From positions 128,001-192,000 of the forward strand of contig OY761556.1 of the NCBI GenBank assembly GCA_963664705.1: DNA of 64,000 nucleotides. Direction: 5' to 3'. Positions 1 to 64,000 of this stretch are shown here, one piece after another. The notes below the pieces were generated by a model. That model worked only from the letters and a program-made list of their open reading frames with translations. It did not search any database and was not told the origin of the DNA. This DNA comes from Acidobacteriota bacterium. GTDB taxonomy: Bacteria > Acidobacteriota > UBA6911. How positions within the stretch are numbered: the stretch's first letter is position 1; every line of letters starts with the position of its first letter. A program made the position numbers and the translations under genes.

Positions 1-428
1 GACAGGGACAAGTTGTGGCGTCCCCGCTGCAGATGGCTCGCGTTGCCGGCACAATTGGAAACAGAGGGAACCTACTGCCGGTCCGGATTGTCCTGGGCGA
101 TGCGGATGCGAAAGCAAAATCATGTCTTACGGAGGACCAGGCAAGCCGTCTTTCCGGATACATGCGGCGAGTTGTCACCGAGGGAACCGGAAGAGAGGCA
201 GGCAAGTCCAGTATTCCTGTTGCCGGCAAGACCGGGACCGCAGAACTGAATAATCAACCCGCGCATGCCTGGTTTGTGGGGTTTGCGCCTTACGGATCGG
301 CTGCACGAAAGAAGATTGCATTTTCGATCCTGATCGAAAATGGTCGCTATGGCGGACGTGCGGCAGCCCCGGCAGCGGCCGAAATTGCCAATGGCGCGGC
401 AGAAATCGGGCTAATCGGGCGGGAGTGA
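1..428 (+). CDS. Penicillin-binding transpeptidase (PbpA/PBP2-like), C-terminal part; 5' end outside window
   Basis: KTG motif (VAGKTGTAE), HAWFVGFAP and SPLQMA segments typical of class B PBP transpeptidase domains. Confidence 0.85.
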   Translation, partial: QGQVVASPLQMARVAGTIGNRGNLLPVRIVLGDADAKAKSCLTEDQASRLSGYMRRVVTEGTGREAGKSSIPVAGKTGTAELNNQPAHAWFVGFAPYGSAARKKIAFSILIENGRYGGRAAAPAAAEIANGAAEIGLIGRE

Positions 429-432
429 CAAA

Positions 433-1227
433 ATGGAATTTTGGGACAAACTTGTAAAGGCTGAACAAAATATCCGCAAGCAGGTGGAGAGCGTCTTTGG
501 ACGCGGATCGGCGCAGACGCCTCTGGAAATGCGACGGGAAATCATCGAACAGGTGGAGTCCCGTATTGTTATCGATGCCAGCGGCAATCACTTTCCCTAT
601 TCAAAAGTGATTGTGCAGCTTCAGCCGCCTACATCCGCCCTGCGGGATGTTTTTGCCTCCGCTTTCCTGCAGGATCAGTCGCTCAAATCGGATGTTTTGT
701 CCAAGCTGAAGGATACTCAGGCCAAGTACCCGTCGGAACTCGATGTCGTTATTGAGCTCCTTGAGCCGTCCGGTACCGCGACAGAATCCGCCCCGCTGTT
801 CCAACTCGATTTCGAAAAGCCCGATCCGCTTCGCAAGACGGAGATCCCTTCGACCCGATATCTCGTCTTGAAAGGAGCGGCGGAGCAATCAGAGTACGCC
901 ATGAAAAAGGAGCGTGTTCTGATCGGACGCCTCGCGGAAGTGCTGGATCGCGAAGGACGCCTGGTTCGAAAGAACGATGTTGTTTTCCTGGACAATGGCG
1001 AAGATATCAACTCAACGGTTGGACGCATTCATGCCAGGATCTGGTTTGACGCTGAGAAAAACGAATTCTGCCTCATTGACGAGGCCAGTCGGTACGGGAC
1101 TCGCATCATCCGCGAAGGTCGGTCCATAGAAATACCTGGAGGCAACTCCCGCGGCGTTCTACTGCGCTCTGGCGATGAGATTTATTTGGGGCAGGCCTGC
1201 GTTCGGTTTGAAATGGTAAGACCCTGA
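433..1227 (+). CDS. FHA-domain protein (FhaA-like, DUF3662-like N-terminus)
   Basis: C-terminal FHA motifs IGR...GRIHARI...SRYGT...GDEIYLG; directly downstream of the PBP. Confidence 0.8.
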   Translation: MEFWDKLVKAEQNIRKQVESVFGRGSAQTPLEMRREIIEQVESRIVIDASGNHFPYSKVIVQLQPPTSALRDVFASAFLQDQSLKSDVLSKLKDTQAKYPSELDVVIELLEPSGTATESAPLFQLDFEKPDPLRKTEIPSTRYLVLKGAAEQSEYAMKKERVLIGRLAEVLDREGRLVRKNDVVFLDNGEDINSTVGRIHARIWFDAEKNEFCLIDEASRYGTRIIREGRSIEIPGGNSRGVLLRSGDEIYLGQACVRFEMVRP

Positions 1228-1314
1228 GTTTGAGGCAATCAGGCTCTCTCCCGCGGGGTTTCACTGCAACACGACAATGCTATTAACGCGATCCGCCAAG
1301 AAGTTTTTAATTTG

Positions 1315-1580
1315 AACCGCGAAGACCTCGAAGACCGCAAAGATTATTAGGCTTGCTGCTGGGCAATGAGATAGTGTGATGGATAGGAAAGAAGTTGCGC
1401 ATCATATTGTCGATTCAGCGATGGCAATCCATACAGCGCCAGGATTGCTGGAGTCCGTTTATCAGCGGTGCCTAATGTATGAGGCATCAAGGATGGAATC
1501 CAGCGCATGATCTGGCGAGAGCGATAACCGCAAAACCTGCAAAAATATTTTCCTTCGCGGTCTTTGAGGTCTTCGCGGTT
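1315..1580. repeat. 29-bp imperfect inverted repeat pair (1315-1343 and 1552-1580) bracketing the GxxExxY remnant
   Basis: aaccgcgaagacctcgaagaccgcaaaga versus ccttcgcggtctttgaggtcttcgcggtt; 26 of 29 positions complementary. Confidence 0.8.
1379..1510 (+). pseudogene. GxxExxY protein remnant with internal deletion
   Basis: Translates as MDRKEVAHHIVDSAMAIHTAPGLLESVYQRCLMYE; the family C-terminal IKDGIQRMI follows immediately in another frame. Confidence 0.75.
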
Positions 1581-1693
1581 AATGGGGTTACTATTTCGGT
1601 CAAGTCCTGTTCCAAGCTGAAATTTCGCGATGTTTTTCTGAACACTACGCTCGACCTGTAAATCTTATATTCTGGAGATTTAGAAGGTGAGCT

Positions 1694-2605
1694 ATGAAAC
1701 TGAATCATGTTGCAGCCACTGTTTTCGCTGCAGGGATACTTGCAGCATCAATAAGCGTTGCGCAAACCCGACAGGATCTTCCCGCTGATGCCGGCTATCC
1801 GGATCAGACCGCGGCCGGAGATCAAATCGTCCCTCCGCAGTTGAACCTGCCGGCCGGAACGCTGATTACCGTCAGAACCACGCAGCCTTTGTCCAGCGAC
1901 CATAACCAGGTTGGGGACAGTTTTACATGTATTTTGGATCAAGCCATTATCGCCCAGGGATGGGTTGTTGCCCGCCGAGGGCAGGTGGTGATGGGTAAAG
2001 TGGTTACCGCTCAAAAGGCTGGACGCGGACATGCTGCATCCCAACTTGCCGTGGAATTGACCGACCTGAACCTCGTGGATGGACAGCCCGCGCCAATTCG
2101 AACGGAACTGGCGGCGATTTCGGGCGGGAATGCGCCGCGTTCACGCAATGAAGGAGCTGTGGTTGGTGCCACGACAGGGACCGGTGCGGTCATAGGGGCC
2201 ATTGCGGGTGGAGGTCCGGGTGCCGCTATAGGAGCAGCGGTAGGCGCGGCCGCCGGTGTCGCGGGAGTTTTAAGTACAAGAGACAAGGCAACAGAAATAG
2301 TCCCGGAAACGCTGCTAACATTCCGCCTTGGAAACTCTTTAACCATTTCAACTGAACAAAGCCGCCAGGCATTTCTGCCAGTCGGGCCGAGCGATTATAA
2401 TCGCGGGCCTGCCCGCAATCCGGATCGTTATCCGGCTGTGGGTAATACCGGGCCAGAACCGCGCCGAAACTTTGCTCTCTATGACTATGGGTGGTATATG
2501 CCTCCCTATAATTACTTCAGTTTCTATGGATCCTGGGGGCCGCGGTATTACTTTGGCGCTCCGCGTGTCTATGCCGGGCCGATCTATCGAAGGCGTCATC
2601 GCTGA
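1694..2605 (+). CDS. Exported hypothetical protein with TrbI-like beta region and glycine zipper
   Basis: Signal peptide; LPAGT..VR...LSS motif; GAVIGAIAGGG.GAAIGAAVGAAAG zipper; aromatic-rich C-terminal tail. Confidence 0.7.
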   Translation: MKLNHVAATVFAAGILAASISVAQTRQDLPADAGYPDQTAAGDQIVPPQLNLPAGTLITVRTTQPLSSDHNQVGDSFTCILDQAIIAQGWVVARRGQVVMGKVVTAQKAGRGHAASQLAVELTDLNLVDGQPAPIRTELAAISGGNAPRSRNEGAVVGATTGTGAVIGAIAGGGPGAAIGAAVGAAAGVAGVLSTRDKATEIVPETLLTFRLGNSLTISTEQSRQAFLPVGPSDYNRGPARNPDRYPAVGNTGPEPRRNFALYDYGWYMPPYNYFSFYGSWGPRYYFGAPRVYAGPIYRRRHR

Positions 2606-2754
2606 TCCTGATTTCGATTTGCATCGCCGGGGCGACCATCACCGTCGTCGCCCCCTTCCTCCCTCCCCAATCCCTTCTGCCGGTTCCCAAAATGCAAAAA
2701 CAGGCCATCCCCGTGTATTATGAAGCGGCATAATGCTCTTCAGGAGGATTCGAT

Positions 2755-3324
2755 ATGTGGCATGACATGTTCATTACCAGCATCCCGATTCTGGAAAAAA
2801 TCATCCGGCCCATTCTGGTCTATGCGTTCCTTATCATTGCGCTGCGATTGGCAGGGAAACGAGAATTGGCGCAGCTGAATCCCTTTGATCTGGTGGTTCT
2901 TTTGACACTGTCCAATACAGTGCAAAATGCCATTATTGGGAACGATAACTCTCTTTCCGGCGGACTGATTGGTGCTGCCACACTTCTTCTGGTCAATTAC
3001 CTGGTTGTACGATTCCTCTTCAATCATGAAAAAATGGACCGGTTGATTGAGGGACAGCCGGATGTTTTGATCGACAGAGGGCATTTGCGGGAAGACCATC
3101 TGAAGAGAGAGCTGTTGACCAAGATTGAGCTGGAAACGGCCGCGCACCGACAGGGATTCAACGACCTGCATGAGGTGGAGCAGGCGGTCATCGAGCCGGG
3201 TGGAGGTATATTTTTTACGAGGAAACAGCCCTCCACCGATGAGATCCAGCAATCCGAGCTGATTCAAAGACTGGATGCTATTACCGCGCAACTGAAAGAA
3301 CTGCGCGAAAAGATGGGCGCGTAA
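2755..3324 (+). CDS. DUF421/YetF family membrane protein
   Basis: LRLAGKRELAQLNPFDLV and IEPGGGI motifs; GGAGG RBS. Confidence 0.9.
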   Translation: MWHDMFITSIPILEKIIRPILVYAFLIIALRLAGKRELAQLNPFDLVVLLTLSNTVQNAIIGNDNSLSGGLIGAATLLLVNYLVVRFLFNHEKMDRLIEGQPDVLIDRGHLREDHLKRELLTKIELETAAHRQGFNDLHEVEQAVIEPGGGIFFTRKQPSTDEIQQSELIQRLDAITAQLKELREKMGA

Positions 3325-3347
3325 TCCTTGCGATTGCGCGACCTGGA

Positions 3348-4385
3348 TCAGTTTCCGGGATCCAGATTCAGGTATCCCGGCAAAGAGGTTGAAACAGGCG
3401 GGGAGATCTTCCAGAACGGCACGATATTCAGGGCGCGATAGGTTCTCTCCACGGATTCGCGCGTGCCCCAATCGCTCCATTTGACATCGGAAACTTCCAT
3501 CATGATCAGATGTTGAGGGATATGGGCAAGAACCTGCGTTGACAGATTCCATGAATCGAGATTCCGGTAAACCTCGGCCGCACGCTCGGGTGTCCGACCC
3601 AATCCTTCAAGTTCTTCAAGTTTTTCCGGGACGAGTTCCTGCAACAGCTCCATCATGCGCGACAGTTTGAAAACCATTACAAATGTGTTCCACAATCCGC
3701 CGCGGGAAATAATATCTTTTGCACAAATCAGATCCGGTTTCTCCGTGAAGGACTCCACATAAAAGGCTTGATCGGTTTGTTCCAGCCGCTCGGCGGGCAG
3801 TATGTAGCCGTATCCGGTTTCAGGGCGATCCGGTGCTATACCCAGGATGGCAACCTTGTCCGGCATTGCTGTTACGGTGTGGACGGCCCGCTGCACATGC
3901 CGGATGAAGGCCCGGTCATTGTCGATGTAGTGATCCGTCGGAAATACTGCAATTATTGGATCATTATGTATTTGCTGGAGATGCATAAGGGCAAAGATCA
4001 TTCCCGGGCCGGTGTCCCGGTTCAACGGCTGGACAAATATGTTGGCTTTTGGAACGGTCTTCAGTTGTTCTGTTGCCAGCGGAAGGTGATCCTTGTTGAT
4101 TACAGCGCTTATCCGGTCTCGGGTGGTAAACAGTTCTGCCCGTAAGAGCGTGGCTTCCAATAACGAAGCTCCGCGCAGCAGACGGCAATATTGTTTTGGA
4201 ATTGGTCTGCCTGCGATTTGCTGCGTAAGCTCTCGCAAGCGCATGCCATCGCCCCCGGCCAGCAGCAAAGCGACATGGTTGGACGGTGGACTGGCTTTAA
4301 GGACGGAAACAGCCTCATTTCGCCGAGCCATTGGCAGTATCACTCCAAAATCCTCTTCAATTGAGTGTTGGTAGTCGTAATTCAT
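3348..4385 (-). CDS. Sugar-phosphate nucleotidyltransferase (mannose-1-phosphate guanylyltransferase-like)
   Basis: LLAGGDGMRL, PKQY, QPLNRDTGPG, PTDH, PETGYGYI, FTEKP, WSDWGT; exact start uncertain. Confidence 0.85.
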   Translation of the reverse strand: MNYDYQHSIEEDFGVILPMARRNEAVSVLKASPPSNHVALLLAGGDGMRLRELTQQIAGRPIPKQYCRLLRGASLLEATLLRAELFTTRDRISAVINKDHLPLATEQLKTVPKANIFVQPLNRDTGPGMIFALMHLQQIHNDPIIAVFPTDHYIDNDRAFIRHVQRAVHTVTAMPDKVAILGIAPDRPETGYGYILPAERLEQTDQAFYVESFTEKPDLICAKDIISRGGLWNTFVMVFKLSRMMELLQELVPEKLEELEGLGRTPERAAEVYRNLDSWNLSTQVLAHIPQHLIMMEVSDVKWSDWGTRESVERTYRALNIVPFWKISPPVSTSLPGYLNLDPGN

Positions 4386-4671
4386 ATATGACCATCCCGG
4401 ATGCCGAAGGGCAATGCGTGGTAGTACGCATTTCAGCGTCGGTGTTAATGCGCATCGCGCGCAGTGCCCCGTCAGGATCATTTCGGCGGCGAAATTTTAA
4501 GTGTTTGATTTGATGAATATTGCTGACAAAGAGCCGTCGTTTTACTTGCCGGCACGGGCGAGTCCGGACTCGATATTCCGTTGGACTTTTTTTGACAATA
4601 TTTCCCTTCCGGAAGTTGATACACTAATCCGGTTTGACATTTCGATAATGATTTCAGGATGGACGCTAACG

Positions 4672-7218
4672 ATGGAACAGGAAATAGAGTTGCTTCGGCG
4701 CAGGTTTCGCGAAGGGCGGGCAGAGCTGTTTCAGAATATACAGTGGGCAGCTGCGAGTCGGGATCTTCTGGAGGCGCATGCAGGACTTGTCGATAGGATT
4801 CTGACCGAGATTTATGCGTATTCCTGCCAGGTCGCGGATAGGGAAGCTTCTCGATCCCGGCACTCGGGGCTTGCGATTGTAGCGACCGGCGGATATGGCA
4901 GAAAAGAGTTGAATCCCTTTTCTGACATCGACATAGCCTTTATTCCATCCGAGGAAGAGGACCCGTGGGTGGAAGCTCTGGTTCATACCGCCTTCAAACT
5001 GGTAATGGACTCCTTTCTGTCCCTCCGAGATGTGCATGTGGGCTATGCATTTCGTCCCATTGCGGAAGCAAGTGCCTGGGATGTTCAGACCAAAACAGCG
5101 CTTCTCGACCTTCGCTATATCTGTGGGGATCCAAAGCTTGCAATTGCACTTCAGACCAGAATCCGGGAAGTCCTGTCCCCATTGGATTTGATGCTGGAGG
5201 CGGCATCCCCGGAGGGGGGGCGGCCCAAGCGGATTCGCTCGCTGTATTCCGTAGAACCGTCTATCAAGGAGGGACCAGGTTCCCTGCGAGATCTGCATCG
5301 CGCCCGATGGATCTTTAAGTTGCTTTTGAATGTGGACGATGCCGGCCTCGAGTCTGCCTTACGGGATCGCGCTGGAATATCCGACCGGCAAATTTCAGAG
5401 GTCAGGCGGGCAGCGGATTGGTTTTGGCGTGTCCGCACATGGATGCATTTAACGGCTGGCAAACTTTCTGACGTCCTGATCAGCAATTATCAGGACCGGG
5501 TTGCACGCGACCTGGGAGGGATTTCAGCGCAGGAATGGCTTTCCCAACACATAGCGCACTCGGAAACCCTGGCACGGTTCAAGGAATCGGCGATGCATGC
5601 GCTTTTGCAGGGCCCTCTTCCGGTGGATGGGGGATGCCTGGAACGCGGTGCATTGCGTTTGCAGAATCAGTCCTCGGTTGTGAAGCTGCTCCATTTGTCG
5701 CAGATGTATGGCTTGCCGGTCAGCTTCGAGGATCGGAAACAGCTTGGGGAGTCGCGAGATAGCGCTTTGGAGGTCTCAGAACCGACCGCAGATGAGGTTT
5801 GGGCTCTGAACCGGATACTGAACGAGAATCGTGGAGCGGCAGCTACGCTGCGGGCTCTCTCGGAATTCGGCGTCCTGGATCGATTTATACCGGGCTTTTC
5901 CAATCTCATGCGTTTTGTCCCCCCCGATCCCGCACATAGTTTTACCGTGGGTGAGCATTCAATCCACATGGTCGAGCACCTGGAAAGACTTGTTGCGGGG
6001 GGGAATCCCGATGAGCAGCGATTCTCCGACCTGCTGCAGCAATGCCCGCATTTCGACATGCTGGTGCTGGCGTCCTTGCTTCATGATGCCGGGAAATTAA
6101 GCCCGGGCAGCGATCACTCGGAAAGCAGTGCCGAGCTGGCAAAGTCCGTAGCCTCCAGGCTTAATCTTGCCCCGGAGAAGAGAGAGATTCTGGATGTCAT
6201 CATACGGCAGCATCTCCTCCTGGTAAGGACTGCGAGGCTACACGACCTAAAATCCCCAAATGTTATCCGCAAAGTGGCCGAGCGTGTTCCGGGCATTGAG
6301 GCGCTGCAGCACCTGTATGTCTTTACCTATATCGACACCTTCGCTGTTGCCGAAAAAAACTGGACATCCATGGATTCCAGAGATCTGGAAGATCTCTACG
6401 AAAAAATGCAGGATTTCTTTGCGGCGGAAGCGGAAGTCGGAAATGCGGGAGCGGAAGAGAAGAGCGTTCTGGTCCGGCAAAAGCTGGTTGCCCTGAAAAC
6501 ATCAAAGAATGAAGCCGCTGTTCTAAAGCATTGCGATGCGATGCCGGCCGGATATGTTCTCAATACCCCTCTCGAGGAGATTTCCTTTCATCTCCAGCTC
6601 CTCGAAAGACTGGAAGCGGAACCGGTAGTTCTCGACGTGTACAATCGACCCGGTGATGACTACACGGAAATGACTCTTTGCACATACGATGATCCCGCCC
6701 CCGGCATGTTGTCGAAAATTGCCAGCGTTCTCTATGGATGCAACATTGACATTCATAAGGCCCAGGCCTTTACCATTCGGAAAGAGCGCCCGGTGGTTTT
6801 GGATACCCTGTGGATTCGTTCCAACGGCATGCAGATTGCGGAAAACCGTGCCAGACGGATTCAATTGGCTTTGAAGGATATTCTTGCCGGTACCAATTCC
6901 ATTGAGCAATATCTGAAGAAGGCCGGCAAAACTCCTCCGAGCGGGATCGTGTTGGATAGTATCGATCTCCGGAATGATTTATCGGAAGAGCATACGGTTG
7001 TGCATATAGTGGCCGGGGATTTGCAGGGCCTGCTTTACCTTATGACGCGGGCTCTCTCCCGCTGTGGCCTCCACATTCACTCCGCCAAAATCGCCACATG
7101 GAATGCCCGGGCGGAAAACAACTTCTACGTTACCACCACCAGCGGGGGACAATTGCCTGACTCGGAGCTATCGGCCTGGAAGGATCGCCTGACGCGTGCT
7201 TTGAAAGGCGTGGAATAG
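4672..7218 (+). CDS. glnD: [Protein-PII] uridylyltransferase / uridylyl-removing enzyme
   Basis: ATGGYGR...PFSDIDI NTase motif, KEGPGSLRD, HD domain (H.FTVGEHS, LLHDAGK), two C-terminal ACT domains. Confidence 0.9.
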   Translation: MEQEIELLRRRFREGRAELFQNIQWAAASRDLLEAHAGLVDRILTEIYAYSCQVADREASRSRHSGLAIVATGGYGRKELNPFSDIDIAFIPSEEEDPWVEALVHTAFKLVMDSFLSLRDVHVGYAFRPIAEASAWDVQTKTALLDLRYICGDPKLAIALQTRIREVLSPLDLMLEAASPEGGRPKRIRSLYSVEPSIKEGPGSLRDLHRARWIFKLLLNVDDAGLESALRDRAGISDRQISEVRRAADWFWRVRTWMHLTAGKLSDVLISNYQDRVARDLGGISAQEWLSQHIAHSETLARFKESAMHALLQGPLPVDGGCLERGALRLQNQSSVVKLLHLSQMYGLPVSFEDRKQLGESRDSALEVSEPTADEVWALNRILNENRGAAATLRALSEFGVLDRFIPGFSNLMRFVPPDPAHSFTVGEHSIHMVEHLERLVAGGNPDEQRFSDLLQQCPHFDMLVLASLLHDAGKLSPGSDHSESSAELAKSVASRLNLAPEKREILDVIIRQHLLLVRTARLHDLKSPNVIRKVAERVPGIEALQHLYVFTYIDTFAVAEKNWTSMDSRDLEDLYEKMQDFFAAEAEVGNAGAEEKSVLVRQKLVALKTSKNEAAVLKHCDAMPAGYVLNTPLEEISFHLQLLERLEAEPVVLDVYNRPGDDYTEMTLCTYDDPAPGMLSKIASVLYGCNIDIHKAQAFTIRKERPVVLDTLWIRSNGMQIAENRARRIQLALKDILAGTNSIEQYLKKAGKTPPSGIVLDSIDLRNDLSEEHTVVHIVAGDLQGLLYLMTRALSRCGLHIHSAKIATWNARAENNFYVTTTSGGQLPDSELSAWKDRLTRALKGVE

Positions 7219-7267
7219 GCCGGGCGGGCCGGGCCAGCATCACCGGCATTTCACTGGTTCCAGGCCG

Positions 7268-7738
7268 CTATCGCCGAAGTGTCGCGACCAGTCTTTTGGG
7301 ATGGATCAGAAGACCCAAGGCCTCGCGAATGTCGCGGACGGCGATATCGGCGCCCAGCAGCGATTTTACTGCCGCTCCTTCGGGTCCGATGACCACGATG
7401 CCAAGCGCGGCCATGTTCACCATGTCCGCATCATTGGCACCGTTGCCGATGGCAACTACTTTCTCCCTGTCCAGTGTTTCGATATAGTTGAGTTTGGCCT
7501 GTGCCTGGTTTTGCTTGGGAATGAGGACCGCCTTTAGCGAAAGGGCTGCGTCAATGGCTTCCTGAAGGCCGTGTGTGTCGGCGGTGATCATATGGATTCG
7601 CAGGTGCGTGCGCAATGCGTCGAGCAGATCTGCGACGCCATCGAGCAACTGGCCATCCTTGGCGATGGTTCCGTTCACATCCAGAACCAGGTGCTCGAAT
7701 TGATATTTTCTATATCCGGGGATTTCAATTTCTATCAT
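7268..7738 (-). CDS. HAD-family hydrolase, soluble P-type-ATPase-like
   Basis: LDVNGTIA, TADT, IGNGANDADM motifs. Confidence 0.85.
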   Translation of the reverse strand: MIEIEIPGYRKYQFEHLVLDVNGTIAKDGQLLDGVADLLDALRTHLRIHMITADTHGLQEAIDAALSLKAVLIPKQNQAQAKLNYIETLDREKVVAIGNGANDADMVNMAALGIVVIGPEGAAVKSLLGADIAVRDIREALGLLIHPKRLVATLRR

Positions 7739-7779
7739 AAAATTATCCAGGAACCGGTAAGTTGCCCCCAAAGAGCTAC

Positions 7780-8916
7780 ATGCGACAGAATAGTCCAATC
7801 GGCAGAATTCGCTCCATAATATTTTCCAGCACGATGGGGATTTGTCTGTGGGCTGTCGTGGGCGCCTGGTACCTCATGCCGCCCAAACCGTCGATCGTGG
7901 AGTATTGGTTCAGCCGGAATTGGTACCGGTGGATATTGAGCTGGACCATTCCGTTAACCCAGGGGTTTGGATTCCCGCTGGTATTGGGCCTCGTGCCTCT
8001 TGCCTGCACCGGCTTTATCATTCTCTGGATAAGGAACTGGAGAAATATCAGGAATGTAAGACGGCAGTCGCACTGGGCCGGTTTTGGATGGGGAGCCAGG
8101 CGTTTCATTTGTGTCCTGCCGGTTCTGATTCTCTGGTTCCTGGCATTTTGGGGAGCCGGCTATCGAAGGTTGCCTGTTGCGCAGCGGCTCCACTTTGCAC
8201 AGTCGGCCATCAGCGAAGCGGATATGGTTCGCTTGCGTGGCCTTCTTTTGGATCGGATTACCGCGAACATGGTTTTGCCGCAAAATCGCGATCCATCCCA
8301 CAGCATACGAGCGATATCATTGTCGATGGCACGGCTGGTCGAACGCTGGGATGCCCGGCCCATCAGACTGCCGGCTCGTGTCAAGTTCACCCCGCGCGGA
8401 CTCCTGATGTGCAACGGCACCGCTGGCCTGTGCTCTCCCTTTACGCTCGAGCCTCTTGTTGACCGAGGCTTGCCGGAAGCGGCCGCCGTGTCTGCTGCGG
8501 CTCACGAACTTGGGCATATCGCCGGTTTTTGCGCTGAAGATGAAGCCTCCTTTGTCGGCTATCTTGCCGGGCTGCAGGCTGAAGATCCTTTCGCCGGTTA
8601 TGCATGCTCCCTGTATGCATACATGGATGCCATCGATGGCCTGGCACGAGATGATTACGTTAAAGCCTTTGATGTGCTTCCGGACCAGGCGAGACAAGAT
8701 GTTCGTGCGGCGCAGGAGGCATATCGAAGATACCGCATTGAGTGGTTCGGCCGAATCAGTTGGGCTGCCTATGACCGCTATCTTCAGGCACAGGGGATCG
8801 GAGAAGGAGTGAGAAATTATTCACATGGAATTACTCTACTCTGTTATGCGCTGTGTGACAGTCGTCAGACTGGAAATATGGGAAAAAGGAGCTGGCCGTC
8901 GGCTGGTAATCCATAA
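7780..8916 (+). CDS. DUF3810 family membrane-anchored zincin-like protein
   Basis: TM helices, WGAGYRR, PFTLE, AHELGH..G...EDEA. Confidence 0.8.
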   Translation: MRQNSPIGRIRSIIFSSTMGICLWAVVGAWYLMPPKPSIVEYWFSRNWYRWILSWTIPLTQGFGFPLVLGLVPLACTGFIILWIRNWRNIRNVRRQSHWAGFGWGARRFICVLPVLILWFLAFWGAGYRRLPVAQRLHFAQSAISEADMVRLRGLLLDRITANMVLPQNRDPSHSIRAISLSMARLVERWDARPIRLPARVKFTPRGLLMCNGTAGLCSPFTLEPLVDRGLPEAAAVSAAAHELGHIAGFCAEDEASFVGYLAGLQAEDPFAGYACSLYAYMDAIDGLARDDYVKAFDVLPDQARQDVRAAQEAYRRYRIEWFGRISWAAYDRYLQAQGIGEGVRNYSHGITLLCYALCDSRQTGNMGKRSWPSAGNP

Positions 8917-8957
8917 CCGCTAGAATTAGTATAAGATAGGATGGACCAGGAGGAATT

Positions 8958-9581
8958 ATGGCAAGGACTCTTCATGTTGCGGCTGTTCTGATTTTCATGT
9001 TGGTGCTCTCCGCGGCCTCGCTCCAGGCCGAGACGCGTCTGGATGCATATTTTGGTATGGGAACGGCCACCGTTGGATCCTCCAACGATGTGGTTGATTT
9101 CTTTGGTTCAGGCGTCGGTCTGACAACCCCTTCGATGGATGGTGTGTTTGGTACCTTTGGCGCTGCTCTGATGTTGAAGCCAAGTCTCGGGGTTGGGGGG
9201 CAGGTTTCGGTTCGGTTCAAGCAGGGCGATTATGCGGGGCTGAATTATCGACCTGTATTTTACGACTTCAACGGAATTTGGACTCCCGAAATAGGAGACC
9301 ACATCATGCCGGAATTCCAGGCAGGCCTGGGTGGCGTCAATATGCGGTTTTATGATCCCACCACGAGCTACTACGACTATAACACCGGCCGGTACACTAC
9401 TTTTGTCGGAAGCACGAATCACTTTCAGCTCCACGCGGCCGCCGGGCTGCGGGTCTTCATCTCCCGTCGATTCTTTGTACGTCCGGCACTGGACTACCAC
9501 TGGGTGAAGGGTTTTACGTGGTTCAAAAGCAATTCCGTTCCCTCCTACAGTCTCTCGATCGGATTTACCTCTGGCCGATAG
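8958..9581 (+). CDS. Outer-membrane beta-barrel protein
   Basis: Signal peptide, alternating amphipathic strands, aromatic-rich C-terminal strand. Confidence 0.7.
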   Translation: MARTLHVAAVLIFMLVLSAASLQAETRLDAYFGMGTATVGSSNDVVDFFGSGVGLTTPSMDGVFGTFGAALMLKPSLGVGGQVSVRFKQGDYAGLNYRPVFYDFNGIWTPEIGDHIMPEFQAGLGGVNMRFYDPTTSYYDYNTGRYTTFVGSTNHFQLHAAAGLRVFISRRFFVRPALDYHWVKGFTWFKSNSVPSYSLSIGFTSGR

Positions 9582-9829
9582 CCCGTAGGGCGCTGTGCCA
9601 TTGGGAGCGCCGCCGGGACGGCCAATGCCGCATGCTAATGGCGCAAGGAACCTGGATGCGATGCATCTCGCCCCCGGATTGGGTTAGGCCGGTAACAAGC
9701 ACTCCTAAGGCGCTCGATGCAAATCGGGAATCATAACTATATTTGTTCCAAGTATTTAACTAAACAGAGAAAAAGCAAAAAAATAAATCGAGTTCCCTTG
9801 ATGTTTGGAACACCACCGGTGGGCGGGCT

Positions 9830-10248
9830 GCTGAAGGGGCGGCAGAATGTCGATCTTTCGCCCCTACCGGGGCTCTTTCTCGCGCGTATCTCTACCGGGG
9901 GTTCGCTTCGCTTCACCCCCGGCTACGATCTTTCGGCCCTCCGGGCCTGTTGCTTCAGTTGCGTCGCAGGGCCTAGCGCAAATAGTATGTGGCATTCGAC
10001 GTCTCGCCGGCAAAGAGCATAGCCGCTTTCACGAGTCTGATGCCGCCGTCCCGGCTAATGCCGCATATTTTTTGCCCAAGGAAGCCGGAAGCACGAGGCT
10101 TTCCAGCCCCAGCGGGGCGGCCAGAACGTAGCCGGGGGTGAGCGCTTTTTGCGAACCCCCGGATTGGATTAGTCCTGTATCAAGCCCTGACGGGGCGGCA
10201 GAAAAATGAAGAACTTCGTCGCCTGACTTACAAATAGTATGTAGATTA
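9830..10248. mobile_element. Two partial copies of the IS4-type MITE on either side of a REP-like host repeat (10000-10055)
   Basis: 9830-9996 and 10056-10203 are reverse-complement matches to the two halves of 12940-13236; TIR-like ends at 9996, 10056 and 10248. Confidence 0.7.
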
Positions 10249-10286
10249 GGCAAGGCGTTGGCGCTTTCTGTCCGCGTTCTTCGTGA

Positions 10287-11489
10287 TCAAAATCCGGGAA
10301 ATGGGGAGAGAGCTCGATCGAGAACTCCCAGCGAGTAGGTGATGGCGACGCCATAGTTTGTGATCGGGATGCCTGCTTCGCGGCAGCGCAAAATCCTGGA
10401 GATGACCTCGCGGCGGTTCAGCATGCATGAGCCGCAATGAATCACCAGATTGTAGCCTTCGAGATCCTGTGGGAAGTCATGTCCCTGCATGTGGACAAAG
10501 TCCAGATCCACTCCGGTATACTGGCGCACCCATCGCGGAATCTTTACCCTGCCGATATCCTCTCCTATGGGGTGATGGGCACAGGATTCCAGGACCAGGA
10601 CGCGATTCCCCGCTTTCAGTTTATCGATGGCTTTGACGCCTCGAACAAACTCCCTCAGGTCTCCTTTCAACCGGGCGAAGAGGATGGAAAACGAGGTCAG
10701 CGGGACTTCTGGCGGTATATCGCCTGCTACCCGCAGAAATGCCTGGGAATCTGTCACAACGAGGGCTGGCGGCCTTTTGAGCCGGTCCAAGGCATCGCGC
10801 AGTTCCCGTTCCTTTACAACAAGGCAATAGGCGTCGTTGTCCAGGCAATCCCGGATCGATTGGACTTGGGGCAGAATAAGCCGTCCGCGCGGGGCCTCCA
10901 GGTCGATAGGCACTACCAATACCACCAGTTCCCCGGGTGTGATAAGGTCGCCGAGGATCGATGGCGTGTCGACGAATTCCTCGGGCGCCGTGCGTATCAG
11001 GGCTTCGCGGAGATCCGGCATCCCGGCTCCGTTGCTGGCTGCAGTTTTTACGGTGCGCAGCTTTCTGGACTTGAGGTCCTGTAATACGCTGTCCGCAGGA
11101 CTGGCAAGGTCCAGCTTATTGAAGACCACAACCACGGGTGTTTTCCGGGATTCCAGTTCGGACAGGATCTTCTCCTCGAACTCTCCCCATCGATCCGCTT
11201 CCGCTACCAGGATCCCTAGATCGGTCCGTTCGAATACCTGCCGAGTACGTTCCGCCCGCATTTCCCCAAGGGCTCCGACGTCGTCGATCCCTGCCGTATC
11301 AATGAATAAAACCGGCCCCAGGGGCAACAGCTCCATCGGCTTTTCCACGGGATCGGTTGTTGTTCCGGGGACATCCGAAACAATGGAGACTTCCTGCCGC
11401 GTCAGTGCGTTCAGAAGCGATGATTTGCCTACATTGCGGCGTCCAAATAGTCCGATGTGAAGCCTCATTCCTTTTGGAGTGTCTTTCAT
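10287..11489 (-). CDS. hydF: [FeFe]-hydrogenase H-cluster maturation GTPase
   Basis: GRRNVGKSS, GTTTDPV, DTAG, NKLD, GRLILPQV, ESCAHH, HCGSC. Confidence 0.97.
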   Translation of the reverse strand: MKDTPKGMRLHIGLFGRRNVGKSSLLNALTRQEVSIVSDVPGTTTDPVEKPMELLPLGPVLFIDTAGIDDVGALGEMRAERTRQVFERTDLGILVAEADRWGEFEEKILSELESRKTPVVVVFNKLDLASPADSVLQDLKSRKLRTVKTAASNGAGMPDLREALIRTAPEEFVDTPSILGDLITPGELVVLVVPIDLEAPRGRLILPQVQSIRDCLDNDAYCLVVKERELRDALDRLKRPPALVVTDSQAFLRVAGDIPPEVPLTSFSILFARLKGDLREFVRGVKAIDKLKAGNRVLVLESCAHHPIGEDIGRVKIPRWVRQYTGVDLDFVHMQGHDFPQDLEGYNLVIHCGSCMLNRREVISRILRCREAGIPITNYGVAITYSLGVLDRALSPFPGF

Positions 11490-12898
11490 TCTTTGTCCTC
11501 AGGGGTGGGTGAGCCCAGACGGGAGACGCTCTCGGGAGAGATCAGTCGCTCGAACTCTTCGACCGACAGGAATCCTCGTTCAATGGCAATATCCCGAATT
11601 CTTTTCCCCTCTGACTGAGCGATGGAGCCGATCTCCTGGGCCTTTTCATACCCAAGAACCTCCACCAGTGCTGTAAGAAGTGCCGTGGCCCCTTCCACAT
11701 GAGCCCGGCAACGTGTTTCATCCGCTTCAATGCCTGCAACGCAGTATTCGCGGAAGATACGGCAGGCGTGACGAAGAAGGTCCAGGCTGGAAAGCAGGGT
11801 GTCGGCAATCAGAGGCATGAAAGCGTTCAGCTCCAGGTTGCCCATGGCGCAGGCTTGCGTGAGCGCCTGATCATTCGCCATTACGAGCATAGATGCCTGG
11901 GAAACCGCTTCCGGGATGACCGGGTTTATTTTGCCGGGCATAATCGAGGAGCCCGCCTGGCGCTGTGGCAGCTTGATTTCGCCGAATCCCGCGTCCGGCC
12001 CGGAAGACGTCAGCCGAAGATCCGTAGCGGTCTTCAGCAGATTGGCTGCGCAGGCTTTCAAAATTCCACTGACTTCAACAAACACATCGGCATTTTGGGT
12101 GCATTCGACCAGGTTCTCGGCGCGCGCCAGCCCCAGGTGGGTTATTTCGCGCAGCCGGTCGACTACCTTGAAAATATACTGGCGCGGTGCCGAGAGGCCC
12201 GTCCCGATCGCCGTTCCGCCAAGATTCACGATGCGCAGGCGTTCCTCACATTTGTAAATGCGCCAGCGGTCCCGGGCAAACGCCTCCGAGTAAGCTCCCA
12301 TTTCGCGGCCCAGCGTTACGAGTACCGCATCCTGTAATTGTGTTCTCCCTACTTTGACGATTCTGGCGAATTGATGCTCCTTGCGCTGAAACTCCTCGAG
12401 CAGTTTGATCACCTCGGGCTGAAGCATTCGCAGAGACTGGATGGCTGCGACTTTCAGCGCGGTGGGGTAGGTATCGTTTGTAGACTGGTGGAGGTTGATG
12501 TCGTCAATCGGGTGAATGGTTCCATAATCGCCCAGGGGATTCCCCATAATTTGCAGCGCCCGATTGGCGAGAACCTCGTTGACGTTCATGTTTGTCGAAG
12601 TCCCGGCTCCCCCCTGGAGTGCATCCACGAAGATGTGGGAGTCCAGTTGCCCTTCCATCATTTCCTCGCAGGCCGCCGCGATGACACGGGCTTTCGTGGC
12701 GCTCCACCATCCCAACCCATGATTCGTTTGGGCGCAGGCGAGTTTGACCGCTCCGAAGGCGTGAATAAGGGCAGGGTTTACAGGGCGGAGCGCGAGAGGG
12801 AAATTTTCCAGAGCTCTGACAGTATGGATGCCATAAAGGGCGTCGGCCGGAACTTCGCGGGCTCCAAGTAAATCATGTTCGGTTCGGTACGCGGTCAT
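11486..12898 (-). CDS. aspA: Aspartate ammonia-lyase
   Basis: QGGAGTSTNMN, QSTNDTYPT, GRTQLQDA, GSSIMPGKINPVIPE; stop overlaps the hydF start. Confidence 0.93.
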   Translation of the reverse strand: MTAYRTEHDLLGAREVPADALYGIHTVRALENFPLALRPVNPALIHAFGAVKLACAQTNHGLGWWSATKARVIAAACEEMMEGQLDSHIFVDALQGGAGTSTNMNVNEVLANRALQIMGNPLGDYGTIHPIDDINLHQSTNDTYPTALKVAAIQSLRMLQPEVIKLLEEFQRKEHQFARIVKVGRTQLQDAVLVTLGREMGAYSEAFARDRWRIYKCEERLRIVNLGGTAIGTGLSAPRQYIFKVVDRLREITHLGLARAENLVECTQNADVFVEVSGILKACAANLLKTATDLRLTSSGPDAGFGEIKLPQRQAGSSIMPGKINPVIPEAVSQASMLVMANDQALTQACAMGNLELNAFMPLIADTLLSSLDLLRHACRIFREYCVAGIEADETRCRAHVEGATALLTALVEVLGYEKAQEIGSIAQSEGKRIRDIAIERGFLSVEEFERLISPESVSRLGSPTPEDKE

Positions 12899-12939
12899 AA
12901 GTTCAGCTTTATCGGAACGGGAAGTACAGCCGTCCCGGC

Positions 12940-13236
12940 TAATGCTACATACTATTTGCCCTAAGCCCTTCAACTCGAGTGAAGCAAAAGGCCCGGAGGG
13001 CCGAAAGAGCGTAGCCGGGGGTGAAGCGAAGCGAACCCCCGGTCAAGAGAGCAGGCATGGGAGCCCTGAAAGGGCGAAAGATCGGCATTCTGCCGCCCTT
13101 TCAGGGCTTGGTACCTGGTCTAATCCAATCCGGGGGTTCGCAAAAAGCGCTCACCCCCGGCTACGTTCTGGCCGCCCCTTCGGGGCTGAGGGGCATCGCG
13201 CTTCCGGCTTCCTTGGGCAAATAATATGCGGCATTA
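12940..13236. mobile_element. 297-bp IS4-type MITE with internal palindromic REP-like repeats and an 11-bp target duplication
   Basis: TIRs taatgctacatactatttgccc / gggcaaataatatgcggcatta; GCCGTCCCGGC duplicated at 12929-12939 and 13237-13247; no transposase. Confidence 0.85.
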
Positions 13237-13308
13237 GCCGTCCCGGCGGCATCAGTATTGTCGAAGCGGCTACGCCTTGGCCGGCGAGACGCAGCATCTT
13301 CCAATTTC

Positions 13309-14523
13309 TCACTGTACCGCGGCCGGTTCCACAGGCGCGGCCGGGGCTGTGCGGCTTTCGTCCTGGGATTTTGACTCAGCAGCCTTCGGCTCGGCATTGC
13401 GGCGCATGGTGACCACAAAGGCGCTGCCCACATCGGGCTGGCTTTTGGCGGTAATATCTCCTTCGTAGAGGGTCACGATTTTCTTGAGTGTGGACAATCC
13501 CAACCCGCTTCCCAGGATGCCTCGCGTTTTTTCGTTTTTGATCCTCGAGAAATCGGAGAACAGGCGTTTGCATTCTTCCGGGGACATCCCAATGCCGGTA
13601 TCCTCAACCTGGATCTTGATGTCATCCCCCAAAGATTGCAGGGTAACGGTGATGCGTCCGTTATCACGGTTGTATTTGATCGCGTTGGAGACAAGATTGT
13701 TATAAATCATGTCGATTTCGGTGCGATCCGCTTTCATTACCAGTTCGCCCGGAAGTTTCAACTCGATCTCGATATTGCGGCGCTGAGCTTCGGGCCTCAT
13801 ATTTTCGACTGCCGTGCGCGCGGCTTCCGCCAGATCCACATCGGTGACGTTCCTTTGACGCTGGCCTGATTCGATGGCGGTCAAATCCAGCAGATCCGAA
13901 ATGAGTTTGCGCATTCCTTCGATTCGAAGGAGGCTGCGGTCCACCATCCGGTCGTAGGCAGGCAGACTATCGCCCAGCGACCGTTCCCGGATCATCTGGA
14001 GATAGCCTTCAATGGCTGCAATGGGCGCTTTCATTTCATGCGCCAGAACCGAAATGAACTGGAAACGGACCTGGCGTTTTTCCTCCGCCAGCCGGCGCGC
14101 CTGCCGCTGCAGGATGAGGTGCCTGGCTGCTTTTCGAACGGCTCCCCGGAGTTCCTCCGGGGTGAACGGCTTTGCCAGAAAATCATAGGCGCCGCGCCGT
14201 GTAGCGGTTACGGCAGTGTCCAGGGATGCGTAGGCGGTGATCATGATAGTCAGCAGATCCAGCCCGCGCTTGCCTATCCCTTCCAGGAGATCCAGCCCTG
14301 CGGCATCCGGAAGTTTATGATCCAGGAGCAGAATGTCGGTTTTCCCTTCATTGAGGATTTCCTCGAGCTCCTTGCCGGTGGCTGCGGTACGGATTTCAAA
14401 CCGGACTTCGCCTCCGATATCCGGCAGGTGCAGCACCATATCCCGCAACGCACGATCGGCGCCGCGCCGCATTCCGTATTCATCATCCACAACCAGGATG
14501 TGCAGGGTTTCCACGTGAGCCAT
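13309..14523 (-). CDS. Hybrid sensor histidine kinase (REC-HisKA-HATPase)
   Basis: LVVDDE, LLDHKLP, KPF; AHEMKAP H-box; NLVSNAIKY, DTGIG, GSGLGL. Confidence 0.93.
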   Translation of the reverse strand: MAHVETLHILVVDDEYGMRRGADRALRDMVLHLPDIGGEVRFEIRTAATGKELEEILNEGKTDILLLDHKLPDAAGLDLLEGIGKRGLDLLTIMITAYASLDTAVTATRRGAYDFLAKPFTPEELRGAVRKAARHLILQRQARRLAEEKRQVRFQFISVLAHEMKAPIAAIEGYLQMIRERSLGDSLPAYDRMVDRSLLRIEGMRKLISDLLDLTAIESGQRQRNVTDVDLAEAARTAVENMRPEAQRRNIEIELKLPGELVMKADRTEIDMIYNNLVSNAIKYNRDNGRITVTLQSLGDDIKIQVEDTGIGMSPEECKRLFSDFSRIKNEKTRGILGSGLGLSTLKKIVTLYEGDITAKSQPDVGSAFVVTMRRNAEPKAAESKSQDESRTAPAAPVEPAAVQ

Positions 14524-14529
14524 CCGTTG

Positions 14530-14913
14530 CTACTTCGTTTCTTTCAGCAATTTGTCGACTTCGTCCGCGAGTACGCGCGGGTTGACCGGTTTTTCAATGA
14601 ACCGGCTTATCGGGAGCCATGTTTCATCCGGCTCGAAACTGTACCCGAGCTGCATTTCTTTGCGAATGCCGGTCAGCATAATCATCGGCATGGCGGAATA
14701 CATTTCGTGGAGGGCTCGGGCAAGGTCAAAACCCGCGGTCTTGTCTTCCATCATCACATCCAGCACCGCGAGGTCCGGCGTTTTGGCCTGGGCAGTTTGG
14801 CGAGCTTCAGCCGCAGAATAGGCCACCGCAACGTCATGGCCGCGCTGAGTCAGAACGGTTTTGTTCATCTCCACTAGATCCTGATCGTCATCAACCAAAA
14901 GAATGTATGCCAT
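14530..14913 (-). CDS. Single-domain response regulator (REC)
   Basis: ILLVDDD, LAVLDVMME, MLTG, EKPV. Confidence 0.9.
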   Translation of the reverse strand: MAYILLVDDDQDLVEMNKTVLTQRGHDVAVAYSAAEARQTAQAKTPDLAVLDVMMEDKTAGFDLARALHEMYSAMPMIMLTGIRKEMQLGYSFEPDETWLPISRFIEKPVNPRVLADEVDKLLKETK

Positions 14914-14938
14914 AACGCTCTCCTCGTATTTTGCGGTT

Positions 14939-16933
14939 TTACTCATCCAGCGCCTTGCGCGGGAGTTTTACAGTAAAGGTCGTACCTGTCGGGCCAACAG
15001 ACGGATCGTTATTGGATACGATGCTGAGGTCTCCCCGATGCATCTTTACAATGCCGTAGGTTACCGCCAGCCCAAGCCCGGTTCCCTTTCCAATCTGTTT
15101 CGTCGTGAAGAACGGTTCGCAGACCTTGCCGAGGTTCTCTTTGGAGATTCCAATGCCCGTATCCTTAACGGCGAACCAGATATGCGTCTCGTTCGACCCG
15201 ATGTGAATATTGATATTGCCTCCCTCGGGCATCGCATCGCAAGCATTACTGAATAAATTTGTGATGACTTGGTTGATTTGGTCCGGATCCAGGTCGACAA
15301 CCAGGTCCTCTGCTACCGGATCCACTTCCGCCGTCACGTTGGCAGGGAATGGATAGGATTTGACCGCATGCTGCAACAGAGCGCACAGGTCTACATTACG
15401 GAATACGGCCTTATTCTGTCGCGCAAAATGCAGAAGCCGCAGCACGATTTTCTTGCAGCGGTCGGCCTGCTCGACGATCATGTTGAGATCTTCGCGCCAT
15501 TCCGGGAACTGCTCTGCCTGTTCAAGGAGCATATGGGAATGCATCAGAACAATTCCGAGCGGGTTATTCACTTCGTGTGCCACGCCGGCCGCCAGCTGAC
15601 CCATGCTGGCCAGCCTTTCCGAATGCATCAAGGCTTCCTGCGTGTTGACGAGCTCCTGGTGGGAAACGGCCAGTTCTTTGACCGTGGTGCGCAGCTTGTC
15701 GATGGTATAGGGCAGGCACATTTCCGTTTCGGCCAGGTGGCGGTGAATGGCGATGGCATGCTGGACGCAGGAGTCATAGCCACAGGCGCCGCAATTCAGC
15801 TCATCTTCCGGTTTTTCCTTGCCCATCCGTGCCAGAATAGAGGTGACTTCTTCCCGGGATGGCTGGGAAACGCGCTGGTCATAGGTCCGGAAACCCCGGG
15901 AGAGGTCTGTATCGGCAAATTTTATTATGTCCTGTTCCCATTGTTCTTTGTGGGCTGCCCAATGCTTTTGCACAAACTGACGGACCATGCTGCGCCGTCG
16001 GAACAGAGCCGTGTTGGTCGTCATTCCCGCGCCCATGATGCACCCGTTGCAACACAGGACTTCCAGCAGCCGAACATTGAGGCTGTTGGAATCGACCGCC
16101 TGAATGGCGTCCGCAAAATTGGTGCGTCCGTCGGTGGCAAGCACCTGCCCGTCCATGAGATCTTCGCTGATGTGCGCGGCCTGCAGAAGCCCGCGGCTGA
16201 TTGGGAATAGTCCGCCGGGACCGCTCCAGGGCGGATCGAACTCACTGGGCTCCACCGATTCCGGTTTGATCCCGGAGTCTGAAAGCATCTGGCGAAGCTC
16301 GGAGAAGGTCAGGACGGCAGCGACTTCTCCTTCCAGGGCTTCACTCGCAGCCTCTCCTTTTTTGGCAATGCAGGGGCCGACAAATACAAACTTCAGGTCA
16401 GGGCCATGAATTCTTCGCAGAACACGCGCTGCCGCAACCATTGGGGAAACAATCGGGGCGAGACGGGGAACCAGGTCGGGATAGTATCGTTCTACATACC
16501 CGACCAGAGCCGGGCAAGTGGTGGCGATGAACTTGCCATCGGGATTTTCGTCCAGAAGTTCCCGGTATCTGCGGGCCACCAGATCGGCGGCGAACCCTAC
16601 TTCGTGGACATACTGAAAGCCCAGGGCTCGCACCATGCCGATGACTTTTTCGTATTCGACTTCCTCGAATTCTGCGGGGAAACTGGGCGCGATCAGGGCC
16701 GCGACCCGGCTGTCTCCTTCGAGCAGCCGGGCTACTTCCTGCGTTCCGTCCAGTACCTTTTTGGCACCCTGGCTGCAAACACGCGCACAGTTGCCACAGC
16801 CGATGCAGCGTTCGGGAATAACATGAGCCTGGCCATCGGAAATTCCTATGGCTTTGGCTGGGCATTCCCGGACACATGTGTAACAGACCCTACATCGTTC
16901 ATTAATCGTCTGTACAAAACATGCAACTTGCAT
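14939..16933 (-). CDS. Sensory (group C-type) [FeFe]-hydrogenase domain fused to a histidine kinase
   Basis: Two N-terminal 4Fe-4S motifs; H-domain motifs IAPS, TTCPA, GPCIAKKGE, EVLCCNGCIMGAG; FeS domain CGACGYDSC...C; HEVNNPL H-box; GKGTGLGL. Confidence 0.9.
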   Translation of the reverse strand: MQVACFVQTINERCRVCYTCVRECPAKAIGISDGQAHVIPERCIGCGNCARVCSQGAKKVLDGTQEVARLLEGDSRVAALIAPSFPAEFEEVEYEKVIGMVRALGFQYVHEVGFAADLVARRYRELLDENPDGKFIATTCPALVGYVERYYPDLVPRLAPIVSPMVAAARVLRRIHGPDLKFVFVGPCIAKKGEAASEALEGEVAAVLTFSELRQMLSDSGIKPESVEPSEFDPPWSGPGGLFPISRGLLQAAHISEDLMDGQVLATDGRTNFADAIQAVDSNSLNVRLLEVLCCNGCIMGAGMTTNTALFRRRSMVRQFVQKHWAAHKEQWEQDIIKFADTDLSRGFRTYDQRVSQPSREEVTSILARMGKEKPEDELNCGACGYDSCVQHAIAIHRHLAETEMCLPYTIDKLRTTVKELAVSHQELVNTQEALMHSERLASMGQLAAGVAHEVNNPLGIVLMHSHMLLEQAEQFPEWREDLNMIVEQADRCKKIVLRLLHFARQNKAVFRNVDLCALLQHAVKSYPFPANVTAEVDPVAEDLVVDLDPDQINQVITNLFSNACDAMPEGGNINIHIGSNETHIWFAVKDTGIGISKENLGKVCEPFFTTKQIGKGTGLGLAVTYGIVKMHRGDLSIVSNNDPSVGPTGTTFTVKLPRKALDE

Positions 16934-16960
16934 TCTGGCCTTTCCGGACTTATTCCGGAG

Positions 16961-17374
16961 TTACCCGTGGTGTTGGGAGGTCTCTCCGGATTCACCCAGC
17001 AGTCGCCGGACCTCGGCTTTCAACTGTTCCGGGCGAACTGGCTTATCCATCAACTTATCCACTTTGATCCAGGATTTGGCTTCTGCCTGTTGTGCTGCAA
17101 ACGACAGACCCGTTGCGCCGGCAACCGCCGTCAGCAGAATTACCGGCAATTCCGGGAACAGCTTCTTGAGCTGATAGCTGAGCACAAAACCGGAATCTTT
17201 CTCTTCCATCATCAAATCGAGAACCGCCAGGTCTGGTTTGGTTTTAAGAATCACTTCTTCCGCCATCGCGCGGCTCTCAGCGCTGATTACATCGTATCCT
17301 GCCGCTGCAAGAATCGCTGTTATCTGTTCGAGGATATCCACATCGTCATCAACTACCAGAATTTTCTTTTTCAC
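16961..17374 (-). CDS. Single-domain response regulator (REC), paralog of 14530-14913
   Basis: ILVVDDD, LAVLDLMME, DKPV; GTG start after GGAG. Confidence 0.88.
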   Translation of the reverse strand: MKKKILVVDDDVDILEQITAILAAAGYDVISAESRAMAEEVILKTKPDLAVLDLMMEEKDSGFVLSYQLKKLFPELPVILLTAVAGATGLSFAAQQAEAKSWIKVDKLMDKPVRPEQLKAEVRRLLGESGETSQHHG

Positions 17375-17634
17375 TTCGTAAGCTCCCTTACTCAAATCAT
17401 AACGAGCGACCGGCAACTGTCAGGACCCAGCCTTTGACGGGCTCCTTCCCACCGGGTTCGATGGGAAACACGCATTGTACAGCCCAAACGGGCTGTTTGC
17501 ATGTGGTTCCTTGCCGGCCGGTCGAACCGGGAATCCACCCCGGGCCAGGTTCGCGCCTCACCGGCAGGCGTGAAGCCGGTAAGGCCAGGCAATAGTGGCC
17601 CAGGGATGGATTCCTGCCCATTCCACAACAATCG

Positions 17635-19359
17635 CTATAAAACGTCTCTGCGATCGTAATGGGTATGCAGCAGGTTATGGCTTTTTTCGCCGAGCGGTTT
17701 TCCGAGAAATTCTTCATACAACCGCGCGACCCACGTGTTTTTATGGCTGACTCGCAGCTTATCGTTCTGGTCGATCTTGTACAGAGCCTGCATACGGGCT
17801 CGTGCTGCGTTGATGTTGGCGCCGATGGGCTGTCCGCCTCCGTTGATGCAGCCTCCGGGGCAGGTCATCACTTCGATGAAATGAAGATCTTTGCGCCCTG
17901 CCACGATCTCATCCATCAGCTTTCTGGCATTGCCCAGACCGCTTATAACCGCGGCTCCAACATCCAAGTCGCCGATTTTGGCCCGGATTTCCTTGGACCC
18001 CTTCATGCCCCGCAGCGGAACCATCTCTGGCTTGGGCAGTTCCTGTCCGGTCAGAAGGAAATACGCCGTACGGACAGCGGCTTCCATGACGCCACCGCTG
18101 GCGCCGAAGATCTTTCCGGCCGAGGATCTCTCCCCGAATGGCGTATCCGCCGCTTCCGGGGACATCGCGAGGAGGTCGACGCCGAAGGTTCTCAGCAGTT
18201 GTGCCAGTTCGCGCGTGGTTAACACATAGTCTACATCCGGGACATGACCGGGTGCCATCTCCGGCCGGCCGCATTCAAACTTTTTGGCCGTGCAGGGCAT
18301 GATCGAAACGCTGACGATTTTGCTGGGATCAATCTTCTCGCGTTCCGCGAAGTAGCTCTTGATGATTGCGCCCATCATCTGCTGCGGGCTCTTGCAAGTC
18401 GACAGGTTCGGGATCAGCTCAGGGTAGAACTGCTCGATGAACTTGATCCATCCCGGGGAACAGCTCGTAAACATCGGAAGCGTTCCGCCCGTTTGAATCC
18501 GGTGCGCCAGTTCGGATGCCTCTTCCATAATGGTCAAATCGGCGGTGAACGATGTGTCGAAAACACGATCGAATCCGATGCGCCGAAGTGCCGCCACCAT
18601 CTTTCCATCGGCATCCTGCTGTCCCGGCTCGGCTCCAAACTCCTCCGCCAGAGTCACCGAGACCGCGGGAGCATGCTGCACGACGACCAGTTTTTCCGGA
18701 TCCGCCAGCGCAGCCTTCACCTCTTCCAGGAAGGAGTGTTCGGTCAGAGCGCCGGTCGGGCAGCCGATGATGCACTGGCCGCAGTTGATACAGGTCGATA
18801 CGTTCAACCCCTGGTCGAAGGCAGTGCCGATATAGGCTTTGCTTCCGCGATTCACGAAATCGATGGAGCCGATTCCCTGAACTTCTTCGCAGATTCGAAC
18901 GCAGCGGCCGCAAAGGATGCACTTGTCCGGATCGCGGACAATGGCTCCGGCGACGTCCTTTTCACGGAAAGGACGTGCGCTGCGGCTGATGCGCTGGCGG
19001 ATTCCCATCGACTGGGACAGGTTCTGCAGATCGCATTTGCCGCTTCGCGCGCAATACAGGCAGTCATCCGGGTGGTTGCTCAACAGCAGCTCAACGATCG
19101 AGCGGCGCGCTTCCAGCACCTTTGCCGACCGTGTCTGGATTTTCATGCCCGGAGCTACGGGATACGAACACGCGGTAACGAAATTTCCAGCGCCTTCCAT
19201 TTCGACGATGCACATTCTGCAGGCACCGCTTGGGGGCAACCCTTCCAGGTGGCACAGGGTTGGAACATGAATTCCTTCCCGTTTCAAAGCCGAGAGGATC
19301 GTTTCCCCTTCTTTGGCCTCAATGGTCCGGCCATCCACTATCATTTCAATCATATTCAC
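17635..19359 (-). CDS. hydA: Group A [FeFe]-hydrogenase catalytic subunit (HydA/HndD-like)
   Basis: 2Fe-2S domain, His-ligated 4Fe-4S, two further 4Fe-4S; H-cluster motifs TSCSPGW, MPCTAKKFE, EVMTCPGGCINGGGQP; C-terminal LLHTHY. Confidence 0.95.
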   Translation of the reverse strand: MNMIEMIVDGRTIEAKEGETILSALKREGIHVPTLCHLEGLPPSGACRMCIVEMEGAGNFVTACSYPVAPGMKIQTRSAKVLEARRSIVELLLSNHPDDCLYCARSGKCDLQNLSQSMGIRQRISRSARPFREKDVAGAIVRDPDKCILCGRCVRICEEVQGIGSIDFVNRGSKAYIGTAFDQGLNVSTCINCGQCIIGCPTGALTEHSFLEEVKAALADPEKLVVVQHAPAVSVTLAEEFGAEPGQQDADGKMVAALRRIGFDRVFDTSFTADLTIMEEASELAHRIQTGGTLPMFTSCSPGWIKFIEQFYPELIPNLSTCKSPQQMMGAIIKSYFAEREKIDPSKIVSVSIMPCTAKKFECGRPEMAPGHVPDVDYVLTTRELAQLLRTFGVDLLAMSPEAADTPFGERSSAGKIFGASGGVMEAAVRTAYFLLTGQELPKPEMVPLRGMKGSKEIRAKIGDLDVGAAVISGLGNARKLMDEIVAGRKDLHFIEVMTCPGGCINGGGQPIGANINAARARMQALYKIDQNDKLRVSHKNTWVARLYEEFLGKPLGEKSHNLLHTHYDRRDVL

Positions 19360-19373
19360 CTCAGTCCATCTGT

Positions 19374-22300
19374 CTAATGTGGTTGCGTAAATTCCAGATC
19401 ACATCTCGCACAACGCCGCGCTTCCGTCAGGACATCCTGTTCGGACGGGCACAACTCCACTTCGTGGAAACACCCCTTCCGCTGTACTACGGGCAGCAGA
19501 GGCACTTCCAGCCGAACCGCGTTGCTGTTCTCGTCATCTTCCGATGTCACAGGTTCCACATAGACGGACGGGAGCTTCACTTTCGGCAGGACCTTCATCA
19601 GCTTGCCGGCGATATAGCGATCGATCATTGTGGCCGCCTGCTTTCCGGCTGCCACGGCTTCGATCACCGTATTCGGTCCGCTCACGACATCGCCGGCTGC
19701 GAAAACTCCGGCTCTGTTGGTGGCAAACGATTCGCTGTTGATGCTGACCGTACCCCAGGATGTTTTGCCGAGGGCTTCCATTCCTGCCGTATCCGGTTCT
19801 TCACTGATCGCTACAACCAGCGTATCCAGTTCCGCATCGAATTCCGATCCCTTGACAGGGACGGGTCGACGGCGGCCGGAAGCATCCGGTGCGCCGAGTT
19901 CATTGCGGAGGAATCGAACTCCGGTCAACTTGCCGTCTTTGCTGTTCACGGCCACGGGCGTGACCAGTTCTTCGATCTTAATTCCTTCGGCGAGGCCGGC
20001 TTCCACTTCTTCCTTATAAGCCGGCATTTCCTGACGTGTGCGCCGGTAGAAGACCGTGACGCTCTCGACTCCGGGCTGTCGGAAGGCGACGCGAGCCGCA
20101 TCCATGGCAGAGTTGCCGCCGCCAAGGATACCTACGCGTCCTTTGGCCATCGATACGTTCTTGAGATTATATGCCTTCAGGAACTTGATTCCCGGGATGA
20201 CGCCTTCGACGTCTTCACCCGGAACATCCAGCTTCTTGCTGGCATGCGATCCGGCCGCAACAAACACCGCTTTGTAGCCGTCCTCGAAAAGCTTGTCGAT
20301 CGAGAAATCGCGACCCAGTGCCTGTTCATAGCGAACATCAATATTGTTATTCAGCAGGGAGGTGATTTCCCGGTTCAGGACTTCTCTGGGCAACCGGTAT
20401 TCCGGTATCGCGGCTGTCAACATGCCGCCGGCTCTATCTTCGCGCTCGAACAGCGTAATTTTGTGCCCCATCAAGGACAGCGAATTGGCTGCGGCAAGCC
20501 CTGTCGGGCCGGCGCCGATGACGGCGATCTTCGCGGAGTCCGGACGTGCCGGAATTGCCGGAGGTTTGTTGCTCGGAATGACATGGTCGACAACGTAGCG
20601 CTTGAGCGTACGGATGGCGATCGGCTGTCCTCCCGTGGCTCCTGCCCGGCATACTGCCTCACAGGGGTGATGGCAGACTCGGGCACAGGCGGAGGGGAAC
20701 GGATTTGCGTCGCGGATTACCTTGTAGGCGTCTTCGTACTCGCCGCGAGCGATGTGAGCCACATAGCGCCACACTTCCGTCCCAACCGGGCATCCGGTCT
20801 GGCAGGGGGCTCCTACCAGTTCCTTGCACGATCCGGCCGGGCAGCGGCGCTCGAACACGTGCGCTTCATACTCATCGCGGAACCATTTCAGGGTGCTGAG
20901 GACCGGGTTCGGAGCTGACTGGCCAAGGCCGCACAGGCTGGTGGACTTGATCATCTCGCCCAACTGCTGCAACTGCATAATGCCCTGGACGCGCAACAAG
21001 GCATCCAGCTCGTCTTCCTTGTGGCGAGGTTTGGTCAGCGCTTCAAGAATTTCGAGCATGCGTCTCGTACCTTCACGGCACGGGATGCATTTACCGCAGC
21101 TCTCATTCTGAATGAATTCCATAAAGTACTTGGCGAAATCCACCATGCAGGTCGATTCATCAAGTACGACCAGCCCGCCGGATCCCATGATAGTTCCGAA
21201 CTGTTTCAGTTCTTCATAATCGATCGGAATGTCCAGGTGTGCTTCAGGAACACATCCGCCCGAGGGGCCGCCCGTCTGGACCGCCTTGCAGGTTTTGTTG
21301 TTCGGAATTCCGCCGGCGATTTCCTGGACGACTTCGCGCAACGTGGTTCCCATCGGGATTTCCACGAGGCCCGTGCGCCGAACCATTCCGGAGAGCGCGA
21401 AAACTTTGGTTCCCTTGCTTCCCTTGGTCCCCATGCTGGAGTACCACTCTGCGCCGCGGTCGATGATGAGCGGTATGTTTGCCAGGGTTTCAACATTGTT
21501 GATGACGGTCGGTTTGCCAAACAAGCCGCTGACTGCTGGGAATGGCGGCCGCGGGCGCGGCATTCCGCGCTTGCCTTCAATCGAGTGAATCAGGGCCGTT
21601 TCTTCACCGCAGACAAAGGCTCCGGCACCCATCTTCAGCTTGATCTGCAGGTCGATACCGCTGCCCAGAATATCGTAACCAATCAATCCGCAGGCTTGCG
21701 CCTGTGCGAAGGCTTCGTTGAGATGCTGGATAGCCAGCGGATATTCAGCGCGGATGTAGATGTAAGCCTTGGTAGCGCCGATGGCATAGGCGGCAATCAG
21801 CATGCCTTCAATCAGCCTATGCGGATCGCTTTCGGCTACCGCGCGATCCATGAACGCGCCCGGGTCGCCTTCATCCGCATTGCAGATCAGGTATTTTTGG
21901 TCCGCCGCTGTTGCCCGTGCGAACTTCCATTTCTTTCCGGTCGGGAACCCGCCACCACCGCGGCCCCGCAGTCCGCTGAATTCCACCAGGTCGCACACCG
22001 CTTCAGGCGTCATCGTACGCAATACGCGGGCAATCGAGGAGTATCCACCGTGGGCGATATATTCTGAGATATTTTTAGGATCAATAATGCCGCTTGTTGC
22101 CAGCACCACACGGACCTGCCGAGACAGGAAAGGATGTTCATCAAGATAAGGAACTCCAGTCCATATCTTTCCCGATTTTGCACGATATTGCCCGAGGGTT
22201 TCGTCCGCCGGGACCTTCTTGTTGACGAGAACGCTGTCAAGCAGCCCAGCGGCTTTGTCTGCAGTAATGTTCTTGAAGCTGACGCGTGAACGGCCGGGGA

Positions 22301-22637
22301 GTTGAATGTCAACGATCGGCTCGTCCGAGCACATGCCGTTGCACCCGACTTCGACAATCTGGGCATCAATCTTTTTCTCTGCGACAAATTCCTTGATGGC
22401 GACGAGAGTTTTGGCTGCTCCCGCACCGAGACCGCATGTGCCGGCACCGACAAAAATGACCGGTTTTTCCACTGTCTCTCTGCGCAGCGAGGCCAGCAGC
22501 GCATCCATCTGTTCCTTGCCCTGCGCGGCTGCGCTTACAAAGGGCTCGGCCTTGAGATCCGCAAGGAGATCTTCGGAAACGCCGCCGAAGTTCACCCAGC
22601 AGGAGTTGCCCTTTTCTGTTTTTGCTTTATTTGCCAT
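19374..22637 (-). CDS. hydB: NuoF/HydB-like FMN subunit fused to a GltD/NfnB-like FAD/NAD(P) oxidoreductase domain
   Basis: Thioredoxin-like 2Fe-2S N-domain; GLRGRGGGGF, NADEGDPGAFMDR, GAFVCGEET, ESCGKCIPCREG; then PCQTGCP, CARVCHHPCEAVC, IGAGPTG, GGGNSAMD, YRR, AGD. Confidence 0.9.
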   Translation of the reverse strand: MANKAKTEKGNSCWVNFGGVSEDLLADLKAEPFVSAAAQGKEQMDALLASLRRETVEKPVIFVGAGTCGLGAGAAKTLVAIKEFVAEKKIDAQIVEVGCNGMCSDEPIVDIQLPGRSRVSFKNITADKAAGLLDSVLVNKKVPADETLGQYRAKSGKIWTGVPYLDEHPFLSRQVRVVLATSGIIDPKNISEYIAHGGYSSIARVLRTMTPEAVCDLVEFSGLRGRGGGGFPTGKKWKFARATAADQKYLICNADEGDPGAFMDRAVAESDPHRLIEGMLIAAYAIGATKAYIYIRAEYPLAIQHLNEAFAQAQACGLIGYDILGSGIDLQIKLKMGAGAFVCGEETALIHSIEGKRGMPRPRPPFPAVSGLFGKPTVINNVETLANIPLIIDRGAEWYSSMGTKGSKGTKVFALSGMVRRTGLVEIPMGTTLREVVQEIAGGIPNNKTCKAVQTGGPSGGCVPEAHLDIPIDYEELKQFGTIMGSGGLVVLDESTCMVDFAKYFMEFIQNESCGKCIPCREGTRRMLEILEALTKPRHKEDELDALLRVQGIMQLQQLGEMIKSTSLCGLGQSAPNPVLSTLKWFRDEYEAHVFERRCPAGSCKELVGAPCQTGCPVGTEVWRYVAHIARGEYEDAYKVIRDANPFPSACARVCHHPCEAVCRAGATGGQPIAIRTLKRYVVDHVIPSNKPPAIPARPDSAKIAVIGAGPTGLAAANSLSLMGHKITLFEREDRAGGMLTAAIPEYRLPREVLNREITSLLNNNIDVRYEQALGRDFSIDKLFEDGYKAVFVAAGSHASKKLDVPGEDVEGVIPGIKFLKAYNLKNVSMAKGRVGILGGGNSAMDAARVAFRQPGVESVTVFYRRTRQEMPAYKEEVEAGLAEGIKIEELVTPVAVNSKDGKLTGVRFLRNELGAPDASGRRRPVPVKGSEFDAELDTLVVAISEEPDTAGMEALGKTSWGTVSINSESFATNRAGVFAAGDVVSGPNTVIEAVAAGKQAATMIDRYIAGKLMKVLPKVKLPSVYVEPVTSEDDENSNAVRLEVPLLPVVQRKGCFHEVELCPSEQDVLTEARRCARCDLEFTQPH

Positions 22638-23100
22638 TTTTGGACTCCGTTTCCCGGCACTCTTGAATAATTTGGACCAGCTTTTGAGGCGTCACCTTTG
22701 CGTAAAACTCGCCGTTCAGGTTCATCACAGGTGAAAGTCCGCAAGCTCCCATGCACGCGACTGTCTCCAGACTGAAGAGACGATCCCGCGATGTTTGACC
22801 CGGCTTCAGTTTCAGCATTTTTTCGGCCATATCGAGAACGCGATTGGATCCTTTGACATGGCAGGCAGTCCCACGGCAGACCATAAAATGATATTTGCCC
22901 TTGGGTTGAAACCGGAATTGATTGTAAAAGGTTGCAACTCCGAAGATTTTTGTGGTCGGCAGGTTGAGGTGTTTGCTGATACGAATGACTGCTTCGCGTG
23001 ACAAATAGCCTTCTATTTCCTGCACTTCTTGGAGGATAGGAATCAGGGCATCTCGGCCAGCCCTGGGGTGTTTCTGCAGAATGGCATCCACAGCATTCAT
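22627..23100 (-). CDS. hydC: NuoE/HydC 2Fe-2S subunit
   Basis: VATFY, CRGTACHVKG, CMGACGLSP. Confidence 0.93.
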   Translation of the reverse strand: MNAVDAILQKHPRAGRDALIPILQEVQEIEGYLSREAVIRISKHLNLPTTKIFGVATFYNQFRFQPKGKYHFMVCRGTACHVKGSNRVLDMAEKMLKLKPGQTSRDRLFSLETVACMGACGLSPVMNLNGEFYAKVTPQKLVQIIQECRETESKNGK

Positions 23101-23768
23101 GAATTGCTCTCCTTATAAACAGACAACATCTGCCTGTCCGACGACCGCTCGGACTGGCGCGCAAAGTAGGCCACCTTGTCCATGGACATGGCCAAATCAA
23201 TATCCTCGACGTAAACGTCGGGGGGGACATGAAGAGGAGTCCTCGCAAAATTAAGAAATCCGCGGACTCCAGCGCCTACAAAAGTATCGGCGATGAACTG
23301 AGCTTCTTTATCGGGTACGGCAATAATTCCTACGCTAATGCCAAGCTCCCGGATCACACTATCCGCTTTTTCGATCGAATAGCACGGGCAGCCTTGAAAC
23401 ATGCGGTCATACTTCTCAGGGTTGGTTTCAAATGACGCGGCAATCCGGAGCGTCGGACGGCGTCCCATGAAGTACTTGAGCAGGGCGCGACCTATATTCC
23501 CGACTCCTGCAATGGCCGCCTTTTGCTCCGTTGCAGAGAAGAGAAACGCTTCGATATGCTCCCGCAGCCGAAGCACGTCATACCCGCGGGCAGGGGTCCC
23601 GGAATAGCCAAGAACCATAAGGTCTCGGCGTACCTGGGCTGGCGTGACATGGGATTTTGCTGCCAGGAAATGTGAATAGACGTGAGTGAGTCCCTCGGCG
23701 GCGAATTCCCCTAAATTACGCCAATACAACGTTAAACGGCCAACTGTTCGATGTGGAACGATCTTCAA
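23097..23768 (-). CDS. rex: Redox-sensing transcriptional repressor Rex
   Basis: RLTLY, QVRRDL...GY winged helix; GVGNIGRAL Rossmann motif; FLNFA; TTG start. Confidence 0.92.
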   Translation of the reverse strand: MKIVPHRTVGRLTLYWRNLGEFAAEGLTHVYSHFLAAKSHVTPAQVRRDLMVLGYSGTPARGYDVLRLREHIEAFLFSATEQKAAIAGVGNIGRALLKYFMGRRPTLRIAASFETNPEKYDRMFQGCPCYSIEKADSVIRELGISVGIIAVPDKEAQFIADTFVGAGVRGFLNFARTPLHVPPDVYVEDIDLAMSMDKVAYFARQSERSSDRQMLSVYKESNS

Positions 23769-23796
23769 GTCTATATCCCTCGTGAAAACAAACGCA

Positions 23797-23814
23797 TTGT
23801 GAACTGATTCACAA
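23797..23814. promoter_or_regulatory. Rex operator
   Basis: Perfect TTGTGAA-ctga-TTCACAA, 28 bp upstream of the rex start. Confidence 0.93.
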
Positions 23815-23933
23815 TTAATAGCAAGCGAAAAATAAATTAATTTTATAGGTAGGGCGGATTCCAGTAGATTTTGGAATAGGTGGTTACCGCAGGGAGCGTG
23901 AGCGGGACGGTAAATGCCGCATAATTTTTGAAG

Positions 23934-23968
23934 GATTCCAGATTCCAGATTCCAAATTCCAAATTCCA
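23934..23968. repeat. 7-bp tandem repeat (RATTCCA)x5
   Basis: gattcca three times followed by aattcca twice. Confidence 0.85.
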
Positions 23969-24140
23969 GACACGCTGTCCCAGCTAATGCCGCATGCTGA
24001 TTGTAGCTTGATTAACGAGATGAAGCTGGGGGCTCAATGGGAACGCGGGGCCTCGCCGGCAAGGTCATGGACTGCTTGCATGGCGCTGATGCCGCTGGGA
24101 TGGCGGGGGGGGGGGGGGGGACAGACTTTATTTTGGGGAG

Positions 24141-24219
24141 AAATAAAACAGCGGAAGGCTGGAGTCGCCCAGAGCCCGTAGACTCTGCCAGCCTTCCGCT
24201 AATCCAATGGCTAGAGATG
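24141..24219 (-). ncRNA. Candidate sRNA A (sibling of 56588-56658)
   Basis: TGn-TAGCTT -10-like element, then TCTCTAGCCATTGGA, a 13-bp GC stem (24150-24162 with 24188-24200) and a U-rich tail; no gene follows directly. Confidence 0.5.
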
Positions 24220-24291
24220 TATTTAAGCTAACATGGAATATCGCGGAATAAAAGTAATAATTAGTTAAAATTGGTAATAAAGAGATAGGCA

Positions 24292-24337
24292 GTTATCAAA
24301 GACTTGAAGCGCCGCGGCGCCTCAAGTCTTCAATAAC
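24292..24337 (-). terminator. Hairpin downstream of TonB receptor 1
   Basis: aagacttga.gcgcc / ggcgc.tcaagtctt inverted repeat. Confidence 0.55.
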
Positions 24338-24345
24338 CGTAATGC

Positions 24346-26715
24346 TTAGAAGCGATATCGGAGGTTCATGTACCAGTTGCGACCCGCTTCCGGATAGCCT
24401 TCCTGGTAATAGTAATTGCGATCGAACAGGTTCTTGACCCCTGCCTGCAGGTCCAACCCGGTGCAGATCGGTACGACGCCGCCGAAATCCGCCGTGGCGA
24501 ATTTTGACGCAGGAATGATAAGCCCGGAATCATTGGTGGTGATGGTGCCGCTTTCATACCGGGCTGTTGCCAGAAGCTGAACCCTGCGCGGCAGGCGGAT
24601 GCTTGCCGTACCAATGGCTCGGTGCTTGGGTGTTCCGGTCGGATAGACGCCCAGCATGTTTACCGGTCCTTCCATTGTGCGGTTCAGGAAGGTGTAGTTT
24701 GCGTCCACGGTCAGTCGTGACACTGGCGTGGTGCGGACCGTGAATTCAACGCCCTGGTGGACCTCTTTCCCGATGTTCACGGATTGCTGGCATGTGCCCA
24801 GAGGAAGAGACGGGCATTGAGTCGGGAATTGAGCTGCGATGGTGGCGTTTTGAATGGCGTCATACACATCGCTGCGATACAGGTCCAGCTGCATCATCGT
24901 TTTGAAGGCGAATACGTGGGAATACCCGGCACTCCAGTTTCTGGAATGCTCCGGCTGTATGGCGGTGTTCGGGATTGCCTGACCGTTTTTATACGAATAC
25001 CGGTCCTTGAGCGTGGGGAAGTGACTCTTTTCGGCAAAGGTAAAGAACAGGGTTCCTGAGTTCGCGAACGTATAGGAAATCGATGCCAGCGGGTTGAAGG
25101 TCCAGACATTCAGCAGGCATGCCGTGAACGAATCACTGGCTGCGCCGTTGCAGGGGAAGGGCTCAACCGTGTAGACCGTGGTGGCGTTTTTCCCGCTTCC
25201 GACCGTGGTGGTAACCAGGTTCTGCGCTTTGGCGGCGTTCAGGTGGTCGATGCTGAAACCAAGGGTGGCGCGGAATCGCGACGAAAGCGTGATGGCATCC
25301 TGGAAACCCATCGAATATTGCTGATCCCGGTCGGTTCTCCAGGGCTGATAGGTCGGGACTCCGGCGGTGGAATAGGAAACGCCGGTTTCCTTGTGCGTGT
25401 CGTCCTTATAGAAGAAGGAAGCGCCGAGCGCGTGCCGTGAAAATGAGCGATTGGCGAATTCGGCGGATGTTCCGGCCGAGAAATCGTCATAGGCGGAAGT
25501 GCTCGACAGGGTCGAATAGGTCCCGCTCGAATACTGATTCATGCCATTCGGATATTTGTCGTAGAAGGCACGGAATTTGATGGAACTGGACTCTCCGAGG
25601 CCGGTGTTCGAATTGAAGTAATAGCTCTCCCGGTCCCAGTATGGCCATTGCCAGTAGCGCACCTTGTTGGATTTGGTGTCGTTTCCGGAGTATGGGGGAG
25701 CCGCGTAATCCGCCTTTTGTTTGGTGAAGGTAAAGACGTATTGATCTTCGCTTCTCGGCGTCCAGCCGGCTCTGCCGCTGTATCGCGCATCCCGCGTATA
25801 GGAATTCACCCGATTGTAGTTCGGCTGAGTCGAATTCAAAACAAAGTCGCCGGAAAGGGGATAATAATTGGATTCCAGCCAATCCATGCCGCCGCGGATA
25901 AAAAACTTGTTCCAGCGTGATCCCAGGTGCAATCCCGATTCGAGCAGATGTCCGGAGCCCGTCCCGATCGATGCATCGCCCTCGAGCTTCTTTTCGGGCT
26001 GCCGGCTGACCATATTGACGGCGCCGCCAAGGCCGTTGGGGCCCAGCAGCGGCGAAGAGTAGCCCTTGGCTATCTCAATCTCTGAAATGTCATTGGTAAG
26101 GAAACGGGCAATATCCGCATATCCATCGTAGGGCACAAGAATGGGTACGCCATCCAGGTAGATCCCCACCTGCCGCGTGTCAAATCCACGGATCATGATG
26201 CCTGCCTGGTTCCTGGCTGCCTTGTGGTCTACGGAGACTCCGGGGATAAACTGGATGGATTGAGCCACATTGGTCAAATGAGAATTGGCCATGTCCGTAC
26301 GATCGACGCTGTCGGTAACCGGCGACAGCGGGGAGGTTTCCGCTGTTACGCTGATTTCGGTTACGCCCAGTTCGAACGATTGACCCGGATCTTCCTTAAT
26401 GATCGCTTCGACCGCTTCCTGTAGTGCGGAAACCTGCCCTTTGATCTGCTCCGCATTCCATGGTTGAGCGGGAGCTGCTGCGAGCTTAATGCTTGAATTG
26501 GGGTGCAGCCTCAGCCAGAACTCAACGGCGGTGCGGATCTGAATGACCGCATCCTTTTGGGCCTCGAGCTCAGCTGCCGGCATGGCCTGGATGGAATCGA
26601 GGCTTTCACGCCAGGTAAGAACTTGCTTTGTCTGACCGCTCAGGACGGCAGCCTGACAAAGCAAAGCGAGCAAAACCACAAAGAACCGTATTGACCTGAA
26701 GTTTTTGAAATGCAT
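24346..26715 (-). CDS. TonB-dependent receptor with an extra ~90-aa N-terminal domain
   Basis: Signal peptide; ISVTA TonB box; plug IRGF...DGVP...GGAVN; C-terminal NLFDRNY...GRNWYMNLRYRF. Confidence 0.93.
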   Translation of the reverse strand: MHFKNFRSIRFFVVLLALLCQAAVLSGQTKQVLTWRESLDSIQAMPAAELEAQKDAVIQIRTAVEFWLRLHPNSSIKLAAAPAQPWNAEQIKGQVSALQEAVEAIIKEDPGQSFELGVTEISVTAETSPLSPVTDSVDRTDMANSHLTNVAQSIQFIPGVSVDHKAARNQAGIMIRGFDTRQVGIYLDGVPILVPYDGYADIARFLTNDISEIEIAKGYSSPLLGPNGLGGAVNMVSRQPEKKLEGDASIGTGSGHLLESGLHLGSRWNKFFIRGGMDWLESNYYPLSGDFVLNSTQPNYNRVNSYTRDARYSGRAGWTPRSEDQYVFTFTKQKADYAAPPYSGNDTKSNKVRYWQWPYWDRESYYFNSNTGLGESSSIKFRAFYDKYPNGMNQYSSGTYSTLSSTSAYDDFSAGTSAEFANRSFSRHALGASFFYKDDTHKETGVSYSTAGVPTYQPWRTDRDQQYSMGFQDAITLSSRFRATLGFSIDHLNAAKAQNLVTTTVGSGKNATTVYTVEPFPCNGAASDSFTACLLNVWTFNPLASISYTFANSGTLFFTFAEKSHFPTLKDRYSYKNGQAIPNTAIQPEHSRNWSAGYSHVFAFKTMMQLDLYRSDVYDAIQNATIAAQFPTQCPSLPLGTCQQSVNIGKEVHQGVEFTVRTTPVSRLTVDANYTFLNRTMEGPVNMLGVYPTGTPKHRAIGTASIRLPRRVQLLATARYESGTITTNDSGLIIPASKFATADFGGVVPICTGLDLQAGVKNLFDRNYYYQEGYPEAGRNWYMNLRYRF

Positions 26716-26941
26716 TGTCTCTCTTTCGCTAAACCGTTAAATTAGAATATTCTTATTGCCCGCAATCCACGTCAGGAGGTGGCTTCAGTCTGGGCAGGCC
26801 CCTCTGGAGAAAATTCTCCCAAAGAGCCACAAGATACGCCCATAATGTACCAGATTGTCTTGAAAATATGAAATTCACAATCCGTTTGTAATTGTATGGC
26901 GGGACATGCTAAAAATTGGGAAATGGCTGGAGGATTCGTTA

Positions 26942-27550
26942 ATGTATAGATTGTTTGCTGTTCGCGATGGTCTCGCCGCGGCGGGACGGCTGCATCCTGT
27001 AGCAAAAAATCAGGACCGCATTTCTGCCAATGAAATAGCCCTTTTGTTCGTTTGCGGCGCAGTTTCCGCATCGGTGATTGCCTTTGTGCGGTTGGGCCTT
27101 CGTTTACCCGGGCACTCCATTGTTCTCTCCATGATTCCAATGGCTCTGGGCCTTGCTCTGGCTCCACGCCGTTTTAGCGGATTCATCATGAGCGCCGGCG
27201 CATTTGCCACGGCCTCTGCCTATACCGCCGCGGGACTGGCGCAATACGGTTCCGGTGCATTCGTCAGCCTTTGCCTGCTTGGCCCTATGATGGATCTGGC
27301 CTTAACAAAGGTTAAGGGCGGCCTGCGTCTTTACCTCAGCTTTATTATTGCGGGAATTGCCACTAATCTTATGGCTCTGGCATCACGAAGCACCAGCAAG
27401 TTGTTGATGATTGATCCGGGAACGCGCCCGTTTGGCGGATGGTGGTCTCAAGCCATCATGACCTACTCCCTGTGTGGGGCTCTTGCCGGCCTGATTGCCG
27501 CCCTGTGCTTTTTCCAATTCCGCGCCCGGCAATCGGCAGATTCGGAATAG
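26942..27550 (+). CDS. Integral membrane protein, possibly ECF S-component-like
   Basis: About six hydrophobic helices; LRLPGHS motif; GGAGG RBS; family assignment is inference. Confidence 0.65.
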   Translation: MYRLFAVRDGLAAAGRLHPVAKNQDRISANEIALLFVCGAVSASVIAFVRLGLRLPGHSIVLSMIPMALGLALAPRRFSGFIMSAGAFATASAYTAAGLAQYGSGAFVSLCLLGPMMDLALTKVKGGLRLYLSFIIAGIATNLMALASRSTSKLLMIDPGTRPFGGWWSQAIMTYSLCGALAGLIAALCFFQFRARQSADSE

Positions 27551-27554
27551 CGCC

Positions 27555-28274
27555 GTGGTATTTGTCGGCATTGATGACACAGACATTGTCGGGTCCCCGG
27601 GAACGAACCAGTTAGCCCGCCTGATACTGAGGCGCATTGGTGCGCTGGCTCAGGATGCCGTTATCTGCAGGCACCAGCTTTTCTTTGATCCGCGTGTTCC
27701 GTATACAAGCAAAAATGGGTCGGCCTCCATTCAACTGCCCAAGGCTGTGCCCGGGGATATCCCCGGCCTGACGACTGCCATCCGTGAGGTGATGCTGGGC
27801 TGGTTTGTCGAAGGGAGCGATCCTGGTTTGTGTATAGCGACCGGGGCCACCGATGAAATGATGGCATTCAGCCAGCGCTGCAAATGCGAAGTGATTACCC
27901 AGGAGGAAGCACGGGTGATTGCGGCGCACGCGGACTGCTATCTTGAAGGTTTGGGGGGGACGCAACAGGGCATCATCGGAGCGCTTGCGGCAATCGGCCT
28001 GGTTGTCGGCGGGAACGATGGCCGCATTGTTCATCTGTCCTGGTGGCCTTATCCGGAAGACGGATTTTCCGGCTGTCAGGATATCGAGGCCATTCAGGCC
28101 CGTGGCGTTGATGAGATTCGCCAGGCGCAGTCCGAGTTGCCGGTGACCTCCGGCGTTGTGGATGTCGGCAAGCATCTCCGCCCCAATCGAAGAGGCGGGC
28201 GCATCATTCTTTATGTGGAACCGAATCTCGGCCCGGACTCCACCGCCGCCTGGCGTTCCGTCAAACTTCTTTAG
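27555..28274 (+). CDS. GIDDTD-motif protein (TiaS N-terminal domain-like, lacking the OB fold and Zn ribbon)
   Basis: FVGIDDTD, RHQLF..P.VPYTSKNGS, SDPG, GIIGALAA. Confidence 0.8.
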   Translation: MVFVGIDDTDIVGSPGTNQLARLILRRIGALAQDAVICRHQLFFDPRVPYTSKNGSASIQLPKAVPGDIPGLTTAIREVMLGWFVEGSDPGLCIATGATDEMMAFSQRCKCEVITQEEARVIAAHADCYLEGLGGTQQGIIGALAAIGLVVGGNDGRIVHLSWWPYPEDGFSGCQDIEAIQARGVDEIRQAQSELPVTSGVVDVGKHLRPNRRGGRIILYVEPNLGPDSTAAWRSVKLL

Positions 28275-28350
28275 TGCGCTCCCGGTCTTTGTATCTTCGA
28301 GCTCAGGGTATATCTGCGTTACAATGGCATCCTCAAATGACGGAGGCTGC

Positions 28351-28677
28351 ATGAGAAAAGTTCCTATCCGCTTTCAGGAATTCACCAAAAATTATCCCAA
28401 AATAGCCGCGGCCTACGAGGAGTTGGCGGGAGAGTGCCGGCGTTCCGGACCTCTCAGCGATAGAGATCAGGCGCTGGTGAAGATAGGGATTGCCGCCGGG
28501 GCACAATTGGAAGGTTTGGTGTTATCGCAAGTGCGGAAAGGTTTGGATCTTGGCCTTCAGCCTGACGAGATCCGGCAGGCTATTCTGCTCAGCCTGCCAT
28601 CCATCGGATTTTCCGGCATGATGGCAGCGTTCACCTGGGCGGAGAATGTTCTGAACGAGGAAACCGAACAGAAATAA
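28351..28677 (+). CDS. Carboxymuconolactone decarboxylase (CMD/AhpD-like) family protein
   Basis: GPLSDRDQALVKIGIA, DEIRQAILL...IGF; GGAGG RBS. Confidence 0.85.
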   Translation: MRKVPIRFQEFTKNYPKIAAAYEELAGECRRSGPLSDRDQALVKIGIAAGAQLEGLVLSQVRKGLDLGLQPDEIRQAILLSLPSIGFSGMMAAFTWAENVLNEETEQK

Positions 28678-28700
28678 TATGCGGAATGGAGGAGATCGAA

Positions 28701-29339
28701 ATGGCGAAGATACAGCTTGAACCGAAACCCGGGCCAATGCCCATCCTCGGCTTTTACCCGACCATCATCATTGGGGCCAATGTGGACGGGAAGCCGGATT
28801 TTACCACCGTCGCCTGGACAGGCGTTGCTGCCAGCGTTCCGCCCACCATTACCATCGCGCTCCAGCACCACCGACATTCACTCAAGGGAGTTCGGCAGAA
28901 CATGACTTTCTCCGTCAATATCCCGTCGGCCACCCACGTCAGGGAGACCGACTATTGCGGCCTGGCCTCGGGCGCGCGGGTGGATAAGGCGGCCGATTGC
29001 GGATTTAAGGTTTCCTACGGCAAATTGAAGAGCGCGCCTTTTGTTGAAGAATGCCCCATCAGCCATGGCTGCGAAGTTATTCAAATCCTTCACCTGGGAA
29101 GCCACGAATTAATCGTCGGGAAAATTGTGGACACCCACATTTCGGAGGAATGTCTGACCAATGGCAGGCCGGACCCGGCTAAGGTGGACCCGATTGTGTT
29201 TGCCGGCACGGGATATTACCGGATTGGCGATCGCCTTGGGGATGCCTTCCGGTGCGGCATCGACATCAATCCCAAGGCAAAGCTGGATACTCTCGAAGAG
29301 ATCAAGAAATTCAGCGAGAAGGGGATATCGGAAGCCTAG
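28701..29339 (+). CDS. Flavin reductase family protein (flavoredoxin-like)
   Basis: VAWTG, FSVNIPS, DYCGLASG..VDK, APFVEECP, GSHELIVG. Confidence 0.88.
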   Translation: MAKIQLEPKPGPMPILGFYPTIIIGANVDGKPDFTTVAWTGVAASVPPTITIALQHHRHSLKGVRQNMTFSVNIPSATHVRETDYCGLASGARVDKAADCGFKVSYGKLKSAPFVEECPISHGCEVIQILHLGSHELIVGKIVDTHISEECLTNGRPDPAKVDPIVFAGTGYYRIGDRLGDAFRCGIDINPKAKLDTLEEIKKFSEKGISEA

Positions 29340-29469
29340 GTCCGGCGGAGAGTGCGTGCGGTGCAAATGCATTACTATTCTGTTGCCAAAATCGCCCTCC
29401 AGTGGCAGGCTCTATCCATAGGAATCGCTCGAAATTTCTTTCAAGGCAAATATTCAAGGAGACGGCGGT

Positions 29470-30177
29470 ATGTCTGAAGCCCAGAAAACCGGAGATACGA
29501 AGAAAAAGGTTTTGAGGCGTGATTTTCTCGCTGGCGGCGGAGCAGCTATTGCCGCGGGTGCGCTAGGAATGGTCTCTGCGCCGGTCGAGGCAGCGGCCCA
29601 GGCTGGTGCAAAGGCTAATCTTGCTCCCTCTACGGGATATATCGTTTATGACAGCCGGCTGTGTCTTGGTTGCCAGAGTTGTATGTTTGCCTGCTCGATG
29701 ACCCACGAAGGGGAGGGGAGTCCTTCGTTGTCCAGGATTCAGATTATCCGGGATGCCCCGTCTTTTACCAAATATCCCTATGACATCGTGATGTCCGTCT
29801 GTCGGCAGTGCGTTTCTCCCTTGTGCGTCCAGAACTGTCCGACCGGCGCCTGTCATGTCGATGCCGCCAATGGAAATATCCGGAGGATCGATCAATCCAA
29901 GTGTGTCGGATGTCAGCGATGTATCCAATCCTGTCCGCAGCGACCCCATCGAACCGTCTGGAACCCGGTCAAGAAGAAATCAACCAAGTGTGACCTGTGC
30001 GCCGATGCACCGTTCTGGAGCCAGAAGGGCGGACCGGAAGGGGCGCAGGCTTGCATCCAAAATTGTCCGGCCAAGGCACTGAAGCTTGTCAAGGATCCGC
30101 CGCCCCAGTTGGATGTGGCTGGTTATGACGTGAATCTCGCGCCGCCCCCCAAAGCCACTCCGGCGGTAAAAATATAG
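29470..30177 (+). CDS. Tat-exported 4x[4Fe-4S] protein (YdhY/DmsB-like); near-duplicate of 53796-54539
   Basis: LRRDFL Tat motif; CLGCQSCMFAC, CRQCVSPLCVQNCP, CVGCQRCIQSCP, KCDLC. Confidence 0.88.
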   Translation: MSEAQKTGDTKKKVLRRDFLAGGGAAIAAGALGMVSAPVEAAAQAGAKANLAPSTGYIVYDSRLCLGCQSCMFACSMTHEGEGSPSLSRIQIIRDAPSFTKYPYDIVMSVCRQCVSPLCVQNCPTGACHVDAANGNIRRIDQSKCVGCQRCIQSCPQRPHRTVWNPVKKKSTKCDLCADAPFWSQKGGPEGAQACIQNCPAKALKLVKDPPPQLDVAGYDVNLAPPPKATPAVKI

Positions 30178-30208
30178 CGGATCTTGCATCACTGATCTCA
30201 AGGGCGAG

Positions 30209-30238
30209 AAGGCTCCAAAGAACTCCTGGAGCCTTTTT
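30209..30238 (+). terminator. Putative intrinsic terminator
   Basis: aaggctcca...tggagcc followed by ttttt. Confidence 0.55.
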
Positions 30239-30258
30239 GCATTTAAGGGGAGGGTTCT

Positions 30259-31167
30259 ATGGAAAATGTAAACGGAAAGGTTGCATTCATCACCGGTGGA
30301 GCCAGCGGCATCGGTCTGGGAATAGCCAAGGCGTTTGTGAGTGCCGGAATGAAGGTCATGATCGCGGATATTCAGGAAGACCGGATGCGCGACGCCATGC
30401 TCGGCTTTCAGAAACTCGGGCAGGACGGCAGCGTCCGTTGCCTCAAACTGGATGTAACTGATCGCAAAGCGTTTGCCTGGGCTGCCGATGAGACGGAACG
30501 ATTGCTGGGCAATGTGCATGTGCTTTGCAACAATGCCGGTATCGGGATTCTCGGATCCATCAAGCTTACGAAATTTGATGATTGGGACTGGGGAATCAGC
30601 GTCCTTATTGGCGGCGTGGTCAATGGGATCCAGACCTTCCTGCCGCGCATGCTCAGTCATGGCGAGGGTGGACACATCATCACCACATCTTCAATGGGCG
30701 GGGCGCTGCCTCTGTCCGGATCCCCAGTCTATTCCACGGCAAAGGCGGGCGTGATCGCGATGTGTGAATGTCTGCGCGGTGACCTGGCGGCCGATAATAT
30801 TGGCGTCTCCGCATTTTGTCCGGGGCCGGTGGCCACGAATATTCGAGAGGCCGGCGCTCTCAGACCGGAACAATACCGATCGAACAGCGGCCTTGCGAAC
30901 CTGGAAAAGGAATTGGCCAGCAGGGAGAATTCTCCGAATTGGATGAGCATTGAGGAATGCGGAGAACGGGTGCTGCAGGGGATCCGCCGCAACGACCTGT
31001 TTATCTTCACCCATCGGGAGTTCAAAGAGGGTGTTGCCGAACGGATGCAAGCGATGCTGGAGTCTTTCCCGGATGAGGAGATCAATCAAAAGCGAGCGGC
31101 AGAAATTCCGTATTTGATCTCAAACCCGATTTATCGACAGGCGCTGGAGGCGATCCGGAAACGTTGA
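30259..31167 (+). CDS. Short-chain dehydrogenase/reductase
   Basis: TGGASGIG, NNAG, YSTAK. Confidence 0.93.
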   Translation: MENVNGKVAFITGGASGIGLGIAKAFVSAGMKVMIADIQEDRMRDAMLGFQKLGQDGSVRCLKLDVTDRKAFAWAADETERLLGNVHVLCNNAGIGILGSIKLTKFDDWDWGISVLIGGVVNGIQTFLPRMLSHGEGGHIITTSSMGGALPLSGSPVYSTAKAGVIAMCECLRGDLAADNIGVSAFCPGPVATNIREAGALRPEQYRSNSGLANLEKELASRENSPNWMSIEECGERVLQGIRRNDLFIFTHREFKEGVAERMQAMLESFPDEEINQKRAAEIPYLISNPIYRQALEAIRKR

Positions 31168-31184
31168 AGCCAGCGCGCTGCGAT

Positions 31185-31979
31185 TTACTGCTGGAGAGCG
31201 GGGAAGCAGACCTTGCGCTCCACCGATTCGCCGGCGGATACGACTCGCACCTCCACCCCATAGGCGGATCTCAAATTTTCCTCTGTGATGACATCGTCGG
31301 GTGCGCCTATTTGCGAGATTTTGCCTTTATTGAGAATAACCACGCTGTCCGCGACCAGAAAAGTGTGATCCGGGAAATGGGTGGCCATGATGATGGTCAT
31401 TCCATCCAGGGTCAGCCGTCTGATCGCCTGAAGTATCTTCGTCTGGTTCCCCAGGTCCAAATGCGACGTTGGCTCATCCAGCAATAACAACTGCGGTTTC
31501 TGCACCAGGGCTCTTGCGATAAGGGCAAGCTGCCATTCCCCTCCACTGACAGAATTGCACGGACGGTCCGCCAGGTGCAGAATTCCGGCAGTCTCCATGG
31601 CTTCGTGCGCAATCTTCATGTCGTTTTTGGATGGGGAGGCCAGGATGCTCAGGTGCGGCGCCCGTCCCATGACAACGATGTCCTTAATCCGGAAAGGGAA
31701 GGCGGACGTCAGGCCCTGCGGCACATAGCCTATCCGTCGGGCGATTTCAGACAGTTTGAAACTGAACAGGTCCTGCCCATCGAAAAGAATATTGCCCTGC
31801 TGGATGTGCAGAATTCCGCTCAGGCATTTGAGAAGCGTGGATTTGCCGGTTCCGTTCGGGCCCAGGAGACAAAGCACCTGTCCAGGCAGGACCGAAAACG
31901 AGAGGCTGTGAAACACGGCGGCCGCTGAATCCTGGTGATAACTGAAGGAAATGTCGCTTGCCTGCATTCGGAATGTCAT
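31185..31979 (-). CDS. FecE/BtuD-type ABC ATPase
   Basis: GPNGTGKST, SGGE, LLLDEPTSHLD. Confidence 0.92.
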   Translation of the reverse strand: MTFRMQASDISFSYHQDSAAAVFHSLSFSVLPGQVLCLLGPNGTGKSTLLKCLSGILHIQQGNILFDGQDLFSFKLSEIARRIGYVPQGLTSAFPFRIKDIVVMGRAPHLSILASPSKNDMKIAHEAMETAGILHLADRPCNSVSGGEWQLALIARALVQKPQLLLLDEPTSHLDLGNQTKILQAIRRLTLDGMTIIMATHFPDHTFLVADSVVILNKGKISQIGAPDDVITEENLRSAYGVEVRVVSAGESVERKVCFPALQQ

Positions 31980-31981
31980 GT

Positions 31982-33049
31982 TTACCACGCGGGTCGATTC
32001 TTTCGCAAAAGATAGGCAAAGATCGGAGCCCCGATGATTGCGGTCAGAATCCCGATGGGGATTTCGGTTTCCATCGCCGTCCTGGCAATGAGATCGACGC
32101 TTACAAGATAAATGGCGCCGATGAGTGCGGACACCGGCAGCAGATACTTGTTGTCCGCGCCGACGAGTATTCGGCCAATATGCGGAATCACCAGTCCCAC
32201 CCATCCGATAACCCCGCTGATGCAGACAGCCGCGGCCGAAATCAGCGTCGCGGAAATGATAATGATGCCGCGGATCTGGCCCGTGTTGACGCCAAGAGCG
32301 CGCGCATCTTCTTCCCCCATCGTCAGAAGATTGATTCGCCAGCGGATGAGATATAAGGCAACGATACCGGCCACGATTATTGGCCCCACCACTGCGATAT
32401 CTCTGTTTGAGGCGTTGTTCAGCGATCCCAATAACCAGAATACGATCGAAGGCATCTGGTTGACCGGGTCCGCGATGTATTTCATCAGGGATGTAGCTGC
32501 CGAAAAGAGCGCTCCGATAATGATTCCCGCGAGAACCAGCATCAAAACGGGCGTGCTGCGATAGGTTCGGCTCAACGCATAGGTCAGGAATACGGCAGCC
32601 AGTCCAAAGACGAACGAAAGCAATTGGACCATGAAGACGTTGCCGAAGAAAAGGATGCCGATAGCGGCTCCGAATCCGGCCCCGGCCGATACTCCCAGGA
32701 TATGAGGAGAAACGAGCGGATTCCGGAACAGCCCTTGAAACGAGGCTCCGGAAATGGAGAGACCTGCGCCAATCAGCAGGCCTGCCAGGAGACGGGGCAA
32801 CCGTACATCGATAACCACGGATTCCAATGTCGCCGGCCAGTCAGCCTGCAATGTTGAGATGCGGGAAACCAGGATCTTGAGGATCAGTCCCGGCCGAATG
32901 TGCATCTGCCCCGATATCAGGGAAACAATGCAGATGGCGAAAACCGCTGCGACAAGAAATAGCTGCAGTTTTCGCGGCTCGAAGAGATGTTCTCCGCGGG
33001 CTGGATTCACGCCCGCTGGAGTTGCGTGCTGCTGCGACGCCGGGCTCAT
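31982..33049 (-). CDS. FecCD/BtuC-type ABC permease
   Basis: RLPR, FRNPLV.P.ILGVS.GA, GWVGLVIPH. Confidence 0.93.
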   Translation of the reverse strand: MSPASQQHATPAGVNPARGEHLFEPRKLQLFLVAAVFAICIVSLISGQMHIRPGLILKILVSRISTLQADWPATLESVVIDVRLPRLLAGLLIGAGLSISGASFQGLFRNPLVSPHILGVSAGAGFGAAIGILFFGNVFMVQLLSFVFGLAAVFLTYALSRTYRSTPVLMLVLAGIIIGALFSAATSLMKYIADPVNQMPSIVFWLLGSLNNASNRDIAVVGPIIVAGIVALYLIRWRINLLTMGEEDARALGVNTGQIRGIIIISATLISAAAVCISGVIGWVGLVIPHIGRILVGADNKYLLPVSALIGAIYLVSVDLIARTAMETEIPIGILTAIIGAPIFAYLLRKNRPAW

Positions 33050-34122
33050 TTCTTGGGACCGGGTCCGAAGGCAACGGCGTATCTGGCCGTCAGGATGGAC
33101 TGCGCTTGCTCGTCGTTCAAGTTAAAGGACATGATTTCGCCGTAAAACTTTTTTACCTCCTGAACCATATCGATATCTTTGAAGAGTTCCGGATAGGCGG
33201 TCTTTGCAAGCCACAGAGGATGAAGCACGGCCGATTCCGCAGTCGGCCTGTCCATGATAAACACGCCGACCGGTTGCTTGTATACCGCCCTGTTTCTGAC
33301 CGCATTAATGCTCTTCCATTTTGGATCGTTGTAGATGTCGGCCGGCGATCCGAAATCGATAACCAGTATGTCCGGATTCCAGCCCAGAACCTTTTCCATC
33401 GAGACTTCGGCCAGGCCTATATGCAGCCCTTCTTTCATGCCGCTCGATCGAATGGATTCCGCCGCATTCCGGCAGCCGGCCAGTTCAAAATGCTGCTGCA
33501 TGAAGGTGTCGCCACCCAGGGTAACGAGGTGATTGGCGCTGTAGCCGTTGAAGACAAGTTTGCGCTGGTTCTTGGCCAGTTTATCCGTGCGTGATTTGAC
33601 GAGATCGATCGTTTTTTGAAGATACGCCACATACTTTTCGGCCCGCGGTTCCTTCTGGAAGATTCGGCCGTAAAAGCGTATTTCCTCTTTTACCGCATCG
33701 AAAGTCTGACTCATCGAGCTTCCGAGGTATGCGACAGGAATGCGCGTCTTTTTTTCCACGATGGATCCATCAAGGTCTCCGGCAATGACAAGTTGGGGAT
33801 CGGTTGAAATAAGCTCTTCCACGTTGACCTGGCCGCTGGTGGTCCGGGGCGTTGCCAGATTCTTCACACTCGGGTCCATCTGGTTGACGAGTTCTGAGGT
33901 GGTCAGCGATTTTGTGACGGCGCACAGCTGTCCGCGCGCGCCCAGGATATAGGCGATCTGACCGGTCGGTCCGCCCAAGAGAGCCACCCTTTTCAAGGGA
34001 TCCGGCACCTGAACCTTCCGTCCCATCATATCGGTAATGGTTCGTGTTTTGTCCGCTCCGAAAGCAGTGATAAGGATGGTGCCGGCAATCGCGATCAGAA
34101 TGATGTTTCGATTGTGTTTCAA
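33046..34122 (-). CDS. Periplasmic binding protein (TroA/FecB-like)
   Basis: Signal peptide; TITDMMGRKV, NVEELI..DP, EKVLGWNPD, LWLAK..YPELF. Confidence 0.88.
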   Translation of the reverse strand: MKHNRNIILIAIAGTILITAFGADKTRTITDMMGRKVQVPDPLKRVALLGGPTGQIAYILGARGQLCAVTKSLTTSELVNQMDPSVKNLATPRTTSGQVNVEELISTDPQLVIAGDLDGSIVEKKTRIPVAYLGSSMSQTFDAVKEEIRFYGRIFQKEPRAEKYVAYLQKTIDLVKSRTDKLAKNQRKLVFNGYSANHLVTLGGDTFMQQHFELAGCRNAAESIRSSGMKEGLHIGLAEVSMEKVLGWNPDILVIDFGSPADIYNDPKWKSINAVRNRAVYKQPVGVFIMDRPTAESAVLHPLWLAKTAYPELFKDIDMVQEVKKFYGEIMSFNLNDEQAQSILTARYAVAFGPGPKK

Positions 34123-34334
34123 GGTTTACGCTCCTGCAGATTTCTTTCCGAAAACCGTACCTGATACCGGCGCGGATTTTGCTCGTCGCTCCCCGTTCCT
34201 TCGAAGGAAGTCACTGTAGCATGTTATTTTTCGTGCCTGAAAGAAATACTTTGTCTGATAATGTTCGTATTTTCAGCGCAAGGCGCAGATTGAATCATAA
34301 ATAGCATCAGGCCGGAAACGGCTGGGAGACAAGG

Positions 34335-35534
34335 ATGAAGAAAGGCAATGTTACGATAGCTTTGCTAAGCCTGATGTTGGCTGCGGGCTTGATAATTCTG
34401 ACAGGTTCTGCCCAGGAAAAGATTAAATCCAGGGCATATGTGGGCCATGAAAACGATCGGGATGTTCAGAACTTCGTGCAGCAATATCCGAAGACTGTGG
34501 GGACAAGACTGGATGACTGTCAGACCTGTCATCGCAGCGGCGCATCAGGCACGGATACGGAGCGGGAGTATAGCCCGTGCGGATACTGTCATTTACTTCA
34601 ATATCCAAACTCGAAATACAAAACCGGCGTACCGAAGAGTTTTGAGGATACCCTCAATGCCTTTGGCCTGGCCTATAAGAAGGAAGGCCGGACTGCCAAG
34701 GCTCTCGCCAACCTGGGTAATGCCGATTCTGATGGTGACGGCTTTGCCAACGCGAAGGAAATTGCGGAACTCCGGTATCCCGGCGATGCGGGTAGCCGCC
34801 CGGGCCAGCCGATCGCGCCCATCAAAACTCTGAATTGGGGCGATATTTCAAAGCTTCCTCGCCAAAGTCAATTCATGCTGATGAATACAACTTCCGAGCC
34901 ATTTGACGATTATGCAAGCTATGGTGGTGTTCGAGTCAAGGACCTGCTGGAAGCGGCGCATATCGATTTGAAGGGATCGACGGGCATCACGGTTTTCGCC
35001 CCGGATGGATACAGCGTCGACTACTCGCTGGATGATGTGATGGGGCCTTTCCCAAAGCCATATTTTTATGCGGCACCCGGAAGCATTCAGGATAAGGAAA
35101 AGGCATTTGTCAAATACCCGGAATCGCTGCCCTCAGGGGTACAGGACGGGAAAGAGATTCCTGCGGTGCCATGGCTTCTGATCGCGTTTGAGAGGGACGG
35201 GAAGCCGCTGGACAGTGCGCAGTATGAAAAAGGGACCGGGCGGCTTGCCGGTGAAGGGCCCTATCGCCTGATCAAGCCACAAAGAGATTTGACTGCGGGC
35301 GACCCGTCCAAACCGGGACGTCCGGATCGATCTGTAAAGTCCAAGGTCTTCGGAGATGGGTGGGATTTTTCGAAGGCGATTGATCACAATGCCGGGTCGT
35401 GCATTCGCGGGGCAACGGCGATTCGCATTAATCCCATGCCTTCCGGCTTTGAGGAATATGACTGGAAAAATGGGTGGCCCCTGGTCGCCGGGCGACAGAT
35501 CGTCATTTTTGGCAAGGGCGTTCCCAGGAAGTAA
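34335..35534 (+). CDS. Exported diheme c-type cytochrome with a GEGP-motif, sulfite-oxidase-like C-terminal domain
   Basis: Signal peptide; CQTCH and CGYCH; DSDGDGF Ca-binding loop; Y.GV...DLL, APDGY, GEGPYRL. Confidence 0.75.
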   Translation: MKKGNVTIALLSLMLAAGLIILTGSAQEKIKSRAYVGHENDRDVQNFVQQYPKTVGTRLDDCQTCHRSGASGTDTEREYSPCGYCHLLQYPNSKYKTGVPKSFEDTLNAFGLAYKKEGRTAKALANLGNADSDGDGFANAKEIAELRYPGDAGSRPGQPIAPIKTLNWGDISKLPRQSQFMLMNTTSEPFDDYASYGGVRVKDLLEAAHIDLKGSTGITVFAPDGYSVDYSLDDVMGPFPKPYFYAAPGSIQDKEKAFVKYPESLPSGVQDGKEIPAVPWLLIAFERDGKPLDSAQYEKGTGRLAGEGPYRLIKPQRDLTAGDPSKPGRPDRSVKSKVFGDGWDFSKAIDHNAGSCIRGATAIRINPMPSGFEEYDWKNGWPLVAGRQIVIFGKGVPRK

Positions 35535-35630
35535 CAAACTGGGAGCGGTGGCAAAAAGGCGTGCCCGAGTGAGAACCTTGAGGCGCGTCAGTTTGCCACC
35601 GCCCTCCGATGAGCTTCGCCCTCGACCAAT

Positions 35631-35699
35631 CGTATGCAGCATTGGCCGTCCCGGTGGCACCAATGTCGTGGAGGCGGCCACGCTCTTTCCGGCGAGACG
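35631..35699. repeat. REP-like host repeat with an adjacent MITE TIR remnant
   Basis: tatgcagcattg followed by gccgtcccggtggcacc...ccggcgagacg, matching 13225-13291. Confidence 0.7.
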
Positions 35700-35730
35700 A
35701 TGGCGCTCGCGGCATTTCTCCGGAGGGAAA

Positions 35731-36810
35731 ATGCGCTTTTTCAAAGTAGCGGTAATTTTTTCCGTCGTGGTTTGTTGTGCTTTGAACGCTCTTGCCGAAA
35801 ACAAACCACTTGCGATTCGCGATGCCGCCGGACGTGTGGTTAAGCTCTCGCGGTTGCCCCAAAGGATTGTTGTCATTGGGCGCATCCCGTTTATGACGCT
35901 GCATCTGTTGTACGCGTTTCCGGAGGGGCGCCAGCGTTTTGTGGCCAGCGAAAGAAAGGGCTCCAGTACTCCCAGTGACTTCCTGCCTCTGGTGGATCCG
36001 GCATTTGCCCGCAAACCTGTACTGGCTCCGGGCCCCAACGTCGAGGAAATTGCCAGCCTCAATCCTGACATTGTCCTGCTGAAAGGTACTTCGGTCGACA
36101 AAGCCAGCGAGTCTTTGGAAAAGATCGGGATCCCAACCTTTTACCTTGCGTTGGAGACTCCGGATCAATTCCTTCAGGATGTGACAAATCTCGGGCTCAT
36201 TCTCGGGAACACTAAAAGAGCCGAGGAGATCCGGGGCTTTTACCAGGTACGCATGGAGCGGATGCAAAAAAGACTGGCCGGCGTTTCAGATCAGAAAAAG
36301 CCGCGCGTGCTCCTTGTGGAGTATAGCAATCGGGGGAACAAAGTTGCCGTTCAGGTTCCTTCGAGAACATGGATGCAAACTCAGCAGGTTCAAATGGCGG
36401 GCGGGTATCCTGTCTGGCTTGAGGCGGTTCAAGGGACAGAAGGCTATTCCATTGTCAATATTGAACAGATTGCACGATGGAACCCGGAACAGATCTTTGT
36501 TGTCGTCTGGTACCTGTTGGATCCGGCCCAGATTATTCGCGGGATGAAAACCGACCCGCAATGGTCAGCGCTCAAGGCGGTTGCGAATGCCCAAGTCTAT
36601 GGGTTCCCGACCGATATTGTTGGCTGGGATACAGCCGATGTGCGCTGGATTTTGGGCGCGGAGTGGCTTGCCACCCGTGTTCACCCCACGCGCTTCAAGG
36701 ATATCGACATGAAGGCGGAGATTATGGCGCTCTTCGGCCAGTTATTTGGAATGAGCCGTGCAGCCATCGAGTCCGGCATACTTCCCCAGGTAAAGATGGA
36801 TGTCCACTAA
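35731..36810 (+). CDS. Periplasmic binding protein (TroA/FecB-like)
   Basis: Signal peptide; DAAGRVV, PNVEEIASLNPD, EQIARWNP, WLATRVHP. Confidence 0.88.
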   Translation: MRFFKVAVIFSVVVCCALNALAENKPLAIRDAAGRVVKLSRLPQRIVVIGRIPFMTLHLLYAFPEGRQRFVASERKGSSTPSDFLPLVDPAFARKPVLAPGPNVEEIASLNPDIVLLKGTSVDKASESLEKIGIPTFYLALETPDQFLQDVTNLGLILGNTKRAEEIRGFYQVRMERMQKRLAGVSDQKKPRVLLVEYSNRGNKVAVQVPSRTWMQTQQVQMAGGYPVWLEAVQGTEGYSIVNIEQIARWNPEQIFVVVWYLLDPAQIIRGMKTDPQWSALKAVANAQVYGFPTDIVGWDTADVRWILGAEWLATRVHPTRFKDIDMKAEIMALFGQLFGMSRAAIESGILPQVKMDVH

Positions 36811-37816
36811 AGACATGCCCGGTTCAGGAGAACGCGAAGCCCTGGCAAGAGTCTCCTGCATTGCATGCCTGCTCCTGGCCATATTTATTCTTTCGGTTTT
36901 CATCGGACGCTATCCCGGACCTTACTTCACAAATCCGGCAGTATTGGGCGAAGATTCGCTTGCCAGGCGACTTCTGCTCAATTTGAGGTTGCCGCGCGTG
37001 ATCATGGCAATGCTGGTCGGCATGGTTCTCTCCGCATCCGGCACAGTTTTCCAGATGGTATTTCGAAACCCGCTTGTTGATTCAGGGTTTCTTGGCGTCT
37101 CCGCGGGAGCATCCTTTGGCGCTTCCCTGGCGATTGTACTGCTGGGAGGCACGACGTGGACTGTGCAGAGTTGTGCCGCGCTGTTCGGCTTGATGGGATT
37201 GGCTTGTTCTTACTTCCTGGGTACAAAGATCCGCTTTGGCGACTGGGTGTTACGCCTGCTTTTATCGGGGATCGCGGTTTCAGCAGTCTATACGTCGGGA
37301 ACCGGGCTGCTCAAATACCTGGCTGATCCGCTGAAAGAGCTTCCGGATGTTACCTTCTGGCTGCTGGGCGGAATTTGGGGGATTACCTGGAAGGATCTGT
37401 TTCAAGTTCTACCCGTGGCCATTCCCTGCCTGGTTGTTCTCTATCTGTTGCGCTGGCGGTTGAATCTGCTGTCGATGCGGGATGAGACGGCATTTTCCTT
37501 GGGCGTGGCGGCTGGACGCGAAAGGATGATTCTGCTGCTCGCGGCAGTGATCTCCACCACCGCCATGGTTTCAAAGGCCGGGCTGATAGCATGGGTAGGC
37601 TTGATCGTTCCGCACCTTGCACGGCGCTGGCTCGGCTCGGATGCCCAGCGCTCTCTCCCTGGTTCAATGGCCATGGGCGGCTTGTTTGTATTGCTTTGCG
37701 ATGATGTTGCCCGCACTCTTTTGCCGGGCGAAATACCCCTCGGCATTTTGTCATCGGCCGTTGGCGCGGCCGTCTTTGTCGCCCTCATGCTCAGACGGGA
37801 CTGGAGGGCACGTTGA
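36800..37816 (+). CDS. FecCD-type ABC permease
   Basis: RLPR, FRNPLVD, WVGLIVPH. Confidence 0.92.
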   Translation: MSTKDMPGSGEREALARVSCIACLLLAIFILSVFIGRYPGPYFTNPAVLGEDSLARRLLLNLRLPRVIMAMLVGMVLSASGTVFQMVFRNPLVDSGFLGVSAGASFGASLAIVLLGGTTWTVQSCAALFGLMGLACSYFLGTKIRFGDWVLRLLLSGIAVSAVYTSGTGLLKYLADPLKELPDVTFWLLGGIWGITWKDLFQVLPVAIPCLVVLYLLRWRLNLLSMRDETAFSLGVAAGRERMILLLAAVISTTAMVSKAGLIAWVGLIVPHLARRWLGSDAQRSLPGSMAMGGLFVLLCDDVARTLLPGEIPLGILSSAVGAAVFVALMLRRDWRAR

Positions 37817-38649
37817 TGAACCGAGAATGCCCGGTTGTCAGTCTGGAAAGAGTTTCTTTCCGATATGCTCCTTCCGATCCGCTTGTCCTGGCAGATGTCC
37901 ATGTTGCGTTGCTCAAGCGCTCGATCACGGCGCTGCTCGGACCCAATGGTTCAGGGAAGAGTACGCTGCTGCATCTGATATTAGGTTTGCTGACTCCTGT
38001 CCAGGGCCAAATATGTCTTATGGGGCGTCCTCTTCAGAAATACAGCCGGAGAGAGTGCAGCAAGATTCTCGGCCTGGTTCCCCAGGACGAACAGGTGGCC
38101 TTCGATCTGAGCGTTCTCGAATATGTATTGCTCGGCAGGGCCCCTTATCTCAATCTGCTGGATAGACCGGGCGGAAAGGATCATCGCATTGCACGCGAGG
38201 CTCTGGCGACCGTCGGTTTAGCGGCGCTGCAGAATCGGCTGGTCCCTTCATTGAGCGGAGGGGAGCGTCAACTGGCGACTGTAGCACGGGCGCTGGCGCA
38301 GGAGACCGAAGTCCTGCTTCTTGACGAGCCCACATCTCATCTGGATCTCGGAAATGCAAGACGCATCCTGGCAGGGCTCCGCGCGCTGAAGGCTTCCGGT
38401 AAAACAATTGTCCTGACAACCCACGATCCCAATGCCGCAGCGGCGATAGCGGATCACGTTATTTTGCTTCGCGGTGGGCAGGTGCTGTCTTCAGGAACCA
38501 CCGAAGAGGTTATGACATCGGAGCAGCTCAGCGCTGCCTATGGAGTCAATGTTGAGGTGATGCAGGTGCACGACAGAAGGTGGGTTTTGACCCACGCCTC
38601 GCCCAATGACCTGCGGTCCGACTTTGAATGTATTCAGGAGACGAACTAA
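37816..38649 (+). CDS. FecE-type ABC ATPase
   Basis: GPNGSGKST, LSGGE, LLDEPTSHLD; TGATG overlap with the permease stop. Confidence 0.92.
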   Translation: MNRECPVVSLERVSFRYAPSDPLVLADVHVALLKRSITALLGPNGSGKSTLLHLILGLLTPVQGQICLMGRPLQKYSRRECSKILGLVPQDEQVAFDLSVLEYVLLGRAPYLNLLDRPGGKDHRIAREALATVGLAALQNRLVPSLSGGERQLATVARALAQETEVLLLDEPTSHLDLGNARRILAGLRALKASGKTIVLTTHDPNAAAAIADHVILLRGGQVLSSGTTEEVMTSEQLSAAYGVNVEVMQVHDRRWVLTHASPNDLRSDFECIQETN

Positions 38650-39491
38650 TGCAAAAGGCACTGGATTACCTTGAACTCTGGCGCGAATTGTCAACGCGGC
38701 AGGAATCGGCGTGGCTTTCCAAAGGATCGAAGGGTTCCGAAGACATGTGGCGGAATAGAGCAGAGTTTTTTAACACGGAAGTCAAGAGACGGTGGGCTAC
38801 CCCGGATTCCAGTCGCGATTTTGTCACTGCCCAATTGCGTGCCAACCCGGAGTGGACAGCCCTGGATATTGGGGGAGGTACGGGTGCATGGGCCGTCCTG
38901 ATGGCGCAGTGCGCACGACGCGTCACCGTGGTTGAACCCTCGCCGGCGATGCTGGATGTTCTGCGCAGAAATGTATCGGAGGCAAATGTCTCCAATATCG
39001 ATGTTCTGGAAAGCAAGTGGCCGGATGCTCAGGTTAAGAAACACGATCTGGTTTTGTGTTCGCAGGCAATGTTCGGGTTCGCAGATTTTGCCGGATTCAT
39101 CCACAGCGTTGAATCGGTAACGCGCAAACTGTGTGTTTTGATCATGCGTTCTCCAAGTCCGACGGACCTCCTTTGTGCGGCCACAGGGCATATCTATGGA
39201 CAGCCCTACGATAGTCCCAATTTTCAGGTTGGCTACAACGCCCTGCTGCAGATGGATATCTTTCCAAACGTGCAGATGGAAAACACCGGCCTATGGGATC
39301 CATGGATCAGTCAGAACCTGGATGAAGCCTTTGGCGAGGCGAAGAGTAGATTGGGCCTCCAGGGAGAGACTCGGTACGATGACTATTTACAGGATCTGCT
39401 GAGGCAAAATCTCAAAGAACGGGATGGCCGGCTGGAGTGGCCTCGCAGCACCCGCTCCGCCCTCCTTTATTGGACCCCCTCCAAGTCATGA
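38649..39491 (+). CDS. Class I SAM-dependent methyltransferase
   Basis: LDIGGGTG, VEPSPAM; TAATG coupling to the ATPase. Confidence 0.85.
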   Translation: MQKALDYLELWRELSTRQESAWLSKGSKGSEDMWRNRAEFFNTEVKRRWATPDSSRDFVTAQLRANPEWTALDIGGGTGAWAVLMAQCARRVTVVEPSPAMLDVLRRNVSEANVSNIDVLESKWPDAQVKKHDLVLCSQAMFGFADFAGFIHSVESVTRKLCVLIMRSPSPTDLLCAATGHIYGQPYDSPNFQVGYNALLQMDIFPNVQMENTGLWDPWISQNLDEAFGEAKSRLGLQGETRYDDYLQDLLRQNLKERDGRLEWPRSTRSALLYWTPSKS

Positions 39492-39555
39492 GTGCGAATT
39501 GCTGACGTTTAGGTTAGGACCCAGGCCTATCCCTGTCCGTAATCCCCGTATTTTA

Positions 39556-39600
39556 TTGACAAATAGTAATGTTTTGTCATTATTTGTAATTCTTTTGTGG
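39556..39600 (+). promoter_or_regulatory. Sigma70-like promoter overlapped by 10-bp phased repeats
   Basis: TTGACA at 39556; aaataGTAAT / gttttGTCAT / tatttGTAAT at 39561-39590. Confidence 0.55.
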
Positions 39601-39609
39601 AGAGGAGCT

Positions 39610-42033
39610 ATGCAAGCGAATAGAGTGAAAGTATACGTGTGTGTTCTGATGCTCTCCCTGCTGGTCCTTGGGACCTCGGCATTGCAGGCGCAGACGAAGC
39701 AGTTGCTTCAATGGTCGAGTGACCTGGCGTACCTGAAGGGTGCTTCCAGTGATGCGCTGAAAGACAGCAGCGCGGCCATCGTACAAATCCGAACCGGAGT
39801 TGATCTCTGGTTGAAGATGCATCCCAATGCAAAAATTGCATTAAAAGCTGCACCTGCAGAGCCCTGGAGTGCTGATGAATTGAAAAACCAGGTAAACCTG
39901 CTGTCGGAGGCGATTGAATCCATTCTGAAAGAGGATCCCAGTCGTCCTTTTGAAATGGGCGTGACGATGGTAGCGGTTACTGCCGAGGCCTCGCCATTGT
40001 CTCCGATTGCGGACAGCTTTGATCGCGGTGAAATCGTCAACCGGCAGGCGCTTACGGCGGCGGCCGCACTGGATTACCTCCCGGGCGTTGCCATTGATCA
40101 TGCGACTAATGGACGGAACGAATCATCGATTCGGTTGCGCGGATTCACCTCGAAAGGGCAGGTGCCTTTCTACATTGATGGCATTCCCGTCACCATGCCC
40201 TACGATGGGACCATCGATTTCGGCCGATTCCTTTCCAATGATATTGCAGAGATGCAGGTATCCAAGGGCTTTTCCTCTCCGCTGCTTGGCGCCAACGCAC
40301 TGGGTGGTTCCGTAAACCTTGTAACAAGGCAGCCGGAAAAGAAGATCCAGGGCGATGTGGCGATGGGGACCGGATCCGGCAATGCACTGCTTACCTCGGT
40401 CAATCTGGGATCGCGATGGCAGAAGTTCTACCTTCAGGGGACATTTGACTGGCTGCAAAGCGACTTTGTGCCCCTGTCCGGTAATTTCACGCCGAACAAT
40501 TTCCAGGCTACCAACGAGCGCAACAATTCAGATACGCGCGATGCAAAATACAGCGGTCGCTTGGCCTGGACGCCGAAGGGTGAAGACCAGTATGTGTTCA
40601 GCTGGATCAACCAGAAAGGCGAAAAGGGCGTCCCTCTTTACGCCGGACCGAACTCCGCTGCCACATTTAATGCATTTGCCTATCGGCGATGGCCTTATTG
40701 GAACAAGACCGGCTACTACCTGATCACAAATACGGGTTTGGGGGAGTCGAGTTCCATCAAGTTCCGGGCCTATTACGATGAATTCCCGAACGTAATGGAT
40801 TTTTACGACAACGCCACTTTTTCCACGATGGCGAAGACGTCCTCCAACCGCAGTTTTTACAATGATCACAGCGCCGGAGGGTCTGCGGAGTTCACCACGC
40901 GCTCGCTGAAGCGGAATCTCATCAGCGCGTCCTTTGTTCTCAGAGACGATAATCACCGGGAGCGGCTTGAATATCCTGCACTCTCGCCTTTCCCCTTCAT
41001 TTCACCGTCTTTGCTCAATAGATCGCAAACGTACTCGATCGGCTTTCAGGATGTAATTACGCTCACGTCACGACTGCGTGCCACATTCGGCTTCAGTGCA
41101 GATTACCTGAAGGGGATGCAGATCCAGAAACTCAACAGCGCGAATACCGGATTAATCTCGGTCACCTGTCAGGATAGTCCCCAGAATACGTCCTTCACCG
41201 GTTGCACGGCGCGCATATGGAATCACAACCCGCAGGCTTCTCTTTCTTACACGATTAGTTCCCGCGATACGGTGTTCTTTACCGTTTCCGATCGAGGTCG
41301 CTTCCCATTGCTGAAAGAAAGCTATTCCTATAGCTTGGGAAAGGGGATTCCGAATCCCGATTTGAAGCCGGAGCACAATACGAGTCTGAATTTTGGTTAT
41401 TCCCATGCATTCCCTGGGAAGACCGTGATGCAGGTTGAGTACTTCTACAATCGCCTGCGTAATGCAATTCAATCCGTATACATAAAGGATCCCGGTGGTA
41501 CCACGGCGCCGCTTTGTTCCAATACCGGGACGCAGGCCGGGTATTGCAGTCAGAACGTAAACGTTGCGAAGGAAACGCATCAGGGATATGAGGTCAGCCT
41601 GCGCAGCGCTCCTTTGCCGAGGCTGACATTCGATGTGAACTACAGCTACCTGAATCGTACGCTGCTTTATGATTTCGGCAGCCATGTCGACATAAACCAG
41701 GTGCTGACGTCGGTGCAAATCCTGCCGACTTATCCCAAAAACAAGGTGATCTTCAACGCCACGCTGCGGTTGCCCCACGACATCCTGGCCGTTGGAGCGT
41801 ATCGGTATGAAGGCGGCATCATCCTTCAGGATACGACTTACAAAACTTCACCTCAAAATCTGCCTTTTGCTACTTCCTATGGCACGGTGGATATTGGAGG
41901 CGTGATTCCGGTTCATGCCGGTTTCACCGCCCAGGTTGGGTTGAAGAATCTGTTTGATCGCAACTTTTACTATACAGCCGGCTTCCCCGAAGCAGGCCGT
42001 ACCTGGTATCTCAACGGGCGCTTCAAGTTTTAG
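39610..42033 (+). CDS. TonB-dependent receptor, paralog of 24346-26715
   Basis: Same N-terminal IRTGV.LWL..HP domain; VAVTA TonB box; plug; C-terminal GRTWYLNGRFKF. Confidence 0.93.
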   Translation: MQANRVKVYVCVLMLSLLVLGTSALQAQTKQLLQWSSDLAYLKGASSDALKDSSAAIVQIRTGVDLWLKMHPNAKIALKAAPAEPWSADELKNQVNLLSEAIESILKEDPSRPFEMGVTMVAVTAEASPLSPIADSFDRGEIVNRQALTAAAALDYLPGVAIDHATNGRNESSIRLRGFTSKGQVPFYIDGIPVTMPYDGTIDFGRFLSNDIAEMQVSKGFSSPLLGANALGGSVNLVTRQPEKKIQGDVAMGTGSGNALLTSVNLGSRWQKFYLQGTFDWLQSDFVPLSGNFTPNNFQATNERNNSDTRDAKYSGRLAWTPKGEDQYVFSWINQKGEKGVPLYAGPNSAATFNAFAYRRWPYWNKTGYYLITNTGLGESSSIKFRAYYDEFPNVMDFYDNATFSTMAKTSSNRSFYNDHSAGGSAEFTTRSLKRNLISASFVLRDDNHRERLEYPALSPFPFISPSLLNRSQTYSIGFQDVITLTSRLRATFGFSADYLKGMQIQKLNSANTGLISVTCQDSPQNTSFTGCTARIWNHNPQASLSYTISSRDTVFFTVSDRGRFPLLKESYSYSLGKGIPNPDLKPEHNTSLNFGYSHAFPGKTVMQVEYFYNRLRNAIQSVYIKDPGGTTAPLCSNTGTQAGYCSQNVNVAKETHQGYEVSLRSAPLPRLTFDVNYSYLNRTLLYDFGSHVDINQVLTSVQILPTYPKNKVIFNATLRLPHDILAVGAYRYEGGIILQDTTYKTSPQNLPFATSYGTVDIGGVIPVHAGFTAQVGLKNLFDRNFYYTAGFPEAGRTWYLNGRFKF

Positions 42034-42113
42034 CCAGCGCTTCAGGTAATCCAGACAGCCACGAATCACATGAAAGACATGTTGATTCGTGGCTGTTTTT
42101 TCATGAGGCTTTT

Positions 42114-43130
42114 GTGAAACGAATCGCTCTGATTGCATGGGCTGCCTTTATGGCAGTGATCGGCGGATGCAACTACCGTACCGTGCAGCATGATGAGACC
42201 ATCACGGTTACCGATCAATTGGGGCGAACAGTTGCGGTTCCCCGGCACATGACGCGTGTTGCGGCGCTTTACCATTTTTCCGGAAGGATTGCTTTTGCAC
42301 TGGGGCAGCGGGACCGGTTGGTTGAACAGAGCCTAAGCGGAAAAGAAGCAAAAGCCATGGCATCGATTGATGCAAAATTCGCGGCGATGCCGCGCATTGC
42401 GGATGGACATGGAATCAACTTTGAAAGCCTGCTGGCGCTCAAGCCGCAATGCGCCATCGTATATGCTTCCTTTAGCCGATCGCAGATGGCTCAGCTAGAA
42501 AATGCGGGTATCAAAGTCATCGCGGTCAAAGGGGAAACTTTTGAAGAGAGCCTCGTGGCTGTCCGGCTGATTGCCAGAGTGCTTGATTGTGAGGAAAAGG
42601 GGGAGGAATACATCAGGTCCTGCGAAAGCCTGATGAGTCTCGTGGCTGATCGCATCCGAAATATTCCCCTGCATCAGCGGCTTCGTGTGGTCTTTACCGG
42701 CCCCAAGAGTCTGTACACGGTAGCCACTGGAGAAATGCTTCAGAACCAGGTCCTGGAGACGGCAGGTGCAATCAATGTTGCTTCTTCTCTGAAAGGTTTC
42801 TGGAATGATGTTTCTCCCGAGCAGATTGCGGCATGGAACCCCGATGTCATCCTGCTTGGGTCATCGCTGGATACATATGCGGCGGATGAGGTGCTTCGAA
42901 GTTCGCAATTCCAGTCCATCAAGGCGGTCCGGAATAAGCGCGTGTATGTTTTTCCCTCCAATGTCGGCTGGTGGGATTATCCCGCCCCTCATTGCGCGCT
43001 CGGCGCGCTTTGGACTGCCAGGATTCTATATCCTGATCACTTCAAAGATGTGGACATGCTTCAGGTTGCCGATAACTTTTATCTCAAATATCTGGGCCAC
43101 TCATTCACATCTATGGGCGGAAAGCTTTGA
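42114..43130 (+). CDS. Periplasmic binding lipoprotein (TroA/FecB-like)
   Basis: Lipobox-like IGGC; TDQLGRTV; EQIAAWNPD; LWTARILYPD.F. Confidence 0.88.
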   Translation: MKRIALIAWAAFMAVIGGCNYRTVQHDETITVTDQLGRTVAVPRHMTRVAALYHFSGRIAFALGQRDRLVEQSLSGKEAKAMASIDAKFAAMPRIADGHGINFESLLALKPQCAIVYASFSRSQMAQLENAGIKVIAVKGETFEESLVAVRLIARVLDCEEKGEEYIRSCESLMSLVADRIRNIPLHQRLRVVFTGPKSLYTVATGEMLQNQVLETAGAINVASSLKGFWNDVSPEQIAAWNPDVILLGSSLDTYAADEVLRSSQFQSIKAVRNKRVYVFPSNVGWWDYPAPHCALGALWTARILYPDHFKDVDMLQVADNFYLKYLGHSFTSMGGKL

Positions 43131-43181
43131 TCTGACGTCGAACCGGATGATTCCCAACCCGATCCTGCCGGGGTTGTTTGT

Positions 43182-44207
43182 ATGAAAACGCATCACAGGT
43201 TTTTTCTTTTCCTGTTTTTCCTTCTGAGTTTCCTGGTTGCGCTTTCTGTCGGGCGCTATCCCATCGGCCTGACTGGTATCGCTCGCATTCTACTTTCCAA
43301 TCTTGGGATCTGGGGCATTGCTGCACCTGATGCGGATACGCTCATGATTTTCTGGAATGTGCGGCTGCCAAGAATAATTCTGAGTCTGACGATCGGGAGC
43401 GGCATATCTATTGCCGGGGTCGTTTTTCAGGCTTTATTCCGGAATCCCCTTGCTGCGCCTGAAATCCTGGGAGTGACGGCCGGATCCTGTTTCGGCGCGG
43501 CAATGGCTATCATGTTTCTTTCGGGACTGGCCTGGGTGATCCAAAGCAGCGCTTTTGTCTTCGGGATTATTGCGGTTTCTCTTGCCTACCTGCTGTCTTC
43601 ACGCAGTTGGGACCGGAGCGCCTCGGTTCTTGTAATATCAGGAATTGTTGTTTCCGCTTTTTTCCAGGCCGGCCTGTCGTTTCTGATGTATATCGCCAAT
43701 CCATACGATCAGTTGGCGCAAATCATATTCTGGATAATGGGTAGTCTGAATACCGCGTCATGGGCAAAAGTAGAGACCACGTTGCCAGTCGTTTTGATCG
43801 GTTCGGTTTTGGTTGTGGTATTCAGTTGGCGGCTCAATATCATGACCCAGGATGAAGAGCATGCACTGTCGCTTGGAGTCGATGTTGTCCGCTGGCGGCT
43901 GTTTTATGTGGTTGTATGCACATTGATAGTTGGCGCATCGGTAGCCGCGGTTGGGACCATTGCTTGGGTGGGGCTTATCGTTCCTCATATCGGGCGCTAC
44001 CTGTCCGGCATGGATCACCGGAGACTGATTCCCACTGCCGCATTTCTTGGCGGAGCATTTCTTCTGTTAATGGATACGCTTGCCAGGACTATCCTGCCCT
44101 CGGAGGTCCCCATCAGCATTCTGACATCGGTCATCGGCGCGCCATTTCTGGGATATCTTGTTTTGAGCCGGAGAAGCATGGGAGTCTCCAGTGAGCCTGG
44201 CAATTGA
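43182..44207 (+). CDS. FecCD-type ABC permease
   Basis: RLPR, FRNPLA.P.ILGV, WVGLIVPH. Confidence 0.92.
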   Translation: MKTHHRFFLFLFFLLSFLVALSVGRYPIGLTGIARILLSNLGIWGIAAPDADTLMIFWNVRLPRIILSLTIGSGISIAGVVFQALFRNPLAAPEILGVTAGSCFGAAMAIMFLSGLAWVIQSSAFVFGIIAVSLAYLLSSRSWDRSASVLVISGIVVSAFFQAGLSFLMYIANPYDQLAQIIFWIMGSLNTASWAKVETTLPVVLIGSVLVVVFSWRLNIMTQDEEHALSLGVDVVRWRLFYVVVCTLIVGASVAAVGTIAWVGLIVPHIGRYLSGMDHRRLIPTAAFLGGAFLLLMDTLARTILPSEVPISILTSVIGAPFLGYLVLSRRSMGVSSEPGN

Positions 44208-44970
44208 GAATCTGAGTGCGGGATATAGCGGAATCGAAGTTCTGAAAGGTATCAGCCTGAGTGTCGGGCAGGGAAGTATCTGTGCGCTGATGGGGCGCAA
44301 CGGAAGCGGCAAGACAACCCTGCTGCGGTGCATCAATGCGGTTTTGAAGCCGATGCAGGGCCGGGTTGTGGTCAATGGCATGGATGTTCGTGAGATGTCT
44401 CGAATGGAAGTCGCCCGGTCCATCAGCCTGGTTCCCCAGGGCATCTACAGTGCTTTTTCATTTTCCTGCCTGGAAATGATTTTGATGGGTTCTGCCTCCC
44501 GCCTGAAAGCATGGTCTGCCCCGGGAAAACTCGAGAAGGAAAAGGCCAGGGAGGTGTTGAATGAGGTTGGGATCGATGCGCTGGCGCATCGATCGTTCAA
44601 TCATCTCTCAGGGGGAGAGCGTCAAATGGTGATGCTGGCAAGAGCCTTGTTTCAGGATGCGCCCGTTATGCTTCTCGACGAGCCGAATTCCCACCTCGAT
44701 TTCTCTAATCAGCACAGGGTCATGCAGCTTACGCGGGAACTTGTGAAGAAGCGTGGTGTCACAGCGCTCCTCTCACTCCATGACCCCAATTTGACTCTCT
44801 ATTATTGCGATGAAGTCGCCATGCTGAGGGAAGGCAAGATTACCGCCAGCGGATCTGCCGGTGAAGTAATGAAAGATTCTATTTTGCAGCAAACTCTGGG
44901 CGAAAATATCCAGACTGATGTTACGATAAGCGGCCTGCCGGTTGTGACACCCAGGCTTTCTATAAAGTAA
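44191..44970 (+). CDS. FecE-type ABC ATPase
   Basis: GRNGSGKTT, LSGGE, LLDEP. Confidence 0.92.
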   Translation: MSLAIENLSAGYSGIEVLKGISLSVGQGSICALMGRNGSGKTTLLRCINAVLKPMQGRVVVNGMDVREMSRMEVARSISLVPQGIYSAFSFSCLEMILMGSASRLKAWSAPGKLEKEKAREVLNEVGIDALAHRSFNHLSGGERQMVMLARALFQDAPVMLLDEPNSHLDFSNQHRVMQLTRELVKKRGVTALLSLHDPNLTLYYCDEVAMLREGKITASGSAGEVMKDSILQQTLGENIQTDVTISGLPVVTPRLSIK

Positions 44971-44978
44971 GGCTCATT

Positions 44979-45986
44979 ATGAAATGCAATTATTGCGAGT
45001 GGGGTTGTGAGCTAAGCGCGCAGTCTTTTGGCGTTTGCCAAATGTATTGTGAGGACCATGGAGTAATCACGGGGCGCTTCCCGAATCGATGGTCCTATTC
45101 TGTTTCGCGTGTCGAAGCGCTCCCTTTTTATCATGCTTATCCAGGAAGCCGTTCTCTGACTATCGGGACAAGCGGCTGCAATTTTAGCTGCCGATATTGT
45201 TCGAACGCCTATATCGCCCGGCGCGATCCTGCCACGGTTGAGGAAAACACCTACTCCATGACGCCGGAAGATCTTGTGCGCATGGCGCAAAAGCTCAATT
45301 GCCATAACATCGTATTCAATGTCAATGAGCCTACCGTTTCTCTGCCCGAGTTGATCGAGCTGAGAAAGCATGCCCAGAAGGCAGGCCTTCCCCTGGGATG
45401 TCTGACTAATGCTTACGGTACTGAGGAGTCGACAGAGATTCTCGCGTCGGTCTTTGATTTTCTGAACATCGGCCTGAAGGGATTTACCTCCGCATTTCAT
45501 CGAGAGTTTATCGGGATCAGGAACATCGAGCCGGTTTTGCGCAACATCCGAAGGCTGGCCGGACTTCGGCATGTCGAGGTGACGACTCCGGTCATCCAGG
45601 GAGTCAACGATGGGGACCTTGATGGGATTGCCGATTTCTTGTCAGGAATCGATGGGGAAATACCCTGGCATGTCTTCCGACTCCTCCCGGAGCATGAAAT
45701 GAAGGATGCCGACTATCCCAGCATTGAGGCAATAAGCCGGGCTCTTCAGGCTTGTCGGGAAAAACTCGTCTATATCTACTTTCACAATTTTGTGGGATCC
45801 GATTGGGTGAATACCGGCTGCCCGCGGTGCCACAAGGAGGTGATTGAACGTTTCAGCCTGGGATGCGGCGGCGACAAGCTCGATTCGTTTAATTGCTCTG
45901 GCAGCGCGTGTCCCGGTTGTGGATACGAAATCAGAATATTAGGCGGGTATGTTCCTCCCCTCGGTGAAAGGAAAGCTGTTTTATGA
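44979..45986 (+). CDS. Radical SAM protein, AmmeMemoRadiSam (AmrS)/PflX-like
   Basis: N-terminal CxxCxxxC...GVC; PFYHAYPG; GCNFSCRYC; NEPT; C-terminal CPRC...CPGC. Confidence 0.85.
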   Translation: MKCNYCEWGCELSAQSFGVCQMYCEDHGVITGRFPNRWSYSVSRVEALPFYHAYPGSRSLTIGTSGCNFSCRYCSNAYIARRDPATVEENTYSMTPEDLVRMAQKLNCHNIVFNVNEPTVSLPELIELRKHAQKAGLPLGCLTNAYGTEESTEILASVFDFLNIGLKGFTSAFHREFIGIRNIEPVLRNIRRLAGLRHVEVTTPVIQGVNDGDLDGIADFLSGIDGEIPWHVFRLLPEHEMKDADYPSIEAISRALQACREKLVYIYFHNFVGSDWVNTGCPRCHKEVIERFSLGCGGDKLDSFNCSGSACPGCGYEIRILGGYVPPLGERKAVL

Positions 45987-47116
45987 GCCTGGCGATAGTG
46001 GATGCAAGGGAATGGCAAAACCTGCTCGACCTCAGAACCGGGAAGAAGGTTCAGGATGATCATCCTCAGACTCGGATGGTTCGTGATCTGCTGGCACGGC
46101 ACGCTTATCCGGGCGATGTCAATGTGGAGAGCAATCGATGGGTAACCGATGTTGCGCTGGATCTGATTCGTGAGTATTGCCCGGATCTTGCGTTTCTCTT
46201 CTACTCACACCAGTTTTTTGCGGGACGATACACGCCGATGAATGAGGAGCAGCGGCGTGCGATGATCGAAAGTGTCTTTGGCGAAGTGAGCCGGTTTGTT
46301 CGTGAGTCGGGTTATACCCCGGTCATCGTGGGTTCTGGCGACATGGTGGAGGTTGCCGGCGAGATCGACCTGAGCAAAGCGGATGGCACCGCCATCTCCA
46401 GTCACTGGTCCGCGCGGTATGCCGGGTTGCACCATGCCAGTGCGCGAGATCTTGATCATGTCGCCTCTCTTCCTCAGATTGAGAAAATTGTGCGACGGGA
46501 GGAATGGATTGATCTGATGGGGAATGCCGGGCACCGCGTGGATCGCATTCCGGAGTATCTGCTGGTTGCCCGGGAAGGTTGGACCTTCGCTACCACCGGC
46601 GTTCCTCTTCGCAAAGCCCTGAGGGTTCCTGGTGCCGCATACTCAATTCCAGTAGCCACCTCCCTGGGCGAACCGGCCACAATCCTGGATATTCGAAGAT
46701 TGATTGAACTCAACCTTAAGACGCACAAGATTGCACTCATTATTCTGGAAGGGTTGGGTGTGAGGGATTTTGTGCTCCCGCATGCAGCCTGCACAAACAG
46801 CGTTGATTGGTTCTATTACGAACCAGGAGACGGTCAGTATCTGAGCATGATGACAGGCGAACACCAGGTCTTTGCCTATCCGACTGGATATCAATATCAC
46901 GACGAAAACGATGCGAAACGGGATTTTCCGTTTTCGGGATATTTTCTTGATATTCCTGAGCACACGCTCGGCAGTGACTTTTCCGGAAAGAGTGTTGCCG
47001 TGGGAAACCACAGCATGTTTGTCCATATGGTGTTTGGGGCGGATATCTGTATCGAGTGCTTTGCCCGGAATCTATATAATCAGGGCTGTCTTGGGGTTAT
47101 CCACAGTTTCAAATGA
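45983..47116 (+). CDS. Hypothetical protein; apparent circularly permuted, degenerate alkaline-phosphatase/NPP fold
   Basis: PDLAFLFY, VIVGSGD and RIPEYLLVAREGW precede LIILEGLG and SMMTG; ATGA-coupled to both neighbours. Confidence 0.6.
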   Translation: MSLAIVDAREWQNLLDLRTGKKVQDDHPQTRMVRDLLARHAYPGDVNVESNRWVTDVALDLIREYCPDLAFLFYSHQFFAGRYTPMNEEQRRAMIESVFGEVSRFVRESGYTPVIVGSGDMVEVAGEIDLSKADGTAISSHWSARYAGLHHASARDLDHVASLPQIEKIVRREEWIDLMGNAGHRVDRIPEYLLVAREGWTFATTGVPLRKALRVPGAAYSIPVATSLGEPATILDIRRLIELNLKTHKIALIILEGLGVRDFVLPHAACTNSVDWFYYEPGDGQYLSMMTGEHQVFAYPTGYQYHDENDAKRDFPFSGYFLDIPEHTLGSDFSGKSVAVGNHSMFVHMVFGADICIECFARNLYNQGCLGVIHSFK

Positions 47117-47997
47117 GGAGAGACGTGGCGAATCGAAGTCGGATTTTGGATAAAACGCTGCAGGAACTGCGAGTTCTTTACAAAATGTACCCGCTGGAGC
47201 CCGGAATTTTCGTGAAAGCCGGTCTCAAGCAGGGCTGGAATGTTGTGATTGGAACCCAGGGGCAGTGCGGCATGGCCATGAGTTTTGCCGGCCGCGATGA
47301 TGTTTTCGGAAAGCAGCAGATCGATTGCGATCGGCTCAGGGCATTCATTGGACAAGACCTCTTCCTGCTGGCCGAAACCTACCTTCAGTCGCAGAGCTGG
47401 CATGAGCGCTCCGTTGGCGTGGCCGCGCTTGTGGCACTTTCTCAACCGCTGATCACGCCGGATGCCCTGAGAGCCAGAGGATTTGATGTTCCTTCGGGAG
47501 ACACCGATTTTGCGAGTTGCATACAACCCGATGACATTGTCGCGGTCGTTGGCTATGGCGGAGGCATCAAACGACTGCTTGGGAAGTCCAGAGAGCTTCA
47601 TGTTACAGACCTGCGCCCGCGGCAGGAATTCCAGGCCACACTTGTCAGTGACAAAGGGGTTGGCTTTACGCCTGAGGAGGTTTTTATTCACCCGGAATCG
47701 GATAATGAACCGGTTTTACGCAAGGCAACGGCTGTTGCCATTACCGGATCCTCGCTGGTGAATGGAACTTTTGATGAGCTGCTGGTTTATGCCCGGCGCG
47801 CCCGCCTGATTACGGTCTATGGAGCAAGCGCGGGCTTGATACCGGATGTGCTTCTTGCGGAGGGAGTGCATATGGTGCATTCATCGCGTATTTCCGATCC
47901 TGCGGCTTTCGAGCGGGGCATGATGCAGGACATGAATATGGAAGCCGTCATGCAGGGGACGCAAAAACAGCAGACGATTCGGCGAGACGCACATTGA
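47113..47997 (+). CDS. DUF364 / Rossmann-like domain protein
   Basis: ERSVGVAAL.ALSQ, VAVVGY, AITGSSLVNGTFDELL, YGASA; alternative GTG start at 47125. Confidence 0.82.
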   Translation: MRRDVANRSRILDKTLQELRVLYKMYPLEPGIFVKAGLKQGWNVVIGTQGQCGMAMSFAGRDDVFGKQQIDCDRLRAFIGQDLFLLAETYLQSQSWHERSVGVAALVALSQPLITPDALRARGFDVPSGDTDFASCIQPDDIVAVVGYGGGIKRLLGKSRELHVTDLRPRQEFQATLVSDKGVGFTPEEVFIHPESDNEPVLRKATAVAITGSSLVNGTFDELLVYARRARLITVYGASAGLIPDVLLAEGVHMVHSSRISDPAAFERGMMQDMNMEAVMQGTQKQQTIRRDAH

Positions 47998-48031
47998 AAT
48001 AAGGGTTTGCATTTACTGGAAGGAGTGAAAA

Positions 48032-48700
48032 ATGAAACGCTCATTTGTTTTGCTTTGGTTTTTAGTTCCTTCATTGCTGGTGGCGCAGGATCATCCTGGC
48101 GCGAAGTCGAAGGCGGAAATCGAAAAGATGCATCAGGACCCGAAGGCATATATTGCCATGCTGGAAAATCCGCAACGTGATGCCGAACAAAAGCCGGAAG
48201 AGGTTCTCAAAGCCCTCGCAATCAAGCCGGGAGAGGCCATTGCCGATATCGGAGCAGGCTCGGGATACTTTGCCTTCAAGTTTGCCAGGCCCGTCGGAGA
48301 TGGCGGACATGTCTATGCTGTGGACATCAATAGTGACATGATTCTTTTTATGAACCGCAAGATCAGGGACATGAAGCTGAAGAACGTATCGACCATTCTC
48401 TCAGCGCCCGATGATCCATTGATTATCGACGGTTCCGTGAATCGCTTCTTTGTCTGCAATACATGGCACCATGTGCAAAACCGCATAGGCTACCTCGGCC
48501 TTATCAAAAAAGCTCTCAAGCCTGGCGGGCAGATTATCGTGATGGATTACAAGAAAGAACAATTGCCCGTGGGCCCGCCGCCTGAGATGAAGATGGCGCG
48601 TGAAGAAGTGCTGAAGGAAATGGAAGCGGGCGGATTCAAGCTGGAGAAGGAATATACATTTCTGCCCTATCAGTACTTTCTTATTTTTGCGGCAAAATAG
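48032..48700 (+). CDS. Class I SAM-dependent methyltransferase with signal peptide
   Basis: MKR plus hydrophobic signal; ADIGAGSGYF, VYAVDI, ALKPGG, FLPYQYF. Confidence 0.85.
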   Translation: MKRSFVLLWFLVPSLLVAQDHPGAKSKAEIEKMHQDPKAYIAMLENPQRDAEQKPEEVLKALAIKPGEAIADIGAGSGYFAFKFARPVGDGGHVYAVDINSDMILFMNRKIRDMKLKNVSTILSAPDDPLIIDGSVNRFFVCNTWHHVQNRIGYLGLIKKALKPGGQIIVMDYKKEQLPVGPPPEMKMAREEVLKEMEAGGFKLEKEYTFLPYQYFLIFAAK

Positions 48701-48731
48701 CGGCAATGGATAAGCGCCGCAGGTTGGGTTT

Positions 48732-49370
48732 ATGAAGATACGATATTGCATTGGCTTGTTTTTATTGCTGTTGCTGGTTCACTTGTGCTTTGCCGCCTAC
48801 GACGGGCCTCCCGATCTGGATAGGATCGAGAAGCGGATCAATGCTTATGTTCCGGACCGGCAATACCCGGATGACCCGTTTGTCCTCATCTGTGTCCGCG
48901 AGGCGCTTGCCGGAGGGCGGGAGAAGAATGGCGGGATCGGTGCCTGCCTGGTCGAGGAGGCAACGGGAAAAATAGTGGAGGTGGGACATAATCGCCAGTA
49001 TGAGCCCTACTTTCGCAGCGACCTTCATGCGGAAATGGACCTTCTGACCCGCTATGAAGAGAAGATCAAGGCGCGAAGAATCATGGATTCCAGCCTGCCC
49101 ACGGAGGTACAGCGAAAAATAGAGGGGATGGTGCTCTATACTTCTGTGGAGCCTTGTCCCATGTGCATGTCCCGTATTATCAATGCACGGCTCAAAAAAG
49201 CGCTTTATGCCGCTCCGGATCCATCGGGCGGAATGGCGCACAAAATTCAGGACCTGCCAACCTTCTGGCGGGAATTGGCTTCAGGGCGTGTGTATGAACC
49301 GGCCCGCTGTTCGCCGGAGCTGGTCGATATTGCAAAATCCCTTTTTCGTCCCATGGTAAAGACAAAATAA
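48732..49370 (+). CDS. Zn-dependent nucleoside/nucleobase deaminase (CDA family) with signal peptide
   Basis: HAE and EPCPMC motifs; N-terminal hydrophobic signal. Confidence 0.85.
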   Translation: MKIRYCIGLFLLLLLVHLCFAAYDGPPDLDRIEKRINAYVPDRQYPDDPFVLICVREALAGGREKNGGIGACLVEEATGKIVEVGHNRQYEPYFRSDLHAEMDLLTRYEEKIKARRIMDSSLPTEVQRKIEGMVLYTSVEPCPMCMSRIINARLKKALYAAPDPSGGMAHKIQDLPTFWRELASGRVYEPARCSPELVDIAKSLFRPMVKTK

Positions 49371-49374
49371 AAAT

Positions 49375-49447
49375 GGGGACGTTCCTTCGTCCACCTATTG
49401 GCGCAATGTCACTGCGGACAAGGAAGGTGGACAGGCGGGACGTCCCC
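49375..49447. terminator. Hairpin between convergent genes
   Basis: ggggacgt...gtccacct / aggtggac...acgtcccc. Confidence 0.5.
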
Positions 49448-49452
49448 AGCGT

Positions 49453-49740
49453 TTATCCGCCGGAGGCTGGCGGTATTATCTGGACTTCATCTCCATCTTT
49501 GAGTGGCGTCTTCATCCCCTCGAGGAATTGAATCATCCGGCCATTGACCATGATCCGGACATAAGCCACGACGGCTCCCGTGTCAGGATCAAAGAAATGG
49601 GAAGTAAGTTCTTTTCCCCACCTCTCTTTCAAGTAGGAAATGAAGTTTTCCATGGTTGAGTCCTGAGGGAGTTCGATCTCCGTCAGTCTTTGACCAATGG
49701 CGTTCTTGATGCCCAAGATAGTATGAAGCGTGATCTTCAT
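49453..49740 (-). CDS. MoaD/ThiS ubiquitin-like sulfur carrier
   Basis: IMVNGR, LKDGDEV, C-terminal PPASGG; directly after the AOR gene. Confidence 0.9.
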   Translation of the reverse strand: MKITLHTILGIKNAIGQRLTEIELPQDSTMENFISYLKERWGKELTSHFFDPDTGAVVAYVRIMVNGRMIQFLEGMKTPLKDGDEVQIIPPASGG

Positions 49741-49751
49741 GGAGTTTGAGC

Positions 49752-51623
49752 CTACAGCTTCAATTCGTCAGCAACGTATTCCAATCGCAATTCAACGAGC
49801 TTAGCCCGCGTGGGTATGCCTGTTTTAACATCCCATCCCCGCTCGGCGTAATACTCGTCAAGCATCCTGTCCAGGTCCTCCCGACTGATCAGTTGTCCCT
49901 TGGATGCTCCCGCCTTTAGAGGTTCGGTCATAAGCCGTTCCGGTAAAGTGTCATCGGCGCGCGTAAACCCTTCGCGCAGATTGAAAGCTTTGGCCAGATT
50001 GGTCAGTCTTTCACCGACCTTCATTACCTCTTCAGTTGTAAAGGGCAATCCGGTTATCGCCTCCATGAGATCCGCCGTGTTCTGACAGGCTATGGTTGGA
50101 ACCGCCATATCCAGAAGGAATTTGCACATGGGAGCGCAGTCGCACGTGACCGCCTGGATATCCTGGTTCCACATTGTCAGCTTGCCTTTGCCTTCTATGG
50201 CAAGGCGATCTACCTGATAGGGGAAGGGGACGCCGAAGATCTCCTGGAAGGCGTAGCCTTTGCAGTGATCTGCGCCAGTATAGGCGGTGGCATAGTTCAA
50301 TCCGTGCGCTTTGGCACCACGCACGTCGTAACCGGCAAGTTCAAGTCCTTTGACCTGGATGGCAAACTTCTCAGTCCCCTTACCTATTCTTTTGGACGCG
50401 GCCAGGCTGCCATCCGCGAGCAGATCTCCGATGCCCTCGCGGAAAGCCATTTTGCGCAGAACCGACATCATCGCCTCGTCATTTCCAAAACGAAGATCGA
50501 TGCCATCGGTATCCTTTGTTGTAAGAAATCCTTTCTCAAAGCATTCCATGGCAAAACCAATCGTTACTCCGGCAGAAACGCTATCGAGGCCCAGTTCATC
50601 CGCAAGCCGGTCTGCAGCAATAACGGCATCGATATTGTCGATGCCGTTATTGCTGCCAAAAGAATAGACAGTTTCAAAGTCAGGGCCTTCGGTCAAAGTT
50701 CCGGTGTAAGTTCCGGTCCTCGCTATCTTCATCTGGCTGCAGCCAACGGGGCAGTCATGGCAGTGTTCTTTGCCTATCTTTCGCGATGTTTGCGATTCCA
50801 AGGCAAGTCCCTCGGGAACAAATTCTCCCGTTCCACTCCAGTTCCTTGCCGACATGATTCCCATGGCGCTGGTGACTTCCGCAACCATAGGGGTTCCATG
50901 TACCGCAAATTCGGAATAGAGCACAGGGCTTTCCTTGAAAGCTTTTAGCAAAGCACTGCGGCTCTTGTTGTACTTTTCCTTGGAGGTGATGGAAACGGTT
51001 TGGGTCCCTCGAATGGCGATCGCTTTCAGATTTTTGGATCCCATAACCGCACCGAGGCCTTTTCGCCCTACTGCGCGCCGCTCGTTAATCATGGCCGCAG
51101 TTTTGCACAGACGTTCCCCCGCCGGGCCTATACAGCAGACTCTAACGTTCTGGTCCCGCAACTCATCCTTGATGATTTGCTGACAGTCAAATGTAAGTGT
51201 TCCCCAACTGTGCGAGGCATCGCGAAATCGCACCTTGTTGTCGTTAATTGCAATATAGGTAGGTTTGTCTGCTTTGCCTTCTATGATAATGACATCCCAG
51301 CCGGCATACTTCATTTCCGCTGGAAATTGCCCGCCGGATAGTGCCAGGCCGACTGCGCCAGTGAGCGGCGACTTTGCTGCTACTGACATTCTGCTCGAAC
51401 AGGGGACTCCTGCTCCGGTAAAAGGGCCAACCGCAAAGATGAGCTTATTGTCGGGGCCAAGAGCATCGGTGCCGGCCTTTACCTCGTCGTAGAGATACTT
51501 GATGCCGAAACCAGCGCCGCCTATGAAGTCCCGGGCAATGGCTTCCGGCAAAGATTCTTCCTTTGATGTTTTTTCTGTCAGGTTAATGCGTAAGACCTTT
51601 CCCCCATAGCCACCAGAGTACAT
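49752..51623 (-). CDS. aor: Tungsten-dependent aldehyde:ferredoxin oxidoreductase
   Basis: KSPLTG, IGPAGE, GRKGLGAVMGSKNLKAI, CHDCPVGC, DELGLD, YY..RGWD. Confidence 0.93.
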   Translation of the reverse strand: MYSGGYGGKVLRINLTEKTSKEESLPEAIARDFIGGAGFGIKYLYDEVKAGTDALGPDNKLIFAVGPFTGAGVPCSSRMSVAAKSPLTGAVGLALSGGQFPAEMKYAGWDVIIIEGKADKPTYIAINDNKVRFRDASHSWGTLTFDCQQIIKDELRDQNVRVCCIGPAGERLCKTAAMINERRAVGRKGLGAVMGSKNLKAIAIRGTQTVSITSKEKYNKSRSALLKAFKESPVLYSEFAVHGTPMVAEVTSAMGIMSARNWSGTGEFVPEGLALESQTSRKIGKEHCHDCPVGCSQMKIARTGTYTGTLTEGPDFETVYSFGSNNGIDNIDAVIAADRLADELGLDSVSAGVTIGFAMECFEKGFLTTKDTDGIDLRFGNDEAMMSVLRKMAFREGIGDLLADGSLAASKRIGKGTEKFAIQVKGLELAGYDVRGAKAHGLNYATAYTGADHCKGYAFQEIFGVPFPYQVDRLAIEGKGKLTMWNQDIQAVTCDCAPMCKFLLDMAVPTIACQNTADLMEAITGLPFTTEEVMKVGERLTNLAKAFNLREGFTRADDTLPERLMTEPLKAGASKGQLISREDLDRMLDEYYAERGWDVKTGIPTRAKLVELRLEYVADELKL

Positions 51624-51704
51624 ATAAATCCTCCATTGAGTGGGATTCTCTATGAATATGCCTGTCAGTCAAGGAGGAAATCAAACCAGAGGATAGCCGA
51701 AAAC

Positions 51705-51751
51705 GAAAAACGCCACGGATTCCCTGATTTGCGAAATCCGTGGCGTTTTTC
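51705..51751. terminator. Bidirectional intrinsic terminator
   Basis: gaaaaacgccacggatt / aatccgtggcgtttttc. Confidence 0.8.
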
Positions 51752-51771
51752 TCAGCTTTTACGCGCTTGCT

Positions 51772-53793
51772 TTAGGCGCCGAGGCGATTTTTGCTCGCCA
51801 TGGTATCGGCTACCTTCTTCATCCCAAGACCTTCAAGCGTCTTGCGAGTCGGCCAGCCGGTTTTCTCGTCCCAACCTTCCAGTTTATAGTAGTTGGTCTT
51901 GAAAAATTCTACGCCGTCTCTGTCCAGATAGAGATCGTTCTGATTTTCAAAGCTCCACTTTCCGTCCTGGTATATGGGTTTACCGCCCATGCCCAGATTG
52001 AAGGTAGCGCCCGGCATGAACATGAACGGGGCAAACTTTTCCTTGTCACGGTGTCTTCCCGCCATTACACGGATGGCCCGTTCCATGTTCCAGATCTTTC
52101 TGCCGACCTCGATTGTATCGGCAAAAGATTTCTTGCTGCCGGTGACTGTCTGGAAATAGCGATACTCGATCTCAGGACTGGGGCCGCCAAAGTTGGGCAA
52201 CAACATGTCGCAAATGGACATGGATTCGTTGTAGAACCCGGCGAAGCGCCTTCCCCATGCCAGCATTTTCGCTTTGTGTGCGGAGTAGATGCCGGTCTTC
52301 TTGGCTTCTTCTCCTTTCCAGCAATTGCTGAGCATCAATGGGTCGTCAGAGAACGGAGCCATTTTTGCGGCAATTTTCAGAACCAGTTCTTCGGCCGATG
52401 GCCCGGTTCCTCCTCCGCCAAATCCACCGCCTCCGCCCGAGAGCGCCGTGAAGAAGCCATGCCACATCGGGTCCCCGGACATAAAGATGTAGCTATAAGC
52501 CCAATCCACGCCCGGGAGGGAATGATGCCAGCTTGCTCCGTAAGCGGGGAGTCTCAAGGCGCCGGAGTTCATGTCCTCTTCCAGTCTGCCCCACTTTTTG
52601 GCTGCTTCAAGGATGCCTTCAGCCAGATCGGCGCCAATGCCGATCTTCCTGGCGATGGCATCGCAGAAAGTTTCCCGGAAAGTCAGTTTGTCCCACTGAT
52701 CCATGGGCAGGGGATGAGAGTCAATCTTCTTGCCCGGTCCCAGGACTCCCAGTTCATAGAGGTATTTGATATACCAGCCCATTCCCGGTTCCATGGGAAC
52801 GCTGCCTTTGAACAGCGCCGGCGCGTTGGGCATCTTTGCATTCATCGCGCCGCCGAACTTGGTGCACCAGGTGCAGATTCCCCACTTGATGGCTACGTCG
52901 GCGCCTCCCATTTGGTCACCCATGAACCAATACTGATCGGCGCACATGGATTCGCCGCCATAATAGGAGTTTCTCTTGCGGTCGGGATTGACGCAGGGCA
53001 TACAGCAGGATGCCCCCGCGGTCACCATTCCCCTGCCGTACTTCTGCATATGCTCAATCCGCAGATCCACAATCCCCTTGGGATCCGCGACCTGGACGCT
53101 GCCGGTGCCGATGACGCTGATGGCTTTCAGGTTCTTTGATCCGAAGACTCCCCCAAATCCGCCGGTGCGAGCGCTGACGCCGCTGCCGTGAATCAGGGAT
53201 GCCACTTTCGACATCGATTCGCCTACAGGGCCGATACAGACAATCTGAGGCCTTGCCGTTGTGTAAGAGTCTTCAACTTTGTGCCATTCATCGCCGAATC
53301 GCGTCCTGCCCGCGACTGAGGAGAGAATCTGTCCCTGCGTTTCAAATGTGTTCAGACCCCAAAGCTGCTTGGCATCCTCAAAGGTTACCTTGTCGTTGAT
53401 GATATTGATCCAGACCGGTCTTTCCGCTTTGCCCTGAACCGCGATCCCGTCCCAGCCCGCCTGCTTCAGCGTGGTGCCGAACCGGCCGCCAAGACTGGTT
53501 CGATGAAACAGTGGAGTGGGGAAGGGTTCGGGCGCTATGCCGCTGATGCTGGTTCTTCCGGAACCGGGAGCGCCGGTGGCTCCCAACGGTCCGGTCATCA
53601 GGGAAACAACATTCCTTGGATCAAAGGCGTCCTGCAAATCCCAGTCGCCGGGTACAACCGCCAGATCCCAGAAAATGGCAGCACCCATCCCGACGCCGCC
53701 GGCGTACTCCTCATACTTGGCGGTTTCGATGATGCTGGTGGTTTTGGCTGTCAGATTAACCAGCAATATCTTTCCTGCATATCCGTTTGCCAT
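51772..53793 (-). CDS. AOR-family oxidoreductase (YdhV-like, divergent)
   Basis: GYAGKILLVNL, LKQAGWDG, IGPVGE, GGVFGSKNLKAI, YY.LEGWD..TGWPT. Confidence 0.85.
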   Translation of the reverse strand: MANGYAGKILLVNLTAKTTSIIETAKYEEYAGGVGMGAAIFWDLAVVPGDWDLQDAFDPRNVVSLMTGPLGATGAPGSGRTSISGIAPEPFPTPLFHRTSLGGRFGTTLKQAGWDGIAVQGKAERPVWINIINDKVTFEDAKQLWGLNTFETQGQILSSVAGRTRFGDEWHKVEDSYTTARPQIVCIGPVGESMSKVASLIHGSGVSARTGGFGGVFGSKNLKAISVIGTGSVQVADPKGIVDLRIEHMQKYGRGMVTAGASCCMPCVNPDRKRNSYYGGESMCADQYWFMGDQMGGADVAIKWGICTWCTKFGGAMNAKMPNAPALFKGSVPMEPGMGWYIKYLYELGVLGPGKKIDSHPLPMDQWDKLTFRETFCDAIARKIGIGADLAEGILEAAKKWGRLEEDMNSGALRLPAYGASWHHSLPGVDWAYSYIFMSGDPMWHGFFTALSGGGGGFGGGGTGPSAEELVLKIAAKMAPFSDDPLMLSNCWKGEEAKKTGIYSAHKAKMLAWGRRFAGFYNESMSICDMLLPNFGGPSPEIEYRYFQTVTGSKKSFADTIEVGRKIWNMERAIRVMAGRHRDKEKFAPFMFMPGATFNLGMGGKPIYQDGKWSFENQNDLYLDRDGVEFFKTNYYKLEGWDEKTGWPTRKTLEGLGMKKVADTMASKNRLGA

Positions 53794-53795
53794 TT

Positions 53796-54539
53796 CTATG
53801 CTCCTCCTGTCTTCGCTGCCGGTTTTGGAGCTCCGCCGGGAGGTCCAAACTGCTTCGGGGCGGGAGCAAGATTAATGTCGTAGCCGTTGATATCCTGTTG
53901 CGAGGGAGCTTCAGCAACAAGCTTGAGAGCTTTCGCCACGCATGTCTCCACGCAGGCCTGTTTTCCGCCCGGACCGCCTTTCTGACTCCAGAAGGGCGCA
54001 TCGGTGCATAGATCGCATTTGGTCGATTTTCTCTTTGCGGCGTTCCATACAGTGCGGTGCGGCCTCTGCGGACAAGATTGAATACAGCGCTGGCAGCCGA
54101 CGCATTTCGTCTGGTCGATCCTTCTGACATTGCCGTTGGCTGTGTCCACATGACAGGCTCCGGTGGGGCAGTTCTGGACACACAAGGGAGACACGCACTG
54201 GCGGCAGACAGACAGTACAACGTCATAGGGGTACTTCGTAAAGGATGGCGCGTCGCGAATGATCTGAATGCGCGACAAGGTTGGATTGGCTTCTCCTTCA
54301 TGTGTCATGGAGCAGGCGAACATGCAACTCTGGCAGCCAAGGCACAGCCGGCTGTCGTAAACGATATATCCGGTCGAAGCAGGATAGGAAGCCTTGGCCG
54401 TCGCCTGCGTCAGGGCAGCCGCGGATTCCGGGGCGCACACCGCCAAAGCCCCGGCCGCTATGGCAGCTCCGCCGCCGGCCAGAAAATCACGTCGTAGTAC
54501 TTTTTTTTCTTTGCTTTCGGCTTTTTGGGATTCAGCCAT
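53796..54539 (-). CDS. Tat-exported 4x[4Fe-4S] protein (YdhY-like), probable partner of the AOR-family enzyme
   Basis: LRRDFL Tat motif; four ferredoxin Cys motifs; 2 bp from the AOR-like start. Confidence 0.88.
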   Translation of the reverse strand: MAESQKAESKEKKVLRRDFLAGGGAAIAAGALAVCAPESAAALTQATAKASYPASTGYIVYDSRLCLGCQSCMFACSMTHEGEANPTLSRIQIIRDAPSFTKYPYDVVLSVCRQCVSPLCVQNCPTGACHVDTANGNVRRIDQTKCVGCQRCIQSCPQRPHRTVWNAAKRKSTKCDLCTDAPFWSQKGGPGGKQACVETCVAKALKLVAEAPSQQDINGYDINLAPAPKQFGPPGGAPKPAAKTGGA

Positions 54540-54840
54540 AGAGCAGTCTCCTAACTAATATATGTTATTCGCGAGTTTGGGTGTTTCAGAACCAGTCGCA
54601 GCCTCAAACAGGGGGCCGGTGTATTCGAATTGCCAGACTCTTCTATCAAACCTCTCAACGGAGTTGGTTTATTGTCCCATATTATTACAAAAAGAAGGAA
54701 AAGCGACTAAATACTGATGCCGATCATGCGATTTGGAGTGCGAATACCGGACCGCAACGAGTGTTTTATTGCGGAGGTTGATATATAATTCCGTGCGTTC
54801 CAGAACGATAGGCGGGCCAATTTGCGGGGAATCTCATTAC

Positions 54841-55755
54841 ATGAATAAGGAGATGCTCACAACGGATGATCTAGCGGAATATCTGAGCATTCACAAAAAC
54901 CAGATATATCGCCTGATCAAGGAAAAGCGACTCCCCGCCACGCGGGTAACGGGTAAGTGGCTCTTTCCGAAACGATTGGTCGATGAGTGGGTTATTGCCA
55001 GTGCCAAAGAGAGCGTCCAGGGAGAGCCAAAGAAAGATCCTCCGGAGAACCGGATTGTCATTGCGGGCAGCAATGATATTGCCCTGGAGATGCTGGCCAA
55101 AAAGGTACACGCGCGGTTTCCCCATTTCAATGTTTCGCTTTCCAATGTGGGAAGCCTTGCCGGATTGAATGCGCTGCGACGAGGGACCTGTCATATCGCG
55201 GCCTCTCACCTGCTGGATACAGAGACCGGGGAGTACAACAATTCCCACGTTCGGAAGTACTTCCCCGACCTCAACGTCAGGATCATCAATCTTGCGCACC
55301 GCGAACAGGGACTGCTCATGAAAAAGGGGAACCCGTTGCGCGTTGCCAAACTGGAAGACCTAGCATCTCGGAAGGGCACGTTCATTAATCGGCAGGACGG
55401 ATCTGGAACCAGGGTGCTGCTGGATTTTCTGCTGAAGGAACATCATGTCGATCCGTCGGAAATTCCCGGCTATGACACCGTGGCCTATACGCATCTGGAG
55501 GTGGGGGTAGCGATTCTCCAGGGATCCGCTCAGATCGGAATGGGAATTCGTGCGGTTGCACAGTTGCTTGGCTTAGATTTCATTCCTCTTGCCAACGAGA
55601 GATTCGATCTGATCGTACCAACCCAATGGCACGATGCCGAACCTGTCCGTGCTTTATGCCGGTCCCTTGCACTCGATGATTTCAAAACAACCGTTTCCTG
55701 CATGGGAGGATACGAAACCTACGATACCGGCAGGGTTATGTACGAGAAGGGATGA
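54841..55755 (+). CDS. Excisionase-type HTH plus PBP-like (molybdate/tungstate-binding) transcriptional regulator
   Basis: LTTDDLAEYL...YRLI...LPATRVTGKWLF; GSND, GSLAGL, AASHL, REQGL, NRQDGSGTR. Confidence 0.88.
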   Translation: MNKEMLTTDDLAEYLSIHKNQIYRLIKEKRLPATRVTGKWLFPKRLVDEWVIASAKESVQGEPKKDPPENRIVIAGSNDIALEMLAKKVHARFPHFNVSLSNVGSLAGLNALRRGTCHIAASHLLDTETGEYNNSHVRKYFPDLNVRIINLAHREQGLLMKKGNPLRVAKLEDLASRKGTFINRQDGSGTRVLLDFLLKEHHVDPSEIPGYDTVAYTHLEVGVAILQGSAQIGMGIRAVAQLLGLDFIPLANERFDLIVPTQWHDAEPVRALCRSLALDDFKTTVSCMGGYETYDTGRVMYEKG

Positions 55756-55810
55756 GTGCCGGAGCTCAAATTATTCAAATTATCGGATCTCAGTCTGACG
55801 AAAGGATTGT

Positions 55811-56353
55811 ATGCGCCTACTACTGAAGAGTGTTGTTTTCTGCGTTGTTGCCTGCACAATTGCCCGGACCGTTCCTGCCCAGGAGCCTGCCGCCGTTTTA
55901 TCCGTTCGCGGAGATCTTCAAAAGCCCGTCCAATGGTCCGCAGATGAATTGAAGTCAAAATTCGCTGCACAGGTTAAGGAAATCAAGTTCATGGGAGGAA
56001 TGGATAAGTCGACCCATGTGGGAACCGGAGTCCCGCTGCTGGCACTAATCCAGGGCGTTGCGCTTAAGACGGATTCGGCCGTTAAACACCACGACTTGAA
56101 ATTCCTGGTTGTCGTCGAAGCTCACGATGGGTATCGCGTGATGTTTTCCCTGGCTGAACTAATGCCCCAAGGCGGCAATGCCGAAGCCTGGCTGCTTTGG
56201 AATGTGGATGGGAAACCGCTTTCGGGAAAAGAATTGCCATTCCGGCTCGTAGTTCCGACGGACAAGGCCGGAGACCGGGCAATTTTCGGCGTTACCCAGA
56301 TTCTATTGGCCGATGGCGTCAAGGTTGCGAATCAACTGAAGGCCGGTCAGTAA
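55811..56353 (+). CDS. Exported small sulfite-oxidase/molybdopterin-binding-like protein lacking the Mo-ligating Cys
   Basis: Signal peptide; L.VRG, TGVPL..L, AHDGYR..FSLAEL, DGKPL...PFRLVVP. Confidence 0.7.
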   Translation: MRLLLKSVVFCVVACTIARTVPAQEPAAVLSVRGDLQKPVQWSADELKSKFAAQVKEIKFMGGMDKSTHVGTGVPLLALIQGVALKTDSAVKHHDLKFLVVVEAHDGYRVMFSLAELMPQGGNAEAWLLWNVDGKPLSGKELPFRLVVPTDKAGDRAIFGVTQILLADGVKVANQLKAGQ

Positions 56354-56359
56354 TAACGG

Positions 56360-56395
56360 AGAGCAGGGCGGGAACTACCCGCCCTGCTCTTTCTT
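56360..56395 (+). terminator. Intrinsic terminator
   Basis: agagcagggcggg-aacta-cccgccctgctct followed by ttctt. Confidence 0.8.
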
Positions 56396-56587
56396 CCGGG
56401 CGTCTGCACCCTGTTCCTCAAGCCTCTTTCCCGTTTATTTTAACAGCCAGGTGATTGCGCCTTTTTTGCTCCGTGGGTGACATGCCGCCCCAAGGATGCT
56501 GCGGCGGCATTCTTGGCGTTAATGCCGTAATAATCCAAAAAATAACAAAATATTACTAGAAAGAACAAATTATGCTATAATGCAGCT

Positions 56588-56658
56588 ATTCTCTAAGCCA
56601 TGGAGATGGAGAGGGCCGGGATTAAGCTTAGGCTTTATTTCCCGGCCCTCTATTTTTT
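56588..56658 (+). ncRNA. Candidate sRNA B (sibling of 24141-24219)
   Basis: Perfect extended -10 TGcTATAAT at 56573-56581; TCTCTAAGCCATGGA; 12-bp stem 56610-56621 with 56640-56651; then atttttt; no ORF downstream on this strand. Confidence 0.55.
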
Positions 56659-56751
56659 GGGCTGGGAATCTCCCGCGAGAGCATCATGAAAACGATGTCT
56701 CCATTACAATAAGAGCTTCTTTTAGGCAGGTCTTGGGATAGAGGTGTTTGC

Positions 56752-57015
56752 TTATCCGATGGGCCAGGTGGAAACGAATTCTCCCCCAAGATCCATTTGA
56801 GAAGGATCTACCGTGATATAAGCCCTTGCGGGATCGGTGGGGTGATCATACATCCTTGATTCCAGGCAGCCGCAATGGTGGCGCGCCTCCCTTGTTTGCG
56901 ATGGAGTCAGGGCTATCTGGACGAGGCCGCACTGGATATAGCAGATGTCGTTTTCCGATACGTTCAGTTGTATTTCCGCGGCGGTATGCTCGCAGTGAAT
57001 CTTTACTTTTGCCAA
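56752..57015 (-). CDS. Small hypothetical Cys/His-containing protein
   Basis: GGAGA RBS before TTG; 87 codons; HC, C..QC and HHCGC; no family recognised. Confidence 0.35.
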   Translation of the reverse strand: MAKVKIHCEHTAAEIQLNVSENDICYIQCGLVQIALTPSQTREARHHCGCLESRMYDHPTDPARAYITVDPSQMDLGGEFVSTWPIG

Positions 57016-57233
57016 GCGAATAGTTCTCCCGTAAATCGAGTGCCTCACCGGCCATTAGGCCAGCCTGGCAAAATATAGCACTCATGTTCAAGGATGGAGG
57101 GATGTTTTAGTGTTGCGCCCGCCTTCCGCACCTGGTGCAGAAAATCCGGTAGTTTTCCAAGATCCCTTATCTGATGGCGGCCTTGATCATCATTGCTGCC
57201 AGGTCTGCCGATACTGGTCAATTCCAACCGCGA

Positions 57234-58109
57234 CTAACGGCTATTCATCAGTTTTCTTCCTTCCGGGGAATTGGGGAAGAATAGAGGTTCTCCATATTTG
57301 TCTTTCCCAAAATCACGAATGATGATTTGGGCCGCTTGAGACTGCAGCCAATGGATAAATTCCATGGCCTCCCGATAATGAACCTGCGGAAATTTCCCGG
57401 GATTTACGGGAATAAGTGTGATGAAGTTCAGTAACGCCTCATCTCTTTCGACCAGGATTTGCAGGGTGGTCTTTGACCTCATCGTAACATACGTAGCCCG
57501 ATCCATAATTGTATAGGCCTGATTTGCCTCTGCGTAGGCAAGTGTTGGTGCATTCCCTTTGGCCCCCTGCTCAAAGACCCGATACCATTCGCCCCGCGCT
57601 TCTAAGCCGGCCCTCTGCCAGATCTCCCGCTCCTTTATATGTGTTCCGGATTTGTCTCCGCGTGATACGAACAGGGATCCGGATTCCGCAATTTTGCGCA
57701 GCGCCTGTGCCGCATCCGTCATGGATCGGATTCCTGCCGGATCCTGCGCCGGTCCCAGGATAACGAAGTCGTTATACATCAGGTCGTATCGCCCGGTGCC
57801 AAATCCCTCTGCTATAAATTTGTCCTCCAAAGCTCGCGCATGGACAAGCACCAGATCGTATCGGCCGGTTTCCGCCAGTTTCAGGGCCTCTCCGGTTCCG
57901 GCGCCCTGGTGCTGAACACGGATACCCGTTTGAGCGGAAAAAGACTCTTCCAGCTTTCCGACAATGCCCGCATCGATGGGCCCGATGGTGCTGGCCAGCA
58001 TAAGGGTTGGTTTATCAGAAGGGCCGCGGCTCGGAGTGTCTCCCGATGGATAAAGGCTATTGGTTGCGGATAGCGCTATCATAAGCAGCAAGAAGCCTGG
58101 TGAGAGCAA
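57234..58109 (-). CDS. TupA-like periplasmic oxyanion-binding protein (variant STIGP motif)
   Basis: GTGEAL, LVHA, MYNDFVILGP..DPAGI, SRGDKSGTH, DRATY, FGKDKYGEPLFFP. Confidence 0.85.
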   Translation of the reverse strand: MLSPGFLLLMIALSATNSLYPSGDTPSRGPSDKPTLMLASTIGPIDAGIVGKLEESFSAQTGIRVQHQGAGTGEALKLAETGRYDLVLVHARALEDKFIAEGFGTGRYDLMYNDFVILGPAQDPAGIRSMTDAAQALRKIAESGSLFVSRGDKSGTHIKEREIWQRAGLEARGEWYRVFEQGAKGNAPTLAYAEANQAYTIMDRATYVTMRSKTTLQILVERDEALLNFITLIPVNPGKFPQVHYREAMEFIHWLQSQAAQIIIRDFGKDKYGEPLFFPNSPEGRKLMNSR

Positions 58110-58150
58110 ATCGATCTCCGTTTGCTATTGGCTCGCTCGATTCCCGGCGG

Positions 58151-59257
58151 TCAGTGACTGTCAGAGCCAGCCGGAATCAAGTGAACGGAAGCGGGTGGAA
58201 AGAAGGCGCAAATCTCCTGTCCCTCCTCCAGATTCATCTTTGAAAAACTCTCGCGGGTTACGAGAGATACCAGCGGGATGCCGCAATCCAGGCTCAGCCT
58301 GGCAAACGGTCCCATCGAATAAATATGGGTGATCTTTCCTGCAAGGATATTTTGCGAACCCTCCGGGTCATTCATTTCCTGTGTGCCGACGCGGATATTT
58401 TCCGGACGTATGCAGCATAAAACCGCTTCGCCCGGCTGACCATTGCCGTACGCACGGATTTCCTTTCCGGCAACCGAGATTGCCTGCTGCCCTTCAGCGG
58501 AGCGCAAAACGGTTCCACTCAAGATGACTTCCATGCCAACAAGCTTTGCGACAAATTCGTTGACCGGATTCTGCATGACATCCGAAGGGCTCCCAAGTTG
58601 CGCGATCCGGCCAAGGTTCATGACGGCAATTCGCCTGGACAGAGTCAATGCCTCAAATTCCACATGGGTCACCATGACGGTGGTTGTTCCGGTTGCCTGA
58701 ACGACTTTGTCGAGATCGTGAATTACGCCGTGACGCGTAGGGGGATCCAGCGCGGAGAAGGGTTCGTCCAGCAAAATGATCTCGGGTTCAATCGCAAAGG
58801 CTCGAGCCAGGCTGGCACGCTGGGATTCTCCCCCTGAAAGCTTGCGTGCGGAGCGCTCGGCCAGGTGCCCGATGCTGAACAGATTCAGATATTTTTCAAC
58901 ACGCTCCCGGATACGATTCTTTGAGAGTCCACGGAATTTCAGCCCCGCGGCCACATTATTGTAGACGGAGGTGTCGAACAGCAGCGGTTCCTGGAAGACC
59001 ATGGCTATTTTTCTGCGAAACCGAAATATCGCCTCATGGGAATCCAGAGGTTTGCCTCGATAGGAGATACTGCCGGAAACAGGCTTCAGAAGACAGGCCA
59101 GCGTCAACAGCAGGGTTGACTTGCCGCTCCCGTTTGGGCCCACAACGGTCAGGACTTCCTTGTCATTGAGGCGCAAAGACGGGATGTCGAGGACAAGAAC
59201 ATTGCCAAGCGCAACCCTGAGATCTTCGGCTGACAGGAGGATGTCTGAAGCGCTCAC
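58151..59257 (-). CDS. tupC: Tungstate ABC transporter ATPase with TOBE domain
   Basis: GPNGSGKST, LSGGESQR, LLDEPF; C-terminal TOBE; in operon with tupAB. Confidence 0.85.
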   Translation of the reverse strand: MSASDILLSAEDLRVALGNVLVLDIPSLRLNDKEVLTVVGPNGSGKSTLLLTLACLLKPVSGSISYRGKPLDSHEAIFRFRRKIAMVFQEPLLFDTSVYNNVAAGLKFRGLSKNRIRERVEKYLNLFSIGHLAERSARKLSGGESQRASLARAFAIEPEIILLDEPFSALDPPTRHGVIHDLDKVVQATGTTTVMVTHVEFEALTLSRRIAVMNLGRIAQLGSPSDVMQNPVNEFVAKLVGMEVILSGTVLRSAEGQQAISVAGKEIRAYGNGQPGEAVLCCIRPENIRVGTQEMNDPEGSQNILAGKITHIYSMGPFARLSLDCGIPLVSLVTRESFSKMNLEEGQEICAFFPPASVHLIPAGSDSH

Positions 59258-59952
59258 CGGGGCCTCTCGCGCTGCTGTATCAAGGTAAAGAGATAGTTTA
59301 CAAGGAATACCAGGGCCAGCAGGATGATCGAAAGTGCAAAAGCAATATCGAAATTTCCCCTTCCTGTTTCCATCACCGTTGCCGTGGTCAAAACTCTCGA
59401 GTATCCTTTGACGTTCCCACCCACCATGATGGAGGCGCCAATTTCCGAGATCACTCCGCCGAATCCTGCCATGACGGCGGCCATGAATGGTAAACGGGCT
59501 TCTCGGGCAAGCAGCCAGACCATCTGCAGACGCGTTGCCCCCAGAGATAGAATCTGCATTCGAAGCATTGGGGGAAGACTCTGGAGTGCTGCGACGGACA
59601 GGCCCATGACAATAGGCGTGGCAATCACAACCTGAGCCAGAATCATTGCACCTGGTGTGAACAGTAGATTTAGAAAACCGAGCGGGCCATTACGCCACAG
59701 GATTACCGTAACAAAAAGCCCGACCACAACCGGGGGCAGTCCCATTCCCGTATTAATGGCACTGATTACGAGTTTCTTGCCGGGAAACTGTGTCAGTGCA
59801 ATTACCATTCCCAGCGAAATCCCGATGACGACACTGATGAGCGTGGCGGTTCCGGAAACCTTGAGTGACAGCCATGTAATGGCCAGCACCTCGCGATCGA
59901 GCGATGCGATGAGGCGAAAGGCTTTCAAAAGGCCTTCAAGAATCAGATCCAC
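59254..59952 (-). CDS. tupB: Tungstate ABC transporter permease
   Basis: GLPPVVVGL, LLFTP.AM, GFGGVISEIGA..VGGN, RVLTTA. Confidence 0.92.
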   Translation of the reverse strand: MDLILEGLLKAFRLIASLDREVLAITWLSLKVSGTATLISVVIGISLGMVIALTQFPGKKLVISAINTGMGLPPVVVGLFVTVILWRNGPLGFLNLLFTPGAMILAQVVIATPIVMGLSVAALQSLPPMLRMQILSLGATRLQMVWLLAREARLPFMAAVMAGFGGVISEIGASIMVGGNVKGYSRVLTTATVMETGRGNFDIAFALSIILLALVFLVNYLFTLIQQRERPR

Positions 59953-60807
59953 CTAGTAGGTCTCCATGTCTTTTCTTCCGGCATCCGGGAAGAAAAGCGG
60001 CGTGCCATATTTTTCAATGCCAAATGTCCGGATAATCTGCTGCCCCTTGGGCGAAACCAGAAAATCCGAGAATGCCTTGGCTCCACTGGAGTTCACCTTG
60101 GGCCATTTTGCCGCACTCACTTCCATGACGTGATAAACATTTAGCAGTAATGGATCTCCCTCAACCAGGATATTGAGTCCGAGAGTTTTCTTTAGCGATA
60201 GATAGGTTCCTCTGTCGGCGAGGGTATAGCCCCTTTTTTCGGCTGTAACATTCAGTGTCTGCCCCATGCCAAGGCCCGTTTGTTGATACCATGCCTGGCC
60301 GTCCACGGTCAGATCTGCTGCTTTCCAGAGTTTCTTTTCAAGAGCGTGTGTCCCGGAATTGTCGCTGCGCGAGAAGAACTGGGCTTTGCGTTGAGCAACT
60401 TTCAGCAACGCATCCTTTGCCGATTTCATCCCTTTGATTTTTGCGGGATCCGCCGGCGGTCCGACAATAACGAAGTCATTGTGCATGACCAGCCTTCGGT
60501 TGATGCCAAAACCCTGTCCAACCACCTGTTTTTCGGCATCCGGTGAGTGGGCCAGAAGAACATCCGCTTCTCCCTTTTCTCCCATTTTCAGCGCCTGGCC
60601 GGAACCAACGGCAATCGTTTTTACAATGTAGCCGCTTTCCTTCTCGAAAACCGGGATCAGCACGTCGAGCAATCCGGAATCCTGCGTGCTGGTTGTGGTT
60701 GCCAAGATTATGCTTTTGTTCTCCTGGGCGATGCCTGATGGCAAAATGCAAGCAGCAAGCAAGAAGAGCAGCAGAGTTGCTGATGACAGGCGTTTTCCGC
60801 AGGGCAT
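59953..60807 (-). CDS. tupA: Tungstate-binding protein
   Basis: Signature ATTTSTQDSGLL; AVGSGQAL; MHNDF; SRSDNSGTH. Confidence 0.93.
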   Translation of the reverse strand: MPCGKRLSSATLLLFLLAACILPSGIAQENKSIILATTTSTQDSGLLDVLIPVFEKESGYIVKTIAVGSGQALKMGEKGEADVLLAHSPDAEKQVVGQGFGINRRLVMHNDFVIVGPPADPAKIKGMKSAKDALLKVAQRKAQFFSRSDNSGTHALEKKLWKAADLTVDGQAWYQQTGLGMGQTLNVTAEKRGYTLADRGTYLSLKKTLGLNILVEGDPLLLNVYHVMEVSAAKWPKVNSSGAKAFSDFLVSPKGQQIIRTFGIEKYGTPLFFPDAGRKDMETY

Positions 60808-60962
60808 AGACCCACCTCCCGTTTAAACCAAGATCTTATACGAAATCGGCCGATGCGCAAACCTCGAAGACTCCTGTTTCAGGCGCCAGGAGCATTCGAG
60901 ACGTCTGGGGACTTTGAGATCGAAGTTTGATCAGGATTTTAAATGTCGGAGAATGGTTTGCG

Positions 60963-61208
60963 TCAATGCTTCTGTTGTTGCTCGATGGAATAGAGCGCAA
61001 GCAGGAGATCGATAATATCCTTTACTCGGGAAAGAAGTTCCTCCGATCCGCCGCTTTTTTGTCCCTCTATGTGTGTGCGAACCCAGTATTCGATAATCGG
61101 AACCTCGGTCAGCGCTTTTTCCAGCGTTTTCCTCATGAGGTTGCTGTCTTTTTCGAGTCGCTCGATCCAGCCTAATACTTCACCCGGATCAAAATCAGCC
61201 AGTTCCAT
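60963..61208 (-). CDS. Small hypothetical helical protein
   Basis: 81-codon ATG ORF with amphipathic pattern filling the gap between aldehyde dehydrogenase and tupA. Confidence 0.35.
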   Translation of the reverse strand: MELADFDPGEVLGWIERLEKDSNLMRKTLEKALTEVPIIEYWVRTHIEGQKSGGSEELLSRVKDIIDLLLALYSIEQQQKH

Positions 61209-61464
61209 AGATATCCCTATCCGCGTTCTCGCTACGCCAGTAAATACGCGGGCCGGCAACGCATGTTTCTGGAGAAAGGCTCTAGGGGTTTCCCGATCGT
61301 CTTCCTTCTGGGCTTATCGCAGCAATGGGCAAAATTCTCTGTTGTCTGAAGGAGGAATATAATGGATACCGGTGAGCAATACATCAGGACCAAGGCAAAC
61401 TCATTTCCTTTATGCTCCCGCGAAAACCCAAGCGAGGCGGTTGGATGATGCGGGATGGGAGTTT

Positions 61465-62895
61465 TTATCTTCCGCGCTTCACCAGCTTAATCGTCTGAAG
61501 CGTCGTATACTCCTCGAGCCCGTAGCGGCCGAATTCCACGCCGATTCCGGATTCCTTGACTCCGCCAAAAGGGGCGTTGGGCTGAATGGCCGCGTGATCG
61601 TTAATCCAGGCAGTTCCGCACTCCAGCCGGCCGGCGAGCTCTTTTGCCTTGTTTAAATCACTGGACCAAATGGAGCCGCCTAATCCGTAGCAGCTTCGAT
61701 TGGCTCTTTGAATCGCATCCTCGACATCGGAATATTTGATGATCGGGAGAATAGGGCCAAATTGCTCTTCATCGACAAGCCTTGAGCCGTCTTCAATGTC
61801 TGCAACCAGCGTGATCGGAAAAAAATATCCCGGGCCTTGCATTGGTTCACCGCCACAGAGGAATCGTGCCCCCGCTCTCCTGGAGTCCTCGGCCAGCGCG
61901 CAGACGAAATCCAGTTGATCTTTGTTTTGGAGCGGGCCGAAATCCACATCTTCCAGAAGGCCATTGCCGACCTTCACCGTCCCGGCAATCGATGCCATTT
62001 CCCTGCCTATGGCTTCGTATATGCTTTCATGAACATACAGCCTCTTCAGACAGGCACAGGTTTGCCCGCTGTTGTGAAATCCCACTCTGAAAAGCTCTGG
62101 TGCAACCTCTTTCGGATCCACATCCGGAAGCACAATACCGGCATCGTTTCCTCCCAGTTCCAGCGTGCATCGTTTGAGGCTCGCTGCCCCATTTTTCATG
62201 ATGCTCTTCCCGGTCGGCGTTGATCCCGTGAAGACGATCTTTCTGATCCCGGGATGGCTGGCCATCGCGCTTCCAATGCCGTTTTCGGCGGTCAGGATGT
62301 TCAGCACTCCCGGCGGTAGGATTTCATTGGCAAGTTCCACAAATCGCAGTGTTGCCAATGGAGTGAGGGAGGAAGGTTTGATGATGACTGTGTTGCCGGA
62401 TCGGATCGCCGGCATCATGTGCCAGATCGCGATCATGAGGGGCCAGTTCCATGGAGGAATGGAGCCCACAACGCCAATGGGTTTGCGATAGGCCTCTACG
62501 CGGGCTTCTGCATTGTCTTGAATAAGGTCCACCGGGAGCGCCAATTCGGCCGTTGCCCGGGTCCAGCCGACCGCGCCTCCCAACTCCATGCCGGCTCCGA
62601 TTCCCTGGTACCCTCTCAGCGGCTTTCCACTCTCCCGGGTCAACAATTCCATCAACTCCGCACTGTTTTTTTCGAGAATATCCGCCAAAGCGTTCACTTT
62701 CGCCTTGCGCGTGTTGTCTTCCTCTGACCTCCAGGATGCAAAAGCGTTTTCCGCGGCGTCGACCGCCTGGTCCAGGTGAGTGCTTTCTGCTGCCGGGCAT
62801 TGGGCAAAGACTTCGCCCGTAGCCGGATTGCGCACTCCAAACGTTCTCTGTGTGGATATCTTTTTGCCGTTGATGATCAGTCCGTATGTACTCAT
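61465..62895 (-). CDS. NAD(P)-dependent aldehyde dehydrogenase
   Basis: PWNWP, KPS, FTGSTPTG, LELGGND, SGQTCAC, EEQFGP, PFGGVKESG. Confidence 0.95.
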   Translation of the reverse strand: MSTYGLIINGKKISTQRTFGVRNPATGEVFAQCPAAESTHLDQAVDAAENAFASWRSEEDNTRKAKVNALADILEKNSAELMELLTRESGKPLRGYQGIGAGMELGGAVGWTRATAELALPVDLIQDNAEARVEAYRKPIGVVGSIPPWNWPLMIAIWHMMPAIRSGNTVIIKPSSLTPLATLRFVELANEILPPGVLNILTAENGIGSAMASHPGIRKIVFTGSTPTGKSIMKNGAASLKRCTLELGGNDAGIVLPDVDPKEVAPELFRVGFHNSGQTCACLKRLYVHESIYEAIGREMASIAGTVKVGNGLLEDVDFGPLQNKDQLDFVCALAEDSRRAGARFLCGGEPMQGPGYFFPITLVADIEDGSRLVDEEQFGPILPIIKYSDVEDAIQRANRSCYGLGGSIWSSDLNKAKELAGRLECGTAWINDHAAIQPNAPFGGVKESGIGVEFGRYGLEEYTTLQTIKLVKRGR

Positions 62896-63020
62896 AACCG
62901 GTTTCTCCGCATTTCAGGATAGGGGCTTTGTCTTGGCGCCGAATGGCCAGACAGTCGTGATTGCAAGCTGAAGACGAAAGCGCATTTGCGATACCGCCTC
63001 ACCAGGGAACTTCTGTAAAA

Positions 63021-63070
63021 TGGACAAAATATAATAAAAAATAACAAAAGCAATTAAAATATAACAATAG
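63021..63070. promoter_or_regulatory. Five 10-bp phased repeats (ATAACAAAA-like) between divergent genes
   Basis: tggacaaaat / ataataaaaa / ataacaaaag / caattaaaat / ataacaatag. Confidence 0.5.
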
Positions 63071-63226
63071 AGCTGGCGAATTGGGTTGTGGGAAAAGAGA
63101 ACGGATATAGAGTTTGAACCGGAAACTGTCTTGGATTGCGCAATATTGATTCCCTGCGGCCGGATACCCATTACAATAGGTATTCGAGCTCGCTAAAAAT
63201 CGGAGCAGAAAGCGGGAAATGGGGGA

Positions 63227-64000
63227 ATGAGCCTAGCCTTTATCTGGAGTATTTTTGTCAGCAATCTGCTGCCCATTCTTCTGTGTGCCGGGACAGGCTT
63301 TGTATTGGGTCGAACGATCCGACCGGATATCAAAACCGCGTCGCATCTGGCCTTTTTTATATTCAGTCCCTGCCTTGTTTTTGTTTCTTTGACGCACGTG
63401 GCCATTCCGGCTGCGGAATTTTCCAGGCTGGCGCTGTTCACGGTTGCAGTGACTCTTGTGATAGGGGCCTGTGCATTCCTGACTGGGAAAGTTTTGCGGG
63501 TTGAAAGGCATTTGCTGGTGAGCCTGATGGTTTCGTCCATGTTCGTGAATGGAGGGAACTATGGTCTTGCCGCAACAAAGTTTGCTTTTGGTGAACAGGC
63601 CCTGGCGCGGGCAATGGTGTGTTTCGTATCCGGGACTGTCGCTATTTACACTCTGGGTGTGTTGCTTTCGTCTATGGGAAAGCTGCCGGTATGGGATGCT
63701 TTTCGCCAGCTGTTGAAGGTCCCGGCTGTCTACAGTATTCTTGCGGCGCTCCTGGTCCTTCGGACAAATATCCGGGTGCCGCTGTTTGTCGATCGCTCGG
63801 TGACTCTTCTGGGGGATGCATCCATTCCTTTGATGCTGGTGATATTGGGGCTGCAAATTGCCCAGGCGCGCATCTGGCCGCGCGGACGGCTCCGGCTGAT
63901 CTCAAGCGCGGCATTTCTGCAACTCGTAATGACTCCACTGGTCTCGCTTCTCGTTGCGCATTTTATGGGGATGACCGGTGTATCCCGCCAGGCTGCAGTT
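63227..64000 (+). CDS. AEC (auxin efflux carrier / malate permease) family transporter, 3' truncated by the window
   Basis: Not in the ORF track; read manually as MSLAFIWSIFVSNLLPILL...FFIFSPCLVF...NGGNYGL, open to the window end. Confidence 0.85.
   Translation, partial: MSLAFIWSIFVSNLLPILLCAGTGFVLGRTIRPDIKTASHLAFFIFSPCLVFVSLTHVAIPAAEFSRLALFTVAVTLVIGACAFLTGKVLRVERHLLVSLMVSSMFVNGGNYGLAATKFAFGEQALARAMVCFVSGTVAIYTLGVLLSSMGKLPVWDAFRQLLKVPAVYSILAALLVLRTNIRVPLFVDRSVTLLGDASIPLMLVILGLQIAQARIWPRGRLRLISSAAFLQLVMTPLVSLLVAHFMGMTGVSRQAAV

Follow-up and report, generated by a model that had tools for sequence, protein, structure and literature searches.

RyhB, PrrF and IsrR are iron-sparing small RNAs (sRNAs) under the control of Fur. 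Among transporters, MolABC of H. influenzae is a Fec-type importer of free molybdate and tungstate, both of which are bound by MolA (PMC4031551). TaoR, defined by an HTH_17 and a PBP-like domain (PMC11980592), has been reported to respond to tungstate, and in M. acetivorans ModE was reported to bind the promoters of radical SAM genes and of two "Fe ABC" operons (PMC12327845). PruR binds reduced pterins at a site likely unable to hold Moco (PMC13259868), and for DUF364, which lies within a modABC operon of M. maripaludis (bioRxiv 2024.03.05.583561), flavin/pterin-like substrates have been predicted (PMC2954201). In the part of PMC11672702 searched, terms for W/Mo uptake were not found. Neither a tungsten TonB receptor nor a W/Mo-sparing sRNA appeared in the titles and abstract openings searched, a set outside which most subscription papers fall, and the searches turned up no Mo-W regulon that places an outer-membrane receptor, W-independent substitutes and an sRNA behind a single operator. 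Here, we describe a gene island that probably serves uptake within a regulon for tungsten limitation, in which the metal would be imported, substituted and spared.

Gene content of the island

The DNA studied is a stretch of 64,000 nt (the window) from an Acidobacteriota bacterium (UBA6911; GCA_963664705.1, contig OY761556.1, positions 128,001-192,000, forward strand), whose genome contains at least 21 genes of the mostly tungsten-using AOR enzyme family. All genes listed in a preliminary description of this DNA were found in the window: two paralogous TonB receptors (45% identity between them), three FecBCD-type ABC sets (PF01497/PF01032/PF00005), a GIDDTD protein, a radical SAM protein, DUF364, two methyltransferases, an exported deaminase, MoaD, two AORs, an HTH_17-PBP regulator and tupABC. 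The genes are arranged as follows.

24346..26715, minus: TonB-dependent receptor 1 with the family-specific N-domain
26906..27550, plus: membrane protein resembling ECF S-components, a lead only (atlas matches 0.90-0.93)
27495..28274, plus: GIDDTD protein, TiaS N-terminal/methanogenesis marker 11-like (weak matches)
28351..29339, plus: CMD-family protein and flavin reductase-like protein
29470..31167, plus: orphan Tat ferredoxin, sharing 80% identity with the product of 53796-54539, together with an SDR
31185..34122, minus: Fec-type ABC 1, comprising ATPase, permease and SBP1 (MolA is the second PDB match)
34335..35534, plus: GEGP diheme exported protein (NF041762)
35731..39491, plus: Fec-type ABC 2 and class I methyltransferase
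39610..42033, plus: TonB-dependent receptor 2
42114..44970, plus: Fec-type ABC 3 (best PDB match of SBP3 is MolA, E 3e-38)
44979..47116, plus: radical SAM protein and degenerate, apparently permuted AlkP-like protein
47113..49370, plus: DUF364, exported methyltransferase and exported Zn deaminase
49453..54539, minus: Tat ferredoxin, two AOR-family enzymes and MoaD
54841..55755, plus: TaoR-type HTH_17-PBP regulator, candidate operator-binding protein
55811..56353, plus: exported PruR-like minimal sulfite-oxidase-fold protein without the catalytic Cys
57234..60807, minus: tupA, tupB, tupC and a second TupA-like protein
61465..62895, minus: NAD-type aldehyde dehydrogenase (ALDH), predicted W-independent substitute

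Two candidate sRNAs, the ECF-S-like protein, the CMD-family and flavin reductase proteins, the orphan Tat ferredoxin, the SDR and the second TupA-like protein were additional to the earlier list. The island continues beyond the right edge of the window with MobA-like/NifU/NifS genes and two XOR genes.

The two receptors share an N-domain of approximately 85 aa that has no Pfam match and occurs nowhere else in the genome; a PDB sequence search with receptor 2 returned nothing informative. For the ECF-S-like protein, PF09819 was present on 31% of the members of one atlas cluster. TupA and TupB scored below their NCBIfam cut-offs (230 vs. 400 and 151 vs. 320), as did the second TupA-like protein, TupA2 (157 vs. 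400). The TTTS motif, which we take to be characteristic of TupA, is present in TupA1 and absent from TupA2.

GEGP was identified by NF041762 (442 bits; cut-off, 300). It and the 55811 protein had been described as two Cys-less proteins of the sulfite-oxidase fold. The first part holds for the catalytic Cys only; GEGP contains two CxxCH motifs. The fold was retained for the 55811 protein, which was modeled as PruR-like (TM 0.70-0.78 by target length) and for which PDB sequence searches with the protein and its alignment gave nothing informative; GEGP itself showed no Pfam or informative PDB sequence match that would confirm it. The radical SAM protein was nearest to the AmmeMemoRadiSam family, below the cut-off (136 vs. 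220). Its AlkP-like partner (45983-47116) had no Pfam match, and its structure model (pLDDT 89.8) gave a partial Foldseek match to phosphonoacetate hydrolase/NPP (TM 0.33-0.37 over approximately 220 columns; E value, 9e-5), which assigns the model to the AlkP/NPP fold; these partial matches and the motif order suggest that the protein is permuted. Judged against the motifs that we assume for this fold, the positions of the Zn ligands and of the Ser/Thr nucleophile appear to hold other residues in the alignment. The exported deaminase has a signal peptide and an intact HAE/PCxxC site, with the Zn site kept in 23/23 homologs; amino-heterocycles are the substrates of its relatives with solved structures.

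Gene neighborhoods and binding proteins

Genes for TupA-like proteins, mod components or HTH-PBP regulators were located near 13 of 31 family-receptor loci compared with 2 of 40 control loci around non-family TonB receptors encoded in the same genomes (genome background for the markers, 1.8%). Five of the 13 positive loci depended solely on TupA-like genes. The TupA-like proteins beside the receptors were approximately 31% identical to TupA, scored 52 against the cut-off of 400 and lacked the presumed TTTS motif. A TupA-like gene directly adjoined the receptor in 7/31 loci, and one operon contained tupA-like, receptor, modA, modB and modC genes in this order, with modA above the TIGR01256 cut-off. 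Fec-type ABC genes were found at only five loci and were missing from the other 26. Among 20 GEGP loci, tupA was present in 11, phosphate-selective porin O/P in 14 and any strict marker in 13; GEGP near tupA and this porin occurs in another phylum, and no GEGP homolog was detected in 150 other genomes of the host phylum. The radical SAM and AlkP-like genes form a conserved pair across phyla. At 80 such loci, Mo markers (11) were more frequent than tup markers (5), and therefore W specificity may not hold across phyla; 54 loci had no Mo/W marker in the stretch examined. The proposed Mo/W link was thus recovered in the receptor and GEGP neighborhoods. Adjacency to aor was not conserved, being found at 4/31 receptor, 2/80 radical SAM-AlkP and 1/20 GEGP loci.

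Fec-type ABC 3, composed of a class III binding protein, a FecCD permease and an ATPase, was the system closest to MolA, which was the closest solved relative of SBP3 and the second of SBP1. PDB searches with the binding proteins also matched relatives of the Ni-His and siderophore types. A His-His site is present in SBP3 homologs; of the residues that we take to be the MolA ligands, His and one Tyr are kept, and two side-chain ligands are not. The island had been described as an importer of an organic W/Mo species, since receptors of the TonB type paired with Fec-type ABCs were taken to import chelated metals or cofactors. The Mo/W part of this claim stood, and the organic part was weakened, because MolABC imports a free oxyanion and because few receptor loci carry Fec-type genes (5/31) and several adjoin a TupA-like gene (7/31). 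MoaC was encoded in 51/51 carrier genomes tested, which led us to reject obligate cofactor salvage by auxotrophs among them.

A candidate sRNA and a repeat operator

Two copies of a short RNA element and four copies of a repeat operator were located in the window.

24140..24217, minus: candidate sRNA copy 1, with 5' seed, long interrupted hairpin and U-rich tail
24245..24290: operator/promoter region for sRNA copy 1, with a weaker form of the repeat
39562..39594, plus: repeat operator that overlaps with the promoter predicted for receptor 2 (22.3 bits, second-best genome match with the sRNA-trained matrix)
56528..56560, minus: repeat operator of sRNA copy 2 (best genome match with both matrices)
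56590..56658, plus: candidate sRNA copy 2
63017..63049, minus: repeat operator upstream of ALDH (14.1 bits, third-best genome match with the sRNA-trained matrix)

The candidate sRNA is approximately 75 nt long, has no Rfam match and was found in 18/24 congeners and 0/17 genomes outside the genus. Eight of its 18 stem pairs change on both sides, a level of covariation reached by 0/500 shuffles. The unpaired 5' seed is near-invariant; seed and upstream operator show higher conservation than the stem, and both recur in 10 copies left out of model building. The element lies in same-strand, divergent or convergent orientation to its neighbors. A simple consensus scan called no canonical promoter or terminator at either copy, and Hfq was weakly matched in the genome (29 vs. 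61.7 bits).

The 15-nt seed, first spotted by eye, paired best with the start codons of AOR operons (ranks 1, 2, 5, 6, and 8 of 2363 starts), and it is complementary to start codons of AOR/Tat-ferredoxin genes both here and among the congeners. None of 150 flank-shuffled seeds equaled this result; the copy-2 seed was weaker, being equaled by 7/150 shuffles. In congeners, pairing with AOR-operon start codons was observed in 15/107 cases vs. 0/387, although p-values overstate the signal because congeners are kin. Other Fe-S-motif genes were absent from the seed-pairing top 1% (0/73), and an overall rank test among Met-Ala starts in congeners was null (p 0.49). The predicted targets are a subset of AOR operons only, several of them orthologs. 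It is predicted that this conserved RNA element silences some AOR operons.

The operator is a repeat with a 10-bp period that precedes the sRNA, receptor 2, ALDH and two operons for XOR, the Mo-type aldehyde oxidoreductases. Of 11 genome matches with the sRNA-trained matrix, the top six were at the sRNA, receptor 2, ALDH, XOR, an Fd-AOR operon and XOR-GEGP2. Copy 1 scored 16.2 bits with the receptor-promoter matrix and <11 bits with the sRNA-trained matrix, which was built only from 11 congener sRNA elements. Beyond these training sites, 14 matches were found in congeners at the sRNA, receptor, GEGP, SBP1 or linked genes; there were none at their AOR loci (0/89), and at their control-receptor loci the operator occurred only in one stretch, which overlaps the island. 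In this genome it is absent from the tupA, modA, moeA and most AOR promoters. One Fd-AOR operon carries it, which a pure W-starvation reading leaves unexplained. The 54841..55755 protein combines HTH_17 and PBP-like domains near aor, as in TaoR, and is the likely candidate for an operator-binding, W/Mo-sensing repressor.

A proposed regulon and its relation to known systems

In the reading that we favor as probable, a W/Mo-sensing repressor, likely of the TaoR type, would leave the operator when tungsten is scarce, switching on metal import and tungsten-independent aldehyde oxidizers; the sRNA, released likewise, would keep some of the AOR operons from being translated. The receptors would carry a W (or Mo) species over the outer membrane, taking the position that a phosphate-selective porin has next to GEGP in another phylum. 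The metal would reach TupA/ModA/MolA-like binding proteins mainly as the oxyanion. GEGP, the PruR-like protein, the deaminase, the methyltransferases, the radical SAM-AlkP pair and DUF364 may free the metal from complexed forms or handle these forms. We infer the direction of regulation, the identity of the regulator, and the expression and repressive action of the RNA from sequence. A complete tungsten-sparing response appears unlikely; here a tungstate-sensing repressor would govern receptors dedicated to tungsten, Mo- and NAD-dependent substitutes, and the sRNA, which would silence chosen AOR isoenzymes. The receptors would import tungstopterin or other W complexes, to be stripped of the metal in the periplasm much as iron is extracted from heme.

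A different ligand within the same regulon, and hence a model partly compatible with the favored one, would be an organic species (tungstopterin, a pterin derivative or a metallophore) that is imported and remodeled for the AORs, the cofactor being reused or the metal stripped in the periplasm. A pterin component is plausible from the PruR-like fold, the intact deaminase and the ECF-S-like protein, and the SBP3 site and the predicted DUF364 substrates point the same way. The model as a whole is unlikely, given MoaC in all carrier genomes tested, the 26 receptor loci without Fec-type genes and the seven with TupA-like neighbors, the pairing of GEGP with an oxyanion-type porin, the likely inability of PruR to hold Moco and the apparent loss of the AlkP-like active site.

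Should the RNA element be a terminator or cis-leader only, its AOR match would be coincidental and the island an ordinary Mo/W uptake cluster. The hairpin with its U-tail, the copies upstream of same-strand genes and the uncalled promoter are compatible with this, but the variable orientation, the conservation of seed and operator above that of the stem, and a target signal that recurs in congeners and is unmatched by shuffled seeds make it unlikely. Least credible is uptake of a different metal or of a vitamin (Fe, Ni, Co, B12 or thiamine-like), with the RNA as an iron-sparing RyhB analog and the W/Mo genes mere neighbors in an anaerobic-metabolism region. The Ni-His and siderophore-type relatives, the 54 marker-free radical SAM-AlkP loci, the Fe-S nature of AORs and two Fur-family genes, one approximately 5 kb from an operator-bearing AOR operon, would fit such a role. 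As described previously, the window contains no B12 riboswitch, and nine above the cut-off occur elsewhere in the genome; the profile matched 16/40 control loci vs. 0/120 and 0/20 island-type loci. BtuB/BtuF family scores did not identify the island as a B12-uptake locus either, and B12 import was rejected. As before, no canonical Fur box was found: a Fur consensus gave seven window matches, all with 6/19 mismatches; one of them falls in the gap upstream of tupA. Iron/Fur control is disfavored by these matches and by the seed, which does not favor other Fe-S genes. The operator is missing from other TonB receptor loci, and iron shortage is not expected to induce Fe-S/Mo XOR. The neighborhoods, the riboswitch controls and the common operator support Mo/W rather than B12 or Fe as the predicted cargo.

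The locus bears on how Gram-negative anaerobes pass a scarce metal, tungsten, through the outer membrane and how they share it out between numerous tungstoenzymes. It supplies testable parts, namely a receptor family, an operator and a seed with defined predicted targets, and offers a first route to the functions of the GEGP, DUF364, radical SAM-AlkP and PruR-like proteins.

Like PruR, the 55811 protein is exported, approximately 170-180 aa long and of a minimal sulfite-oxidase fold without the catalytic Cys; unlike PruR, with which it shares 14-16% identity, it has no dcpA/DTB partner and sits behind the TaoR-type gene or a receptor, its neighbors here being that gene and the RNA element. The DUF364/FmdE/ModD/methyltransferase/Fec-ABC neighborhoods of anaerobes contain the same families that recur around the radical SAM-AlkP pair, but this pair, GEGP and the receptor family differ from them in having no characterized member. 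The HTH_17-PBP regulator adjoining aor, moaD and tupABC resembles the TaoR/ModE/TunR systems. The Fec-type architecture and the binding-protein matches are shared with MolABC, whereas three such systems, receptors and enzymes are present here. The RNA differs from RyhB/PrrF/IsrR in its predicted AOR-family targets, rather than Fe-S proteins generally, in its 10-bp-period repeat instead of a Fur box, and in having no Rfam match and no convincing Hfq; an Rfam match, a Fur box and Fe-S targets were looked for and did not place it in the RyhB family proper. It resembles them in sequence organization, being a conserved short element with a seed, sharing one operator with uptake genes and complementary to the start codons of metal-consuming enzymes, with predicted metal-independent substitutes alongside.

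Receptor neighbourhoods and the Mo/W link

All genes named in the preliminary description were confirmed in the window. The features analyzed further were as follows.

24346..26715 (-), receptor 1
26906..27550 (+), the 26906 protein
34335..35534 (+), GEGP, a diheme exported protein
39610..42033 (+), receptor 2
44979..47116 (+), rSAM-AlkP, a pair of radical SAM and degenerate AlkP-like genes
54841..55755 (+), TaoR-type gene, an HTH_17-PBP regulator
55811..56353 (+), the 55811 protein, exported and PruR-like
24140..24217 (-), copy 1 of a candidate sRNA
56590..56658 (+), copy 2 of the candidate sRNA

The genome is a single contig of 6.89 Mb, and its nearest homologs are labelled Acidobacteriota. 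It contains at least 21 AOR-family ORFs, and five same-genus genomes (congeners) gave 15–22 AOR matches each; therefore, the pyranopterin-metal demand in the genus is unusually high. The nine Tat-ferredoxin paralogs listed carry twin-arginine leaders. Many AORs of this genome-wide expansion are paired with Tat-signal ferredoxin subunits (for example, at 51772-54539), suggesting periplasmic AORs.

Homologs of receptor 2 (E<=1e-40) were detected in 21/24 congeners and in 0/16 further genomes of this class. The comparison covered 31 receptor loci of <=20 kb each, drawn from all but one of the 21 carrier genomes with fragments and weak matches left out, and 40 control loci, two for each of these 20 genomes, that surround TonB receptors of other kinds; marker references and thresholds were identical for both. 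Genes for oxyanion uptake or regulators (TupA-like, modAB, Mop, or HTH-PBP) occurred in 13/31 receptor stretches versus 2/40 controls, the sole marker in five of the 13 being a TupA-like gene of a divergent kind (52 bits versus 400). With Mo/W enzyme genes added, the counts were 15/31 and 4/40; the background of the same markers in this genome was 1.8% (uptake/regulator) and 9.8% (enzymes added). Receptor loci from kin genomes are not independent, yet they show several distinct gene orders, one being tupA-like, receptor, modA, modB, and modC, with a modA exceeding the NCBIfam cut-off. These results uphold the Mo/W link proposed for the island and support its overall interpretation in part.

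Four control receptors outside the family (L158, L164, L177, and L178) adjoin sulfite-oxidase-like genes, an AOR, or TaoR-tupABC, and may represent a second W/Mo-linked receptor family. Signal-peptide proteins of tetrapyrrole-methylase fold recur by mod genes and receptors (L076:1844-3604, L061:7611-9221, and G000:C1:1139834-1140739 of the source genome), some with a fused sulfite-oxidase-like domain; an exported SAM-fold enzyme is puzzling.

GEGP was not detected in the 150 other genomes of the phylum searched and was present in 20/301 genomes of another phylum, where tupA lay inside 11/20 fetched stretches and any strict marker in 13/20. A phosphate-selective porin O/P lies <=600 bp from GEGP at 14/20 of these loci, and GEGP directly adjoins the receptor at 8/31 loci of the genus, so the receptor occupies the position held elsewhere by the porin. 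The other-phylum GEGP proteins (L181-L200) have long C-terminal extensions and frequently form porin-GEGP-tupA operons. The rSAM-AlkP pair is accompanied by Fec-type ABCs, receptors, methyltransferases, deaminase, DUF364, and FmdE; its cultured carriers include Syntrophorhabdus aromaticivorans and Desulfuromonas sp. CSMB_57. Among the best 80 of 155 rSAM-AlkP loci, six of which are close Acidobacteriota overlapping the genus set, a strict marker was present in 17 and any Mo/W marker in 26 (tup 5, mod/MOT1/ModD/ModE 11, aor 2), leaving 54 with no local Mo/W marker. MoaC was found in 51/51 carrier genomes searched and also in 11/14 control genomes.

A profile built from the nine B12 riboswitches of the genome (leave-one-out recovery 9/9) gave zero matches in 120 loci, zero in the 20 GEGP loci, and 21 across 16/40 control loci. 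All nine cobalamin riboswitches over the cut-off lie elsewhere in the genome, none within the window.

The island extends to the right of the window (G000:C1:191227-201024, L316) with an AEC permease, a MobA-like transferase, a NifU-like protein, a cysteine desulfurase, and two XOR-family Mo enzymes, one bearing the repeat operator described below. A rex-like gene stands at the head of a cluster for a bifurcating [FeFe]-hydrogenase and its maturation (10287-23768); upstream of this gene lies a palindrome (23784-23813) that, by its consensus, we take to be Rex-type. Positions 9895-9948 and 23930-24100 hold a match to Rfam Acido-Lenti-1 and short repeats (a heptamer run and a G-run); the repeats have many further copies across the genome.

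Repeat operator and candidate sRNA

An AT-rich motif built of TTGTwAT-like repeats with a 10-bp period is common to the sequences preceding congener receptors, where it overlaps the predicted promoter. The best match of this motif in the genome fell within an empty gap at 56528. This gap and the one behind receptor 1 hold copies of an element missed in the preliminary description, consisting of the operator, an extended -10-like sequence, a near-invariant unpaired stretch of 15 nt (the seed), an interrupted hairpin, and a U-rich tail. Comparison with Rfam gave no match, and a consensus scan called no canonical promoter or terminator at either copy. In the stem, 8/18 pairs change on both sides, which 0/500 shuffles equalled and slid controls did not reach, a figure inflated by sequence relatedness. 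A covariance model found the element in 18/24 congeners and 0/17 genomes outside the genus; ten copies outside model building retain seed and operator, with varying orientation to neighbours. A TaoR-type ortholog is present in 18/18 element carriers, and Hfq was matched weakly in the genome.

An operator matrix trained solely on 11 congener RNA elements gave 11 matches in the genome. The top six were the 56528 element, the receptor-2 promoter, ALDH, an XOR operon immediately right of the window, a ferredoxin-AOR operon, and an XOR-GEGP2 operon; the copy 1 operator is weak, and the tupA, modA, moeA, and most AOR promoters of this genome rank low. Congener matches lie at receptor, GEGP, and SBP1 (a Fec-type binding protein) promoters and at 0/89 AOR loci. 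Matches in control loci were limited to one stretch, which overlaps the island, and four of five sites outside the genus adjoin a receptor, tupA, modA, or GEGP. Two further conserved upstream motifs, unlike the main operator, occur at loci that have XRE-HTH-PBP regulators or are typical of them: before the receptor in L021, L026, L029, and L034; and before tupA-like genes in L039, L041, L042, and L047 and the receptor in L049 and L050.

Seed complementarity to Met-Ala starts was first seen by eye and tested afterwards. When one ATG per gene was picked solely for its Shine-Dalgarno strength, 2363 of the roughly 5,770 ORFs called were eligible, including 29 AOR or Tat-ferredoxin starts, five of which took ranks 1, 2, 5, 6, and 8 for seed pairing. 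Among 255 Met-Ala starts, 5/15 AOR/Tat-ferredoxin starts fell in the top 5%, equalled by 0/150 flank-shuffled seeds; the copy-2 seed gave ranks 1, 2, and 3 with a weaker shuffle control (7/150). Other Fe-S-motif genes were not enriched (0/73 in the top 1% of seed matches). In a replication set that combined 89/97 AOR loci from five congeners with the starts at 80 further loci of the genus, pairing of <=-17 kcal/mol was predicted for 15/107 AOR/ferredoxin starts versus 0/387 controls, and for Met-Ala starts only, 14/54 versus 0/23. Shuffled seeds equalled this excess in 0/300 (fraction) and 2/300 (mean). Since the overall Met-Ala rank test in congeners was null (p 0.49), the predicted targets would be only a subset of AOR/ferredoxin starts, several of them orthologs.

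An orphan Tat ferredoxin (29470-30177), 80% identical to an AOR-linked one and with no adjoining AOR, lacks a seed match because it starts Met-Ser; its arrangement alongside SDR, flavin reductase, CMD, and the RNA element is found again in L024/L053. A second TaoR-type gene (G000:C1:623947-625914), followed by an exported sulfite-oxidase-like protein, adjoins moeA, moeA-PBP, and an AOR with a top-ranking seed match at its start codon.

Oxyanion or organic ligand

TonB receptors with Fec-type ABC systems had been read as implying an organic ligand, a weaker part of the interpretation than the Mo/W link. MolA, the binding protein of a Fec-type importer, binds molybdate and tungstate according to PMC4031551; among solved structures it is the closest to the binding protein SBP3 (E 3e-38) and the second closest to SBP1, so the architecture requires no organic ligand. 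This kinship, Fec-type genes at only 5/31 receptor loci, and TupA-like genes immediately beside the receptor at 7/31 favour oxyanion delivery. Other features point to organic chemistry. As modelled (pLDDT 80.5), the 55811 protein matches sulfite-oxidase domains, and its best matches by target-normalised TM (0.70-0.78) are PruR proteins, described as pterin-binding in PMC13259868. The exported deaminase, similar to TadA, cytosine, and guanine deaminases, keeps HAE/PCxxC in 23/23 homologs (Gly for Ala in one); SBP3 homologs have a His-His site, unlike MolA; and the 26906 protein resembles ECF S-components, as a lead only. From both sets of observations, we infer that imported W/Mo arrives at the binding proteins for the most part as oxyanion and that accessory proteins deal with complexed forms; the receptor cargo may be a pterin complex.

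Regulon model and known systems

The operator precedes genes for an importer, a Mo-type aldehyde oxidoreductase, a metal-free ALDH, and the RNA predicted to be aimed at AORs, which is the set expected if relief of a repressor serves import, substitution, and sparing. In this model, which we regard as reasonably probable, scarcity of tungsten, or a high Mo:W ratio, would relieve the repressor, and relief would increase import, supply the oxidoreductase and ALDH as substitutes, and spare tungsten through the RNA. One operator-bearing AOR operon misfits the model unless it is Mo-using or activated; E. coli YdhV is a Mo-using AOR. All regulatory claims are predictions from sequence. The regulator is likely the TaoR-type gene, by position and by analogy with TaoR as reported in PMC11980592 and PMC12327845.

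Neither a tungsten TonB receptor nor a W/Mo-sparing sRNA appeared in the titles and abstract openings of the literature searched, which covers few subscription papers. Membership tests place the island in none of RyhB, BtuB, and PruR-DcpA. For its inner-membrane part, there are published precedents: ModE controls 'Fe ABC' operons in M. acetivorans (PMC12327845, Table 1), and DUF364 adjoins modABC (bioRxiv 2024.03.05.583561; PMC2954201). The proposed working of the island would be like that of Fur/RyhB sparing together with ModE/TaoR-type regulons and MolABC.

Follow-up and report, generated by a model that had tools for sequence, protein, structure and literature searches.

A candidate tungsten-responsive small RNA family predicted to pair with aldehyde:ferredoxin oxidoreductase start codons in an uncultured Acidobacteria genus

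Introduction

Metal-sparing small RNAs (sRNAs) are established for iron. For tungsten, regulation of the aldehyde:ferredoxin oxidoreductases (AORs) by TaoR in Desulfovibrio, as Rajeev and colleagues reportedly described it in 2019, consists only of direct transcriptional control of aor and tup, with TaoR repressing tup and activating aor in tungsten-replete cells. The best known iron-sparing RNA, RyhB, is presented in the relevant section of PMC11672702 as a short RNA, controlled by a metal-sensing regulator, that acts in trans by pairing at the translation starts of metal-using enzymes, and IsrR of Staphylococcus aureus, in part of PMC9410917, as a Fur-controlled iron-sparing sRNA. TaoR itself figures in passages of PMC11980592 and PMC12327845 as a tungstate-responsive regulator of AOR. 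RNA-level control tied to molybdenum and tungsten cofactor genes is represented by the Moco/Tuco riboswitch (in a passage of PMC11672702). A search of the open-access literature for small RNAs together with tungsten or molybdenum, with subscription journals outside its range, returned no RNA of the kind described here; passages from the UBA6911 genome preprint (10.1101/2021.04.09.439258) do not mention tungsten, and passages from two WOR reviews (PMC12096430, PMC13328260) contain nothing on regulation.

The window analysed here, i.e. a stretch of 64,000 nt from an Acidobacteriota genome (G000), carries two sites that we interpret as sRNA genes. Like RyhB of E. coli and IsrR, as far as the passages cited above describe them, the RNA is short and predicted to act in trans under metal control and to pair at translation starts; conserved pairing to the translation starts of metalloenzyme mRNAs, a feature of the metal-sparing class, was found computationally. 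It differs from both in having no Rfam sequence or structure match, a direct-repeat operator in place of a Fur box, targets of the AOR/WOR family, an anti-AUG seed and tungsten as the predicted metal. The RNA likely works like RyhB, as a predicted tungsten counterpart, yet is not a member of the RyhB family. With the TaoR regulon, the locus shares an HTH_17 plus PBP_like regulator beside aor and tup genes (compare part of PMC11980592), predicted tungstate-dependent regulation (compare part of PMC12327845) and, in this genus, a common upstream motif at aor, tup and other W/Mo genes; here, in contrast, the main AOR targets are without the repeat motif, and the RNA would relay the signal. The Moco/Tuco riboswitch is a cis-acting ligand sensor in leaders, whereas this RNA has its own predicted promoter and often a convergent gene.

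The two sites

Both sites show the layout that an earlier note on this DNA had ascribed to them, i.e. repeats, TG plus a -10 element, 7-8 nt, a shared stretch, a 12-13-bp stem and a U-rich tail (Table 1). The ATWAC repeats it described hold for the 10-bp spacing and for most repeats: site inspection places ATAAC at 56542, ATTAC at 56552 and a degenerate third repeat at 56532 in copy 1, while copy 2 (minus strand) has ATTAC at 24278 and 24258 and a deviating TTAAC at 24268. At site 1, TATAAT is followed after 8 nt by TCTCTAAGCCATGGA (56590-56604, plus strand) and a hairpin at 56610-56651 with a 12-bp stem (56610-21/56640-51) and a U tail at 56653-58; at site 2, on the minus strand, TAGCTT is followed after 7 nt by TCTCTAGCCATTGGA (24217-24203), a 13-bp stem (24200-188/24162-150) and a tail reaching 24141. 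The stem of copy 2 (24200-24150) holds an inner hairpin and a conserved GGCGACU bulge (24169-24163); copy 1 is the variant without the GCGAC bulge, and its seed is predicted to fold into a 6-bp hairpin.

Table 1. Positions of the RNA copies, repeat motifs and associated genes in the window; the ends of the copy 1 RNA are inferred from promoter spacing and tail
Feature	Position	Strand	Remarks
Copy 2, predicted sRNA, common type	24141..24218	-	~78 nt; single-stranded seed 24217-24203
Copy 2, extended -10, TG-t-TAGCTT	24225..24233	-	TAGCTT 24230-25
Copy 2, three 10-bp direct repeats	24250..24279	-	Likely operator
Repeat motif over -10 region, TonB-receptor/ABC uptake operon starting 39610	39562..39591	-	33.7 bits, second in genome
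Start of 4Fe-4S gene, in-window AOR operon	54534..54543	-	10-bp match (one G-U) to copy 1 seed
TaoR-like regulator gene	54841..55755	+	Excisionase-type HTH_17 + PBP_like; candidate controller
Copy 1, three direct repeats, 10-bp spacing	56531..56560	+	Likely operator of a TaoR-type regulator; last repeat overlaps -35 position
Copy 1, extended -10, TG-c-TATAAT	56573..56581	+	TG 56573-4, TATAAT 56576-81
Copy 1, predicted sRNA	56588..56658	+	~71 nt; seed 56590-56604, hairpin, U tail
Repeat motif upstream of aldehyde dehydrogenase gene 61465-62895 (-)	63020..63049	+	20.6 bits; Pfam Aldedh

The shared 14-15-mer occurs at two places in the whole 6.9-Mb genome, i.e. at these two sites, whose folding z-scores are -5.1 and -5.4, with none of 200 shuffles equally stable. 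Since a simple consensus scanner scored neither a promoter nor a terminator at site 1 or site 2, the promoter and terminator labels used here derive from conservation within the family. Adjacent to copy 2 lie a long C run just past its end (around 24104-24121, minus strand) and five head-to-tail GGAAT(T/C)T heptamers upstream of rex (around 23930-23965).

The RNA family

Judged by sequence conservation, the two sites are copies of a real, undescribed, genus-wide RNA gene family of an uncultured Acidobacteria genus, in whose members the three 10-bp repeats and the extended -10 are followed by the seed UCUCUAGCCAU(U)GGA and by a hairpin that covaries. DNA and pattern searches yielded 25 copies, on which a covariance model (R1) was built; the model detected 26 copies in 23 of 30 genus genomes, i.e. 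the 25 training sequences and a single new copy, which also bears the repeats. The 107 non-genus genomes of the class gave no match, nor did a sample of 150 from across the phylum, an absence that holds for the genomes searched with a genus-trained model and strict filters. A looser seed search of five RNA-negative genomes gave 16 matches, none of them an operator-bearing copy. One unpublished genome (G034) enters the tallies only. In metagenomes, a pattern that used no promoter information retrieved 31 loci, some duplicating genus genomes, and all 29 with enough upstream DNA scored 13.8-45.7 bits for the repeats upstream, compared with -32 to -2.5 bits in downstream controls (n=27).

On a plain, unfitted MAFFT alignment, two-sided changes were seen at 15 of the 19 hairpin pairs, rising to 17 of 19 (93.9 % paired; 0/500 shuffles) on the model-fitted alignment, and covariation in slid controls was far below that of the hairpin. 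The two hairpins had been taken for unrelated, with divergent terminators; they are in fact homologous, the site 1 arm GAGGGCCGG being the family majority and the GG/CC pairs invariant across the family. The seed is nearly invariant and single-stranded in the common type. Just 22 of 50 members have a tail window with at least five U, and many may end other than at a classical terminator. An Rfam search at the gathering score and at E values up to 5 gave no relevant match at either site, riboswitch models included, and the family is undescribed. For Hfq, the genome has one family match barely above the cut-off (27.6 bits) and another below it.

The next gene is co-oriented in 24 of 48 family loci, often being of the uptake or substitute type, and lies on the opposite strand in the other 24, with varied neighbours. 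A leader reading was rejected on the latter ground, in agreement with the earlier note. An antisense-peptide reading was likewise rejected, because the frame from the ATG of the seed spans 2-23 codons and is unconserved in 54 loci, and in the same loci no conserved small toxic ORF, as expected of a type I toxin-antitoxin system, was found opposite the RNA.

Predicted targets

A conserved AOR gene, here called AOR1, has a start codon to which the seed is antisense. Among the 5311 genes of G000, called by a simple script with approximate starts, CCAATGGCT occurs at a single start, that of AOR1 (G000:C1:622047), which sits between moeA genes and a TaoR paralogue and is a canonical AOR by full-length alignment to solved AORs (E 1.8e-75). 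The complementary site is kept in 24 of 25 AOR1 orthologues, untranslated and synonymous positions included. In a tally over 24 orthologues that are 66-100 % identical, position -3 is C in 21, -2 is C in all 24 and -1 is A in 22, and the third base of Ala2 is T in 23, compared with 0.48 as the median over 24 further four-fold sites; G002 supplies the 25th orthologue, with an intact site. None of 25 paralogue starts has the AOR1 site. The lone Ala2 GCG belongs to G001, a 98 % complete genome in which the RNA was not detected.

Changes on the two sides also correspond in individual genomes, i.e. G044 has a matched double change (RNA UUGAA, target UUCAA) and G018 lacks one base in both its only detected RNA copy and its target, while G007 has the target as in G018 but a bulged A in its RNA. 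Cognate duplexes scored -19.7 kcal/mol versus -18.8 for permuted ones (1/20000), in genomes that are kin, with few independent events. Of the 30 genomes, 22 have RNA and AOR1, one the RNA only, three AOR1 only and four neither; in G020 (97 % complete), AOR1 is lost, while the seed is perfect and a second target is retained. AOR1 orthologues were not found in 36 non-genus genomes, so that the comparison stays within the genus. For copy 1, AOR1 is a poor partner, at rank 314.

The second target class is a 4Fe-4S gene that opens another AOR-family operon (G000:C1:5769079); here, ATGGCT[AG]GAG is present at 25 of 27 starts (two read from context), though residues 3-4 vary; this class explains the invariant 5' UCUCU of the RNA. 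The motif stands at only three of the 5311 G000 starts, two of them AOR-operon genes. Since the site is also kept in three genomes in which the RNA was not detected (G001, G012 and G041), this class argues less strongly for pairing. Of the 445 Met-Ala starts, the top 10 for copy 2 include three AOR-operon genes (p 0.002), a result reached by one of 200 flank-shuffled seeds, and the top 10 for copy 1 include two (p 0.03). Over all starts, ranks 1 and 2 for copy 1 also go to AOR-operon genes, and this copy favours 3010561 and 5769079.

Taken together, the genus-wide conservation, the covariation and the conserved complementary sites argue with good confidence for what the earlier note had proposed, i.e. 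sibling trans-acting sRNAs, here predicted to pair at AOR start codons and to repress AOR translation. The earlier note named neither these targets nor the candidate regulator.

Within the window, the start of the 4Fe-4S gene of the AOR operon ranks 82 of 5311, with a net pairing of only -3.8 kcal/mol; GCT follows the start in 17 of 23 RNA-bearing and three of seven RNA-lacking genomes, the paralogues being mixed, and the gene is a weak candidate target. Further AOR-family starts have lineage-specific matches in G003, G014 and G018. The seed matches checked also fell on two unrelated gene starts and several non-starts, and a duplex scan widened to -60..+40 gave a noisy result. An XdhC/CoxI cofactor-insertion gene (G000:C1:206764) ranks 4 of 5311 for the copy 2 seed, and its G018 orthologue has a different start. 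Seed-complementary 11-12-mers lie in the leader of the gene at 26942 (window positions around 26922-26933, plus strand), whose single available homologue is without the match, and in that of the TupA-like gene of G022 (L025). In G005, the start of a gene that is presumably nikR has a perfect 10-base seed match (L239, G005:C174), which is not seen in G000.

A more elaborate version, a two-seed tungsten-sparing RNA with the 5' arm on the AUG of some AOR paralogues and the GCGAC bulge on the Shine-Dalgarno-to-start spacer of others, would sort the roughly 24 AOR-family genes by tungsten supply; we consider it doubtful. The bulge-versus-spacer predictions for AOR clade 2, fixed before checking, held in two of seven genomes (G015, G024) and failed in five, and the permutation test (p 0.024) was driven by one clade, which leaves the second seed as a weak lead only. 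Clade 2 was not found in G000, and of the ~680-aa AOR clade the N-terminal part alone aligned to solved structures. Upstream of clade 2 (L159-L168, L210-L218), another conserved promoter motif, in which TTCCG...CGGAA arms flank TTGACG, suggests a further regulator.

Promoter repeats and candidate regulator

Among 50 distinct family promoters, TG is present in 45 and TAnnnT in 49, and the distance from the repeats, which abut the -35, to the -10 is 22-23 nt in 39, shrinking to 18-19 nt in copy 1 and G018. Since 28 of the 50 combine a 4/6 -35 with an extended -10, an activator is not needed there. The conserved element consists of three 10-bp direct repeats, and no Fur box, judged by the familiar form of that box, was recognised.

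A repeat matrix built from 24 promoter sequences of genomes other than G000 gave 13 matches above 14 bits in G000. The top seven lie at the two RNAs, a TonB receptor, two Mo-hydroxylase loci, an AOR operon and an aldehyde dehydrogenase, while the remaining six look unrelated; copy 1 is the best match genome-wide (36.4 bits) and copy 2 the fifth (23.7 bits). The repeats recur at the same position in homologues of the uptake operon starting at 39610, and in relatives the motif stands at TonB receptors, aldehyde dehydrogenase and 4Fe-4S/AOR operons; it also precedes the gene for TaoR in G021 and that for a TupA-like protein in G022. The link to W/Mo metabolism drawn in the earlier note is supported by this shared repeat and by the complementary AOR starts. 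Some AOR-family operons bear the repeats over their own -10 region; both target classes are without the motif, the best score being 6.2 bits over 23 upstream regions of the one and 4.5 bits over 26 of the other. At uptake promoters the repeats cover the -10, implying repression, and at RNA promoters they run in the opposite orientation and abut the -35, a position compatible with activation as well as with repression of a promoter that needs no activator.

Besides the regulator gene in the window, a second TaoR paralogue (G000:C1:624985-625899) adjoins AOR1. Full-length TaoR homologues were found in 21 of 24 other genus genomes and in none of 16 genomes outside the genus; the RNA is likewise absent from the three genus genomes without a match, all incomplete (71-87 %), while in G001 and G013 TaoR is present and the RNA was not detected. 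In G001 and G020, taoR lies directly 5' of tupABC-like genes. By co-location and shared distribution only, a TaoR-type tungstate regulator is the likely candidate controller of the RNA. A second metal regulator of G000 is an XRE-PBP protein (G000:C1:1140997).

Proposed mechanism and alternatives

We propose, with a probability of roughly 0.55, that the sRNA blocks AOR translation at tungsten shortage under TaoR-type control. Tungstate-loaded TaoR on the repeats would hold off the RNA, the uptake genes and tungsten-free substitutes, i.e. Mo-hydroxylases and aldehyde dehydrogenase; at low tungsten, all of these would be switched on. The 70-80-nt RNA, probably transcribed from its own promoter, would pair across -3..+10 of its targets and block ribosome loading, and by shutting off AOR synthesis would spare tungsten, pterin and Fe-S. 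Considering that the predicted regulon comprises uptake genes and tungsten-free aldehyde enzymes, silencing of AORs by the RNA in response to low tungsten is favoured, and the metal-sparing direction is the most likely reading.

The same RNA and targets would also fit the reverse logic, in which ample tungstate or molybdate makes the regulator an activator of the RNA, so that some AOR paralogues are turned off and others favoured. In 39 of 50 promoters the repeats keep a fixed spacing, with centres close to -40/-50/-60, their orientation is opposite to that of the uptake sites, TaoR binding to DNA in vitro is reported to be tungstate-independent (in part of PMC12327845), and one AOR clade (YdhV) prefers Mo (in part of PMC12096430). 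Nevertheless, we regard this as possible but unlikely, because the activator is dispensable at 28 of the 50 promoters, the fixed spacing breaks down in copy 1 and G018, the co-oriented next genes are often of the uptake or substitute type, and AOR1 belongs to the canonical AORs, a group described as obligately W-dependent (same part of PMC12096430).

Improbable, in our view, is control of the base-pairing RNA by another factor or signal (aldehyde, redox or another metal), with repeats that are not TaoR sites: the A/T-rich repeats could partly be UP elements, and G001 and G013 have TaoR without a detected RNA, but the repeat matches cluster at W/Mo genes, the three genomes without TaoR also lack the RNA, taoR adjoins tupABC-like genes, and excisionase-type proteins recognise direct repeats spaced by one helix turn (as stated in a passage of PMC7498355). 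A cis element (leader, attenuator or riboswitch), or an ordinary terminator preceded by a chance look-alike, is very improbable despite the weak U tails and the co-oriented half of the loci, given the opposite-strand genes and varied neighbours in the other half, the lack of an Rfam riboswitch match, and an invariant single-stranded seed with conserved complements elsewhere that a terminator leaves unexplained.

If the sparing mechanism at tungsten shortage is true, the metal-sparing sRNA principle would reach tungsten, the heaviest biological metal, the TaoR family would gain a post-transcriptional arm, and a little-studied Acidobacteriota lineage would have an sRNA with a covariation-supported target. 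It would also hint at how tungsten is rationed where one genome carries 24 AOR-family genes.

Genomic context

The window encodes TonB receptors, FecCD-type ABC transporters, two AOR genes, the HTH_17/PBP_like regulator, tupABC and aldehyde dehydrogenase. The two sites had been said to bracket an island; the GC content is flat (0.51-0.59), no integrase was found among the 53 window ORFs scanned, and the tungsten-related cluster extends past site 1. Therefore, the RNAs lie inside this cluster and not around an island.

Positions 24346-49370 hold two TonB receptors, three FecCD-type ABC sets, a GEGP diheme protein, methyltransferases, a radical SAM enzyme and DUF364, with one operon under the repeat motif; the same genes lie beside the RNA in relatives, and the set may serve to import chelated tungsten or molybdenum. 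On the other side of copy 2, the minus strand (10287-23768) encodes Rex, followed by a bifurcating-type [FeFe] hydrogenase, response regulators, a hydrogenase-like sensor kinase and hydF. An Acido-Lenti-1 RNA (Rfam RF01687, 38.6 bits) is located at 9895-9948 (plus strand).

The genome as a whole holds an unusually large set of W/Mo enzymes, i.e. 24 AOR-family genes above the Pfam cut-off and 27 MoCoBD_1 matches (about 24 genes). A molybdopterin oxidoreductase match with one in-frame TGA (G000:C1:4400667-4401947, minus strand) is likely a selenocysteine formate dehydrogenase.
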